From positions 186,001-250,000 of the forward strand of contig JANHCV010000014.1 in NCBI GenBank assembly GCA_025594325.1: a stretch of 64,000 nt of DNA, read 5' to 3'. Position numbers and translations under genes: made by a program. Under the pieces are notes generated by a model. It was not told the origin of the DNA. It saw only the letters and a list, made by a program, of their open reading frames with translations, and ran no database searches. The stretch comes from Blastocladiella emersonii ATCC 22665. Lineage: Eukaryota; Fungi; Blastocladiomycota. Shown one piece after another: positions 1 through 64,000 of the stretch (position 1 is its first letter; every line of letters begins with the position of its first letter).

Positions 1-7
1 AAATTAG

Positions 8-453
8 CCGGCGACGCTGCGTCCAAGAAGTACGACTCGGGCGACGAGAACCTCGCAGCGACGCGCGCCGCGCTGCAGGCGCAGCACCAGCCGCGTCAGG
101 AGTCGCTGCTGCCCGCCTACCACCAGGCCCCGCTCAAGTTCGCCGACCCGCACGACGCGCCCTGGCGCATGAAGGCCAAGGGCGCGGTGCGCGCCGTGCT
201 CAAGTGGACCCGCGCCCGCGCCTTCTTCCACTGGCGCATCCCGCCAAGGACCGCCTGCGCGACCGCATCCTCGCTCCTCGCACTTCTTTTGCTACAGCGG
301 CGGGCGGATTCTCGCTTCGCCCGCCGTGTTCACGACCGCGGCCGCCCGCTCGATTATCGCCCTGCGCCCGTGCCGCGTGCAGCCCGCCCCGGACTCACCC
401 CCGTCGCTGACCGAGTACCTCGGCCGCTCGCGCGCAAGCACACGGACGGCTAG
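8..453 (+). CDS. Probable 3' exon or fragment of an unidentified gene entering from the left edge
   Basis: Frame +1 is open from 1 to 453. TTAG at 4-7 could be a splice acceptor. Codon usage is host-like to ~240 and then looks frameshifted. No recognisable motif. Confidence 0.3.
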
Positions 454-1222
454 CGCGTGTGGTTTCCGCCGCATCATCCATTGGGCCCACACGCCCGCAC
501 TTGGCGATGGCCGCGGCCATCCTGCGCGGCCACAGCCACCGTTGGCGGCCATGAAGACCCGCAGGCGCGCACTCTCTCCTCTGCCACCTCGCCGCAACCC
601 ACTTCATCGCGCCAAGATTGCTTGCACGGCCGCGGGCCAGAATACACTCACCCATTACACTGCATCCGCTCGTGAGACCGTAGCACCAGCGCGCGCGAGC
701 GAGCGACTGACATGGCCTGCGACCTTCACACACTCGCTCGCGCACTGCTCACGCCCCCATCGTGCCGCGATCCGCGTCAAATCTGGCCCCAGCGCTGTGT
801 GCGCGCGCCGTCAGGGCGCAATCCGGGCCCAGTCGAGCCCTGACCACTCGCCGCCACGCCCTGATCTGGCCCTGAGCGCAGGATCTGGGGCGAATCCCGC
901 CCATTCCGCAGGATGCACGAACCCCAACGCGGGCGACGACAATCTGTGCGCGAGGCAACGGTGCGCCACGTCATGTCGCGGGTGTGAAGACTCGACGTGC
1001 TCAGAGTCACAACGCAGCTAGCACCGCAGCCGCAGCACGACGCGGCGTCGACCCCCTGCGGCTAACACCTGCGCAAGACGCGTCTGGTGCGACGGTTCGC
1101 CGCGCTGCCATGGGAATGGGAGGGCAGGCATCCCCTCCGCTCGCCCTAGCCGTGGTCGAGTCGCGTCTCATCGTCGAGCCGCGAGCTGGATGTGGTTCCG
1201 AGGAGCATCACTGTATTTCGGC

Positions 1223-1900
1223 TCATGGTTTCGTACTCACCTGCTGCTCCGCCCCACGCTCGGCCTGCGACGCCGCTGCCGACACGCCCTGCAGCGCCGA
1301 GCTGAGGATCGCCTTCTTGGCTACCCGCACATGGATCGCCGACGACTGCCGCACGTCCATCTCGGGCTCCAGGTCCTCGTTCTCGTAGTCGAGCTCGTCC
1401 GCCAGCCGCACCGTGTCCGTCGTCACCTCGAGCGTGGCCGCGCCCAGGTACTGCTCCTGCAGCATCGTCGCGACGAGCGCCGCCCGCTCAATCGCCTTGC
1501 CGAGGCCGTGGATCACCACAAAGTTTTCTCTAAACACGTCGTGGTGGTGTGGGTGTGCCGTTGATGGGCGTTGAGTATAGCAGCGTACCCTTGCGTGTCG
1601 AGCATCTTGCGCGCGCGGGCGAGGTACGCGCGGACCGGCGTCGTCTTGTCCGTCGTCACGTAAATGTCAATCGGCGACGGCGACGCGCGCACCGGGTTCT
1701 TCTTGACGCGTTTGTCTACACAGTTCGGAGTTGTCGGTGGGGGGGGGGCTTTCGAGGGGGTAATGGGTGTCCTGAGACGCACGCTTCTCGTTGGCGTGCT
1801 CTGGCCGCGCTCGCTTCGGTGGCCGTTCCCGCTTCGACTGTTTGGCGGACTCTGTCTTCGGTTCGGCTGCATCCGCCGAGCGAGTTGCACGTGGTGGCAT
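1223..1900 (-). CDS. POP7: RNase P/MRP subunit Rpp20/Pop7 (Alba-like), 3 exons
   Basis: Introns 1716-1782 (GTGCGT..TAG) and 1530-1588 (GTACGC..TAG) join a 183-aa ORF: KRVKKNP..DIYVTTDKTTPVRAYLARARKML..FVVIHGLGKAIERAALVA..TDTVRLADEL..SAIHVRV, an Alba/Rpp20 pattern. Confidence 0.75.
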
Positions 1901-2597
1901 CGTTGTCTGCTTCATGGAGGGTCGAGGGGTAGAGTGGCAGGGTCTTTGAGCGCGACTGACGAGCTGAGCTGGGGCAAACCGGCCGGTCCGGTCACCCGGA
2001 AACCACATGATTGATCGACGCGTCTCTCAGCGCTGCACCGTCCTCGTTCGACAGTTTCTTCGAAAGACCACAACGTTGATGTTTACACTTGACAGCTGAT
2101 CTCGGCGCAAGATCGACAGAGAGGAACACGAGACTGTTCGAGGTTCCTGCGATTCGCAGCCTGCATAAGAACGCTGAAAAGGCCCCGGTGCTCACCGCCG
2201 TAAGCTTTCCAGCTAAAGCGAAGCCTGCGTTACATTTGCAAAGGCTTTAGCTGAAAAGTTTCTGTTTGGCTGCGGCCTTGACTTGGCGAACGCGCTGATG
2301 CGTGGCTCGCCCCGCCAACGATGATAGCCGTCATGCATGCGGCCACTGTTTGTGATTGCACATTTAATGCTACTGAGCTTGGCAGTGACCCGTAGCCCAA
2401 ACCGCTCATTAAAGGCAGCGGCAACTATCCCTCAAATACGCTCCTGTAACCGTGCGGACGTTGAGCCTCCCGGAGAAATGTCGTTACATGTACATGCGAT
2501 CAGGGTCAGGACAAGGAGGGAGAGCGGTGACGCAGAAAGAGCGAAATGCATCGAGGAAAGCAAAATCAACAAATCACAACAACAACCATCAAACCCA

Positions 2598-5256
2598 TCA
2601 AGCAGCAGGTGCGATCATCCCTTGGAACAAAGTCGGAATGCCGCGCAGCTCGTATTCGGCACGCAGCAGCTCGATGAGCTCGGGATTGTGGGTGAGATCA
2701 CCGATCGCGTCCGCGACTTCTGTCATCCACTCGTCGCACTGGACCTCGCCGAAGCGCGAGTTGTCGATGATCACGCGCACGGCGTCAAGAACCTCTGTCG
2801 GCGACCAAACGCCCTCGAGCGCGCCAGGCGGAAGGATTCGCCAGACGTTGCGTGGGCTCGACGCGCGCAGCTGCGCGAGGTTGCGGACGAGAACCTCCGG
2901 GTTGGTCCGGTGTAGCCCGTCGATGATCCACGCGACGTCGGACCCGGGGGCCGCGCACACCAGTCAAGAGCTCGCCGCGGCAAAGAAAGTCGGCCATGAT
3001 CAGCGACTCGCTCGAGAACACGGTGCCGCGAAGCTCGGCCTGGATCGCGGCGCGCGTCAGCGTGTTGGGAATCTTGGTCAGCGCGACGCGGATCGCGCAC
3101 TGCCACGGCTTCCACGCCGGGTCCGGGAGGTCGGCGGGTGCCACGTTCGTCACCGCAGCAGGGATTGCGCGCGGGGTGATGACGCGAGAAAAGCCCGCAG
3201 TCGGGATGGCGGGAGACGCGGCGAGCAAGGCTGGCGTGTGAAAGCGGCACGGGAGACTCGCCATAAATGCTTCGACGGTCCAGCAATGAGGTGCGGCGCG
3301 AGCAGCCGGCGAGAAGAGGAGGCCAAAGTCGGAGCGAGGCGACGTGATGCTGCCTGCGCCCGCGGTGTTCGCGAGGCAGCGTGTCGAGCGCGTACTCGAA
3401 CGTCAAGTTGTCGCACAGCAAGGCCACGACGAGCCGCGCAAAGGTGGGCGCACACGACTCGTCGACGCGCTCCAGCAGCAGGAGGTGCAGGTCGCTCCCG
3501 TAGGCACGGAACGTGTCCGTGTGCGCGTCGATGAACAGCAGCACGTCGTTGAGGATCCCAATGTCGTTGAGTGTAGCGAGGCAGTCCGACTGCGCGAGCA
3601 CGAGGCATGGGTCGAATTCGAGGGAAAGCGCGAGCCGGATAATCTCGTCGAGTCGCGACAGAAGCAAGGAAGACTTGGTCGGCGCAGCCCAGTGCCAGTA
3701 GTCGTACACGTCGAGCGAGTCCTCGCCGAGGGCAAAGGCCGTGTTGCCGCCGCCACTGAAGCTGAGCCCGAGCACGGCACACGCCACTAGAATAAGTTGA
3801 GGAGGAGGAAAATGCGCAATGAGTTAGTCCCCGTCGTACGAGCTTTACGTCGATACAGAGAAGACGTACCAAAGGCAAGCAGCTCGGCCTTGTACTGCGA
3901 AAAGCAGCTCGCACTAGCAAAGTCCCGAGCGCCGGCCGGATCTGTGAAGAGGAGGAGCACGAGTAGATGCGGAGCCGTGCTGTTGTCGATCAGGCCAAGG
4001 TCGGCGAGCCAGATAAGCGTCGACCCGTGGCCCTCGATCTCGCCGGTCTCGAGAATCTGGTCGATGCTGGTGCCGCGGTCCTGCAGCACATAGTGGGTGA
4101 TGGCGCGCAAGTGATCGAAGTGGATCTCGTCATGCTCGTAAATCCGCTTGTCAAACTTGTCGAACAGCTCCAAGAGCACGGGTCCGCCGCACTTGCCGCA
4201 AAGCACGAGCGCAACCGAGAAGGTCCGCTTGGTGTCGTGCTCGTCCGAGTCCACGAGGAACCACTTGAGCGTCGAGATGATGCGGTCGAAGGGAAGCGAT
4301 TGGTCGCACGACGCCGACATGAGCTTGAAGAGGCCACCATGAAACAATTTGCGTCGAAACTGGCCCACGTTGAAGCCGTACTTGGTATCGGTGACGATCG
4401 AGAGCATGTTGGGGCGCCACCACTTGAGACACGCAAGCGCGAGGACCTCGACGATGGTCATGCGCGCGCGCTCGTGCTCCGACTCGAAGCAATCTCGTTG
4501 ATATCGGTGTCGCCGCCCTCGTCATCGGTGGTATCGACGTCGACGCGGTGGCTGAGGTAAGCTTGGGTAACGCCGTCGCGCCATTCGAGATCGAGCGGCG
4601 CCCAGTCGGCCACTTGGAGACTGTGCTGAAGGAAGCGCTTGTCGGAAGCCAAAAAATCGAGCGTAAGGATCAGACAGGCGCCGTTGCCAGTCGCAGTAAC
4701 GTAGAGCGCGAGCTGGTACGGCAGGTAGAAGTTTTTGACGTGCGAGAGGGTGGGCACAAAGTCGTTGCCGTCGCCGCCGCCAGCGAGCAGAGTGAGCGGC
4801 CACTCGGACATGTCGGCGGTCGTCAGGTCGTCGGGAAGGCAAGGCGCAACGCGCTCGAAGAGGCGGGCGAGCATCGGCGCATTAAACACGTCAGGACCGT
4901 GAAGCCAGAATCCGCGATCGACGATACGAGACTCGGCGTCGGCCGCCGCGGCACGAGCGCGATGACGCAGGTACGGCGTAAGCGGCATCGAGTTGTGGAT
5001 TGAGAGCGTGTTGCCAAAAGCACCGCCGCCACCGTTGGGCCCGGACACGGCGGTCAAGCAAGTCAAGCGCCAGATCCACTGCACCCACTGCTTGCCGACG
5101 AGCTCGGCAAAGTCGCGAGTGGCGGCCGCAACGGCCGACCGCGGCGTGGCGAGCATGAGGATGTTGGACGAGAGCTCGGCGGGGAGGTCGCCCAGTCCGA
5201 GCGGCGCGGGAAGAGTCGAGGGAGCGGGTCCGTCGCCGTCTAGTAAATGGTTTCAT
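2598..5256 (-). pseudogene. F-box-like family copy 1 (divergent subfamily, frameshifted)
   Basis: DLPAELSSNILMLATPRSAVAAATRDFAEL near the start; family phase-1 intron 3787-3869 (GTACGT..CTAAC..TAG); C-terminus (AWIIDGLH..RNVWRILPPGALEG..LRAEYELRG) matches the other copies. Apparent frameshifts near 5220, 4480, 3270 and 2965. Confidence 0.7.
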
Positions 5257-6014
5257 GGTTTCGATTGCGTGTTACATTCGGGGGGCAGCGGCGCCTTATA
5301 TGAGCGGCGCGTCCCCAAAGTGATGGGAGTCACTGATCGGCGCAAGCCTGACCCACGCGACCGCGCGCGTTCGTCGATCCGTCCCCATCCTTCCTGCGAT
5401 CTCCTTGGGCCATCGCTGGCTGCCGTCCTTGGGTGTCGCGCCCGACAGGAGCGGGAGTGACCACGACGGCGGCCACAGTGGCGAGCAACCGCCGAGGCGG
5501 ATCCCAGCGGGTGCTCAGTCGCGTCGAGGTCGCTGTCCACCCACATGGTCAGTGAGCACTCTGGAAGGCCTGTCAGCGGATCCGCGTTGAGGTTTATGTT
5601 GCGCGAGACACGTCGGGTAGATGCGAGCGATCCGAAAACGCTGCTCAGATGCCCGTCTGATGTACTGCTGCGTGCATTCGTTGCGCGAGCGAGTTGAATG
5701 ACGATACAGAGTACGGTCTCGCAAGACTCGGTCTCGATCTCGCGCGTTGAACATCAAGTGCCCGCGGCACGGCGGTCGACTGACCGGCGGGCGAGCAGGC
5801 GAGCAACGGCGGTGAGCCGAAGCGATGAGATGTGAGCGGTCCGGCCCTCACTCGGCTGCTCTGCTTGCACGCGCGCATGCAGCGCGCGGGCGTCGCCATG
5901 CGAAACTCTGCAGAGCGCGGGGAACAGCTGTGACACGAGAGAACGATGAGATGTATGAACGACCAAACTGCTGCGCGACGCGCTCCCCCCTCACACCCGC
6001 CCACTCGAGCTCGC

Positions 6015-7712
6015 TCAAGTGATGACGGTCGGCTCCTTGCGGCCCGTGTACTTCTCGAGCTCAGCGACGCCGAGCGCCGCGTCGATGAGCGGCTTGAGGG
6101 CGACCTGCGGGTCGAGCTTGGTCTTGTTCGCGTCGTACGCCTCGACGTACATGCGGACCGTGGCGCCCTGCGACCCGGTGCCCGAGAGGCGGAACACGAC
6201 GCGCGACCCGTCGGCGAACACGGCGAACACGCCCTGCTTGGTCGACACGCTGCCGTCAACGGGGTCCGTGTACGCGAAATCGCCCGACTTGGCGATCGTG
6301 TACGGCCCCACGGCGGTGCCGACGGCAGAGGGCGAGCACCACCGCGCGCGCAGGGCGTCGACCATGGCGGCAGCGCCCGCCGCGTCCACCTCCTCGTAGT
6401 CGTAGCGCGAAAAGTAGTTGCGGCCAAACGACGCGTAAAAGTCGTCGAGGACCGCCTGCAGCGACACGTCGGCCCACCCGGCGTTGGCCGCGGCCGCGAG
6501 GATGCTGAGCCAGGCGACGATCGCCCACAGGCCGTCCTTTTCGCGAATGTGGTCGGACCCCGTGCCGAACGACTCCTCGCCGCAGATGCTGAGTCGGCCC
6601 GCGTCCATGAGGTTCCCAAAGAACTTCCACCCGGTCGGCACCTCGTAGCACGTGAGCCCGCGGGCCGCCGCGACGCGGTCGAGCGCCTGGCTCGTCGGCA
6701 TGCTGCGTGCGACGCCCTTGACACCGGTGCGGCGGAAGTAGGGGATGGCGCGCTCGGCCCAGTGCGCGATGACGGCGACCGAGTCGGACGGGTTGACGAA
6801 CGTGCCGTTGCGGCCAATGATCATGTTGCGGTCGCCGTCGCCGTCGCTGGCCGCGGCAAAGTCGATGTTCTCGGCGGCAACGCGGTCGACGCGCTCGTGC
6901 GCGTACGTCAGGTTCGGGTCCGGGTGGCCGCCCCCGAAATCGGGCAGCGGGACCGCGTTCATGACCGAGGTCGCGGGCAGGCCGAGCGCATCCACAAAGA
7001 TGGCCTTGCCGTAGGGCCCGGTCACGCCGTGCATGGCGTCGAACAGCACCGTGAACTGCGGGCGCGCGGCGAGGAAGGCGCGGATCGCGTCGAAGTCGAA
7101 GATGTCCTGCAGCAGGGCGACGTAGTCGGCGACCGAGTCGACGACCTCGACGGCGAACCCGGGCGCGACGTCGTGGGTGCCGATCTTGCTCAGGTCGACG
7201 GGCGGGACGTCGGCCACGTTGTACGAGGACAGCGTCTTGGAGTGCTCGAAGATGGCGTCGGTGACGGCCTCGGGGGCGGGCCCGCCGTTGCTGACGTTGT
7301 ACTTGATGCCGAAGTCGTTGTCGGGCCCGCCCGGGTTGTGCGAGGCCGTGAGCAGGATGCCGCCGACGGCTTTGCGCTTGCGGATCAGGTTGGACGCGGC
7401 GGGCGTCGACAGGATGCCGTGCTGGCCGACGACGAGGCGCGCGACCTTGCCCGAGGCGGCGGCGAGCGACACGATCTTCTGCACGGCCTCGGGCACGTAG
7501 AACCGGCCGTCGCCGCCGACGACGAGCGTGTGCTTGGCGGGCGCGTCGGGCGCGGGCGCCGGGACCGCGGCCAGGATGCTCGCGACGAACGTCTCGGTGT
7601 AGTGCGGCTGCTGGAACACCTTGACGCGCTTGCGCAGGCCCGACGTGCCCGGCTTCTGGTCCGTGAAGGGGACCGCGGCGACGGTCTTGATGCTGATGGG
7701 GGTCGATGCCAT
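6015..7712 (-). CDS. PGM: Phosphoglucomutase, intronless, 565 aa
   Basis: DQKPGTSGLRK, catalytic TASHNP, metal-binding DGDGDR, CGEESFG, C-terminal PTVIT. Confidence 0.97.
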   Translation of the reverse strand: MASTPISIKTVAAVPFTDQKPGTSGLRKRVKVFQQPHYTETFVASILAAVPAPAPDAPAKHTLVVGGDGRFYVPEAVQKIVSLAAASGKVARLVVGQHGILSTPAASNLIRKRKAVGGILLTASHNPGGPDNDFGIKYNVSNGGPAPEAVTDAIFEHSKTLSSYNVADVPPVDLSKIGTHDVAPGFAVEVVDSVADYVALLQDIFDFDAIRAFLAARPQFTVLFDAMHGVTGPYGKAIFVDALGLPATSVMNAVPLPDFGGGHPDPNLTYAHERVDRVAAENIDFAAASDGDGDRNMIIGRNGTFVNPSDSVAVIAHWAERAIPYFRRTGVKGVARSMPTSQALDRVAAARGLTCYEVPTGWKFFGNLMDAGRLSICGEESFGTGSDHIREKDGLWAIVAWLSILAAAANAGWADVSLQAVLDDFYASFGRNYFSRYDYEEVDAAGAAAMVDALRARWCSPSAVGTAVGPYTIAKSGDFAYTDPVDGSVSTKQGVFAVFADGSRVVFRLSGTGSQGATVRMYVEAYDANKTKLDPQVALKPLIDAALGVAELEKYTGRKEPTVIT

Positions 7713-7949
7713 GGTTTTGGGGGGAGTGTTGGGGGAGCGGGAGAGAGAGCGCGGGCCGCGGGAAGGCCGGCCCCTCTTATCGAGCGCCGGGCAACGTGGC
7801 GGCGACGCAGGCGGCGGCGACGCGCGCGGCGAGATGAGTGGGCGTCGGTCGCGTTGGACGCGTTGCAAACCGCACGGAAACCGCCGTTTCGCCCCGCACG
7901 TGCGCTGCTCTTCCGTCCTCGTCCTCATCATCATCCCTCGTCACACACC

Positions 7950-9989
7950 ATGAATGCACCCCCGCTAGTCCATGCAACGTCGGCCGGCCCCCCTCCGCCG
8001 GCGCAGGCCGCGGTGACGAAGCTGCACGCGCTCGCGCTCGTGTACCTGCACCAGGCGCGCGCCGCGGCGTGCAACACCGCGTACCTCGTCCAACCCGTCT
8101 CGGCGCCCGCCAACGAGTCGCTCGCGCCCGCCAGCGCCGCGCACTGGTTCCGTCTGGGCGTCGCGTGCCTCGAGTCGGCGTCCCGCTCGACGGCGGCGGG
8201 GATCGACGCGCCCTTAGCGCTCGAGAACCGCCTTCTCGTCGTGCGCGCCGTGGCCGAGTTTGCGCCCACCGACGCCGCGGCGGCGCAGCTCGCCCTGACC
8301 GCCCTCGCGCGCGCCGACTCGCTCGCGGCACGGCTGCCCGTCGGCGCGGACCGGCGGTTCGAGCTGGCGCAGGCGCGCGGCGCGTTCCTCACTGCCTCAG
8401 GCCGCGCGGCACAGGCGATCCCGGTCCTGACGTCGGCCGTCGACGAGGCGCGCGCGCTGGGGCGCGTCGGGTGGTCGGTGCGTCTCGCGGTACAGGCGGC
8501 GGACGCGATGAAGTGGGACGCGGCGACCGGGTACTGGCGGACCGCGGTGCTCCCGGCGTGCCAGGCCGCGCCCGGCGAGTGTCCCGTGCTCGCCCTCGAC
8601 GCGACGCTGCGGCTCGCGCACCGCGCGCTCGCGGACCCGAAGCTCAAGAGCATGGCCGACGCGGTGAGGTCGTTTGCGGCGCTCGCGGATTACTTTGACC
8701 AGATCGCTGCCGGGCCGATGCCCGCGGGGCTCGGTGGGGTCCCGCCGCGCCCGCTCGTCCTGCACATGAAGGTGCTGCGCGTCCTCGCCGCGGTCGCGGC
8801 TGACGACACGGACCGCGCCGCGGTGCTCGCGCAGGAGATGCTGCAGCTCGCCAACACGCCCACTACCCCGACTTCGGGAGACACGAACGTGCGCGTGTCC
8901 GAGGACGGCGCCGCCGTCGAGGTCACGGTGACCGACCTCTCGATGCCGCTGCTGCCCATGGACCCGACCCGCCCGCGCACCTCGCGCCTGCGCCTCGGCA
9001 CGCTCAACGCGCACGAGCTCAACGTCGCCGTGTTTCTCGCTGCCGGGTGCGTCAACGCGCCGGCCGCGGCGGGCGCGCGTGCGCGCGCGTTTTACCGCCG
9101 CGGGTACGTGTACCTGCTGCAGAATTTCGCGGCGATCCGGGTGCCGGAGCTCCAGGCGGTGTTGCTGCATCACCTGTTCGATATGTCGGTCGCGGTCGGC
9201 GATCTGGATGTTGCTGCCGAGGTACGTTTTTGGTTGTGGGAGTTTGGTGGCGGCGGCGACTAACTCGTGGAAATGTAGTGCCTCGAGCAGCTCGCGTACC
9301 TCCCGACGCCCTCGCCCACCTACGCGCTGCACCTCGCCCTCGGCGCCTTCTACACCGCCGCGAACCTGCCCGCGCGCGCGCTCGCGCACTACGACGCGGC
9401 GCTATCGGACCCGCTGACCCCGCGGGACGCGCGCGACCTGGCCTCGCTGCACCTCGCCCTCCTCCTCCGGTTCGCCCTCGACGACACCCCGGCCGCGACG
9501 CGCGTCCTGGACCCCGTGCACCCGACCCACCCGGCCCTCGCGGCCGTCCGGTCCCTCCTCCTCGCGACCGCGACCGCGTCGGCCAACACCGCGATCGTGG
9601 CGCAAAAGCAGCAAGTCCTGTCGGCGCTCCGCGACGTCGCCGCCCACGCGCTCCCGCGAACCCTCGCGCTCGCGCTTGCCGGGACCGTGTACGCGGGGAC
9701 GCACGCGGCGGGGGACGCGGCAGCCGCGTGGGCGAGCGCGCGGGCGGCCGCGGGGGAGGCGGTGGTTGGCGGGAGTACGCCGGGCGTCGCGTGGGGCGGG
9801 GTTGCGGCGGCGTGTTGTGATGCGCATGTCGAGGTGTTAAGGCTGGGCGGACAGGAGGGCGGAGTGAGCGTGGATGAGGAGACGCGTGCGTGGATCGCGG
9901 CGCAGCGGGCGGCCGAGGCGCAGAGGCCCCGCGACGAGGTGGTCAGGGCGGCGGTGGCGCGGGTCGAGGCGTTGCGGGTCGTGGGTTGA
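7950..9989 (+). CDS. Helical/TPR protein, probable cohesin loader Scc4/MAU2
   Basis: Intron 9222-9278 (GTACGT..CTAAC..TAG) gives a 660-aa Ala/Leu-rich helical protein. Segments FRLGVACLE and LHLALGAFYTAANLPARALAHYDAA resemble Scc4/MAU2; assignment is from remembered patterns only. Confidence 0.55.
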
Positions 9990-10014
9990 ATAGGATGATT
10001 GTATTGTACAACTA

Positions 10015-11163
10015 CTACGACTGCTGCGGCGAAGACGCGCGCGACTCGGTAAAGGTGCGGAACCCGTCGAGGACCTGCTTCACCCGTCCCTGGTACACGG
10101 CGTCGAGGGCAAGCTTGACGCCCTCCCCGAAACTCTCAGCGCGCCCCGCGAGGTAGATGAGCGCCGCAGCGTTGAGCGCGACGTAGGCCACGATCGGGTG
10201 GTCGCGCGGGAGCTCCCCCTGCACGAGCGTGGCGAGGATGCCCGCGTTGTACGCCTTGTCGCCGCCGCGGACCGCGGCCAGCGGGTACGTCGGCAACCCA
10301 AAGTCCTTGGGCTGGATCGTCATCTCGGTGACGCTCCCGTCCTCCCCCAAAACCCACACGTCGGTCGGCCCCGCGGGCGAGATCTCGTCGAGCCCCTCGT
10401 GCCCGCACACGACGAGGGCGCGGCGCACGCCCATCAGGGCCAAGGTGCGCGCGACGAGCGGGGCGACGGACCGGTGGTAGACGCCGATGACGGCGCGGTG
10501 CGGGTTGGCCGGGTTGCTGAGCGGGCCGAGCACGTTGAAGATGGAGGGGATCCCGAGCTCGCGGCGCGTCGGCGCGACGTGGCGCATCGCCGGGTGGAAC
10601 GTCTGCGCGAACAGGAAGCAGAACCCGAGCTGTTGGAGGGCGGGCGCCACGTCCGCGGGCCCGAGCGCGGCGATCCGGCACCCGGCGGCTTCCAGGACGT
10701 CGGCCGACCCGCACGCCGACGACGACGCGCGGTTCCCGTGCTTGGCGACCGTGCACCCGGTGGCGGCCGCGACGAGGGCCGCGGTCGTCGACACGTTGAA
10801 CGTGTCGTGGCCGTCGCCTCCCGTGCCCACAATGTCCACGACCACCGCGTCAGAGGGGAGCAAGGACAGATCGACGGGCGTCGCGTGGCGCTGCATCTCG
10901 GTTGCGCACGCCGCGACGACGGCGGGGTCGGCGTCGAGCGCGTGCAGGCGCACGGCGACCAGGAACGCGGCGATCTGCGCGGGCGACGCCACGCCGTCGA
11001 GCATCGCGCCCAGGATCGCGGCCACGTCCGTCGGCGGCGTGCGCGGGGACAGGACCAGCGATTTGAGGCGCGACTTGAGCGCGGCTTTGGCGGCCGCGTC
11101 GGGCTTCTTGGACGGCGGCGGTGCGGCGAAGGCGGCGGCGGGGAGCAGTTGGTCCATGGTCAT
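10015..11163 (-). CDS. TRP4: Anthranilate phosphoribosyltransferase
   Basis: DIVGTGGDG..TFNVST, AKHGNR..SSACGSAD, RRELGIPSIFNVLGPL.NP, GLDEISP. Intronless. Confidence 0.96.
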   Translation of the reverse strand: MTMDQLLPAAAFAAPPPSKKPDAAAKAALKSRLKSLVLSPRTPPTDVAAILGAMLDGVASPAQIAAFLVAVRLHALDADPAVVAACATEMQRHATPVDLSLLPSDAVVVDIVGTGGDGHDTFNVSTTAALVAAATGCTVAKHGNRASSSACGSADVLEAAGCRIAALGPADVAPALQQLGFCFLFAQTFHPAMRHVAPTRRELGIPSIFNVLGPLSNPANPHRAVIGVYHRSVAPLVARTLALMGVRRALVVCGHEGLDEISPAGPTDVWVLGEDGSVTEMTIQPKDFGLPTYPLAAVRGGDKAYNAGILATLVQGELPRDHPIVAYVALNAAALIYLAGRAESFGEGVKLALDAVYQGRVKQVLDGFRTFTESRASSPQQS

Positions 11164-11577
11164 TGTTACGTTCGTGATTCTATCGCGTGGCGATCGAGGC
11201 GAGGGGAGGGGAGAAGAGCGCGGGCTAGCTTTTGAAGGCGGGGAGGGCGGCGGGGCCGAGTCGCCGGGTGCCAAGGTAATTCGGCACGTGCGCATTTTTT
11301 CGGCCGAGAGAAGTCATCCCTCACGTGCGCGGGTCTTCGGCGGCTTGCTGCCTCGCCGCGGCGATCTCGCCACGCCGCGTCGGCCGGCCAGCCCGCGAAA
11401 GCCGGCCCGAACGTTACGTTAGCCGCCCGAGAAGTATAAAAGGCGCCGCGCGCGCCCGCACCCGGCTCTCGCTCCCGCAACTACGGCCTGACCTAGTACC
11501 AAGTACCGATCCCGCCAGGTACCCATCACCCTCTGCTGCGATGCTATCAACACGAACCCTAACGACCCCCCCCCAGA
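11164..11577. promoter_or_regulatory. Bidirectional promoter between TRP4 and TRP5
   Basis: 414-bp head-to-head intergenic region with CACGTG at 11285-11290 and 11322-11327 and a TATAAAA element near 11435 on the TRP5 side. Confidence 0.65.
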
Positions 11578-13698
11578 ATGACCGACCGCCTCCGCTCCGC
11601 CTTCGCCAAGGCCCGCCGCGAGGGCCGCGCCGCCTTTGTCGCGTACACCACCGCGGGCTTCCCGGACGTGGCGAGCTGCCCGGACGTGCTGCTCGCGCTG
11701 CAGTCGGGCGGCGCCGACGTGATCGAGCTGGGCGTGCCCTTCACGGACCCGCTGGCCGACGGGCCGACGATCCAGCACTCGACGCACGTGGCGCTGACCA
11801 ACGGCGTCGACCTCGAGCGGTGCCTCGGGTTCGTTCGCGCCGCGCGCGACCGCGGGCTCACGGTCCCCGTGCTCTTCATGGGCTACTACAACCCGTTCCT
11901 GCAGCACGGCGAGGCCAAGCTGATGCGCGACTGTGCCGCCGCCGGCGTCGACGGGTTCATTGTCGTCGACCTGCCGCCCGAGGAGTCGGCCGTGTTCCGC
12001 GCCGAGGCCAACAAGCACGCGCTGTCGTACGTGCCGCTCATCACCCCCTCGACGTCGCTGGCGCGTATCGAGGCCCTCGCGCCCGTCGCCGACTCGTTCA
12101 TCTACGTGGTCTCGCGCAACGGCGTCACGGGCGAGCGCGGCGCCGTCAACACGGGCCTGCCCGACCTGATCCAGCGCATCCGCAAGTACAACCCGACGGT
12201 GCCCCTCGCCGTCGGGTTCGGCGTGGCGACCCGCGACCACTTCCTCGACGTCGCCAAGCTCGCTGACGCGGTCGTCATCGGGTCCAAGATCATCAACGTC
12301 ATCAAGGCCGCCCACGCCGAGGGCAAGGACCACGTCAAGGCCGTGCTCGACTACGCCCGCCACATCACGGGCAAGGACGGCGCTGTTTCGGCGACCGCGG
12401 CTGCCCCCGCCGCCGAGGCTTCCTCGACCGCCGTCAAGCCCGCGCACACGGACGTCAACGACGCGTACACGCACCTGACCAAGCCCAACTTTTTGCTCAA
12501 CCCGCGGTTCGGCGAGTTTGGCGGCCAGTACGTGCCCGAGGCGCTCGTCGACTGCCTGCGCGAGCTCGAGGCCGCGTACGTCGAGGCCAAGAACGACCCC
12601 GAGTTTTGGGCCGAGTTCCGCCGCGAGTACCAGTACATGGGCCGCCCCTCGCCGCTGCACCTCGCCGAGCGCCTGACGGAAGCGGCCGGCGGCGCGCGCA
12701 TCTGGCTCAAGCGCGAGGACCTCAACCACACGGGGTCGCACAAGATCAACAACGCCATGGGCCAGATCCTCCTCGCCAAGCGCCTGGGCAAGACGCGCAT
12801 CATTGCCGAGACGGGCGCCGGGCAGCACGGCGTCGCGACCGCCACGGTGTGCGCCAAGCTCGGCCTCGAGTGCGTCGTGTACATGGGCGCGGCCGACTGC
12901 GAGCGGCAGCGGCTCAACGTGTTCCGCATCCAGCTGCTCGGCGGGACCGTGGTCCCCGTCGAGTCCGGGTCGCGCACGCTCAAGGACGCGATCAACGAGG
13001 CCATGCGCGACTGGGTCACCAACGTCGACAACACGCACTACCTCGTCGGGTCCGCCATCGGCCCGCACCCGTTCCCGACGCTCGTCCGCGAGTTCCAGTC
13101 GGTGATCGGCCGCGAGGCCCTCGCCCAGTTCCGCGACAACGACGCCGTGCGCGCCGCCACCGGCGGCAAGACGTACCCGGACGCGGTCCTGGCGTGCGTC
13201 GGCGGCGGGTCCAACTCGATCGGCCTGTTCGGCCCCGTCGCCGACGACCCGAACGCGGCGCACGTGCAGATCATCGGCGTCGAGGCCGGCGGCGACGGCG
13301 TCGGGACCGGCCGCCACTCGGCCACGCTCTCGTGCGGCGTCCCCGGCGTCCTCCACGGCACCCGCACCTACCTGCTCCAGGACGCCAAGGGCCAGGTCAT
13401 CGAGACCCACAGTGTCTCGGCGGGGCTCGACTACCCGGGCGTCGGGCCCGAGCACGCCCACCTCAAGCACTCGGGCCGCGCGCGGTACCTCGCCGTCGAC
13501 GACAAGCAGTGTCTCGACGGGTTCAAGACCATGTCCAAGCTCGAGGGAATCATCCCGGCGCTCGAGACGGCCCACGCCGTGTATGCGGCTATGGATGTCG
13601 CCAAGGAGATGGGACAGGGCAAGGATATCATTGTCTGTGTCTCGGGGCGCGGCGATAAGGATGTCAACCAGGTCATGAAGCTGCTCAACTTTGAGTAG
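11578..13698 (+). CDS. TRP5: Fused tryptophan synthase alpha-beta, 706 aa
   Basis: Alpha: [18 protein letters not shown]. Beta: [16 protein letters not shown] (PLP lysine), [34 protein letters not shown]. The alpha-beta fusion is the fungal arrangement. Confidence 0.98.
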
Positions 13699-13868
13699 AG
13701 CAGGGCGGGTGGTTGTGCGAGAGCAAGGGTTTGGTTGGTGATGGTGGATGATGAATAGCACATGGTTTCTCGCGCAATGCTCTTGGTCCCTGTCGCTTGA
13801 AGGTGTCAATCGTTGAAGGCGACGCGCAGGAAGGAGAAGAGGAGCGAAGAGCTGAGCGAAGAGGTCGA

Positions 13869-13880
13869 CGTCAGCTGTCG
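13869..13880 (+). promoter_or_regulatory. Family upstream palindrome, degenerate (CGTCAGCTGTCG), copy 2
   Basis: About 85 nt upstream of the ATG at 13963. Confidence 0.45.
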
Positions 13881-13962
13881 CGTCTCAAGTCGCGTCCATG
13901 GTCGCGACCTCGACGACGCTCCACCGTGTCTCTTGCTCGAGAAGCACACGTAGCACAAAACA

Positions 13963-15835
13963 ATGAAAACTGCATGCATTGATCCAAAGTCTTCACGTTT
14001 ATGCCGTTCCAACCTGCCGGCCGAGCTCGTTGCGCAAGTCATCGACTCGCGCCGTCATCCGGCAACGGCGGCGACGCGCGGCTTCGCCGAGCTTACTGCG
14101 AGCCCGACGACGATGACGCAGTAGATCTACCGGTGCTGTGTCGCGCTCAACCCGGCGCTCGGTGGCGGCCGGACGCGCGTCAATGCCAATCCTTGCGACG
14201 CGCGCTACCCGATCGAGCTGAGATGCCTTCTGTCGCTGGAGCCGTACTAGATGCAGCTGGTCGAGCGCACCCGCGCCTCAGAAACCGACTTGTTCAGCCA
14301 CCGGCTGGACCACGCGTGCCCGATGTGGGGCCTGCACACTCACGCGTAGCGCACCGAGCTTCGCGCTTGGTTCTGCTAGCTCAGACGCCATGCCCAGTTC
14401 ATTCATATCCGGCCCCAATGACGCTCCCGCCCGGCTGTTCTCGCTGCTCCAGCTCGCGTGCTTCTTCGCCGCCGTGAGCCGTCCCGCCGAGCTCGCGATT
14501 GTGCTTGACTCGCTCCTCTCGACGTGCAAGCTCGCGTGATTCATTCATGATTAGTTCGACTGGGACGCGGACTGGCGCGACGACGACGTCTGTTTACAGA
14601 CGATGTCTGCTTCCCGGATGCTTGACGTTCCGGACGGCGCGAACCAAGGGCGCGCGGTGACGCTGCTCGAGCACCTGGCTCTCGTTTGTTTCCACAGGTA
14701 GTGATACGACGTGCTCGCGGTGCTCGAGGCGCCCGAGTGCGTGCTCGACGGGGCCGCGGCCATCCGCCGTCGACCACGCTGCCGACACGCGGCTGCCCGC
14801 CGATGCCCTGAATGAGGTTTCGTGCTGACTGTTTGGCGAAACGGGCGTGTTCGCGCTGCTCGTCAAGGTGTGTCGGGATCGCCGCGGCTTGCCGATCCCG
14901 TAGCATTTTGGCTACAACCGTGTGATCCATTATTGTTCCTCATCGTTTACGTCGAGCTGGTCGCCCCGTTCCGCGCGTACGACCAGATCCTCGCTGCTTC
15001 TCCTGAACAGCGACCATCCGCAAAACGACAACGAGTTTGGCGGCTGCATCATTTACCCATCGTCTCGCTTCTCGTCATTTCCCTCCCGCGCGAACTGGCC
15101 CTCCAGCACCTCGCTGAGCCGCGGCCAGGCACTGCCGTCCCTCGCGTGCTCGGACACCTGCACGCGCTGCTTGATCAACGCGTCCGTTCCGCCACGAGTG
15201 AGCCGAGCGTGTGGTCGGCATTCGCGCTCACGCGAGCGTGGGATCTCGCGCAGCGAGTGGACTTCCACGTGGCCACTTTGCATCAACGTCCACGCATCGC
15301 ACCCTGAATTGTTCGCCGAGGTTGGCTCGCTCGCGATCCTCGCGGCCGCGGGCGGAGAGTCGCTGGTCCGTGAAGTTTTCTGTGCACTCCGTGCTCCTTG
15401 GGTTTGCGCCGGTCCTCGCGTCGTTCACCGAGCCCACTCGCAGCGCCCTCTTCTCGCACGACGCACTGGTCATGGACGCGGACGATCAACAGTTCATTAG
15501 GCTCACGTCGCGCGGATCGTTGCCAAGCTTTACTGCACAGCGCCCTCGCTCGTCATCGACGAGCTCCTGTGCGTCCGTGTGACGAGCCTGCGGCCCCTCG
15601 TGCGCGTGTTCTCACGCAGCGTACTTAATAGTGGCGCTCGCCGACATGGCTTCTCGCAGCGACCTGCGTTGTTCATTACCGGCACCAATACCGCGCAGGG
15701 GTGCGCGATGCGATGCTCGCTTAGCTGTTCAAAGCGGCCGAGGCCGCGGCCCGTCGCGACGAGCTTCGCGGCACGTTGCGACGAGCGCGAGCAACGTGGT
15801 CCGCGTGTGCTCGAGCTCGGAATTCGAGGGCGAAG
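13963..15835 (+). pseudogene. F-box-like family copy 2 (heavily decayed)
   Basis: Starts ATGAAAACTGCATGCATTGAT..AACCTGCCGGCCGAGCTCGTTGCGCAAGTC like the intact copies. Family fragments (LACF..ELAIVLD, FRAYDQILAA, LFKAAEAAARRDE..QRGPRVL) occur in shifting frames with stops and a large internal deletion. Confidence 0.8.
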
Positions 15836-16251
15836 CCCAAGGCGGGAACGGTGTTGTGTCACCCTTCGCACATTCAAGTCCTTTCACTCGCCTCCAGCGG
15901 GCTGCGAAGTGACGATCGACAGGAACACTCGATCGACGTGAATGGCGCAACGCGTGGTTTCCACAGCGTGGTTTCCACCGCACAAGAAGCCCATCCCTTT
16001 CCTTCAGGGCAAGCTTGCCAACATGTCCAGATTTCACGTTGCTCGGGGGTAGACATGAGGAAGCGCGGTGGAAGCTTGGCCACGGCGTGGGGCTGTTGGC
16101 GACAAACTACAAAGCATAAGCTGTGCCAACGCCGACGCCAGTCCAGCAGACGGAATTGATGATGAATGAAACGTTGCACAGACTCTTTGCGAGCAGCGAT
16201 TGCCCCTCTGTGGTCGCGAGGGGAGGAGAGGGGGAGGAGCGCGCCGAGCGG

Positions 16252-16263
16252 CATCAGCTGATG
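16252..16263 (+). promoter_or_regulatory. Family upstream palindrome CATCAGCTGATG, copy 3
   Basis: Perfect 12-bp palindrome followed by TGGCGCAGC, ~120 nt upstream of the ATG. Confidence 0.6.
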
Positions 16264-16385
16264 TGGCGCAGCGCCCGCTGTGAGTCGAGCGGTTGCCCTA
16301 GCGGTTGCCCTCGCCAGCCTTTGAGTTGGGCGCTTGTTGGGCTCTCGGCCAACAACCAACCTCAACGAGGCCTAGACGCAACGCC

Positions 16386-18891
16386 ATGGAAACTACATGC
16401 ACTGATCCGAGGCCCGCTCACTTATGCCTTTCCGACCTCCCGCCGGAGCTCGTCGCGCACGTCCTGCGTGTCGCCGCCCCGCGCAGCACCGTCGCCGCCG
16501 CCACACGCACGCTTGCCGAGGTCGCTGCCAACCCGACCACGCAGTGGGTCCATCGCTGCCTCACACTGCCTGACCCGATGCTGCTCCGCTGGGTGCGGAT
16601 CCGCAACCGGCTCCGCGCAGCGCTGCCCAACCATGCGCTCGTGGCGCTGCCGCTCACCGTCTTCCTCGTGCACACGAAAATGAAGTACGCGCGAGATGAA
16701 GACTGCCGCGAGCTGCGGTTCGAGAACGAGGCGGAAACGTGGGGCCCGTGCGTCCATCCCATGGACGAGGCGTTCCTCAACCGCTTCTGCCAGATCGTCA
16801 TGGCGCCGCTCGATTGCGAGTCCGAGTCTGGTCCCGGCAAAATGGCCCTGCGACTCGAGGACACCTCGATCGAGGCTCCGACTCGCTTCCTCGTGCTCGC
16901 CCAGCTCGCGTGCTACCTTGCTGCGTTTGGCCGCCCCTCCGAGCTGGCCTTCGTCCTTGCCGCTTTTTCTGCCCTCGACGACCCGTGCCCTCTCGCCCTC
17001 AGCCAGTGGATCGCGCTGGACCCGTCGTGGCGCTCGGACGCTTCGCTGCAGCGGGTTACGGAGCTATTTGGCGCCGCCGCGAACGACAAACGCACGCTCG
17101 GCGAATACCTGGTTCACGTCTGCTTCCGCTGGTCGCGGTACGACATGCTCGCCGTGCTCGAATCGTCCAAGCTTGTCCCCGACAGGGCTTCCACCGTTCG
17201 CATGCTCCTCAATGCCGGCGACCTCCTGGGACTCTGTCGCTCGGATCTGGATTGCCCGACCGGCGCTTGCGCGAAGGTCTTTCGATGGCTGTTTGGCCCA
17301 GCGGACGGCATCGAGCCCGGGATGGCCCAGCAAGCCATCAAGCTGCTCTCCATCATGTGTCCGAATGAGCACCTGTTGCCCATGATCGCGGACTTGGGCT
17401 ACGCGAAGGTCATCCGAGGTCTCTCGCAACGCGACAAGGACGAGACGCTCAAGCTTTTCCTTCCCGACGCCGACCGCGTCCGCGACATTCAGCAAATCTT
17501 TGATTGCTTCGACCAAAGAGAGAACTGGATTCTCGCGCTTCTTGCGACTTGTCATCTCTTTGACGACCAGCTCTTGCCACAGCTCTTCTGGGTGCTGGTG
17601 GCCAATCAGGACTCGCTCGTCCACGTTGCCATGGACAGCGTTTCCTGGGATAACCTCGCATCGGTTTGTGGGCTTGGTACGTGATCAGGTTCTTGCAGGG
17701 TTTACGGGACGGCTTCTCATCTATCGCCGAGTTTGTGTAGCCTTCGATCACGGAGTGCATGTGTTCGACTGCCATGCAGATGTGCAAGAGATTCCCGCTC
17801 ACTTCGTGAACATTTTTGCGCGGGACATCTGCTGCCTCCTCGCCGTGGCCCTTTCCCACGGCATCCAGCTGGCCGACGTGCTCAATACGAGCCGCCTGGC
17901 GGTGCTTCGCGACTTGAAGCTGCTCGATTCGGTGCTCGCGTGGCTGGCCACGTACGTCGGCCCGGTCGCCGTCTTCCGCGCCTACGACGAGATCATGGTG
18001 GCGTCGCTCGAGCACCTGGAGCACCCGCAAATCGAAGACGATTTCGGCGTCTCCTTCAGCAAGCTCCTCGTTGCGCTGCTTGCGCTCTCGCCCACCCGCG
18101 AGCTCGTACTCGAGTACCTCAACACTCCTCGGCACGGCACCAAGCTGCCGCGCGCGCACTGGCACCTTCACATGCTGCTGCACCCGCGCATCCGTGCCCT
18201 TAGTTGGGATGGCAAGCGGCATTCGCTTTTGCCCTTTGACTCGCTCCCCTACTGCCCTTTCACGGCGGCGTGGTTCACGCACCGCGAGGAGTGGTGTACC
18301 AACCTGGATGTGCCGCTCGACTGCTACGCGTCGCCCGACGAGTCGTTGGAAGCGGTCGGCAGACAGCTTTGTCATCCAACGCCTCGACACAAGTCGTGGC
18401 AGATTGCGTGGCGGTCGGCCGTGCACGCGATCCTCACCGAGCTGCCGGCTTTCACGCCCACGCCCGCGTCGTTCCCTGAGCCTCTGCGCCGCCAGCTTTT
18501 CTCGTCCGAGTCGCTTATCATGGCCGATTTCGTGCGTTCAGACGACCGCTGCAATCCCCGCTCACACATCAAGTGGATCGTCAAGGCGCTCCACCGCGCG
18601 GCACCCGAGCTCCTCGTCAACGACCTCCTGCGCGTCGGCGTGGCGAGCTCGCCGTGTGTCTGGCGGATTTTTCCATACGGCGCGCTGGACGGCCTGCGCT
18701 CGCCGTTGTGGCTCCTTGCGGCGGCATGCGTTGTGCTTGATCGGTACGGGCGGCAGCCCGACTTGCGCAACAAGGTCCTTGGCGAGCTGTTTGATGCGGC
18801 CGAGGCTACGGCCTGCACCGACAAGTTTGAAGCAATGATCCGCAATGAGTGCCAGCGCCGTGGCCTCAAGGCGTCGCAGTTTGGAATTTGA
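16386..18891 (+). CDS. F-box-like family copy 3 (intact, 813 aa, 2 exons)
   Basis: LSDLPPELVAHVLRVAAPRSTVAAATRTLAEVAANPTTQW. Phase-1 intron 17677-17740 (G|GTACGT..TAG|CC) fuses track ORFs 16305-17684 and 17500-18891 in frame. Confidence 0.85.
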
Positions 18892-19433
18892 GTGTGTGTG
18901 AGTTTGGGTTTTGTGATTGTGTACAAGTAGTCCTAAGAATATAATTGCCTATTTGTTTTTTGTAACCATGAAATCATTGCTCCTCAACGCGCCGGCCAGC
19001 ACGGCCTTGGCCTAGGTGGGGCGGCCCGCGGCCGCGGACTCCCTCAACGACTTTACCCGTGCGGCGCGAGTGGACCGAGGCGTAGCAGCGCACCAAGCAC
19101 AAATCCGCGCGCGTGAGCCTCGCGCGTCTTTCGCTTAAGTTCAGCCTCAACGAGGAGGATCACCGCGCACTCGTGCTATTCCTCATGAAGCTCATCGCCA
19201 TTTTTGTTTGCGTCAACACAGCTGTCGCGCTGAGGCCACCGCGACATCGGATCCAAACGCGCACGCGTCGGTCCGCGTTTCTCCTTGGCAAGGCCCCTGC
19301 TCGACTCGCGCGCGACCTCTGAGCTCTAGCAGTAGATGATGAGCTGAAGCAAAGCAAGTACAATTCTAACCAGTTGGTCTCGTCATGGACGAAACCACGC
19401 GCGAGCGGAGGAGGAAAGCGACGCGGCGGTCAT

Positions 19434-19445
19434 CGTCACCTGATG
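19434..19445 (+). promoter_or_regulatory. Family upstream motif CGTCACCTGATG, copy 4
   Basis: Followed by TGGTTCAGCCAC, ~110 nt upstream of the ATG. Confidence 0.55.
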
Positions 19446-19553
19446 TGGTTCAGCCACAAAAACGGACGGCGAGTCACTCGCGCGCTTCGGTGGCGCTTAG
19501 GCGCCTTTGACGAGTGCTGCTTCGTGCCCCTTGACAATCGAGGCACAGAAACC

Positions 19554-21850
19554 ATGAAAACTACATGCATTGACACGAGGTCCACGCGTTTGTGCCTTCC
19601 CGATCTTCCGGCCGAGCTGGTCGCGCAAGTCCCGCGCATCGCGACCCCGCGGCCCATCGTCGCCGCCGCCACACGCGGATTCGCCGAGGTTGCTGCCAAT
19701 CCAACGACGCAGTGGGTGTACCGGTGCTCCATCATGCTTAATCCAGCCTTCGGTTGGGTGCGCCTGCGGTTGAAAGCAGGGAAAACGATACCAAACGTCA
19801 TTTCGCTCGGAACGACGTTCGCATTTGGCCATTACATGAAGACAACCGCGAAGGAGATCAGTAAACTGCGCGATTCTGACAACAGCTCCGATGTGGACTC
19901 TCGCCCGTGGGGCCCGTGCATCCACGCAATGAGCTCCGCATTCCTCGCGCGTTACTGCAACCGCGCTCTTTCATCGCCAACTTCTCACATTAAGTTGGTT
20001 GATGGCTCATCAACGGATCGGGTGCACCACTCGTGGGATAAAATTCATATCCACGTTGGCTTTCGGTTCGCTACCGTTATCGGACCCTTTCCGCTCGTTA
20101 CCTTGAGCCAGCTCGCGTGCTTCCTTGCTGCCCTTGGCCATCCGTCTGAGCTTGTCGTTGTTCTCGATGCAATTGCCGGCTACGGCTACATTGATTCCGG
20201 CTCCGTTTCGTTGGAGATATGGATCGCCATGGTCCCGGACTGGACGTACGATCACGCTTGCAACTTCCTCAACGTGTTTCCAGCAGGCGCCCAGTCGTGC
20301 TCGTTCACCGTCATCGAGTATCTTACGCTCGTCGCGTACCGGCAGCTGCGACACGACACTCTTGCGCTCCTCGAATCATCCGCATACGGCTTGGACAAGA
20401 TGCGGCTCGTTCGTTGGATCGTCGACATGGGATACTTGGTCGCCATGGGCCGCACGATTCACCCCACACGTGCAACCAAAGATTGTGTCAAGACCTTCCG
20501 CTGGTTCTTTGGCGAAACCGACGAGCTGGAGCACCAGCTAGACCCAGTGGTTACGCGCGTCGTCGCGACGGCGTGCGAAAGTCACCGCGCCCTCAAAGTT
20601 TTGTCCAGCCTGGGCTATGTCGGCATAATTGCAGCGCTTTCTGACCCCGAAAAGGAAGCGTTGGTCGACCAGCTGGTCGCACCGTTCGATTTGGACGGGT
20701 CCGACGCGCTCCTGAACGCGCCAACCACCCACTTTGACTGGCTTCTGACCTTGCTTGGCGGAACCGGCCTCCTTACCAATCAAGAGCTGGGACAGGCCAT
20801 TGGGAAACTGGTTGCAGCTCACGACCAATTTGTCCACAAGCTGATACACTCCATCCTTGATGAATCGGCTGACATCGTCATCTCTGGAGGTACGCAATCG
20901 CCCATGTCTATCAAGCACTGCCGTGTGCTTACCTCGACCGTTTTGGTTTCTATAGCAATTCGTCAAGTGCTTTGGGGACTTCAGTCGGACAGCGAGCGCA
21001 TGGAACCCTCGGCCGACGTTGTTACGACCCACGCGCTCGGCATCTGTCGTCTGCTCGCGTTCGCTGCTTCACGCGGAGTTCCGCTGCCACGCGTCCTAGA
21101 TATGGCCCTGCTGCAGCAACTTCGAAGTGCGAATTCGCAACTTGAAGCTCCTTGACTCGGTTCTCCCCGCTTTAGCGATTTACATTGGTCCAGTGCTCTC
21201 TTCCGCGCGTATGACGGAATCTTTGTCACGTCCCTGGATCTGGTCAAGCTGCCTCAAGTAGACCTTGAATTTGGCGTGCTCTTCGGCAAAATCCTTGTCT
21301 CGCTGCTCGCTGCCTCGCCCACCCGCAAGCTGGTCCTCAATTACCTCGCCGAACAGCGACCAGGCATCCCACTTCCTCGCGCGCACTGGCACCTACATAC
21401 CCTCTTGCATCCAAGCGTGCGCACTGAAACCACCAAGTTCAGGTCACCTGCGGCTCTGCTTCTCGAATCGCTGTCCGTGAGCGAAAGGTCGTGGTCGTGG
21501 TTCGAGCGCGGTCGTTGGTGCTCGAGGTGGTCGCTGCCACCCAACTGTTACTCCACCGATGCCAATTCGATCACCGCGCTTCGACCTTCTGCAATTCCTC
21601 TCACTCAGGGCGAGCTGCCGCTGGCCCCGTGGCGTTTGCCGTGCGCTCATTGCTGACCGAGATCCCCAGTTTCACACCGATGCTTTCGTCGTTTCCTAAG
21701 CCCGTCCGCAATGCCATCTTCTCGCCCGAGGCGCTCATGATGGTCAACTTCGCAGGCGCCAACGACCAGTGCGATCTTTGCGCCAACGTCGCGTGGATTA
21801 TCCTTGAGCTGTATCGCGCGGTGCCTGAGCTTCTTGTCGAGAGCACACGT
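19554..21850 (+). pseudogene. F-box-like family copy 4 (exon 1 open, exon 2 frameshifted and truncated)
   Basis: MKTTCIDTR..LPDLPAELVAQV; intron 20890-20955; small insertion near 21125 and further frameshifts near 21190 and 21630. Homology stops near 21850. Confidence 0.8.
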
Positions 21851-22222
21851 GAGTGGCGCGGCGCGTTCCCTTGCTGCCAGCACTCCGCTGGTTAATTCAT
21901 TCGCGGAGCCCCTCAGTAACGAAGCTCGCGAGGAAGGAATAAAGCTGAACATCATAGTTGAAACTGACTGTCGCTCCCGTTCTCCCTACTGTCCGTGCTG
22001 CTGCCACTCGTGAGTTTACTGCCGGTCGTGATTCAATTACGCGACATGGCCGCTTTACTGAGCGCGGTCCGTAATGGATAGGCTGTGTTGTTATACTGTC
22101 CACACTTTCTCACGACCGTGACTGCAGCGAGCACAAAAGCTCCGAACCACCCGCATCTCTGAGTTCAAGCAACCTCGTTCCAGCGCAGCATTCTCTAAAA
22201 CCTACGCTTAAAACCTGTGACC

Positions 22223-23762
22223 ATGGTCTCAACCACCGATTTCGTTGCTTTCAAGGACAAGCCGACCTACAACGTACTCCTGGCGGGCACGACGGGCGTC
22301 GGCAAGTCAAGGGCGTGCAGTCTGCTGGGTGCCGAAAAGGCCGTGATTGGCCACGATGCCTCATCAACAACCAAGGGGACGCAAGTCTACCCGGTCATCG
22401 TGGCCGAGAAGTGCAAGCTCCGCCTGATGGACACGCAGGGCTTCAATGACACGGACAACCAGGCCGATGAGGACACGTTTGTGTCGATTCTCGAGACGCT
22501 CGCCGAGCACGGCATTCACGAGATCCACCTGATCCTGTGGTTCAACGACCCTTCAAAAAAAAAGCTTCTGTCGCTGGTCAAGGCCGCCAACTTCATCAAG
22601 TCGTTTGCCGATTACACGGACCACGACATCTCCAAGAACGTCGTCATCATGTACGAGTCGGTTAGCATGGTTGTTTGCCTCGGCACCAAGGAGGCCCTCG
22701 TAGAGGCGTTGGGCTGTTCGTAGGACGCAGTTTCGCATTACTTTGCTCTCATCAAGTCAATCACGAGTCCCGAGGACGGCATCTACACCGAGAACGACTA
22801 CCGCAAGCTCCTAATCCAGCTCTTGTCGGAGTCTCGCGAGCCAGTCACGGTCGTACAACGTGACTTTGCCTGCGCGAACTGCAGTGCGACCGGCGATCCG
22901 CGGGTTATCAAAGGCGGCTGCCACATCGGTTTCGACTCGGGCCATCTTGGCGGGAGCGGCGGATGCGACGCGCCACTCGCGCGAGGCCGTCCGTGTTCAT
23001 GGCCAGCGCGAGATGATCCACGACAACGACAAGATCAAGCTGCACAAGGACACGCAGCGGATCCACGGTCCTCGAATCCAGCGACACCTCAGCGACGAAA
23101 AGCACCACTCGGGGTTCAACGTTCGCACCGCAACGGAAAGGCAAGCGCCAAACCTTGCTTCGCTGTTCGCGGGGGTCGCCCTCAGCTCATTTTTCCCCGC
23201 AGCCATGAACCTCATCGAGGCCGCATCTAACTTGACTACCGTCGTCAGGCACCGGGAGTGCATCAAGTGCACCCGGTCCCCCAACGACGAGGGCTGCGTT
23301 TACACCTGCTGCGACAAGATGAAGCCGTGTCGGAGTAATTGCAGCGATTGCTGGGAAGACCTCTCGGACGAAACCGCAAACAGCAGCCTCGGCTGTGTCA
23401 TGGCGTGCTGCAAGCAGAAGCCCAACGAGCCGTGCGTCACGGCCTACAAGTGTTGCGAAAAGCTGGTCAGCTCGAACCCCGCGCCGTGCACGCCCATCTG
23501 CAGCCTCTGCAAGCGGGACCCGAGCTCGCCCGGGTGCAAGTACTCGTGCTGCGACACCGAGGGCGGGTGTATCACGACGTGGTCGTGCTGCGACCAGGTC
23601 GCGACCAAGGATCAGTTCACCATCATGTCGTACGGCGAGTGCGGCCACCTAAGCACCGACGCGCCCTGTGTCGCGCTGTGCCAGCTGTGTGAGCTACCGA
23701 AGGGCAGCATGCCGGGCTCCGAGTGCGGCATCGCCGAGCACAACTTTTTCAAGTCGATTTAG
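22223..23762 (+). CDS. AIG1/GIMAP-like P-loop GTPase with CxxC-GDPR motif, His-spaced segment and Cys-rich C-terminal repeats; possibly disrupted
   Basis: G1 GTTGVGKS, G2-like SSTT, G3 DTQG. TAG at 22721-22723 is either the end of a 63-nt intron (22661-22723) or a premature stop. The frame continues to ACANCSATGDPR, then shifts near 22950-22975 into the Cys-rich ORF ending at 23762. Confidence 0.65.
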
Positions 23763-23930
23763 GCTCGAATGCGCTACGCGAGGTGTTTCTTCGCGTCCGA
23801 CCTCGGAGCGCTGTTTGTCGCTCGTTCGAAACCAATACAAATGTACTTCACCAACATTTATTTGTTTTCGCCATTCTTGAATCTTCTACGACTGAGTTCC
23901 TCTGTCCCGACCTGACATCGAGTGACTGAA

Positions 23931-23953
23931 CGACGCGTTGCGCCACTCACGTG
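23931..23953 (+). repeat. 23-bp exact direct repeat, copy A (CGACGCGTTGCGCCACTCACGTG)
   Basis: Identical 23-mer at 33848-33870 in the same orientation. Confidence 0.85.
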
Positions 23954-24559
23954 TCGCAAACTTGCTGGCCTTCTGGGCTGGCTTCTCGAGGTGACCATCT
24001 GCGCCTTCTTACCCCGCATATCAGGTGCTCGTAGGATCAAACGCCGCGGTTTTTGAGCGTCGTGAGGTTGAGGAGTTAGTACATGTTGCTCGACTCGTCG
24101 CGGCACCTGTCGTGCTGCGCGACGCCAAGTTACGGTCCTGTCTCCAAAGGCACATACCCTCTCAGTACTGCTTGTTGGCCTCGCGGGGCCACCGGAGTGC
24201 TGGCCCACAACAACGATGGTCAACGCACGGGTCTGAACCTGCGCCGCGCGGGCATCGAGGGTGACGGCGGCCGAGGTTGAAGATATTCAATCCCAAATCG
24301 GGAAGAGAAGTTCGACCGGCGCCCGCTGCGCTTGCACGCACTCGGGCATAAACGGCGAGCGGCCCGTTGACTCAAGGAACGTGCAGCAGTCGGCGAAGAG
24401 CGGCTTCGAAAGGTTCGGGTCGCACGCGTGCGGATAGCGAGCCATCAGGCTCGCGAGCGCGCGGCGCAGCGACTCGTGGTCCGACTCAACGACGCCCTTT
24501 GACGCCGACTTTTACGTCCGCGATGTTGGTCAGGCGAGAGCCGACTAAACCTCCTTGGT

Positions 24560-25000
24560 AGGCAACGAGAGCGGAGCCGCACGCCCCGATTTCAGCGGTG
24601 ATGAACGCGGGGGAGACCGCGGCGGTGGGCGAGTTGGCGGAGGAAGGCGACGATGTGCTCGGCGGCCATAGACGGCGCGTACTTGGCCTCGGGGAAGCGC
24701 TTGAGCAGGCAACGGGTTACGAAGAGCGTCGACGAAACCTATGTCGCGCCGAGCTGGACGTGATTGAGGCCGAATTCGACAAAGAAAGTCACGGGAGCCT
24801 CAAGCCCGCGAAGCGGGTCGCGGTCCGGAACTGGCCTTCGTCGCAAGTCTTAGCAAATCTCTCGACCGTGCCATCCATCCTGCGGTGCACTCTGCGAGAG
24901 TAGTAGCACGAGATGAATCGCTTAAGTTCCACCTTCTGACCATAGTGTTGTACAGGAACGCGAAGAGCTCTGCTGCGTCTCAGTCGTCCACGACGTGGCG
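24560..25000 (-). pseudogene. Possible decayed fragment of an unidentified gene
   Basis: Protein-like stretches (VELKRFISCYYSRRVHRRMDGTVERFAK; FVTRCLLKRFPEAKYAPSMAAEHIVAFLRQLAHRRGLP) broken by a frameshift and a stop. Confidence 0.25.
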
Positions 25001-25686
25001 GGTGCCACGACACACCCGATACAGGAGCCCATCGTTGGCGAGCCGGTGCTCGCGAAAGAAAATGGTCAGCGTCACTCGTCGACCGAGATGGCATGAACGT
25101 CCGTGGTGACGGCAGTGGCCAAGCGTTCAGGGCCCGCTTCGCAGGCCACGGCCGCGAAGAGCAGCGAAGCTGGCGAACGAGCGACAGCGAATGCATGACC
25201 ATGTTGCATGAACTCGCTCAACAAAACACTCATCACATCCGTTACTCAAAGAGGAGCAGCTGCACCGGACGCGTCGAAAGGGCGTGGCGGCGAGGCGCGA
25301 GACACGCGAGACAGTGCGTCAGCCGTTTGCACGTGGGCGTCGAGTATTTCGGGCGGTGCGTGTGACTCCGGCTCCGTCCGTTCCGGGATTTTCCTAAGAT
25401 GGGTGGATGTGATTGGTCCGTCGGGGAGCGCAAGCCACGGCGCCGGGCTCGAGCGGTCCGAGCGAAGCGTTCTCGGCGGGCCGCCATCGCGCCGCGCGGG
25501 TGATTCGATCCCGGTCCTTTTGTTGTGTTTTGCCTTCTTATCTGTCGGCCGCCCCCCGCCGCCCGCCCTCGCTCCCCTGCACCACGCTGTACATTATCAG
25601 TTGTTCGTGTTGAGCAAGTATGCATCTGCCCCTGCCATGAACTCGAGCACCCAAGGACGCTCCGCTCACCGACCTCAACTCGTAGC

Positions 25687-27041
25687 ATGTCCGCCATCGC
25701 TTCGCAGCTCCGCCGCACCGGCCTCACGCAGGCCGTCGCCTTCCAGGCCGCGCGCCGCACCATGGCCACGGCCAAGGGCCCCGCCAAGTTCGTCAAGTTC
25801 GACTGGGAGGACGCCCTCAACCTCAAGGGCCAGCTCACCGAGGAGGAGACCGCCGTCATGGAGTCGGCCCGCGCCTACGCCCAGGAGAAGCTCATGCCCC
25901 GCGTCGTCAACGCCTTCCGCAACGAGAGTACGTCCACCCGAGCGACTGGGACTCGCAGAGCGCGGTCTGACGCCGACCTCTCCGTCGTGTAGAGTTCGAC
26001 GTCGAGATCATGCAGGAGATGGGTGAGCTCGGTCTTCTTGGCGCTACCCTCGACGGCTACGGCTGCGCTGGTGTCTCGTCCGTCTCGTACGGCCTGATCG
26101 CCCGCGAGGTCGAGCGCGTCGACTCGGGCTACCGGTCGGCCATGTCGGTCCAGTCGTCGCTCGTCATGTACCCCATCTACGCCTACGGTACCGAGGCCCA
26201 GCGCGAGAAGTTCCTGCCCAAGCTCGCCACCGGCGAGTTCATTGGCTGCTTCGGTCTGACCGAGCCCAACCACGGCTCGGACCCGTCGTCGATGGAGTCG
26301 GTCGCGAAGAAGAACCCCGACGGTTCCTTCACGCTAAACGCGCAGAAGTCGTGGATTACCAACTCGCCTCACGCGCATGTCGCGGTCGTCTGGGCCAAGT
26401 GTGAGTGGGACGGTCTGATCCGCGGCTTCATCGTCGAGCGCGGCATGAAGGGTTTCCAGACCCCCAAGATCGAGGGCAAGTTCTCGCTGCGTGCCTCGGA
26501 CACGGGCATGATCTTCTGCGACAACGTGCACCTGCCCGCCGAGAACATGCTCCCCGGCGTCACCGGCCTCAAGGGTCCCTTCGGCTGCCTCAACAACGCC
26601 CGCTACGGTATCGCCTGGGGCACGCTCGGCGCCGCCGAGGCCTGCCTGTCGGTCGCCCGCGACTACACGCTGAACCGCAAGCAGTTCGGCACCCCGCTCG
26701 CCGCCTTCCAGCTGCCGCAGAAGAAGATGGCCGACGCCCTGACCGAGATCTCGCTCGGCCTCCAGGCCTGCATCCGCGTCGGTCGCCTCAAGGACGAGGG
26801 CAAGATCGCCCCCGAGATGATCTCCATGATCAAGCGCAACTCGTGCGGCAAGTCGCTGGCGATTGCCCGCGAGTGCCGCGACATGCTCGGCGGCAACGGT
26901 ATCGCCGACGAGTACCACATCATCCGCCACGTGTGCAACCTCGAGGCCGTCAACACGTACGAGGGCACCCACGACGTGCACGCGCTCATCCTCGGCCGCG
27001 GCATCACGGGCATTCCTGCCTTCGAGACCAAGAAGCAGTAG
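25687..27041 (+). CDS. GCDH: Glutaryl-CoA dehydrogenase (mitochondrial), 2 exons, 429 aa
   Basis: Intron 25928-25992. Motifs [74 protein letters not shown]; N-terminal presequence. Confidence 0.95.
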
Positions 27042-27266
27042 ATCCTCTCTCGCTCGCTCGCTCACTCGTGGCCGCGCGGCCGCCTGTTGTCATCATTCAT
27101 TCATTAGCCCAACAAACATGATTTCTACGTACCCATCAACTGGTTTCCGCGCTTCCACGCTGTGAGCCCTGTTTTGTGCGATCCAACCCGCTCGCCGCTC
27201 CGTGCACCGCTCGCGAAATGAATGGTCTTGCTCTCAGATGTCATTCGTGTTTTGTCGCACGCGGAG

Positions 27267-28398
27267 CAGAGCCCCACATTATAATGGATCCACTTTTAAT
27301 GTCGGCATTAATCCGGCCCTGGGCCACTAAAATCCATTATTTCCAGGTTTTTGGTCGGACCCGGGTAAAGTGCGTCATTGAGGCGCGGAAACGGCCGTCT
27401 CGCGCCGTGGTGGCTCAGTTTTGGTCGCTGGAAACGAAGTGGCGTCACTCTGGGGCCACCCACGCGTGCGGCGCCCGAGTGTCTCGCACGACGCGCCGCG
27501 TGTCTCGCACTCCGAATGCGACTCAAGTCGCAGCAATCTATAGTGCCGTCAGCAAGCTTCGTTTGGGAACGCGCGACCTGGAGCAGCTTCAACAATTGAC
27601 CTGCACTTCAGTTCAGAGTAGCTTGGCTGTTGCGATCAGCTCGAGTTACTACTCCCATCTCAGCAGGCCGCTCCGTCTGAACGGACCTGCGAACCGCTCA
27701 TAGTGACATCTAGCAGGAGGACAAGTCGATCCCATGGATGTAGTCGGACGGTGCAACCAAACGGCAGCGTCATCTGAGCGCGGACTAGCAAGGCGAGCGA
27801 GGCGTGCTCGCCTGGATCAAGCACAAGTGTCCCTCAGCTCAACGCCCGATCGCGCAAAGTACATGTCGGGTAGTGTATAAGCTCTTTCCTATCGTCTCGG
27901 ACCCCGCTGACAGCGAATAGCGCACACTCAACGCTGTGCGGAGCGTGATGGTCAACATGATGGCCAACTGTAAGCGAGTCACGCTGCGACTTGCGAAACG
28001 AGTCAAGCGCAATTCGCTCACATACCTAGCATGGACATCAAGAGCGCCAAAGACAGCTCCAAGTCTAAGGTATGCGCGACGATGCCCGCCCTGGAACCGC
28101 GACAGGCGTGCAACTTGCCCAAGCTTCCAACGCAGTCTGCTGGCCGCATCTTGTGCAGTACTCAGCGCAACGACACGCTTCAGCGCGTCACATCGCATTC
28201 GTGCTGCCTCCGGACATAACCCCTGCTTGATCTCATGCTTGGGAGCAGCTCGACGCGTCCCGCTCTGCATTGCGCCACACACGTGACCGGTTTCCACGCG
28301 TTTTTGGGGCCATTTTTGGCCGGCTATTAAATTACACTATCCGGATGCCAGACATTATATAATATGGACTTGGCCACCCATTATAATGTGGGGCTCTG
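27267..28398. mobile_element. Non-autonomous hAT-superfamily DNA transposon, 1132 bp
   Basis: Perfect 21-bp TIRs CAGAGCCCCACATTATAATGG at 27267-27287 and 28378-28398. 8-bp TSD ACGCGGAG at 27259-27266 and 28399-28406. Internal stop-containing remnant (LAWIKHK..VYKLFPIV..ADSE*RTL, ~27801-28030) resembles the hAT C-terminal dimerisation region. Confidence 0.9.
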
Positions 28399-29072
28399 AC
28401 GCGGAGCCATCGAGGTGCACGCTCTGTCGCCACGGCGCCATGGCGCCACGGCGCGACAGATCCGCACGTGCGTGGCGCGGCGCGTTACCGATGCGCGGCC
28501 AAGCGACACGGTCATGATCTGCACGGCTGGCATGAGGGGTTACGGCACTCCTGACACCGCGGATCAAGATAACGACGACGCCGACGGACAGCTCCAACGA
28601 GTGAGCTGCGTGCATCGAGATAAATCGTGTTCTCCTCCCGCTATGCCTGCCCTCGGTGGTACATGATCAAAGCAGTGGACTGTCGAGATGATATGCGAGG
28701 ATGCGTTCACCGCGCTGCTGCAGGTCTTGCGGCTCACGGAGCCCCGACTGTACGCCCCGCTCGGGTTGCGGTCATGGGCCATAGGCCAGCCGGACCATAC
28801 CCGACCAGCAGATCAAGAGCGACGACAGCCTTTGCGTCGGCGCGCACGATCAACCTCACCGGCAGCAAGTGCGCGATCAAGGCCGAGGCGCGCGACGCGG
28901 TCATGATCCGGATGCCCGGTGCGGGTTGGCGCGGTGCACTACGGCGGATCAAGCATGCGACGATGCGATGGACGTCATGACTGAGAGCGAGAACACGTAG
29001 ATTTGATCGTTCGGACCAACTTCTCGCAGACGAACGTTTCAACGCAACGAAGCACTTCAGAACTGAGAGGAC

Positions 29073-30371
29073 TCGAGCGGGAGACACACACAAGAAAACT
29101 GATCGTGATATATAGAACGCCTCGTCATCGCGTGTCCGCCCACTTGTGGAGCGCAAACTACCAGGACTAACCCGAAAGGAACCGCCGTCCTCGCTTCCGG
29201 TCGCCGGCATCGAGGACCCCATCTCGTCGGTCCGAGCCAGCCAAACTCCGTCGAGACCTCGAGCGCGCCGCCGACCCACCCGAAAGGCACCGTACATCTC
29301 TTTGTCACAGGTGGGGTCAGACTACGAGGACCCTCCATCTTGTCGGTCCGAGCGACGATGCGGCGCGCGAGTCTCTGGCACGCACGCACGCGGGATTATG
29401 ATTGGACCGTACATGGTACAGGTGCCACACGCGCGCGCGCGGCCGGTATATACTTTCGGATCAAGAAGCGCACGCGCCCGCACACCACCAAGTGGTGTGC
29501 GAGCGGTGGCTTCTACACGCGGGGACGTGTTAGTCGATGACCACGACGAGGAGCGCCGAGCGTCGGATCCGTACCTTCGACGCGCGAGCGCGATCGTGCC
29601 CGAGTCTTGGTCAGGCCGTCGTGGAACTCGATGAAGTCGATGATGACGAGGGCACGAGAGCAGCCCTTGGTGATCATGATCTTGGCGATGCCAACCGGTC
29701 GAGCTTGAAGACGCCGACCGTCGACCGTCGACGAGACCAGGCGCTCGAGGCCGACGAGGCGCAGCGCAGCGCGACGTCGACTTGGGCGAGACGCGGCGCG
29801 CCGACTGGTGAGGTCGACCAGGTCGTCGACGAGCACGGGCAGCAGCGGCGCGAGCGCGAGCACGAGTCGATCATGGCGAGGTACTTCACGATGCCGATGG
29901 CGATGGCGATGGCGAGGAGCTAGCGCTTGGTGAGGCCGAGTCGTCGCGGCACCGACGTTGATGGCCGTGGCGGGCCGCGATCATGGCGACGAGGTGGCGG
30001 TGCTCCTTGATCAAGCCTTGGTCCGTTGCAGCAAGTGAGGGTAGTGGTGTACCATGATCATGGCGATAGAGATGGCTGGTGAGGAAGTAGAGAGGAGGGT
30101 GGCGGGGACCCGAGCCGAGCTTTGGACAGCTGGTCGAGCGACTACACTGTGGCGCACTGCAATTGCCGTGATATACCGGCACTCGAGCCACTTGATAAAA
30201 CCGGGTTCTGACCTGTTTCGCGCACCCAACCGGCCGGTCGCTCGCGCAAAACTGCCTAGAAATGGACGTGGGAGGCAAAACCACGCGAAACGCGAGACGA
30301 AACGCGTCTCGCATCGAGCACGTGAGTTTCAAGTGACTGATTTTGGCGTGATTTCGACTTCTCTCGCACCG
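29073..30371 (+). repeat. Left arm (~1.3 kb) of a long inverted repeat
   Basis: Reverse complement of 30552-31861. The track ORFs 29146-29634(+) and 31291-31788(-) translate identically over 162 residues. Confidence 0.95.
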
Positions 30372-30551
30372 AAATATTTAAGATCACTGCGTCGCTCGTC
30401 TTTATCGTGTGTCCCCGGCTCAAATGACCTCCGTCTTGAGCAATGGTGAGCGCGACCTGCATTTGATCACGCTTGCATTCGCTGGCTGGCTTGTCGGTTC
30501 GGCGCGCCATGATCTGATGGTGAGGCTCTTACAAATCCCTTCTGTCATGTG

Positions 30552-31861
30552 CGGCGCGAGAGAAGTCGAAATCACGCCAAAATCAGTCACTTGAAACTCA
30601 CGTGCTCGATGCGAGACGCGTTTCGTCTCGCGTTTCGCGTGGTTTGCCTCCCACGTCCATTTCTAGGCAGTTTTGCGCGAGCGACCGGCCGGTTGGGTGC
30701 GCGAAACAGGTCAGAACCCGGTTTTATCAAGCGAGCCGCATATCACGTCGCTCGCGGTGCGCCACCAGTCAGAGCAGCGAGCTCAGCCGCTCGGCCAGCC
30801 GCTACAAAGCTCGGTTCGGGTCCCCGGCATCCCTCCTCTCTCCTCACTCACCGGCCATCTCCATCGCCATGATGATCATGATCCACCACCACCACTACCC
30901 TCACTTGCTGCAACGCACCAAGGCTTGATCAAGGAGCACCGCCACCTCGTCACCATGATCGCGACCCACCACGGCCATCAACGTCGGCGCGCCGCCGCGT
31001 CGCCGCCAAGCGCTACCTCCTCGCCATCTGCATCATCAAGTACCTCGCCATGATCGACTCGTGCTCGTGCTCGTGCTCGCGCTCGCGCCGCTGCTGCTCC
31101 TGCTCCTGCTCGGTCGACGACCTGATCGACCACACCACCAAGTCGGCGCGCCGCGTCTCGCCCAAGTCGACGTCGCGCTGCACCTCATCGGCCTCGCTCA
31201 CGCGCTCCTGTCCACGGTCGGCGTCTCCAAGCTCAACGGGTCGGCATCGCCAAGATCATGATCACCAAGGGCTGCTCTCGCACGGCGTCTTCATCGACTT
31301 CCTCGAGTTCCACGACGGCCTGACCAAGACTCGGGCACGATCGCGCTCGCGCGTCGAAGGTACGGATCCGACGCTCGGCGCTCCTCGTCGTGGTCATCGA
31401 CTAACACGTCCCCGCGTGTAGAAGCCACCGCTCGCACACCACTTGGTGGTGTGCGGGCGCGTGCGCTTCTTGATCCGAAAGTATATACCGGCCGCGCGCG
31501 CGCGTGTGGCACCTGTACCATGTACGGTCCAATCATAATCCCGCGTGCGTGCGTGCCAGAGACTCGCGCGCCGCATCGTCGCTCGGACCGACAAGATGGA
31601 GGGTCCTCGTAGTCTGACCCCACCTGTGACAAAGAGATGTACGGTGCCTTTCGGGTGGGTCGGCGGCGCGCTCGAGGTCTCGACGGAGTTTGGCTGGCTC
31701 GGACCGACGAGATGGGGTCCTCGATGCCGGCGACCGGAAGCGAGGACGGCGGTTCCTTTCGGGTTAGTCCTGGTAGTTTGCGCTCCACAAGTGGGCGGAC
31801 ACGCGATGACGAGGCGTTCTATATATCACGATCAGTTTTCTTGTGTGTGTCTCCCGCTCGA
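30552..31861 (-). repeat. Right arm (~1.3 kb) of a long inverted repeat
   Basis: Reverse complement of 29073-30371; 180-bp unique spacer at 30372-30551. Confidence 0.95.
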
Positions 31862-32827
31862 TTTCTCCCTGTCCTGGCGCGCGTCGTGCTTCGTTCGCGT
31901 CAAAGCGTCCGCTCGCTCGCGAGGAGCTGGTTCGAGCGATTAAAGTAACATGATTCCGACCTCAACCATTAAGTCTGTCGCGTTTTCGCAAACTTGATCC
32001 GCCGCAGTGCACCGTACCAGACCTGCGTCCGGCCGGACCGGTTGCCAGCTCGGCGCGGCCCTGGACGACGGCGGTGTTGGTCGCGGCGATCGTGGCGCGG
32101 ATCCCTGCCTGATGGCGTTCAATGCGAAAGAAATGGAGGAGCTGCGAGACAAGCTCGCGGTTGGGCATGTTGCGGTTGCACCGAGTGCGGGCTGGTCAAA
32201 CTCAACGTCGTCACGGTGGTGGGCGCGGGGTCGAGCGGCACGTCGAAGCCGTGGCCGAGTCGACCTGGCGGACACAATTCAGCAACTTAGGTGAGCGTTC
32301 ATGGCAAGGGTGACCGTGGATCCTCGGTAAACGGGAGCAGAAGCGACGAAGCCTTGCGAGTGGCGGCCAGCCGACGCCGCATCAACACCGTGGCGCACGT
32401 GGTGGCGCATCGCGTCGTGGCCTTCGACGCGACCCGGCGAGAAGGAGCGCGTACAGGACGCAATCTTAGCGCTGTTTTCCGTCAGCAGCTTCCTTGTGCG
32501 AGACGCTGTGCGCGCGCCCGCGGCGCTCGGGCGGCGCCTCGCGCGCGTGGTACCCGAACGGCCTATTGGCGTCGGTGTCGATGACCAGGTCGCACGCGTG
32601 CGAGTTTGACCACCGACTGGCCGTGTGGGCGTGGTGCCCGGAAGCAGCGGCCCACGTATCTCGCGGAGTGGGCGCCCGGTCCGATCGGCAAGCGCGTGCC
32701 CGCGCTGGCCACGCATGGCGCGATCAGATCAGTGACTAACACGTTTTCGGGACGCGCTCCTCATATAAACCCGGGACGCCTTCGCCACTCCGTCAACCTT
32801 TCACCCTCACTCCAAGTACTCAACACC

Positions 32828-33694
32828 ATGAAACATCTTGACGATTGCATCGCTCGCGCGCGCTCGGACCTTGCTGCTCCTCTCGGTTCGCCGCTTGGGC
32901 AATCGACTCTTCCAAACGAGTCCATGACGCGGACGCCGCAACTGCCCAATGCGCAGCCGGCCGCTGCGCCACCCGCTCACGGCGAGTTTGCCGCCGCTCC
33001 GAGCGCCGGCGCGCTTGACGCACCTTCTCTCGACTACCTTGTCGCTCGCCACGCACCGCTGCTGCTCGAGTACCTCCCCGTTACCGACGCTTTCGACCGG
33101 CAGCTCTGTCTCGTCTACCAAGGCAGCGGCGCCGCACCCTTGCTCGCACCCGTTGCGCGCCTTCTCGTGCTCGCGCTGCGCCTGATTGCAGAGGACAACG
33201 TTGTCGGTCTTCCTGTCGTGCTGGACGCAATCGCCGCCGACGAGCGCATCATGACGCTCAAGCTCAAGCTCGCCGAGTGGGTGCGCCTCGATCCCGACTC
33301 GCGCGCGGTCGTGACCCAAGCTTACATCGAGCACAGCAAGATGTTGCGCGAAGGCGACGACGCTCGCGTCACCTTCGTCGACTACCTCGCTCTCGCGTGC
33401 CTGAAATGGTGGCGCTCCGAGATGATTCCCGTTGTCGCGACACCCAAGCACGGACTTAATGCCGGCTCGTTCGTCCTTAGTTGCTACAATTACGAGTGGT
33501 GCGAGCTCGCCTTGGCCGCGTACGACCGCTCGATCTCGACCACGCTTTTCATCGCCACGCTCAAGCGGTTCTTTGGCGCCAACGACCTCCACAACGAGAA
33601 GGAGCGCTACGAGATTGTCGAAAGTGTCTTCGGCGACTTGTGCGATGGCGCGACCTTTTCGGAACTCGTCCAGGCGCTCGGACTCGACGCGTAA
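32828..33694 (+). CDS. F-box-like family copy 5: short exon-1-only ORF (288 aa) of the divergent subfamily, with a degenerate F-box
   Basis: VTQAY..RVTFVDYLALACLKWWRSEMIPVVATPKHGLNAG aligns with copy 1 (VTQAY..RMTIVEVLALACLKWWRPNMLSIVTDTKYGFNVG). TATAAA near 32763. No family exon 2 follows. Confidence 0.6.
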   Translation: MKHLDDCIARARSDLAAPLGSPLGQSTLPNESMTRTPQLPNAQPAAAPPAHGEFAAAPSAGALDAPSLDYLVARHAPLLLEYLPVTDAFDRQLCLVYQGSGAAPLLAPVARLLVLALRLIAEDNVVGLPVVLDAIAADERIMTLKLKLAEWVRLDPDSRAVVTQAYIEHSKMLREGDDARVTFVDYLALACLKWWRSEMIPVVATPKHGLNAGSFVLSCYNYEWCELALAAYDRSISTTLFIATLKRFFGANDLHNEKERYEIVESVFGDLCDGATFSELVQALGLDA

Positions 33695-33847
33695 GCAGGC
33701 GCTGGTGCGGCGTAGACAGTAGAGCCTCGGTTTTGGTTTTTGCGGTGTAGAGGTGTCTTGTTTCGGTTTGTGATGTGTGTAATTTTGATACCCCTTGAGA
33801 CGTGTTGTCGCCTTCCTTGAACCTCAGCATCTCAGCTCAGTCAAAGT

Positions 33848-33870
33848 CGACGCGTTGCGCCACTCACGTG
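33848..33870 (+). repeat. 23-bp exact direct repeat, copy B
   Basis: Identical to 23931-23953. Confidence 0.85.
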
Positions 33871-34107
33871 GAAGCAGCGAAGCAATGTGAGTCCGTTCAT
33901 CGTCTGTGCCCGTGTCATTGATAGTTGACCATGCCAAGCACTCCATTATCATCTTAAAACCACTACCTATTATCCTATCACGACTACAAAGACTAGTCGC
34001 GCTCCCCTCAAACGTGCGACTGAGGAACTTGCCACCCAGCCGAGGCTCGGAGCGTTGGATAACTAAGAAATACTAGTATATTGCCCGAGCGGCTGAGTTC
34101 CGATGCT

Positions 34108-36581
34108 CTAAAAGCTGGCCTGGAGCACGCGCAGCCCACGGTATTCGCACTCATTCCGCATCATCGCGCGGAACGCGTCGCCGCGAGCCGTGGCCTTGGC
34201 CGCCGTAAACAGCTCCGCAAGTACCTCGTCCCGCTTGACGAAATGACTTTGGTACTGGTCCAGCACGACGCAGGCCGCCGCGAGAAGCCACGTCGGCGAG
34301 CGCAGCCTGTCCAGAGCGCCGCGCGGGAGCATGCGCCAGATACCTCGCGGACTTGTTACGCTGACGCGCAGAAGATCGTTGATAACAAGCGAGGGAGCTG
34401 CGTGATGAAGCTCCTTAATGATCCACGCAACGTTGGATCGACGGCCAAATTGACCGTCAGAGCCCGCGAAATCAACCATGAAAAGTGCCCCGGGCGAGAA
34501 AACGGTGTCGCGGACGGGCTCGGGGAACGACGAGAGCATCGGCGTGAAGCCAGGAACCTCGGTCAGCACCGAGCGCACAGCGAACTGCCACGGGGCCAGC
34601 TGCGGCTCGCCCGATGTCGTAGGGATTGCAAACGTTCGAACCGCATCAATCAAGTCGGCATCTGAACCGTAACAGTTGGACGGCAGCGACCACTGTGAGG
34701 ACCAGTGGCCGCTCTCGAGCCACGACCACATCTGCTCGCTCATGGGCAGCGAGTGGAGGAGAGAGGCCGCCGGCGACTTGATCTGGGTGGTGTCGGCGCG
34801 GACGTGCGGGTGAAGCAACGTGTGCAGGTGCCAGTGCGCGCGCGGTAGGGCGGTACCCGGTCGCTGCTCGGCAAGATACTCGAGCACCAACTCGCGGGTG
34901 GGTGAGGCGACGAGGAGCGAAACAAGTAGCTGACCAATAAAGACGCCGAACTCGGAATCGACCTGAGGTACTTGGAGATTTTCGAGTGAAGCGGCAAAGA
35001 TCTGGTCGTACGCACGGAAGACGGCAACTGGGCCAATGTACATGGCCAGAAACACGAGAACCGAGTCCAGTAACTTGAGGTCGCGAAGTTTCAGCAATGC
35101 GGCCATGTCGAGCACCTCCGAGAGCGAAAAACCGTGTGAGATGGCGAATGCGAGCAGACAGCACATCCACCGCGCTCGGGTCTCAACGACCCGCTTTCGA
35201 GGTGAACCGATTTTGTTCGATGATTCGAAGTCCTCAATAGCGTGAGAAAGGACTGTTCGAGATTGAAAATGGTCAGAAAATCGCCTTGAGTTTTTTCTAT
35301 CAATGCACCCGTACCTTTGCTGAACATGGAAACCATGTGATCTCGAGAGATGCCATCAATCGCATCACCCACCAACGGGTCATCGCACTGGATCAGGACC
35401 CAAAGTGCCACGGCAAGCTGATCGTCGTCAAGGGCTCCACTCACTGCGAGCAAGGCAATTTTCCAGTTTTGTTCCTTCAATCCGGAATACAAGAAGGTGT
35501 ACTCTTGGCCGAAGAAAATGTCGGCAACGTCACAGAAAAGGTCTTCCTTAGTAACCTCCGGCAACTGCCAGACCAACCTCGGGTAACCAAATTCGACAGC
35601 AACGGACAGTGCGCGGGCGTCATCGCAAACCTTGGCGAGCAGCCCGATTGCGAACGGGGCCAGCTCAGGATCGAGGTTGTCGGCAGTCCCAAAGAAACGC
35701 CGGATAATCGCTTTGAAGGCATCAAGTGGAACATCAGGATTAACGCGATGATCAATATCATGAAAGTAGCTCGTATGGAGGATTCGCCAAGCGGACGAAG
35801 TCATGTCGAGGCCGTAATCGGGATTTTCGAGAGCTACGAGGGTGTCGAGCCGCCACCACCGGTAGCACACTGTAAGGAGGTATTCGACGAGTGTGAGCTT
35901 GGTCTCGGCTCTCTCCTCATCGAGCGCGCTAGCGTACTTTTGGCGCAATTCGCTGCGCCACGAAATATCCAAGTCGACCCAACTCCGAAAGGTACGCTGG
36001 AAGTTTACGAGATCAGGAACAGCGCTGAGCAGGGTGTCAAGTTCCTCGGGGCGACCAAAGGCGGCGAGGAAGAAAGCAAGCAGACTAAAGGCCATGGAGC
36101 GCACCAGACCCTCGACATGAGTGGTTTCATCTCGAGAGCTGCAAGTTCCGGGTTCGAGCATTGGTTCCCCGCTTCGCGGCAGCAGTTGGTGCCGGCAAAA
36201 ACGGACAATGAAGTCTTCGTTGAGCGGGTGAACGCAAGGGCCCCGCGGGAGGGTCTTATGCTTACGTTGCATGGCTCGTTTCGCCATGTACATGAGGAAC
36301 GGAGTGATTGATCCAGGGCCGCTGAGCTCGATTGGAGTCTTCCAATCGTCTGTAAGGCTCAAATAAAAGTAATGCCACCCGCATAGCATCGGATAGAGTG
36401 CAACGGTGCAGCGGTAGACCCGCTGCGTTGTCGCGTTGGCAGCGATCTCGTTAAACCCGCGGGTAGCTGTCGGAACGACGATGCGCGGAGCAGCGAGACG
36501 AAGGACTTGCGCGACGAGCTCGGCCGGAAGGTCGGAAAGCCATAATTGAGCAGGCCTCGGATCAATGCATGGAGTTTTCAT
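34108..36581 (-). CDS. F-box-like family copy 6 (intact, 803 aa, 2 exons)
   Basis: MKTPCIDPRPAQLWLSDLPAELVAQVLRLAAPR. Phase-1 intron 35253-35314 (GTACGG..CTGAC..CAG) restores the frame into the ORF ending at 34108. Confidence 0.85.
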
Positions 36582-36671
36582 TGCGTAGAGGTCTATCTGA
36601 ATGTCATTCGGGGAGCGTTTACGTCGTCGACGAGAAGGCCGAGACGAAGCGCGGCCAAGGTGGCTGAACCG

Positions 36672-36683
36672 CATCAGCTGACG
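36672..36683 (-). promoter_or_regulatory. Family upstream palindrome, copy 6
   Basis: Minus strand CGTCAGCTGATG-CGGTTCAGCCAC, ~90 nt upstream of the ATG. Confidence 0.6.
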
Positions 36684-36782
36684 TCGATCAGAGCAGCCAT
36701 CTTCTCCTCACCCACGCCTCGACGCTGCACGCTAGCCTCGGCGTGGGCTTGCTTCCATGTTCAGGTCGATGCGACGCGTCGC

Positions 36783-39393
36783 TCATGCACAATTCGCCCT
36801 TTGAGGGGCGACGATTCCATTCGCTTCACTGCGAGTTGTGGGCTCGCTCCAGGAACCCGGAGCTGGGGAGTGGGCGAGGACAAAAGCTTTAGATTTAATT
36901 GACAAATACTCTAAAGAACCAGAAAGCTCGGCTTGGAGCACACGCTGCCCACGGCGCTCGCACTCGTTATTCATCATGGCGCGGAACTCCTGGCTGCGAG
37001 CCGTGGACTCGGCCGCCTTGAACAGCTCCGCGAGCGCCTCGTTGCGCACAACGATGCGGGCGCGGTACCGGTCAAGGATGACGCAGGCAGCCACGAGAAG
37101 CCACGACGGCGAGCGTAGCCCGTCGAGCGCGCCGCGCGGGAGCGTCCGCCAGGCGCTTCGCAGGCTCGTTACGCTGACGCGCAGGAGTTCCTTGACGACA
37201 AGCGACGGCGACGCGCGGTGCAGCTCCACGATGATCCACGCGGTGCTCGAGTGAAGCCCGCGTTTGTCATCGGAGCGCGCGAAGTCAGCGAGCATTAGCG
37301 CCTCGGGCGAGAGAACGGAGCGTCGAATCGACTTGGGGAACGACGTGAGAATCGGCGCGAACCCAGCAATATTGGTCAGCACGGAGCGCACGGCAAACTG
37401 CCAGGGAGCCAGCCGCTCGCCATTTGGGGCCGCGGGGATTGCGAACATGCCCGTCACTGCAAGCGACTCGGCGAGCGACGCGCAGCAGTTAGCTGGGAGC
37501 GACCAGCTGAAGCACCATTCGTTTTGCATGATCCACGACCGTGTGCGCAGGCTGAGAGGAAGCGAGTCGAAAAGCGCGAAGGCCGAGCATCCGCTCGTGC
37601 TACTCGTGGCAGCACGGACGCGCGGATCGAGCAGCGCGTGCAGATGCCAGTGTGCGCGCACCAGGGCGGTACCCGGCCGTTGTTCTCCAAGGTAGTCGAG
37701 AACGACGCCGCGGGTGGGCGAGGCGATGAGCATCGAGACAAGGAGTCGGCCGAAGAACACACCGAAGTCGGCGTTGCACTCTGGCACTTCAAAATTCTCG
37801 AGGGAAGCTTCAAGCATGTGGTCGTAAGCGCGGAAGACGGCGACCGGGCCCACGTAAACGGCCAGGAACACGAGTACGGGGTTGAGCAGCTTGAGGTCGC
37901 GCAACTGCAGCAGGCCGCCAATGTCGAGCATCTCCGTGAGCGGAACCCCACGCGCGACGGCCATCGCGAGGAGGAAGCAAAGGTCGCGCGCTCGGGCCTC
38001 AGCGACGCGCCGCTTGAGCTCATTGAATACGTCGCGCGCTTCAAACTCGGAGAGTGCGTGGTAGAATGCTACACGGGAGCAATTGTGAGGGGCGCGGATG
38101 TTGACACGAAATAACTGATGGTTTGGTCGTACCAGCAGCGAAAAGGGACTCCAACTGATGCTGTGGGATGCTGTCAATCACCTTGGAAGTGAGCGGATCG
38201 CCGCCCTCAATGAGTTTCCAAACGGCCTTGGGCATAAGCCCGTCATCCAGTAGACCGTTCGAGGCAAAAATTACAAGCAACCAGTTCGACCTCTTGTGCT
38301 GCACGGTAATGAGATCGTCCATGCCGTACAAATTGTAGTTTACGAGCCCGTCCAAAAGCGTTCTTGTTTCCGTAGACCCAAACCTTGAAATAGCCTCGTT
38401 GCAGCCGAATTCGTCCAGCAGCGGCAGCACACGGCTGTCCTGGAACGCGTTGACAAGTAGTTGCACAATGTAAAAGTTATCCCGACGCTCAAGCATGCCG
38501 GGATCGTTAAAAAGCCAGCGCAGTGTTTTCGTATAGACGTCCACTGACAAGCGCTCGTCGACATGGTGATCCATGCTAAAGAAGCAGCCCGGCCCAGAAA
38601 CGTGGTCGATTGCCGCTAACTTGTCCAAGCCGTAATTTGGGGTTTCGAGGAGCGCGAGCACATCGTATCGCCACCGACGGAAGCAAACGAGGAGCAGGTA
38701 TTCGAGCGGAGACATCTCCAGTTCACGACCCCCCTGGTCCAACAAGCTGAGCATCCATTCCGAGTCGTCATACCGCCAGTCGACATCCAAGACGGTCCAG
38801 TCGCCGAGAGGAAGCTGAAAGGATTGGAGCTTGCCAGCGGAGAGCAGGAAGTCAAGAACCGTCGCAAGCTCGGCGGGCTGGCCAACAGCGGCAAGGAAGC
38901 AAATGACCTGGCCCAAAGAATTGTAATGGAACGACAAGTCAACGGTATCGGGCTGTTTGTCCCGGGCCGAAATGAGCCGTTGGCAGAATCGTGCAAGAAA
39001 GGCCCCGTTCATAGGATGAACGCGCGGACCCCATACGGAGCACGGGTTGAGACATTGTGCACCAGTGACTTTGGCTTCCGAGATGTGGACACGCTTTGTG
39101 AAGGCCGTGATGTATTCGCCCAGTGGCACGTCGCTACCAAGCTTGACTGGCTTGCGTGCACTACGGCGCCTGGTACCCTTACGAACCCAGCCGCCGAGAA
39201 CCGGGTTGAGCAAGACTGAGCACCGGTATACCCATTGCGTCGTCGGATTGGAGGCGACTTCGGAAAAACCGCGTGTGGTGGCGGCGACGGTGCTGCGAGG
39301 GGCAGCGAGGCATAGCACTTGCGTGACGAGCTTGGCTGGAAGGTCGGAAAGCCATAATTGAGCAGGCCTCGGATCAATGCATGTAGTTTTCAT
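36783..39393 (-). CDS. F-box-like family copy 7 (intact, 848 aa, 2 exons)
   Basis: MKTTCIDPRPAQLWLSDLPAKLVTQVL. Phase-1 intron 38069-38132 (GTACGA..TAG). Confidence 0.85.
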
Positions 39394-39481
39394 TGCAAAT
39401 AGGTCTATCTAAACGTCATGCGAAGAGCGACAGCGGCTCCGAGCCGGCCGGGACGAAAGGGCTGTCGATGTGGCTGCGCCA

Positions 39482-39493
39482 CATCAGCTGACG
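39482..39493 (-). promoter_or_regulatory. Family upstream palindrome, copy 7
   Basis: Minus strand CGTCAGCTGATG-TGGCGCAGCCAC, ~90 nt upstream of the ATG. Confidence 0.6.
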
Positions 39494-39720
39494 TCGATCA
39501 GCGTGGCCATCTCCTCCTCCGCGCGTCCTGCCTTTCGTGTGCTCTGGCTGTGCTCTGGCGGTTGCGGGCTACTTTTTGTCTCATTGTGTTCAAGCGTGTC
39601 AAGTTTTTTTTGTCCGAGGCCCTCGTCGCCTCGCGACTTGGACCAGCGAGCAGTAGCGACGCTCACAGGATGGACGGAGCAGCGGCGGAGTGGTGGTGTA
39701 CAATAGATTTGCATTCATAG

Positions 39721-42169
39721 CTACTCAAGCATAACAGAAAGCTCAGCCTGCAGCACGTGCAACCCGCGGCATTCACACTCGCTGCGCATCATCGCGCAGA
39801 ACTCGTTGCTGCGAGCCGTGGCCCCGGCCGCCGTGAACAGCTCCGCAAGTACCTCGTTCCGCTTGACGAAATGACTTTGGTACTGGTCCAGCACGACGCA
39901 GGCCGCCGCGAGAAGCCACGACGGCGAGCGCAGCCCGTCGAGAGCGCCGCTAGGGAGCATGCGCCAGATTCCGCGCGTGCTCGTCACGCTCACGCGCAAG
40001 AGATCGTTGACGACGAGCGACGGCGACGCGCGGTGCAGCTCCACGATGATCCACGCGGTGCTCGAGTGAAGCTCGCTCTGGTCGTCCGCTTCGGCCGTGG
40101 GCGGGACCTCGGTTGACAAGGCAAACTCGCGAAAGGATTCGGGAACCGATGCCATCGTTGGCGCGAAGCCGGGTATTTCGGTGAGCAAGGAGCGGACGGC
40201 AAACTGCCACGGCGCCAGTTGTGAATTGAAGGGGATCGCTCGCTGACCCGCCACTGCAAAGGATTCGGCGAGCGACGCGTAGCAGTTAGACGGGAGCGGC
40301 CATTCCAGGCACCAGTCGGCACGCATGACCCACGATCGCATGGTTTGGCCGATGGGGAGTGACTCAAAGAACGCGTAAACGGACCAGCCCTCGTTGCTGT
40401 TGGCGACGGTGATGCGTGAGTGGATCAGCGAGTGCAAGTGCCAGTGTGCGCGACGAAGTGCGGTGCCCGGCCGCTGCGTAGCGAGATATTCAAGGACGAG
40501 TTCGCGTGAAGGAGATGCGGAGAGCAGCACGACGAGTAGTTTGCCGAAGAAGACAGTCAAAGCGGGGTCCACCTGCGCATCTTTAAATTGCTCAAGAAAG
40601 GTGGCAATAATCTCGTCGTAAGCTCGAAATAGGGCGACAGGACCAACGAAAACGGCCAAGAACACGAGCACGGAATCGAGAAGATTCAAGCGCTGCAAAC
40701 GCACCAAAGTATCCATGCGGAAGAGTCGCGACACCGGGCATCCGCGCGAAATGGCGAACGCAAGAAGGCAGCACACATTGCGCGCGCGGGTTGCGGTAAT
40801 GTGAGCGGTGAGCTGCTTGCGCCTGTCGTGCGACTTAAATCCAAGGAGCGCGTAGAGGATGGCTACACCGTGGCAGTAATTAGTCACCTTGCGGCCCTTT
40901 TGTCAACAGAGAAGACGCACCGCCGGCGCAAACATCCGCCACCTTGTCTACTGGAATGCTGCTGATGACGTTGTGCGTGTACGGCTCGCGGTCTTCCAGC
41001 AGCCTCCAAACGCTCTGTGCGAGGCAATCGTCGTCGAGGAGGCCGTTCAACACGTGAATGATAATGACCCAGTTATCGCACTCCCCGCGGTCAAGAAGCA
41101 GCATGCGCACATTGCCGGAGCAGGAATACGAGAGAAGCTCCATGAGAGTGTTCTTGTTGTGCTGAGGAAGAGCCGCGATCGCGTCGTTTATGCCAAGCTC
41201 GTCCAAGATGGGCAGTACGCGGTCGTCCTCGAACATGTTCACAAGCAACTGGACAACAGAGGGTATGTTGTTATGGCCAAGCATGCTAGGGTCACCAAAG
41301 AACCAGCGCAAGGTCTTGGTGTAGGTTTCCACGGGAAGATCTTCGTCAGCCTTGTGGTTCATGTAAAGCAGGGCACCCAGGTCATAGCAGCGCAGGATGG
41401 CGGCAGACTTCTCCAGTCCGTACTCGGGTGTCTCGAGCATTTCAAGCACATCGTGCCGCCACTGCCGGTAGCAGACGAGAAGTAGGTACTCAAGGAGCGA
41501 TAGTTCCTCGTTGGTCTTGTCCTCGTCACCGTCCTCGTCCAACAGCTCGCGAATCCAGAAGTCGTCCTCGGCGAGGCAGTCTACATCCAAGCTAAACCAC
41601 TTGGCAAGTCCGGACCTGCAGGAGGAGAGTTTTCCGACAGAAAGCAGGAAGTCGAGAACCGTTGCGAGTTCCGCGGTTTTGCCCACGACGGCGAGGAAGC
41701 ACGCCAGCTGGCCGAAAGTGTCGAGTTGCACCGAGGTCTCTTCGGAGTGGTTGTCGACTATTGCGACGCGACGCTGGCAGAATTGAGCAAGAAGAGTCTC
41801 GTTCAAAGGATGGACGTGTGGACCCCAGACAGGGCACGCGTTGTTCTGTGTGTGAAAACCGTAATTACGGCATGAAAAGAATTCCAAGTAAGGATGCAGC
41901 GGCAGACTGCTGTCCAGCTCAATAGGTTTCCGCGCGTTGGAATGGTGGACACCTTGGCGCACCCAGCCGCCGAGGACCGGGTTCAGCATGACCGAGCATC
42001 GATAAACCCACTGTGTCGTCGGGTTGGCTGCCACCTCGGCGAAACCGCGGGTGGCCGACGGGATGACTTTGCGCGGAGCGGCGAGGCGAAGCACCTGCGC
42101 GACGAGCTCGGCCGGGAGGTCGGACAGCCATAATTGAGCAGGTCTCGGGTTAATGCATGAAGTTTTCAT
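39721..42169 (-). CDS. F-box-like family copy 8 (intact, 796 aa, 2 exons)
   Basis: MKTSCINPRPAQLWLSDLPAELVAQVLRL. Phase-1 intron 40863-40920 (GTGCGT..CTAAT..TAG). Confidence 0.85.
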
Positions 42170-42260
42170 AGCTTTTAAGTCGTTCTGAGCATCATACGAA
42201 GAGCGTGAGCGTAATCGTCGAGACGGCCGTGACGAGGGCGTTGCAGAGGTGGCTGCGCCA

Positions 42261-42272
42261 CGTCAGCTGACG
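42261..42272 (-). promoter_or_regulatory. Family upstream palindrome, copy 8
   Basis: CGTCAGCTGACG (perfect palindrome) followed by TGGCGCAGCCAC on the minus strand, ~90 nt upstream of the ATG. Confidence 0.6.
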
Positions 42273-43249
42273 CCGATCAGCACACAGATCTCATTGCCAG
42301 TACCTCCACCACTCACTCCGTTCGGGTGTCAACTGTGCGGGGCTTTGCCCAAGTGCCCTCTCGCCGCGATCACATGGCACTATTGACGCGTCGTGGACGC
42401 GCGATGCAAGGAACACATCGTTCATGAACAGGGAGACACCGAACTCGCCTCAGGTGCAGCGCTCACTGAAGTCGTGCTTCGGATCCGTCTTACGCAAAGG
42501 GCCTCGCGAGCAGTGGGTTGCGACGCGTTAGAACCACGCGTTCGAGTTCTTGCGGCACGGCTACATCCTCTCACCTTTCCACGCCCTTCCTGCTCTTGAG
42601 CTGGATCAAGTCAACTACGGACGGACGTGGCGGCGCAAGCTGAAAGTCGCTGAATGGATTACCAGTCAAGCTGCTGTATGTAGCGACTCCCCGTGCAGCG
42701 AGTTGCGCTCACGCGCGCACAAACGCGGCCAGCCACGCTACAAGGATGGTGCTCGTGATGGAGCGCTAGCGCGCCTTGATCGTGTGCGCCTAGTACCCTC
42801 AAACGCGCCTCAGTGCAGCATACGCGCACGTAGCGCGTATCGCCAGCGCGCTCGAGGCAACTGAGATCGGATTTGCGACGGACGCGCCAGGGCGAGCCGC
42901 TCGCTCACAGCAGCATGCTGATATTCTCAATGAGCCGAAAAGAAAGTAGTCAGCGATTGTGCAACGGAGCGTACTACGCACAGCGAATGTGCGCGACGAG
43001 TCGATCTCGACTAACGCATCGATCTTCCGCCAAGGAAGCACTCAACGATGATGGCGTTCGCGTCGCACGCTATGATCCAGCTTGAGGCCTTGAGTGAGCT
43101 CGATTCCTTGGGCACGGAAGAAGAGAGCTCGGATGAAGCGGACCTACGGTGGAAGGATCGTGAAAGGTCGACGCGGGTTACGGTGCCCACGGGATGTCGT
43201 TGACGGCGACGCGAGACACCCTAGCGCAAACAAATACCGTGTGCGTCAT

Positions 43250-44180
43250 GATGCACGCGTGGGCTGACCGCTTCGTCTCGTTCGTCTCCGCCTGGCAAAA
43301 CTGCTCATGCAGCGATAATCACTGTCACGCGAATCCTCGAGAACGAGAGGACTGTCGAGCTCGTGCTGTCGCACGCCTGTCAGTGAGAAGCTAGCACCAG
43401 CGGTCGTAACCGCGGCCGCGACGGCCTGCTCAGCCGACTTAAGCTCGCCTTCAGTTGCGCGGTGGTCGTGCACAAAACGAACGGGAGACCTGTCAACGAT
43501 GTTGAAAGTCATGATGATTCCCGGCGCGCATAGAATAGAGCTCGTCCGAGCTGACAAGGAGTTTTAGTGAAGCAATCGCACGTTCCACCGCGGTGCAGGT
43601 AGCAAGGGTCGAGGTCAGAAGCAGTCAAATGCACAGCAGATGAGACGCGCGTGCTTGCGCGGAAGCGAAGCCAGATGCGCGCTCCGCTCGTGATCAAGTT
43701 CGTATCCCGCACCGCCGAGGCAAAGATACCGCGTAGCTACTCGTCGCAAAGTTTAGAGCGTCTTCGTCGCACCACGTTGCTCAGCGCAGCGTCCCGCAGT
43801 AAGGAAGCAAGAAGCGACGCGACGCCTGGCGGGCGCAACGCGGGTCTAGTGGCGGTAGCGGCGGCCAAGAAGAGCGAGTGCGCCCACACAAGGGGAAGAA
43901 CGAGAACACAAATAGTATCGCCTTGAGCTGGGGTCCTTCACAATGGCAGGTACTGCAAGCCGTGGCGACGTGAAAGCATCCCACAACACGCTACTCCACT
44001 CGGCGAGCTCGCCTAAGCAGCACTTGTGCAGTAGCAAGAGCAGAGTGCAAAAGCGGTGCCAGCGAAACACTCAAGTCAACGGCCGAGTCGAGCACAGCAC
44101 GTCGCCGTGCGAGCGCCACCCAAAGGCGCCGAGGTGGGACAGGACCGACGTGTCGTCGATTTCATGATTTATGGAATCCA
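43250..44180 (-). pseudogene. Possible decayed unidentified gene
   Basis: Track ORFs 44071-44292 and 43846-44070 are in the same frame, separated by a single stop. Protein-like segments continue in other frames (SWPPLPPLDPRCARQ; IMTFNIVDRSPVRFVHDHRATEGELKSAE). Confidence 0.25.
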
Positions 44181-44452
44181 TTGCATAGAGTAAATGAGCT
44201 TCATTGAAGAAGAAGAGCAAATGGGAGGGGAGCGGAGCGGAAGCGAGAGCCGAAGCGAAGTGGCGCAACGCGACACGGGGGAGTGATGTCATTGAGAAAA
44301 GTGTGACTGTAACGTGACGAGCGTTAGCCAGAAAATCGCGGTCACTATAGCTTGGGCAAAGCCCCGCATTCTTTCCCCGCCCCGCTCCTTTTCTCAGTTC
44401 TCTCGCCGTTGTAGTTTATTTTTTGCATCCAGGACTCTGACTTATACACTAT

Positions 44453-47125
44453 TTATGACGAGTTTAACTGTCGAAGCCGCATTCCCTGCTCAAGCACGCG
44501 CAGCCCACGGTATTCGCACTCGCTGCGCATCATCGCGCAGAACTCGTTGCTGCGAGCCGTGGCCCCGGCCGCCGTGAACAGCTCCGCAAGTACCTCGTTC
44601 CGCTTGACGAAATGACTTTGGTACTGGTCCAGCACAACGCAGGCCGCCGCGAGAAGCCACGACGGCGAGCGCAGCCCGTCGAGAGCGCCGCTAGGGAGCA
44701 TGCGCCAGATTCCGCGCGTGCTCGTCACGCTCACGCGCAAGAGATCGTTGACGACGAGCGACGGCGACGCGCGGTGCAGCTCCGCAATGATCCACGCGGT
44801 GCAGGATCGAAGTCCGCGTTGGCCGTTGGAGCCTGCGAAATTGGCCATGACAACGGCCTCGGGCGAAAGAAGCCGCCGGGTTGACTCGGGGAACGAGGTA
44901 AGCGCTGGCGTAAACCCAGGAATCTTGGTGAGCAGCGAGCGCACGGCAAACTGCCACGGGGCCAACCGCGGGTCGCCCTTGGTACAGGGAATCGCGAGCG
45001 TGTTCACCACGGAAAGCGATTCAGCGGCCGACGCGTAGCAGCCGACTGGCAGGGACCATTGCGAGCACCACCCGCCGCGCATGATCCAAGAGCGCGTGCG
45101 CGGGCTCATGGGAAGCGAGTCGAAGAACGCGAATGGCGACCACGCGCTCGGCTTGCTTGTCGCAGCGCGGACGCGCGGGTGCAGCAGTGCGTGCATGTAC
45201 CAGTGCGCGCGCGGCGAGTTGGTAACAAACCGCCGCTCGGCGAGATACTCGAGGGCGAGGTCGTGGCTGGGCGACATAGCGAGCAGCGAGACCAGAAGCT
45301 GTCCGAAAAGCACGCCGAAGTCGTCGTCTGCGCAAGCCTGCGACTCCGTTTCCTGGTCGTCCATGCGACGTTCATCAGCGAGCATCTGGTCGTACATGCG
45401 AAAGACCGCGACGGGGCTAATGTAAACGGCCAAGAACAAGAGCACCGGGTTGAGCAGCTTCAAGTCACAGAGGAGCGGCAACGCGGATGTGAAGAGAATG
45501 TCGCTTGACAAAACCCCGCGCGAAATGGCGAGCGCAAAGAGAGTGCAAATGTCCTTGGCGTGGGTCTCGACGACGAGTAGCGTGGGCGTCGCATGCTCGT
45601 CGCGCTCTGCAAAGGACGTCAGTGCGCAGCGGAACACTACACGAGCGACACCTGTTAGACTCTCGCGCGATCATGTAAATTGTACGAGTAGATCACGTAC
45701 CCTCGCGACAAACGGCAGCCAAACTCTTCTGCGGGATGCTGCCAAGTACCTTGTCCAAGTACGGATCCCCAGCTTCAATCAGCCTCCACACAGCCAACGA
45801 AAGAAGCTGATCGTCAAACATGCCACACACAATGTGAAGCCCAAGGACCCAGTTCTCGCTCCTGTACCGGTCGTCACGGATGATCTTCAACACATTCGTG
45901 TAGCATTCGGAGAAGTCCAGGGCAAGCTCTTGCCGGTCCGGCCACGGGAGCGCCGCGACCAAATCGGCGTAGCCAAACTCGTCAAGGAGAGGTATGACAC
46001 GGCCGTCCTCGATCGTGTCCGCAAGCAGCTTGACCATCCACCACGCTCGGTCGCGGCTGAAGATCTTGGGGTCGCCAAAGAACCAGCGCAGCGTTTTCGT
46101 GTAGATTTCCACTGGAAGCTTCTTGTGCACTTGGCCCCCCTCCATGCAATACAAGAATCCGAGCTGGTCGACGCGGAGGGTAGCAGCGGCTTTATCCAGG
46201 CCGTACTTGGGGGTCTCGAGCAGGGCAAGCATGTCGTAGCGCCACCGGCGGAAGCAGACGAGGAGAAGGTACTCGAGGAGCGAGATTGGTTTGTTGGTAT
46301 TTATGGTCGGATCGAGCAGGTCACCAAGCCACAGGGATACCTTGGGACAGGCCTCCACATCCAAGTCGATCCAGTCGCGAATGACGAGTCCGGTGGACGT
46401 CAACTCGTTGCGGGAAAGGAGACAATCGAGAATCATCGCGAGTTCCGCGGGCTGGCCGACGGCCGCGAGGAAACACGCCAGTTGGTAAATGGTGTCGAGA
46501 TGCGACGAGCGAGTGTTGACATTCAGGGTGATGCGTTTGCAAAAATGGGCAAGAAAGACCTCGTTCATGGGTGTTGCGAGTGGGCCGGGGCCAGGGGTCG
46601 GAGACATCACGTGTGGTGCTGCCGATCACCGCTTCGATCAACGCCACTACTCCGCTGCATCGGGTTTGTTCTGTTCTATTTGAGGGAGTGATAAACACCA
46701 TGATCTTGTCTTGTGCGACCAAAGGACTTGCTGCATTCAACAATGGGATGAGCGCGCGGACCCCACGCGGGGCACCGAACGCCCGGCTTCGTAGACACGC
46801 CAAATCGTTCCAAACTATAGTTGCGGCGCGCGAAGCTCTTCAAGTACTCGTCCAGCGGGAGAGCGTCGCTCAGCTTGATCGTCGGTACGGAGTCAAACCA
46901 AAGGAATACATCCCCGTCCCAGCCGCCAAGTTCACGGTTAAGCATGACCGTGCACCGGTAGACCCACTGCGTTGTCGGACCGGCGACGATCTCGGCGAAC
47001 CCGCGGGTGGAAGTCGGGATCACGTCGCGCGGAGCGGCAAGTCGAAGGACGTGCGCGACGAGCTCGGCCGGGAGATCGGAAAGGTATAAATGCGTGGAAT
47101 CCGGTTCAATGCATGGAGATTTCAT
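44453..47125 (-). pseudogene. F-box-like family copy 9, interrupted by a solo LTR
   Basis: MKSPCIEPDSTHLYLSDLPAELVAHVL; intron 45637-45700. Removing the 171-bp insert plus one 5-bp TSD copy restores WGPRAHPMNEVFL and an in-frame 810-aa protein. Confidence 0.85.
46572..46742. mobile_element. Solo LTR of an LTR retrotransposon, 171 bp
   Basis: Termini TGTTG...CAACA, flanked by a 5-bp TSD ATGGG at 46567-46571 and 46743-46747. Confidence 0.8.
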
Positions 47126-47212
47126 TGCAGGTAGGTCTATCATGGTTTCAGTGAGGAGCACGGTTTGTCGGCGAGGGGAGGAGAGAGGAAAGCGACTGAA
47201 GTGGCTGAGTCG

Positions 47213-47224
47213 CATCAGCTGATG
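47213..47224 (-). promoter_or_regulatory. Family upstream palindrome, copy 9
   Basis: CATCAGCTGATG followed by CGACTCAGCCAC on the minus strand, ~90 nt upstream of the ATG. Confidence 0.6.
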
Positions 47225-47486
47225 CCAACCTGCGCGTCGATCTTCTCCTCTCCCTCGCTCTGTGGCCTCTGTATTGACATGAATGCATGGTTGACTATGT
47301 GCAAGTCGTGATTTATGATGCTAGGTTGAGTCTGCCGCATCCTTGAGTTTGAGCGAACCAGAGGAGTGTGTGTTGACAACGGTGTTCCTGGGCCCGCACG
47401 CGGCGCCCTGTTCCCGCTCCGCAACCCCACCCCACGATCATTGAAGACATCACCGCCACTCATCGCAACAAACCAAACGGCACACC

Positions 47487-47928
47487 ATGTAAGCATCCAC
47501 GAACCCCTCGCCCTCATCACCCACACTCACCCTGCCTCCTCAGGTCCGCCCTCCTCCCGCGGTTCGAATACCTCGTAAGCCGGCGCTTCGACGTGGGCCT
47601 GGCCATGACGGCCGCGACACTCGGCTACCTGTCGCACGAGCGCGACACGCACCGGTCGAACCCGCAGGACCGGCTGATCCCGCTGGCGCGCGCACGGCTC
47701 GCTGTGGCGTGGCCCGCGGGCGCAGCCGCCGTAGACGCGGCCGAGGCGCGGTGGGAGCAGGTCGCGGCGTCGTTCCGCCCGGCGCCACGGGCTGCCAAGG
47801 AAGAACCTTCGCGGTTCACGCTGGGCGGCGGCAAGGCACAGGAGGAAGAGGAGGACGAGGCGGCGGTGCTCGCGCAGTGGATGCAGGCGATCGAGGTCAA
47901 GGACGAGGTCAAGAGCAGTAGTAGCTAA
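47487..47928 (+). CDS. Small protein resembling NCE101, 128 aa, with the ATG split by an intron
   Basis: AT|GTAAGC..CTCAG|G intron 47489-47543 gives MSALLPRFEYLVSRRFDVGLAMTAATLGYLSHERD, similar to the NCE101 YLISR.D...A...G..AY...ER pattern. Confidence 0.55.
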
Positions 47929-47968
47929 GGGTGTCGTTGTATAAACTAGAGTTGATGATGGTCTACGA

Positions 47969-49189
47969 TTAGGTTGGCTTCTCAGGCTGCTCGGGAACCG
48001 ACTCGGCGGGCCAGATCGCGGTGCAGCGCAGGTGCAGGAGAAAGGCCGTGTGCGGGTTCGGGCGGTGCGTCGGGCGGCACACCCAGTCGCCGAACGGCGG
48101 CGTGTCGGGTGTCACCGCGGGCTCCTGCGCGTCTTCAGGTGCGACAGCGGGCTCGCCCTCCGAAGCAGCCGTCTCGCCCTCAGACGCGGCAGCAGCCGTC
48201 TCGCGGCGACGTTCGGGCCACTTGATGGCGACGGGCTTGAGCTCCCACTCGCGGTGGTCGACCTCGATACACTTTTCGAGCGCGAGCGGCGCCCTCGCCG
48301 CCCGCACCGCATGCAGAACCCGTAACGCCTGTGTGATCGAGGGGACGTAGACGACGACCGACGCGTCCGGCCGCAGCACCCGCGCCACGTCCGCGACGAG
48401 GTCCCACGGGCTGAGCAGGTCGAGGACGACGCCGTCGACCGACTGCGGCGGGAGCTGCGGGAGGAGCTCGGCGACGTCGCCCGTCGCGAACGTGACGCGG
48501 TCGCGCAGGGCCGCGCGGCGGAACCGGTGCACGAACTTGGCGGCGTGTGTCGAGTGTGCCTTGCGCAGGTCGACGGACAGGACGCGGCCTTCGGGCCCGA
48601 CGGCCGCGGCGAGGTAGAGGGTCAGGCCGCCGGTCCCCGTGCCGGCCTCGAGCACGGTCGCGGAGGGCGGCAGGTCCAGCAGGTCGACGATGGCGGACGC
48701 GTCGCGCGGGTAGATGGGCGTCGCGATGCGCGGGGCCATGAGCACGTCTACGATCGGGTCGTCAGACACGGCTTGTGAGTTCAAGCAGAGAAATCACGCA
48801 CACTCCTCCATGGTCGGGTAATGCAGCGCGAGCTCGTGGCCCTTATGGTTCTTGACGCGGTCGCGCGGGCGCTTGCCAACGATGGCGGCGTGCGGCAGCT
48901 CGCCCGTCTCGCTCGAGAACTTGCCGTCGGCCCACAGCGCGGTCGTCAGCCGCCGGTTGCCCGTGCGCACGTTGCGCACCAGCACCACGTCGCCGTACGC
49001 GAACCGCTGCGGGGCCGGTGTCGGGAGGGCTGCGAGGAATTCGGCGAGCGGGTCCTTGGCGGGTTCATCGGTGGTGGGCACAGTGGGTGCGGCGGTGGAC
49101 GACCACCGTCGATGAAGGAGAGCGCGCGGCGCGAAGGCGGCGGTCCTCCGCGTAAGGCCGCTGAGCATGGGCCGAGCGATGCGTTGCAT
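47969..49189 (-). CDS. tRNA (adenine58-N1)-methyltransferase, TRM61/TRMT61B-like, probably mitochondrial, 388 aa
   Basis: Intron 48748-48801. Motifs ATPIYPRD, VLEAGTGTGGLT, DGVVLDLLSPW, PHTAFL. Arg-rich N-terminal presequence. Confidence 0.85.
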
Positions 49190-49369
49190 AGAGTCTAACC
49201 AGGTCGTTAGCCTGCTTCACGGCCGCGATGGGGGTGCAGGCCTCCCAAGTCGGCGCACGTGCGGCCGGCTCGCGCGCCGCGTCGCTCTCCGCTCGGCGCG
49301 CCGCCGCCAACGATTCCTCTCTCTCTCCCTCCCGCCAGTCTTGGCACCCACACCCGACGAACACAAACC

Positions 49370-51673
49370 ATGGACTCGACCGACCGCCGCACCGGCAGCG
49401 CGAGCGCGGGCAGCGGCAGCGACCTGTCGGGCTTCGCCTCGAGCGGGTTCCACGACGCCGACGACGTGCTCGGCAACCCGTTCGGCGGCGCCAACCCGTT
49501 CGCCGACCTGCCCAGCAGCTCGCCGTCGCCCGCGACTGCCGCGCCCGGCGCGATCCCGGGCATGCCGGCCACGCGTATGTTGTTGCTGTGAGAGTGGGGG
49601 AACGACTCGGTTGCTGACGCTGTGTTCGGGATGTGTAGTCGGCGGCACACCGAGCCCCGTCCCCGCCGTCCCCGAGCTCGAGTCGGGCTTTGCCGAAGTC
49701 GTCGCCATTTCCGAACCTGCGCCGCCCGCACCCGCACCCGTAGCGGAACCCGCCGCCGCACCAACCCCGGCCCCGTCGCTCCCGGCACCCATCAAGACCT
49801 CGACGCCGCCCATGACCGCCGACGCGTCGCGCACGTCTTCTCAAACCTCGCTCGCTACGGGCACCTTCACGCCGCGGTCGCGCCCGGGCGTCGCGACCCC
49901 CGTCCTGCGCCGGTCCATGTCCGCGCTCGCCGTGCACGACCCGCTGCTCAACCCGCTCGCCGCTGCCACTTCCGCACCCTCGCCTACCGCCGCTCCGCTC
50001 GCGAGCGCGACCACATCCGTGAGCCGGACCGAGGCGGGCCGCGGTAGTGCATTGCCGACGCCGGGCGCCGCGTCGCCGAGCGCGTCGACGCGCGGGTTGC
50101 CCGGGACGCCGGTCCCGCCGACGCCCGCGAGCGTTGCGCCACCGACGACGGGCACCGGGACCGTGTCGCCGCCGCCACAACAGGTCGGAACGCTGCGCAA
50201 GTCGCGCGGGCCCATGTCGTTCTCGCAGGCGCAGCTGCAGGTCCCGAGCCTCGCCGCCTCGCCCTTCACGATCGCCGTGTCCGACCCGACCAAGGTCGGC
50301 GAGGGGCTGTCCCCGTTTGTCGTGTACAAGGTGTCGACCAAGGTACTTTTTCGGGGCTTTCACTCCCCTCCATCCACGCTAACTCTCCCGCCCGCCTGGT
50401 AGACAACGATGCCCGGCTTCCGCGCCGACTCGGCCGTGTCGCGGCGGTACTCCGAGTTCCTGCGGCTGGCGCACCACCTCGCGGGCACGTACCCGGGGTT
50501 CGTCGTGCCGGGTCTGCCCGAGAAGCAGGCGATTGGCCGGTTCCAGGAGGATTTCGTGGAAGCGCGCCGTGTCGGGCTCCAGCTGTTCCTCCGCAAGATC
50601 GCCGCGCACCCGGTCTTTTCCGGGGATGACGTGTTCAAGGTGTTTCTCGAGGCGGACGCGTTCAAGGAGGAGGTACGTGTCGCGGGAGTGTGGGAGTAGG
50701 GTGGGGCTGACTTGTAGGATGCGCGTAGCTCGTCCCCGACCGCCCGCCAGCACCGCCCGCCAAGAGCAAGATGGCCGAGGTCGATCCGGTACGCCTTCTC
50801 CCCTCTCTCACCCGCACCCACCTCACCCTCTTACTCACCCTCCCTCTCACGCGTCCAGTGGTTCGAGGAACGCCGCCGGCAGCTGGACCAGTTCGAGGCA
50901 CAGGTCAAGTCCATGTTCAAATCCCTCGAGTCCCTGTCGTCGTGCGTGCGCGACGTGGCCACGGCGCATTTCGCCATGGGCGACACGATCCAGATGATGG
51001 CCGAGATCGAGGCCCCCGTGCCCATGGGCCAGCGGCTCGAGAAGCTAGGCGAGCTGCACAAGCGCGCCCGCGATATCATGTACGCCATGGCGGCCCTGGA
51101 TATCGGGCATCTCGAGGCCGCCCTGGATGACCAGATGCGCACGATTGGCGCGATGCGGGTACGCGGCGATGGTGTGTGCGAAGGGAGGCGGGTTGGCTGA
51201 CGAGTGGGGGATGTGTAGGCAGCGATGCAGGTCCGCGCCAACGCGCACGCGCAGTGGATGGCGCTCGACGCGGCGCTCCGCAAGAAGATGGGCACGCTGT
51301 CCAAGTCGCGGTTCGAGCAGCCCGCGATCAAGTCCGAGGTCGAGGACGTGCGTTGCGCTCCGCTCGCTCTCCATCAGGTTCCTCGCACTGACACCTCACG
51401 TGTAGCTCAAGTCGCAGGTTGCGGCGGCGCAAGTCTCGTTCGACCGCATCTCGCAGACGCTGCGGTCCGAGCTCGAGCGGCTCGACATTGACCGCGTGCA
51501 CGAGCTGTCCATCTCGATCCAGGCCATGGTCGACGCCATGTACGGCCACCAGCAGAGCGTACGTCTTCGCGGTGTTCTCCTTCTGGCCTCCATCTGACAA
51601 CCCCCCAAAAACGTAGATGGCCAACCTGTGGGACGACTTTCTCGAGTCGATGCCGGCCGTGTCCGCGGCGTAG
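49370..51673 (+). CDS. VPS5: PX-BAR sorting nexin (Vps5/SNX1-2 type), multi-exon
   Basis: PX: IAVSDPTKVGEG..FVVYKVSTK..VSRRYSEFL.L..HL..YPGFVVPGLPEKQ..RF..DFVEARR..LQLFL. BAR: WFEERRRQLDQFEAQVK..FDRISQTLRSELER..WDDFL. Several short introns; boundaries approximate. Confidence 0.8.
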
Positions 51674-51879
51674 CGCTGCGCGGGATCCCACAAACCACCA
51701 ACCAGTTTTGTGATTCTCTTTCAACACGCACTCTCATTTTTCACGCCGAGAACTGCGACGCGTCTCGGAACGCGGTCAGCTGACTGACGTCAACCAGGTG
51801 CCGAGCTTGCCGAGCGAGCGGGCCATCGCGTTCTCTCTTTCCCCCTCTCCCCGCTGAGTGAAGTTTATTACGTGATAGA

Positions 51880-54800
51880 ATGCCCATGCAACCCATGAAT
51901 CCGAGCCCGCCGGGGGCTCCCCCGAACCCGAAACCGACCGTCCGCATCGGCGACGTCGCCGTGGCGCTCGACGCGCCCGCCCATCCGCACCTCGTGCCGT
52001 ATGTCGCGCCCGAGGAGCTTGGGCTCGGTCCGGTATGCTTGCGGTGGTGTGGCTGTGACAGGGAGACGTGGGACTGATGACAGGTGAACTCGTAGCACGT
52101 CCGCAAGACGCTGCGCTGGATCATGCAAAAGGAGAAGCTCGGCCAGGACGTGTTCCTCATGGGGTACGCTGCCCTTCCCTCTGCTACGCCAAACCACGGC
52201 GAGCAAACCGCTAACCAACCCCCTCACGTAGCCCGCCCGGCTCGACGCGCCGCGCGCTCGCGTTCAAGTACGCGCAGCTGACGCAGCGCGAGGTCGAGTA
52301 CATCTGCATTTCGCGCGACGTGACCGAGGGCGACCTGAAGCAGCGGCGCGAGATCACCGCGGGCACCGCGACCTACATCGACCAGTGCTGCGTGCGCGCG
52401 GCGCGCCACGGCCGCATCCTGATCCTCGACGGCGTCCACAACTGCGAGCGCAACGTGCTCCCGCTCCTCAACAACCTGCTCGAGAACCGCGAGATGGCGC
52501 TAGAGGACGGATCGTTCCTCGTCCACGCCAAGCGGTACGCCGCGCTTGTCGAGCGGGATGCGGCGGTGGAGGGCGAGATGCGGCAGCGCAACCTGCACCC
52601 GGTCCACCCGCGCTTCTTCGTGATCGCCCTGGGGGTGCCCGTCCCGCCCTTTACCGGGTACCCGCTCGACCCGCCGTTCCGGTCGCGGTTCCAGGCGCGG
52701 TTCGTCGCCTCGGACCTCGCCAACGCCGACCGCGCCATGCACTGGGCCGCCGCGCGCGTGCCCGCCGTCCCGCGCGACGCGCTGCAAAAAGTCCTCGCCG
52801 TCGCCGCCGTCCTGCACGCGCAGTCCCCCGAAACGGACACCCGCGTCCCGCCGTGCACCGCGGACCCAGCCGTCGCCGCGCGCCTGCTCGCGGCCGGGCT
52901 CGCCCCCGCACACGTCCTCGCGATGCTGTACCCGTGGGCAACGATGCCGACGACCGACGACCATACCCGCAACGTCCTCGAGAGCGTCATGCGCCGGTTC
53001 GGCATGTCGTGGGACCACGCGCGCGATACCGCGTCGATTGCGCCCGCGCTCGCTGCCAAGGCGGCGACCGCAGCGCCCGGTTTGACGCCGTGGGTCGCGA
53101 CCCCGAGCTTCGCCATCGCCCTCGCGCAGCTCCACGCCGCGCACGCCGCGGGCCTCGACGCGTGCGTGGTCGGCGCCAAGGGCGGCGGGAAATCGCGGCT
53201 CGTGCGCCAGTTCGTCGCGCAGCTCGGGCAGGTCGCGGTGCTCGTCCCCGTGTACCGCGACATGTCGGCGCGCGACCTGCTGCAGCGGCGCGCGACGACG
53301 CCCGCGGGCGATACCGTGTGGGAAGACGCGCCGCTCGTGGCGGCGATGCGCGAGGGCAAGGTCGCGGTGCTCGACGGCGTCGAGGCGCTCCAGCACGGGA
53401 GTTTGGGGACGCTCGAGCGGATTGTAAGTAACCGGTCCGCGGTTTTACCGGATGGGACCGTGTTTGTTAGTGCTCGGCATGTCGAGGCGGACCCGAGGGT
53501 GCGGCCCGATGGGCGCGCAGTCGTCGTCGTGCACCCGGCGTTCCGCCTCGTCGCGATCGCGCGGACCACGGTGCCCGGCGGTTCCGGCGCGGCGACCAGG
53601 ACGTGGGTGTCCCCCGAAGCCGCGGCCCTTTTCCCGTACATCGTCCTGCCCTCGCTCCCGTGCGCCGAGGAAATGGCGGTCGTCCGCGCACTCGTGCCCG
53701 GCGTGCGCGAGCCCGTCCTCGCGACGCTGGCCGCAGTCGCCGCCGAGCTCAACGCGAGCCACGACGAGGTGCGCGCGCTCGCCCACGCGTTGTCGCTGCG
53801 CCAGCTCGTCAAGATCGCGCGCCACGTCACGCAGTACCCGCGCGACGACGTACACGCGCTCGTCCTGCGCGTCACGATGGCCGGGTTCTCGCCCGCCGCG
53901 GTCCGCGAGCAGCTCGACGGGATCCTCGCCAGGCACGGGATCGTGCCGCGCCGCCGTCGTGGTGGGGTCGCGGGCGGCGAGGATGGCGAGGTGATTGCGC
54001 TGACGGAGATCGGCGGCGAGCTCGACATCGGTGGCGTGCGCGCGCCCATCAAGCAAGATGCCGACCCGCTGCTGATCCCGAGCACGCTGTTCTACGAGAA
54101 CCCGCGGCAGCTGCTCGTCCTGCGCGACGTGCTCAAGGACTGGGCCGCCGGGTCGCACCTGCTCCTGTGCGGCGCGCAGGGGCTGGGCAAGAACAAGATG
54201 ATCGACTACCTTCTCATGAAGCTGCGCCGCGAGCGGCAGTACATCCAGCTGCACCGCGATACCACCGTCCAGTCGCTGACCGCGGTCCCCGAGATCCGCG
54301 GCGGGGTCCTGTCGTACGCCGACTCGCCGCTCGTCGTCGCCGCGCGCGAGGGGCATGTGCTGGTTGTAGACGAGGCCGATAAGGCGCCCACGCACGTCAC
54401 GGCGATCCTCAAGTCGCTCGTCGAGGACGGCGAGATGCGTTTGGGCGACGGCCGCCGCATCGTGCCCCGTTCTGGGGACGCGGCGCCCGGCGATATCGTC
54501 CTGCACCCGTCGTTCCTGCTGGTCGCGCTCGCGAACCGGCCCGGGTTCCCGTTCCTCGGCAACGACTTCTTCCACGAGTGCGGCGACGTGTTCGCGTGCC
54601 ACGCCGTCGACAACCCGGACGTGGCGAGCGAGATCGCGATGCTGGCGCAGTACGCGCCGTCGGTCCCGCTGCCCGTCCTCGACCGCGTCGCGCGCGCGTT
54701 CGCCGAGCTGCGCGACCAGGCGCAGGCGGGCAACCTCGCGTACCCGTACTCGACGCGCGAGATCGTCGGGATTGTCCGCCACCTCGCCGCGTTCCCCGAC

Positions 54801-57675
54801 GAGGGGCTCGCGAATGTCATCGGGAACGTGTTTGCGTTCGACGAGGTTGACGACGCCGCGCGCGCGGTGATCAAGGCCGCGCTCAAGAAGCACGGGATCC
54901 CCGTGCCCAGCGACGACGACGGGTTCGCCGTCGCGCTCGCCGTCGCGGCGCCGCTCCCGCGCGACCGGCCCGCGCGCGGGTCGTGGTCGCTCGATCCCGC
55001 CCAGACGGTCCCCGTCACCCGCACCCCTGTCGCCCTGCGCGGCGGCTGGCCCGTATCCCCGACATCCGCCACCCCAACCCCGCTCGCGCGCACCGACGCC
55101 CGGAGCAATGTTTTCAGCGAGGAGCTCTTCGCGCTGCAGCTCCCGACCGACTCCCCGATCCTGGCCGCGCACGCGCGCGACGGCCAGCTGCACCTCGTGT
55201 TCACGTCGCCCATCGCGCTCGCCACAGTCGATCTGGCGGACTGGACCGTCTCCGTCACGGGGCTCCACGAGTACTTCCCGCTGCAGCGCGGGTTCCCGGC
55301 GCTCCGCGTCGTCGCGCTCGGCGGCAGCGAGCGCGGGGTGGTGCTCGTCAACGGCGACGACATGTCGGTTCTGGTCCTGCGCGGCGGTAAGGCGTGGAGC
55401 GCGTCAGTCCCTGTCGAAAAGGGGTTCGCGGCGGGCGACGTGGTCGCGGTGCCTGCCGGCGACGACGCCGTGGTGGTCGCGCAGCCCGGGTCGCGCACGG
55501 TCACCGCGGTCCGCGTTCTAGCGGGCGAGGAAGCCGAGCTCGTCAAGTGGACCCTCGGCGAACCCGTCGCCACCGCGTTCGCCGTCGCCGCGGGCGCGCT
55601 CGTGCAGACGCGCGGCGGCGCACTGGTCCTGCTCGACCCGCGCACCGGCGCCGCGCGCGTGTTCGCGCCGCAGGTGCCCGTCCCGCACCTCGCGTCCGTC
55701 GTCGCGACGAGCGACCCCGCGGTCCTCGCGGGCGTTTCCGGGGACTCGGAGCTCGTCACGCTCGACATTTCGGGCGACGACAAGTCGATCCGCGCGGCCG
55801 CCGTCGACGCGCTCGCCAACCCGTACACGAACGTGGCGCCCGTCGCCGCGTCGCTCCCCGCGACATCGACGCTCGCGATCGCGCGCCCCGTCGCGCCATC
55901 CCCCGCGCGCGCCGCGGCCGGTGGGTCGCTCGATATCTTCGACCTCGCGCACGCGACGGTGCGCCGGATCGCGGTCCCGCTGCCGCCCCCGTTCACGGCG
56001 AAGCTCAAGGCCGAGGTCGCGGGCCCGCTCGGCGCGCTCAAGGCGCCAGCGCACGACTCCCCCGCGATCCCGGCGGCCGTCGTCGTCGCCGAAGCCCCCG
56101 CCGACGGGTCGGCCGTCGTCGTCGACGAGACCGGCAAACTGCGCGTGGTCCAGGTCGCGCTGCCCGCGCTCCGCGCCGAGCTCGCCGACTGGCAGCGCGT
56201 GATTGGACGCGACGCGCCCGAGGATCTCGAGGTTGTGGTGGAGGGCGCGGGTGGGAACGAGGAGGTCGCGGCGATGCTCGCGCAGCAGATCGGCGTCGGG
56301 AAGGGCAAGGGGTCGGGGTCCGGCGAGGGCGAAGGTTCTGGCGACGGCGAGGGTGGCGAGGGCGAGGGCAGCGGGCAAGGCGGCGGGTCGGCCATCGGTC
56401 TCGATGCGGCGGCGAACGGCGGCGCGGCGCGGACCAGTCGCGAGGCGCTGGATATCGACCAGCTGATCACCAACGCCAAGGGCGATGTGGACGGGGAGAC
56501 GGCGACGAAAAAGGTGCAGATCCGCGGCGCCGAGAACGCCGGCGGAGCCATCGCGGACGCGATCCGCGACATGCACGACCGCGCGGTCCAGGAGCGCATG
56601 CGCGAGCTGAGTATGAAGGAGCACGACATGGCGGTACGCGCGCACACACACTCTCCTACGCGGCCAGCGCTGACGCATCGTGCGACCTAGGCGTACCTCA
56701 AGTACAAGCAGTCCGTGACACGCGAACTCGCGGCGCTGCGGCAGCTGCTCGAGGCGACGCAGCGCAAGCAAAAGGAGCGCGTGTGGCTCAGCCACCAGAC
56801 GACGGGCGAGCTCGACGACCGCCGGCTCGTCGACGGGCTGTGCGGCGAGCACGCCGTGTACAAGCGGCGCGGCGACGAGGACCCGACGCTCGGCGCCCTC
56901 TTTGACGTGCCGAAACGCGTCGTGTTCTGCTTCGACCTCAGCGCGTCCATGTTCAAGTTCAACGCGCACGACGCGCGGCTGCAGCGGTCGATCGAGGTCG
57001 CGCTGCGTACGTTTCGCGGCGCGCGCGCGAGGTGGACGAGTGCTGACGGCTGCGCGGGGAGGAGTGTAGTCGTGATGCAGGCGTTCAAGGGGTTCGAGTA
57101 CAAGTTCAAGTACGAGCTGCGCGGGCACTCGGGCGACAGCGCGGCGCTCGAGTTTGTCGCCGAGGACGCGTACCCGAAGAACGAGAAGGAGGAGCTCGCG
57201 GTGCTCACCAAGATGGCCGCGCACGCCCAGTACTGTCTGAGCGGCGGTACGCTTGCGCGGGTGAGGCGGGTGTGCGTGGAAACTGACGTGCGGGACGTAG
57301 ACAACACGCTCAACGCCATCAAGGAGGCGGTCAAGGATGTCGCGGGCAAGGAGTCGGACGAGGCCTTTGTCGTGGTGCTGTCGGACGCGGTACGCTCATC
57401 TGTCCCACCACCACCCTCTTCACGCGCTCACATCACACTCGCTCGCCCTTGTACAGAACCTGTCGCAGTACAACATCCAGCCCGCGGACCTCGCCGCGGC
57501 GCTGTCGAGCGACTCGCGCGTGCAGGGGTCGGTCATCTTCATCGGGACGCTCGCCGACCAGGCCGAGACGCTGCGGGCCGCGCTCCCCGGCAAGGCGCAC
57601 GTGTGCATGGACACGGGCGATCTGCCGCGGATCATGGGCCGCATCTTTGCCGGCATGATGCGCGCGAATCTGTGA
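51880..57675 (+). CDS. VWA8: VWA8 (triple AAA+ ATPase with C-terminal vWA domain), multi-exon
   Basis: LGQDVFL.G..; RDVTEGDLKQRREI; ERNVLPLLNNLLENREM.LEDG; Walker A GAKGGGKS and GAQGLGKNK; LVVDEADKAP; QTTGELDD..LVDGL.GE.AVYKRRG; MIDAS FDLSASM. About 6 introns. Confidence 0.92.
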
Positions 57676-57699
57676 GAGGTAGATAAACGTATGTGTGTT

Positions 57700-58421
57700 T
57701 TAGTCTTTGGCGGTAATGACAGCGCTGGCGGCGACGGACGCGGGCGACGGCGCGGGCACCGAGCGCAGCGGCGCCGCGGGTGACAGCGGGAGCAGGCACG
57801 CGGCGACGTGGCGGCCTTCGGCGACGAGCACATTGAAGGTGGAGCACGCGTTGCGCTACATGGCGGAGCGAGGCGTGAGCGGTCGAAGGACCAGACCGAA
57901 GCAGGCATGCGTACCGTGTTGGACACCTCGACCTGCATCCCGTTACTCGCAAACACGTCCCTGACCTCCTTCGGGAGCGCGAGCAGCGCCTTGCCCGTGC
58001 CAAACACGACGATCTCGGGCTTGTTCTTCATGACCTCGAACACGGTCAACATCTCGGGCGTCCACGTCGCGAGGCACCCGTGCATCGGGTCGTTTCCCTC
58101 GGTCGTGGGAACGTCCCACAGCAGCGCCTGGCCCTCGACGAGCAGGATCGGGCCGCGCAGGAACGTCGGGTCCGAGACGCCGCCCGTCGGGGTCGAGGAC
58201 ACGACGTAGAAGCCCTTGTCCGAGAACCGCTGCACGTTCACGCGCGAGCGGGCGGCGCCCTTGCCGAGCACGTCGAAGTCGCCGATCGTCGGGTGACGCA
58301 GCGCGCGGGTCGTGTGCAGCGAGGCAGCGAGGCGCGGGGCGGCGGCGGCGGCGGCGGTGGTGAGGGCAGGCACGCGGCGCGCGGCGGATGTCCTGAGGAG
58401 CGTCGTGGCAATGCGATTCAT
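57700..58421 (-). CDS. NDUFAF3: Complex I assembly factor NDUFAF3 (Mth938-like domain), 220 aa
   Basis: Intron 57856-57914. Motifs GPILL, KPEIVVFGTG, GMQVEVSNTRNACSTFNVL.AEGR.VAA.L.P; presequence. Confidence 0.85.
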
Positions 58422-58625
58422 GGTTGGTCGGGTGATATGTTGCATGGAGAGCAGGGAGAGCGGGGATCGGTTGCGCGGGGGTCGCCGATCGAACGAGACG
58501 GCCGAGGAGCTGCACCGCGCGCCGCGAGCGTGTTTTGCCTCACGTGGGCCGCTCATACTCTCTCAAGATCAGATTCTGTCTCCCAACCCACTTCCCCTCC
58601 CTCACGCAACAAACACATACAAGCA

Positions 58626-59391
58626 ATGGACCTACTCAAACGCGCGGCAACCGCAACCGTGACGCGGCTCGTGCACCCGGCGACCGAGAAGGCGATCGCG
58701 ACGGTCCCGCGTCTCCGTGTGCAGCTCGTGCACGCGACGGTCGAGGTGGCCACGGGCCGGCTCACGGCGGCGCTGTCGCGGTCATACGCGGCGGCGCACT
58801 TCGCGGCGCCGGTTGCGAGGCAGGTCACGCCGCCGACGTTTGTCGTCAGGCACTCGCTCAAGTGGTCGAGCGTCGCGGGGGGAGCGGAGTGGACGGTGGT
58901 CCATCGCGCGGCCATGTGTGAGGCCGACGAGTACGCTCTCATCGCTGCTGCCCTCAACCCGACTCGGGAATCACTCACCACATCGCGCGATCGTATATAG
59001 ACTCGACCCCCTCCTCGCCATCGACACCCCGTACCCCCTCCTCCCCACCCTCTCGCTCATCCTGTTCGGCTGCCACGCGTGGCCCGTGCTCGCCGCGCTC
59101 GCCGTCCTGCCGTGGGCCCTCGACACGTACGTGACGACCTTTGTCCTCGCCGTGGCCTCGGTCGCGGTCCTGTGGTCCGCCGCGCCCAAGGTCGTCGGGA
59201 GCGGGTCCGCGAAAGAGTTTGCGGCGCGCGTGCAGGAGCTCATGGTCAGCGGGCGCGCGGTCGTCGAGTGGACCGAGGCGTGCGATGCGAGCCAGGCGGG
59301 CGGGTGGGTCAGCGCTGCGGTGCCGGGGCTCGTGGCTGAGAGAGAGGAGGTAGCGGAGCAACGGCGGCCGACGCGGCAGATGGCCATGTGA
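58626..59391 (+). CDS. Uncharacterised protein with about 2 hydrophobic segments, 231 aa
   Basis: Intron 58931-59000 (GTACGC..CTCAC..TAG) joins the frames; host-like codon usage; hydrophobic stretch LLPTLSLILFG..VLAVASVAVLW. Confidence 0.6.
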
Positions 59392-59818
59392 TAGTCAATC
59401 AATACACCCGGGAGTGAGCGAAGAAGAAGAAGGCCGCGGAACAATCGGCAGGGACCAGCCTGAAGTGCGACGTGGCGCGGCGACGTGGCGGATCGCGAGA
59501 CACTCCGCGGCGCGGCGGCGGGCATGTGACTGTGGCGGCTCACGTGGGCGTGTGCCGCGGAACGCCCACCGCCGCTCCGCCCACGGCCGCGGCACCCGCG
59601 AGACGCCCACACGTTCCGCGTATAAAGGCCGCCCGCACGCCCGCTGCGCCCCCTCGCTCCCCGACTGCTAGCGTACCGACCACTCGCACTCAGGTATACA
59701 TCGATGCATCGCATGAACTCGCCCGCATGGACGCGTCGTTGCTGACGCTGCCGCCGTCCCTGCCGTCTTGCTAGTCTTCCCCCCCGCCGTCGTCGTCAAC
59801 TATACACCAACCGTCAAC

Positions 59819-60538
59819 ATGAGTGGCATGAGCTCGGTACGCTGCTCGCCCGCTCCCGCTTGCCCCACGCGCGCGCGGTGTGCTGACCACGCAACCTACC
59901 CGTAGATCATCAACTTTGCGTTCGTCATGGGCGTGATGCAGGCGGTGCAGTACTTCAAGGTGGGCGAGGGCGAGAACGACGTGATCTATATCCGCGCCGC
60001 CTACGCCTTCACCCAGCTCGCCGTCGGCGCCATCCTCTACTACATCAAGACGCGGATCGATGCCAAGAAGGGTATGTCTTCTCCCTTCTCCCCCAAACCC
60101 CTCCTCCCCCCCCCCCCACTCACCCTTCCCGCGCGCCGTCCCGTAGACGAGACCAAGATGGTCTGGACGCAGACGGGCCCCGGCGGGTCGCTCGTCGAGG
60201 GCACCGTGGCCGAGTACGACCAGGAGATGGTGCAGGCGTCGCTCAAGCAGCACGTCATCTCGCTCGTCCTCATGTCGGGCCTGCACCTGTACGGCGGCTA
60301 CCTGCAGCCCCTGATCCTGCAGGCGCTGATGCCGTGGAAGGCCCTGCTCACGGCGCCCCTGTTCCGCATCCACCTCATGGGCGCCGCGCCCGAGGGCGAC
60401 CTCGCCCGCCCCTTCCCCATCATGTCCGCGTTCGGCACCCCGAAGCAGGACGAGGCGGCCGAGGCGTACAAGGCCGACCAGGGCAAGAAGGCTAAGGGCG
60501 TGACCGGGTCGAAGAAGGAGGGCAAGAAGAACAAGTAA
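59819..60538 (+). CDS. PHO88: PHO88/SND3 ER membrane protein, 191 aa
   Basis: Introns 59837-59905 and 60072-60146. Motifs TVAEYDQE, LHLYGGYLQPLILQ.LMP.K.LL..PLFRIHL.G....DLARPF; Lys-rich tail. Confidence 0.85.
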
Positions 60539-60614
60539 AGCTCGATTCGGGGCTCATTGCGCGGTATACTTTATAAATATATTCCTCTTCTCCCACTCCA
60601 ACCATCCCACAGCA

Positions 60615-61457
60615 TCAAAAGATGGTGAGCAGCGCAAACACCGCGTACAGGAGGCCGACCGGGTACGCGACGAGGACGCGCTGCTCGGTCATGCTCAGCA
60701 CCGTCACGAACATGGTGGACGCCGAGTAGGTGCACCAGCACACGGACACGCACGACAGCACCAGCCCGATCAGCGTGCTCAGCGACAGCAGCGCCGTCAC
60801 CATGCTCTGCAGCACCATGGGCAGCAGGCAGTACCCCAGCACGCTCGCTGTCGTGCTCACGTCCACGCCGCGGTCCGACATGAGGTTCAGGATCGCGTAC
60901 ATGCTCAGGCAGCCCACCGCGCCCAGGCCGTAGATGTAGCTGAAGTGCACTTTTCCCGACTAGATTTGGGAGTGTGTGAGTGGGCGGTGGCGAGTAAGGG
61001 GCGAGACAACACGCACCAGCAGCAGAAACATGCCAAACAGGAGACAGAACAGCAGCGGGCCCGCGAGATCCGTGTCGTCCATGAGCCCGCGCTGGATCGG
61101 CCGGAACGGGTTGAGCGCCGTCACCGCCTTGTCGCGGATGTGCCCAAAGTTGATGCCGAGCTCCTCGAGCAGTGGCGGCTCGCCGTCGAGCGCGCCCGAC
61201 CCGAACGCCGCCCGGTAGTTGACCTGGATCCCGCCCGCGTTGCCGCCACCCATGGTCCCCATGTTGGCCGGCGGCGGCACACCGTACGCTGTCGGCGCCG
61301 GGCCCATGGACATGGAGCCCGACACCACGGCGCCGCTCGCGTAGCCGTAGCCGCCGCCGCCCTGTTGCTGCATCGGTTGCTGGTGAGGCGGTTGGCCGTA
61401 GCTCGCCGCGTAGAACTGCAGCGGGTCGGCTTGCGGGATCGACGTATATGATTGCAT
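60615..61457 (-). CDS. YIP1: Yip1/YIPF5 Golgi membrane protein, 261 aa
   Basis: Intron 60960-61016. Motifs [63 protein letters not shown]. Confidence 0.92.
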
Positions 61458-61710
61458 GGCGGTTACGTGTCCTTGAGGGGAGGAGCGAGGAAGCGAGAGC
61501 GCGACGTGGCGTCGACAAGGAAGAGGGCAGCCTGAAAAGCACCGCACGTGGGCGCGTTTCGGTCACGAGATGCGATGGAAATCTTGTTCTCTCGCTGCGG
61601 CGGTCGCTCGCTCATCCGGCTGCACTCGCTCACTACCCCTCCCGCTCACCCAACGCAACGAAGCACACGCCCCCACCGACCCCCTGCAACGTAACACCAC
61701 CACCACCACC

Positions 61711-63270
61711 ATGGCAGCGCGCACCGTCAACGGGCTGCCGCCGGCGCTCGACGAGACGTGCCGGTCGCTGTACGTGGGCAACCTGGACCCGCGCGTGTCG
61801 GAGCTGATGCTCGAGGAGATCTTCCGGACCGTGGGCGAGGTGACGCACGCCAAGATCATCCCCGACAAGAACTACCAGCACGGCGGGCTCAACTTCGGGT
61901 TCATCGACATGGTCGACCACCGCACCGCGCAGGCCGCGCTCGAGACGCTCAACGGGCGCAAGGTCATTGCCCACGAGATCAAGGTCAACTGGGCGTACCA
62001 GGGGAACAACGCGTCGCGCGAGGATACCACCAACCACCACCACGTGTTTGTCGGCGACCTGTCGTCGGACGTGACCGACCAGGTCCTGTTCAAGGCCTTC
62101 TCGGCGTTTGGGACCCTGACGGATGCTCGTGTCATGTGGGACATGAACACGGGCAAGTCCCGGAGGTACGGGTTCCTCGCGTTCCGCGAGCGCGACGACG
62201 CCGAGCGCGCCATCAACACCATGAACGGCGAGTGGCTCGGCGGGCGATCGATCCGCGTCAACTGGGCCAACCAGAAGAACCAGAACAACCCCGACGGCGC
62301 GCCCGGTGGTCCTTCCTCCTCGTCCCGTTTTGGCGGGGATGACGCCGACCGCTCGAGCCAACCCGCCGCCTCCTCCTCGTCCGCCGCCGGCAACAACCCG
62401 ATGGCCGCGCTCCCCGCCTCCGCCCTCCCCGCGCAACCGTCGCTGTCGTACGACGTGGTCGTCAACCAGTCGCCGCCCGCCAACGTGACGGTTTACGTCG
62501 GCAACCTGGCGGCCTCGGTGCGCGAGTCGGACCTGTTCCCGTGCTTCTCCGCGTACGGCTACGTGCACGAGGTCCGCCTCCAGCACGACCGCGGCTTCGC
62601 CTTCGTGAAAATGGACACGCACGAGAACGCCGCCATGACCATCTGCTACCTCAACGGGTTCGCGGTCCACGGACGCCCGCTCAAGGCGTCGTGGGGGAAG
62701 GATAAGTTCCTCGACAACAATGGCGGCGGCGGGAGTCCCGGGCCGCAGAGCAACCCGTACGGCGCGCCCGCGGCTGCGGCGGCGGGGTACCCGGCAGCGG
62801 TGGCGGATCCGGCCGCCGTGTACCAGCAGCAGTACGCCCAGTACTACGGCGCGTACGCCGCCGCGCCTTCGGCACCCGCGGCCGCGACGGCAACCGCGCC
62901 CATCGACCCCGCCACCCTCCCGCCCCTCACCGACCCGATCGCCGCTGCCGCCGCCGCCGCCGCCCAGGCCGCCGTCACGTACCAGATCCAGCTCCTGCAC
63001 GCCCAGCAGCACCAGGCTGCCGCGGCTGCGCCACCAACAACCGCGGCTGACGGTACCGACCCGATGGCCGCCGCTGCCGCCCAGGCCGCGGCTTCGGCGA
63101 CCGCATCCGCCGTCGCCGCGGACCCGTCGGCCAACGCACAGGAGTATTACGCGTACTACTACGCGTACTATTACCAGCAGGCGCAGGCCGCGTCCGCGGC
63201 GTCCGCCGGGTATGATGCGAGCGCGGCGACGGCGGGCGCGGCGGGTGCGGGGGCCGCGGCGGCGCAGTGA
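61711..63270 (+). CDS. PUB1: Triple-RRM poly(U)-binding protein, PUB1/TIA-1 family, 519 aa
   Basis: RRM1 LYVGNLDPRV, RRM2 VFVGDLSSDV..RYGFLAF..WLGGRSIRVNWA, RRM3 VYVGNL..RGFAFVKM; Ala/Gln/Tyr-rich tail. Confidence 0.85.
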   Translation: MAARTVNGLPPALDETCRSLYVGNLDPRVSELMLEEIFRTVGEVTHAKIIPDKNYQHGGLNFGFIDMVDHRTAQAALETLNGRKVIAHEIKVNWAYQGNNASREDTTNHHHVFVGDLSSDVTDQVLFKAFSAFGTLTDARVMWDMNTGKSRRYGFLAFRERDDAERAINTMNGEWLGGRSIRVNWANQKNQNNPDGAPGGPSSSSRFGGDDADRSSQPAASSSSAAGNNPMAALPASALPAQPSLSYDVVVNQSPPANVTVYVGNLAASVRESDLFPCFSAYGYVHEVRLQHDRGFAFVKMDTHENAAMTICYLNGFAVHGRPLKASWGKDKFLDNNGGGGSPGPQSNPYGAPAAAAAGYPAAVADPAAVYQQQYAQYYGAYAAAPSAPAAATATAPIDPATLPPLTDPIAAAAAAAAQAAVTYQIQLLHAQQHQAAAAAPPTTAADGTDPMAAAAAQAAASATASAVAADPSANAQEYYAYYYAYYYQQAQAASAASAGYDASAATAGAAGAGAAAAQ

Positions 63271-64000
63271 CCGGCCCTGCATCGTATCGCGTCGCGTCGC
63301 GGGCGGCGGTCATGCATCATGGCGGCGCCGAGATGGGGATCGTGGCGGCGGCGGCGCCGAGGCGCCGGGGCGCGGAGCAACGTGTTTTTGTGCAGGAGGA
63401 TACACGAGGTGGATTCTTTTATTTCGCTGGTCTGGTGCTGAAGGAAGGGTGCGGTGCGGTGCAGTGCGGCGCCACGGAAGGCGGAGAGAACGTGCGGCGA
63501 GAGACGCAGCGAGGGAAGGAAGCGGAACGTGGGCGGGGCGACGATGGCCGCGTGAACGCAAAGTGTCTCGCATGTCTCGCGCTGCGCCACCACCGCGCGA
63601 CGGAGCGAGTGAGCGGGCGACGCGAGCGAGCCATCCTTCTGCTGGACTTGTTCATCGGCACGCATTGCGTCGCGAGCCGAAGGTACCGATGCCCGTGGTC
63701 GCGCGCTGAGGTTGCTGTGAGAGGCGACGGCGGCTGTCTTCGCGCCGACGCGAAGAAGCTGTGGACTGAGCTCGACCGCATCGACGACGTTCCACATCGC
63801 AACCGTTGACGTAGCTCTCTGCTGGCGCGACCTCGGCCGCGACGGCATCACCGCTGTGTCGAGGCGGTGCGGCTCTGTGCTCGCGGACCACCGTCGCCGC
63901 CGTCTCTCGCGCGCTGGCGGACGCTGCTCGCACCGCGCTTGGCCCCACGATCGACGGCTTCACTCGCATCAGGGACGCCGAGGCAGACGGCGACGAGTGA

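Follow-up and report, generated by a model that had tools for sequence, protein, structure and literature searches.

Putative ubiquitin-ligase adaptors with a new helical body, probably encoded by a birth-and-death tandem array in Blastocladiella emersonii

Is the N-terminal motif shared by a tandemly repeated gene family of the fungus Blastocladiella emersonii ATCC 22665 an F-box, and could the products act as adaptors of ubiquitin ligases? We addressed this question in a window of 64,000 nucleotides (the whole stretch of DNA analysed; JANHCV010000014.1, about 186-250 kb), in whose own numbering all positions are given. A sequence-only reading had proposed nine homologous copies here, and all were found at the places it gave by tblastn, using the two exon products of c7 as query (E-values down to 1e-137). 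The copies, c1 to c9, are:

2598-5210, minus strand: c1, divergent member with 25-37% identity and frame breaks (tblastn, profile scan)
13963-15902, plus strand: c2, decayed pseudogene, shortened, with matches scattered across several frames
16386-18891, plus strand: c3, intact, 813 aa; exon 1 16386-17676, intron 17677-17740, exon 2 17741-18891
19554-21841, plus strand: c4, pseudogene with an open exon 1 and a 66-nt intron (20890-20955) that is in frame and stop-free
about 32966-33694, plus strand: c5, truncated relative with the N-half core only (profile positions 92-337)
34108-36581, minus strand: c6, intact, 803 aa; exon 1 35315-36581, intron 35253-35314, exon 2 34108-35252
36783-39393, minus strand: c7, intact, 848 aa; exon 1 38133-39393, intron 38069-38132, exon 2 36783-38068
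39721-42169, minus strand: c8, intact, 796 aa; exon 1 40921-42169, intron 40863-40920, exon 2 39721-40862
44453-47125, minus strand: c9, with a broken exon 1, an intron at 45637-45700 and an open exon 2

Four of the nine copies (c3, c6, c7 and c8) are intact and five are broken, truncated or frame-shifted. The divergent c1, which lies outside the span of 13963-47125 stated earlier for the family, has the N-terminal motif (5055-5210) and the N-half (3841-5210), with the C-half in three frame-shifted pieces at 2616-3658. Exon 2 of c4 has a stop at 21153-21155, then a frame shift, and the last ~90 aa are absent; c5 lacks both the F-box-like motif and the C-half. Exon 1 of c9 is split by about 150 bp of unrelated DNA (roughly 46587 to 46741). 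Contigs from the sequencing run span this insertion, and the DNA of c9 is confirmed from reads. The array forms a lower-GC island (57-62%, vs 67-74% in the flanks), with housekeeping genes both within and adjoining it. Transposable-element (TE) debris and a 98% inverted repeat also occur within the array.

The intact copies are two-exon genes with predicted products of 796-848 aa, close to the ~800 aa proposed earlier for spliced copies 3, 6, 7 and 8 (813, 803, 848 and 796 aa, respectively). They have a common phase-1 GT-AG intron of 58-64 nt; splicing it out gives uninterrupted products, whose alignment is gap-free across the exon junction. The intron is spliceosomal, with a fungal GTACG donor, and is common to all copies; c9 also shows a CTAAC branch point. 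An upstream in-frame ATG in c6 and c9 was rejected as the start, and MKT taken instead, because the other copies do not conserve it in frame. GenBank entry KAI9152447 (P0001, 778 aa) describes c3 with a variant gene model, and c5 is annotated as a 256-aa protein (P0003). There is no GenBank annotation for c6 or c8, and c7 is represented by just a 273-aa fragment model within exon 2. The model of c1 is a fusion with the neighbouring POP7/Rpp20 gene (P0002 carries Rpp20/Alba domains). With three of the four intact genes absent or fragmentary in GenBank and c1 mis-fused to POP7, proteome-based surveys of B. emersonii therefore undercount the family.

Each product consists of the N-terminal motif followed by two regions, one per exon, that are all-helical in the models. 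The motif covers ~50 residues (L-x-L-S-D-L-P-A-E-L-V-A-Q-V-L-R-L-A-A-P-R-x-x-V-x-A-A-T-R-G-F-A-E-V) and is located at:

41969-42145, minus strand: F-box-like N-terminal motif of c8 (residues 9-67)
16410-16583 (+), 19578-19754 (+), 36381-36557 (-), 39193-39369 (-), 46925-47101 (-), 5055-5210 (-) and 13993-14118 (+): the same motif elsewhere

The family alignment contains the consensus N-terminal string WGPCVHPMNEAFL and, in the body, QLACFLAAVGxPAEL, LLEYLLLVCFRxWRYDxLALLETPxYGLD, LVFLAVYVGPVAVFRAYD, RAHWHLH, APWQFAVRS and GALDGLRSPSWLLAAACV; the N-terminal string and body motifs quoted in the sequence-only reading were thus all recovered in the consensus. Mean pairwise identity falls from 74% over residues 1-40 to 19-48% across most of the N-half body: conservation is highest in the N-terminal motif, whereas the helical body evolves rapidly. 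Values of dN/dS among the four intact copies are 0.31-0.49, with dS at 1.07-1.34 (saturated); selection on the copies is purifying but relaxed. An internal duplication of the protein was considered and rejected. MAFFT overlaid the exon-2 on the exon-1 products with suggestive motifs, and hhalign of the two halves gave a probability of 0.2%. Profiles of eight candidate repeats do not cross-match, so that by these two tests no internal sequence repeat is detectable.

The L-x-x-LP-x-E-L pattern is nearly invariant in the N-termini of the family. In 20 diverse N-termini from five arrays, motif residues L8, L11 and P25 reach at least 90% conservation, as P12 does in a set of 12 N-termini; E-L-[LV]-x-x-V-L is also conserved. 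The motif begins as an F-box does, with L-P-x-E-[IL] and spaced hydrophobic residues corresponding to helix 1, then a Pro/Asp turn, and its place at residues 9-67, ahead of an all-helical solenoid, is the N-terminal position typical of F-box proteins. The tryptophan of the canonical third helix is Phe or Leu in this family. A Pfam scan of 30 N-termini at E<=10 matched only PF12937 (F-box-like) and PF15966 (F-box_4). These five matches (E 0.037-0.83) are all sub-threshold, start from profile position 1-3 at the LP motif and cover the first half of the F-box profile only. The best, to PF12937, has E=0.037 and 14.2 bits vs a cut-off of 24.3. No Pfam F-box model (PF00646, PF12937, PF15966) reached its gathering score in the 30 N-termini, and the six canonical N-termini of the window had no Pfam F-box match even at E<=10. 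Among PDB sequences, no F-box protein was retrieved at E<=10 by a profile of the motif or by one of the whole N-half. A language-model comparison of residues 8-68 placed F-box clusters in all ten of the top named positions (best score 0.92). In the AlphaFold2 model of c8, helices at 20-29, 35-39 and 41-47 follow directly after LP, at the places expected for F-box H1-H3, at a pLDDT of only 50-60. The F-box N-terminus proposed earlier thus held up in part: the sub-threshold Pfam matches, language-model neighbours and low-confidence helices agree with it, and it failed at the Pfam threshold and in the PDB profiles. The F-box evidence, drawn from sequence and models, is weak but one-directional.

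The same evidence bears on another, rather doubtful reading, in which the family is real and functional and the motif is a lineage-specific helical handle for some other partner or for localisation, on scaffolds unrelated to ubiquitin ligases. Such a handle would fit the sub-threshold status of every F-box sequence match, the blank PDB profile searches and the low confidence at which the motif is modelled. However, the weak signals all fall within one clan among 24,736 Pfam families, the Pfam signals share one register, set by the LP motif, and concur with the language-model neighbours, and the position of the motif and the architecture of the protein fit F-box receptors.

The sequence of c8 is behind both structure models. 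That of the N-half has a pLDDT of 74 and a pTM of 0.73 (80-92 in the body); for the C-half the pLDDT is 67 and the five models disagree. The body is predicted to be an all-helical solenoid. It had been described as unassignable, and indeed Pfam, PDB sequence profiles, Foldseek and VIA-align linked it to no known domain family; neither a well-described domain nor a transposon protein matched it. Whole-protein Pfam scans of family members gave only scattered single matches to unrelated families, and PDB sequence profiles (N-half, C-half, motif alone and one distant motif) gave nothing relevant. No convincing fold match was found in PDB, AlphaFold DB, ESM Atlas or BFVD, and fold searches with the C-half model returned nothing above noise. 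The best AlphaFold DB fold matches to the N-half are the uncharacterised proteins A0A1Y2I444 (783 aa), A0A1Y2HRL7 and A0A1Y2I842, from an accession block that we take to be Catenaria anguillulae, another blastoclad. The first has the same overall length as the family and aligns residues 1-413 with 2-454 (E 1.6e-3, probability 1.00, TM 0.51 by query); all three were missed by sequence search and gave no match from the C-half model.

An ankyrin body was also considered, and is kept only as a resemblance. The impression comes from language-model, VIA and weak BFVD matches and has no Pfam support (no match to the Ank profile at E<=10 in 24 family sequences). Nor did the hhalign and repeat-profile tests reveal the 33-residue periodicity of ankyrin repeats. 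Ankyrin clusters are second-tier language-model neighbours (0.86). In VIA-align, ankyrin proteins score Z 5.3-6.3 over 180-230 residues, which is the background level for helical models, and the top 50 Foldseek PDB matches listed include none of them. In BFVD, F-box or ankyrin families, almost all of them Pandoravirus or Orpheovirus proteins, make up about 40 of the 50 best matches; the BFVD scores are poor (E 0.008-0.16, TM at most 0.28), and a GC-rich composition in common may explain them.

Outside the coding regions, the copies share an upstream element; within them, we identified tracts of gene conversion:

39470-39495, minus strand: 26-nt upstream element GACGTCAGCTGATGTGGCGCAGCCAC, with CRE-like ACGTCA and E-box CAGCTG
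16250-16275 (+), 19432-19457 (+), 36660-36685 (-), 42249-42274 (-) and 47201-47226 (-): other sites of the 26-nt element
39752-40051, minus strand: 3' gene-conversion tract, c8 vs c9 93-100% identical over about 300 nt of exon 2

The element is found before family copies only, about 50-135 nt ahead of the ATG (0 of 100 shuffles gave as many as three matches), and this non-coding sequence is conserved although coding synonymous sites are not. In a repeat scan, only the coding regions and the upstream element were shared between copies. Outside the conversion tract, c8 and c9 are 35-75% identical; shorter tracts are shared with c6 and c7, with partners at 34124-34423, 36937-37236 and 44493-44792. 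The copies exchange 3' segments by patchy gene conversion.

Six-frame profile scans of seven loci located at least 31 copies, in arrays on at least four contigs. We found no relatives outside the species, either by exhaustive profile search or by word-based searches: an N-half profile (hmmsearch) had nine matches among 1.84 billion representative proteins, all from B. emersonii ATCC 22665, and the word-based searches of 5.8 billion clusters matched only KAI9152447. The B. emersonii genome paper makes no mention of the family. With five of the nine copies decayed or partial, patchy gene conversion, and database matches restricted to the same species, the earlier description of a lineage-specific, fast-turnover family is borne out. 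The locus represents a tandem array evolving by birth and death, and its gene family is known to date from Blastocladiella emersonii alone.

An origin from a mobile or viral element (e.g., a giant-virus F-box/ankyrin repeat family), multiplied by transposition or integration, is improbable. The lower GC content of the island, the TE debris and inverted repeat inside it, and the predominance of Pandoravirus and Orpheovirus F-box/ankyrin proteins among the best BFVD matches would suit such an origin, but those matches are weak and may be compositional. Moreover, family sequences have no transposase, reverse transcriptase or integrase domain (Pfam), the repeat scan showed no terminal repeats around copies, and all copies have the spliceosomal intron with its fungal donor. 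Synonymous divergence is saturated, and housekeeping genes lie inside and beside the array. Slightly less probable still is that the family is mostly dead and without present function, the remnant of an earlier expansion in which long reading frames have stayed open by chance or through gene conversion; five of the nine copies are indeed broken and most are absent from GenBank annotation, but four products of ~800 aa remain open at dN/dS 0.31-0.49 despite saturated synonymous divergence, the intron and splice sites are kept, and the upstream element is conserved where synonymous sites are not.

The best explanation, to which we assign a probability of about 60%, is a birth-and-death family whose N-terminal motif is a divergent F-box and whose products are putative SCF adaptors with a variable helical body. 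From the weakly F-box-like start and an all-helical body without a known family, we infer that the products are probably a fast-evolving, lineage-specific set of putative ubiquitin-ligase adaptors with a new helical body. The motif would dock on Skp1, the proteins would give SCF (Skp1-Cul1-Rbx1) ubiquitin ligases a set of interchangeable substrate receptors, and substrate would be bound by the variable solenoid. Joint activation of the whole set may run through the conserved promoter element. Candidate substrates are the organism's own regulators in the zoospore/sporulation cycle, or foreign proteins. B. emersonii is under development as a model for phototaxis and the zoospore cell cycle. More tentatively, the F-box-like receptors (at least 31), with their previously unseen helical recognition domain and possible co-switching via a CRE/E-box-like element, might form a diversifying degradation repertoire against viruses, parasites or selfish elements; we regard this as unlikely. 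If the motif binds Skp1, B. emersonii would possess its own quickly renewed repertoire of ubiquitin-ligase receptors, whose recognition domain matches no known fold family.

We know of no lineage-specific F-box expansion described in early-diverging zoosporic fungi. Proteins combining an F-box with ankyrin or helical repeats occur in giant viruses (Pandoravirus, Orpheovirus), and Legionella AnkB is a further example of the F-box plus ankyrin type. The giant-virus families, which are the top matches in the viral fold library at the low TM scores given above, resemble the present family in an F-box-like N-terminus, a helical-hairpin solenoid (predicted here) and highly multiplied paralogues. Unlike them, the B. 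emersonii family has no Pfam ankyrin match and no sequence repeat, bears introns and lies on a fungal chromosome. Lineage-specific expansions of F-box receptors are known in Caenorhabditis (FTH/FBA2 domains) and in plants (FBA, kelch and LRR classes) (PMC8665587, PMC8120010, PMC3719486). Like the present family, these are large, species-specific and arranged in tandem clusters with many pseudogenes, evolve by birth and death, and combine a conserved N-terminal adaptor motif (putative here) with a fast-diverging C-terminal recognition part. The Caenorhabditis and plant families have F-boxes recognised by Pfam and known substrate domains, whereas here the motif is sub-threshold and the all-helical body has no family match. 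The B. emersonii family, whose members are putative Skp1 binders, also differs from these counterparts in being found in one blastoclad species only. Should its products form a repertoire directed at changing targets, they would parallel, in a fungus, the F-box surveillance families of nematodes and plants.

We identified nine family copies (c1-c9) in the window by tblastn with both exon products of c7 (E down to 1e-137), and every one of the nine homologous copies claimed by the sequence-only reading was matched. Each seeming two-ORF module is one gene. A short intron occurs at the same position in c3, c4, c6, c7, c8 and c9, with donor G/GTACG (GTGCG in c8) and acceptor YAG, and a CTAAC branch point is seen in the c9 intron. 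The exon-1 frame of c1 stops at the matching ...FG/T junction, which suggests that its intron was at this position too. Removal of the intron gives unbroken products for c3, c6, c7 and c8, aligned without gaps across the junction, so the ~800-aa proteins expected of these four hold good (796-848 aa).

Introns and products of the intact copies
17677-17740, plus strand, c3 intron; product 813 aa
35253-35314, minus strand, c6 intron; product 803 aa
38069-38132, minus strand, c7 intron; product 848 aa
40863-40920, minus strand, c8 intron; product 796 aa

The remaining five of the nine copies are damaged or partial. Matches to c2 are spread across several frames, c5 consists of the core of the exon-1 product (N-half) alone, and c1 is divergent, with its exon-2 product (C-half) divided among three frames. 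Exon 2 of c4 has an in-frame stop at 65 codons, followed by frame shifts, and the final ~90 aa are absent. The intron of this pseudogene (66 nt, 20890-20955) is in frame and stop-free, so the ORF runs straight through it. Exon 1 of c9 holds ~150 bp of unrelated DNA, spanned with no differences by contigs from three public DNA runs (same sample). These contigs end in the 3' stretch common to c9 and other copies (44493-44802), where word depth is 2-4x that of the rest of c9; both features fit a conversion tract near-identical in c8 and c6. One A-to-G mismatch separates the contigs from the assembly, at 44636.

Amino-acid identity between the four intact copies is 40-55%, dS is saturated (1.07-1.34) and dN/dS is 0.31-0.49. 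Frames of ~800 codons stay open despite this saturated divergence, which indicates that the protein is under selection; this selection is purifying but relaxed. Mean pairwise identity is 74% over residues 1-40, 19-48% over most of the N-half body and about 70% over the C-terminal 80 residues. The C-terminal conservation is in part gene conversion: c8 and c9 are 93-100% identical across ~300 nt of exon 2 and 35-75% identical elsewhere, and c6 and c7 share in shorter tracts. The comparisons show that the arrays evolve by tandem birth-and-death with gene conversion.

A 26-nt non-coding element, GACGTCAGCTGATGTGGCGCAGCCAC, in which a CRE-like ACGTCA adjoins an E-box CAGCTG, lies ~50-135 nt before the ATG of six copies, and a degenerate form precedes c2. 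The element has no other occurrence in the window, and none in the arrays of L001-L003. Its conservation where synonymous sites are saturated makes a common promoter or 5'-UTR signal likely.

Occurrences of the 26-nt element
16250-16275, plus strand, before c3
19432-19457, plus strand, before c4
36660-36685, minus strand, before c6
39470-39495, minus strand, before c7
42249-42274, minus strand, before c8
47201-47226, minus strand, before c9

The window is GC-rich (57-74%), with 57-62% G+C in the array (13000-48000) vs 67-74% in the flanking housekeeping genes. Ordinary genes lie both beside and within the array. To its left is a head-to-head gene pair, putatively TRP4/TRP5, and genes for an acyl-CoA dehydrogenase, a GCD14-type tRNA methyltransferase, a dynein-related AAA protein and an RRM protein flank or interrupt it. 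Inside the array (22217-23762, plus strand) an AIG1/MMR_HSR1-type GTPase ORF (MMR_HSR1 over the Pfam threshold, AIG1 just under) precedes a Cys-rich ORF that matches no Pfam family. A 602-nt inverted repeat (29047-29648 / 31286-31887, 98% complementary, with shorter inverted repeats nested within) stands between the plus-strand block c2-c5 and the minus-strand block c6-c9. Signs that the proteins are transposon-encoded were looked for, and the family copies have neither a transposase-like domain nor flanking terminal repeats with them.

The family is real, poorly annotated and, within the databases' coverage of blastoclad genomes, found in B. emersonii alone. An hmmsearch of 1.84 billion representative proteins with the N-half profile gave nine matches at E<=0.001, all from B. 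emersonii ATCC 22665 (GCA_025594325.1), and word-based protein searches added nothing. Six-frame scans of seven fetched loci of the same genome revealed other arrays, for a total of at least 31 copies including those in the window.

Family copies in the scanned loci
L001, contig 9, 4 copies
L005, contig 9, 2 copies
L002, contig 12, 3 copies
L003, contig 12, 5 copies
L007, contig 13, 6 copies
L004, contig 14, 1 copy
L006, contig 14, 1 copy

Distant members have in common the N-terminal motif and the N-half core; among the scanned loci, the exon-2 region is seen only in the window's subfamily, its L004 duplicate and one L007 copy. Same-species matches, decay of five of nine copies and gene conversion bear out the view of a lineage-specific family with fast turnover.

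GenBank covers the family in the window only partly: c3 has a 778-aa variant model (KAI9152447), c5 a 256-aa protein and c7 a 273-aa fragment only, and c6 and c8 are without gene models. The c1 copy is fused to the adjoining POP7/Rpp20 gene in a single 790-aa model (2337-5256, minus strand) that carries the name 'ribonucleases P/MRP protein subunit pop7'. About 39 kb upstream, the contig has a second copy, >=90% identical and likewise fused (P0010, 814 aa; L004 9947-13933); therefore, a segment with both genes was duplicated. The 1425-aa protein P0006, annotated at L001 (10001-15104), contains a tandem pair of complete family units, whose motifs span residues 8-52 and 694-724; either the gene truly has two units or annotation has merged two adjacent genes. 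The genome paper mentions neither the family nor RNA-seq or transcriptome data (PMC9730499).

We predict that the N-terminus has an F-box-type fold (probability about 0.7). The sequence-only reading of an F-box is supported in part. Against it, Pfam gave no match for the exon products (E<=1) or for the six canonical 70-residue N-termini of the window (E<=10), and PDB sequence-profile searches were blank. In its favour, the consensus of 20 N-termini from five arrays is L-x-L-x-D-L-P-x-E-L-L-x-x-V-L-x-L-A-x-P-R-S-x-V-x-A-A-T-R-E-L-A...W, with L8, L11 and P25 of the motif kept in >=90% (as was P12 in an earlier set of 12). Its order matches the F-box pattern (LP, helix 1, Pro turn, helix 2, basic-aromatic helix 3), with Phe or Leu replacing the Trp of canonical F-boxes. 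When 30 N-termini were compared with Pfam at E<=10, only PF12937 (F-box-like) and PF15966 (F-box_4) matched, below threshold (E 0.037-0.83), and every alignment began at the LP motif, at position 1-3 of the profile. This confinement to one clan is unlike noise, since comparable scans of whole family proteins give only scattered single matches to unrelated families, although the sequences are related and thus not independent trials. The ten best named matches of a language-model search with residues 8-68 are all F-box clusters (top score 0.92, by statistics calibrated for whole proteins rather than parts). AlphaFold2 places helices at 20-29, 35-39 and 41-47, straight after LP (pLDDT 50-60).

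The body, modelled from c8, is predicted to be a helical solenoid, and its lack of an assignable family agrees with the sequence-only reading. The N-half model (pLDDT 74, pTM 0.73; residues 120-416 mostly 80-92) is all-helical, as is the C-half model (pLDDT 67, pTM 0.60, five models in disagreement). Foldseek found nothing in the PDB at E<=0.001, the best matches being generic ARM, HEAT, TPR, PPR and importin solenoids (TM <0.3), and every ESM Atlas match had TM <0.5. The VIA-align wide search peaked at Z 7.4, background for helical models according to the tool, with several ankyrin proteins below this at Z 5.3-6.3. Among the best 50 BFVD matches, F-box and ankyrin families of Pandoravirus and Orpheovirus predominate, all weak (E 0.008-0.16, TM <=0.28), a resemblance that may partly reflect shared GC-rich composition. 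The ankyrin-like nature of the body is no more than a resemblance. The sole notable match among AlphaFold DB clusters is A0A1Y2I444 (uncharacterised, 783 aa; TM 0.51 by query), whose residue 2 aligns with model residue 1; two further matches come from its accession block, presumably that of Catenaria anguillulae, also a blastoclad. These three proteins were not recovered with the C-half model.

If the conserved motif is a divergent F-box, the family proteins could serve as interchangeable substrate receptors of SCF (Skp1-Cul1-Rbx1) ubiquitin ligases, with a helical body that would diversify for different targets. We give a real Skp1-dependent adaptor role even or slightly better than even odds. 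The novelty lies in the lineage and in a helical body of no known family; the principle is already known from nematodes and plants, whose F-box families have an evolutionary pattern mirrored by that of B. emersonii (PMC8665587, PMC8120010, PMC3719486).
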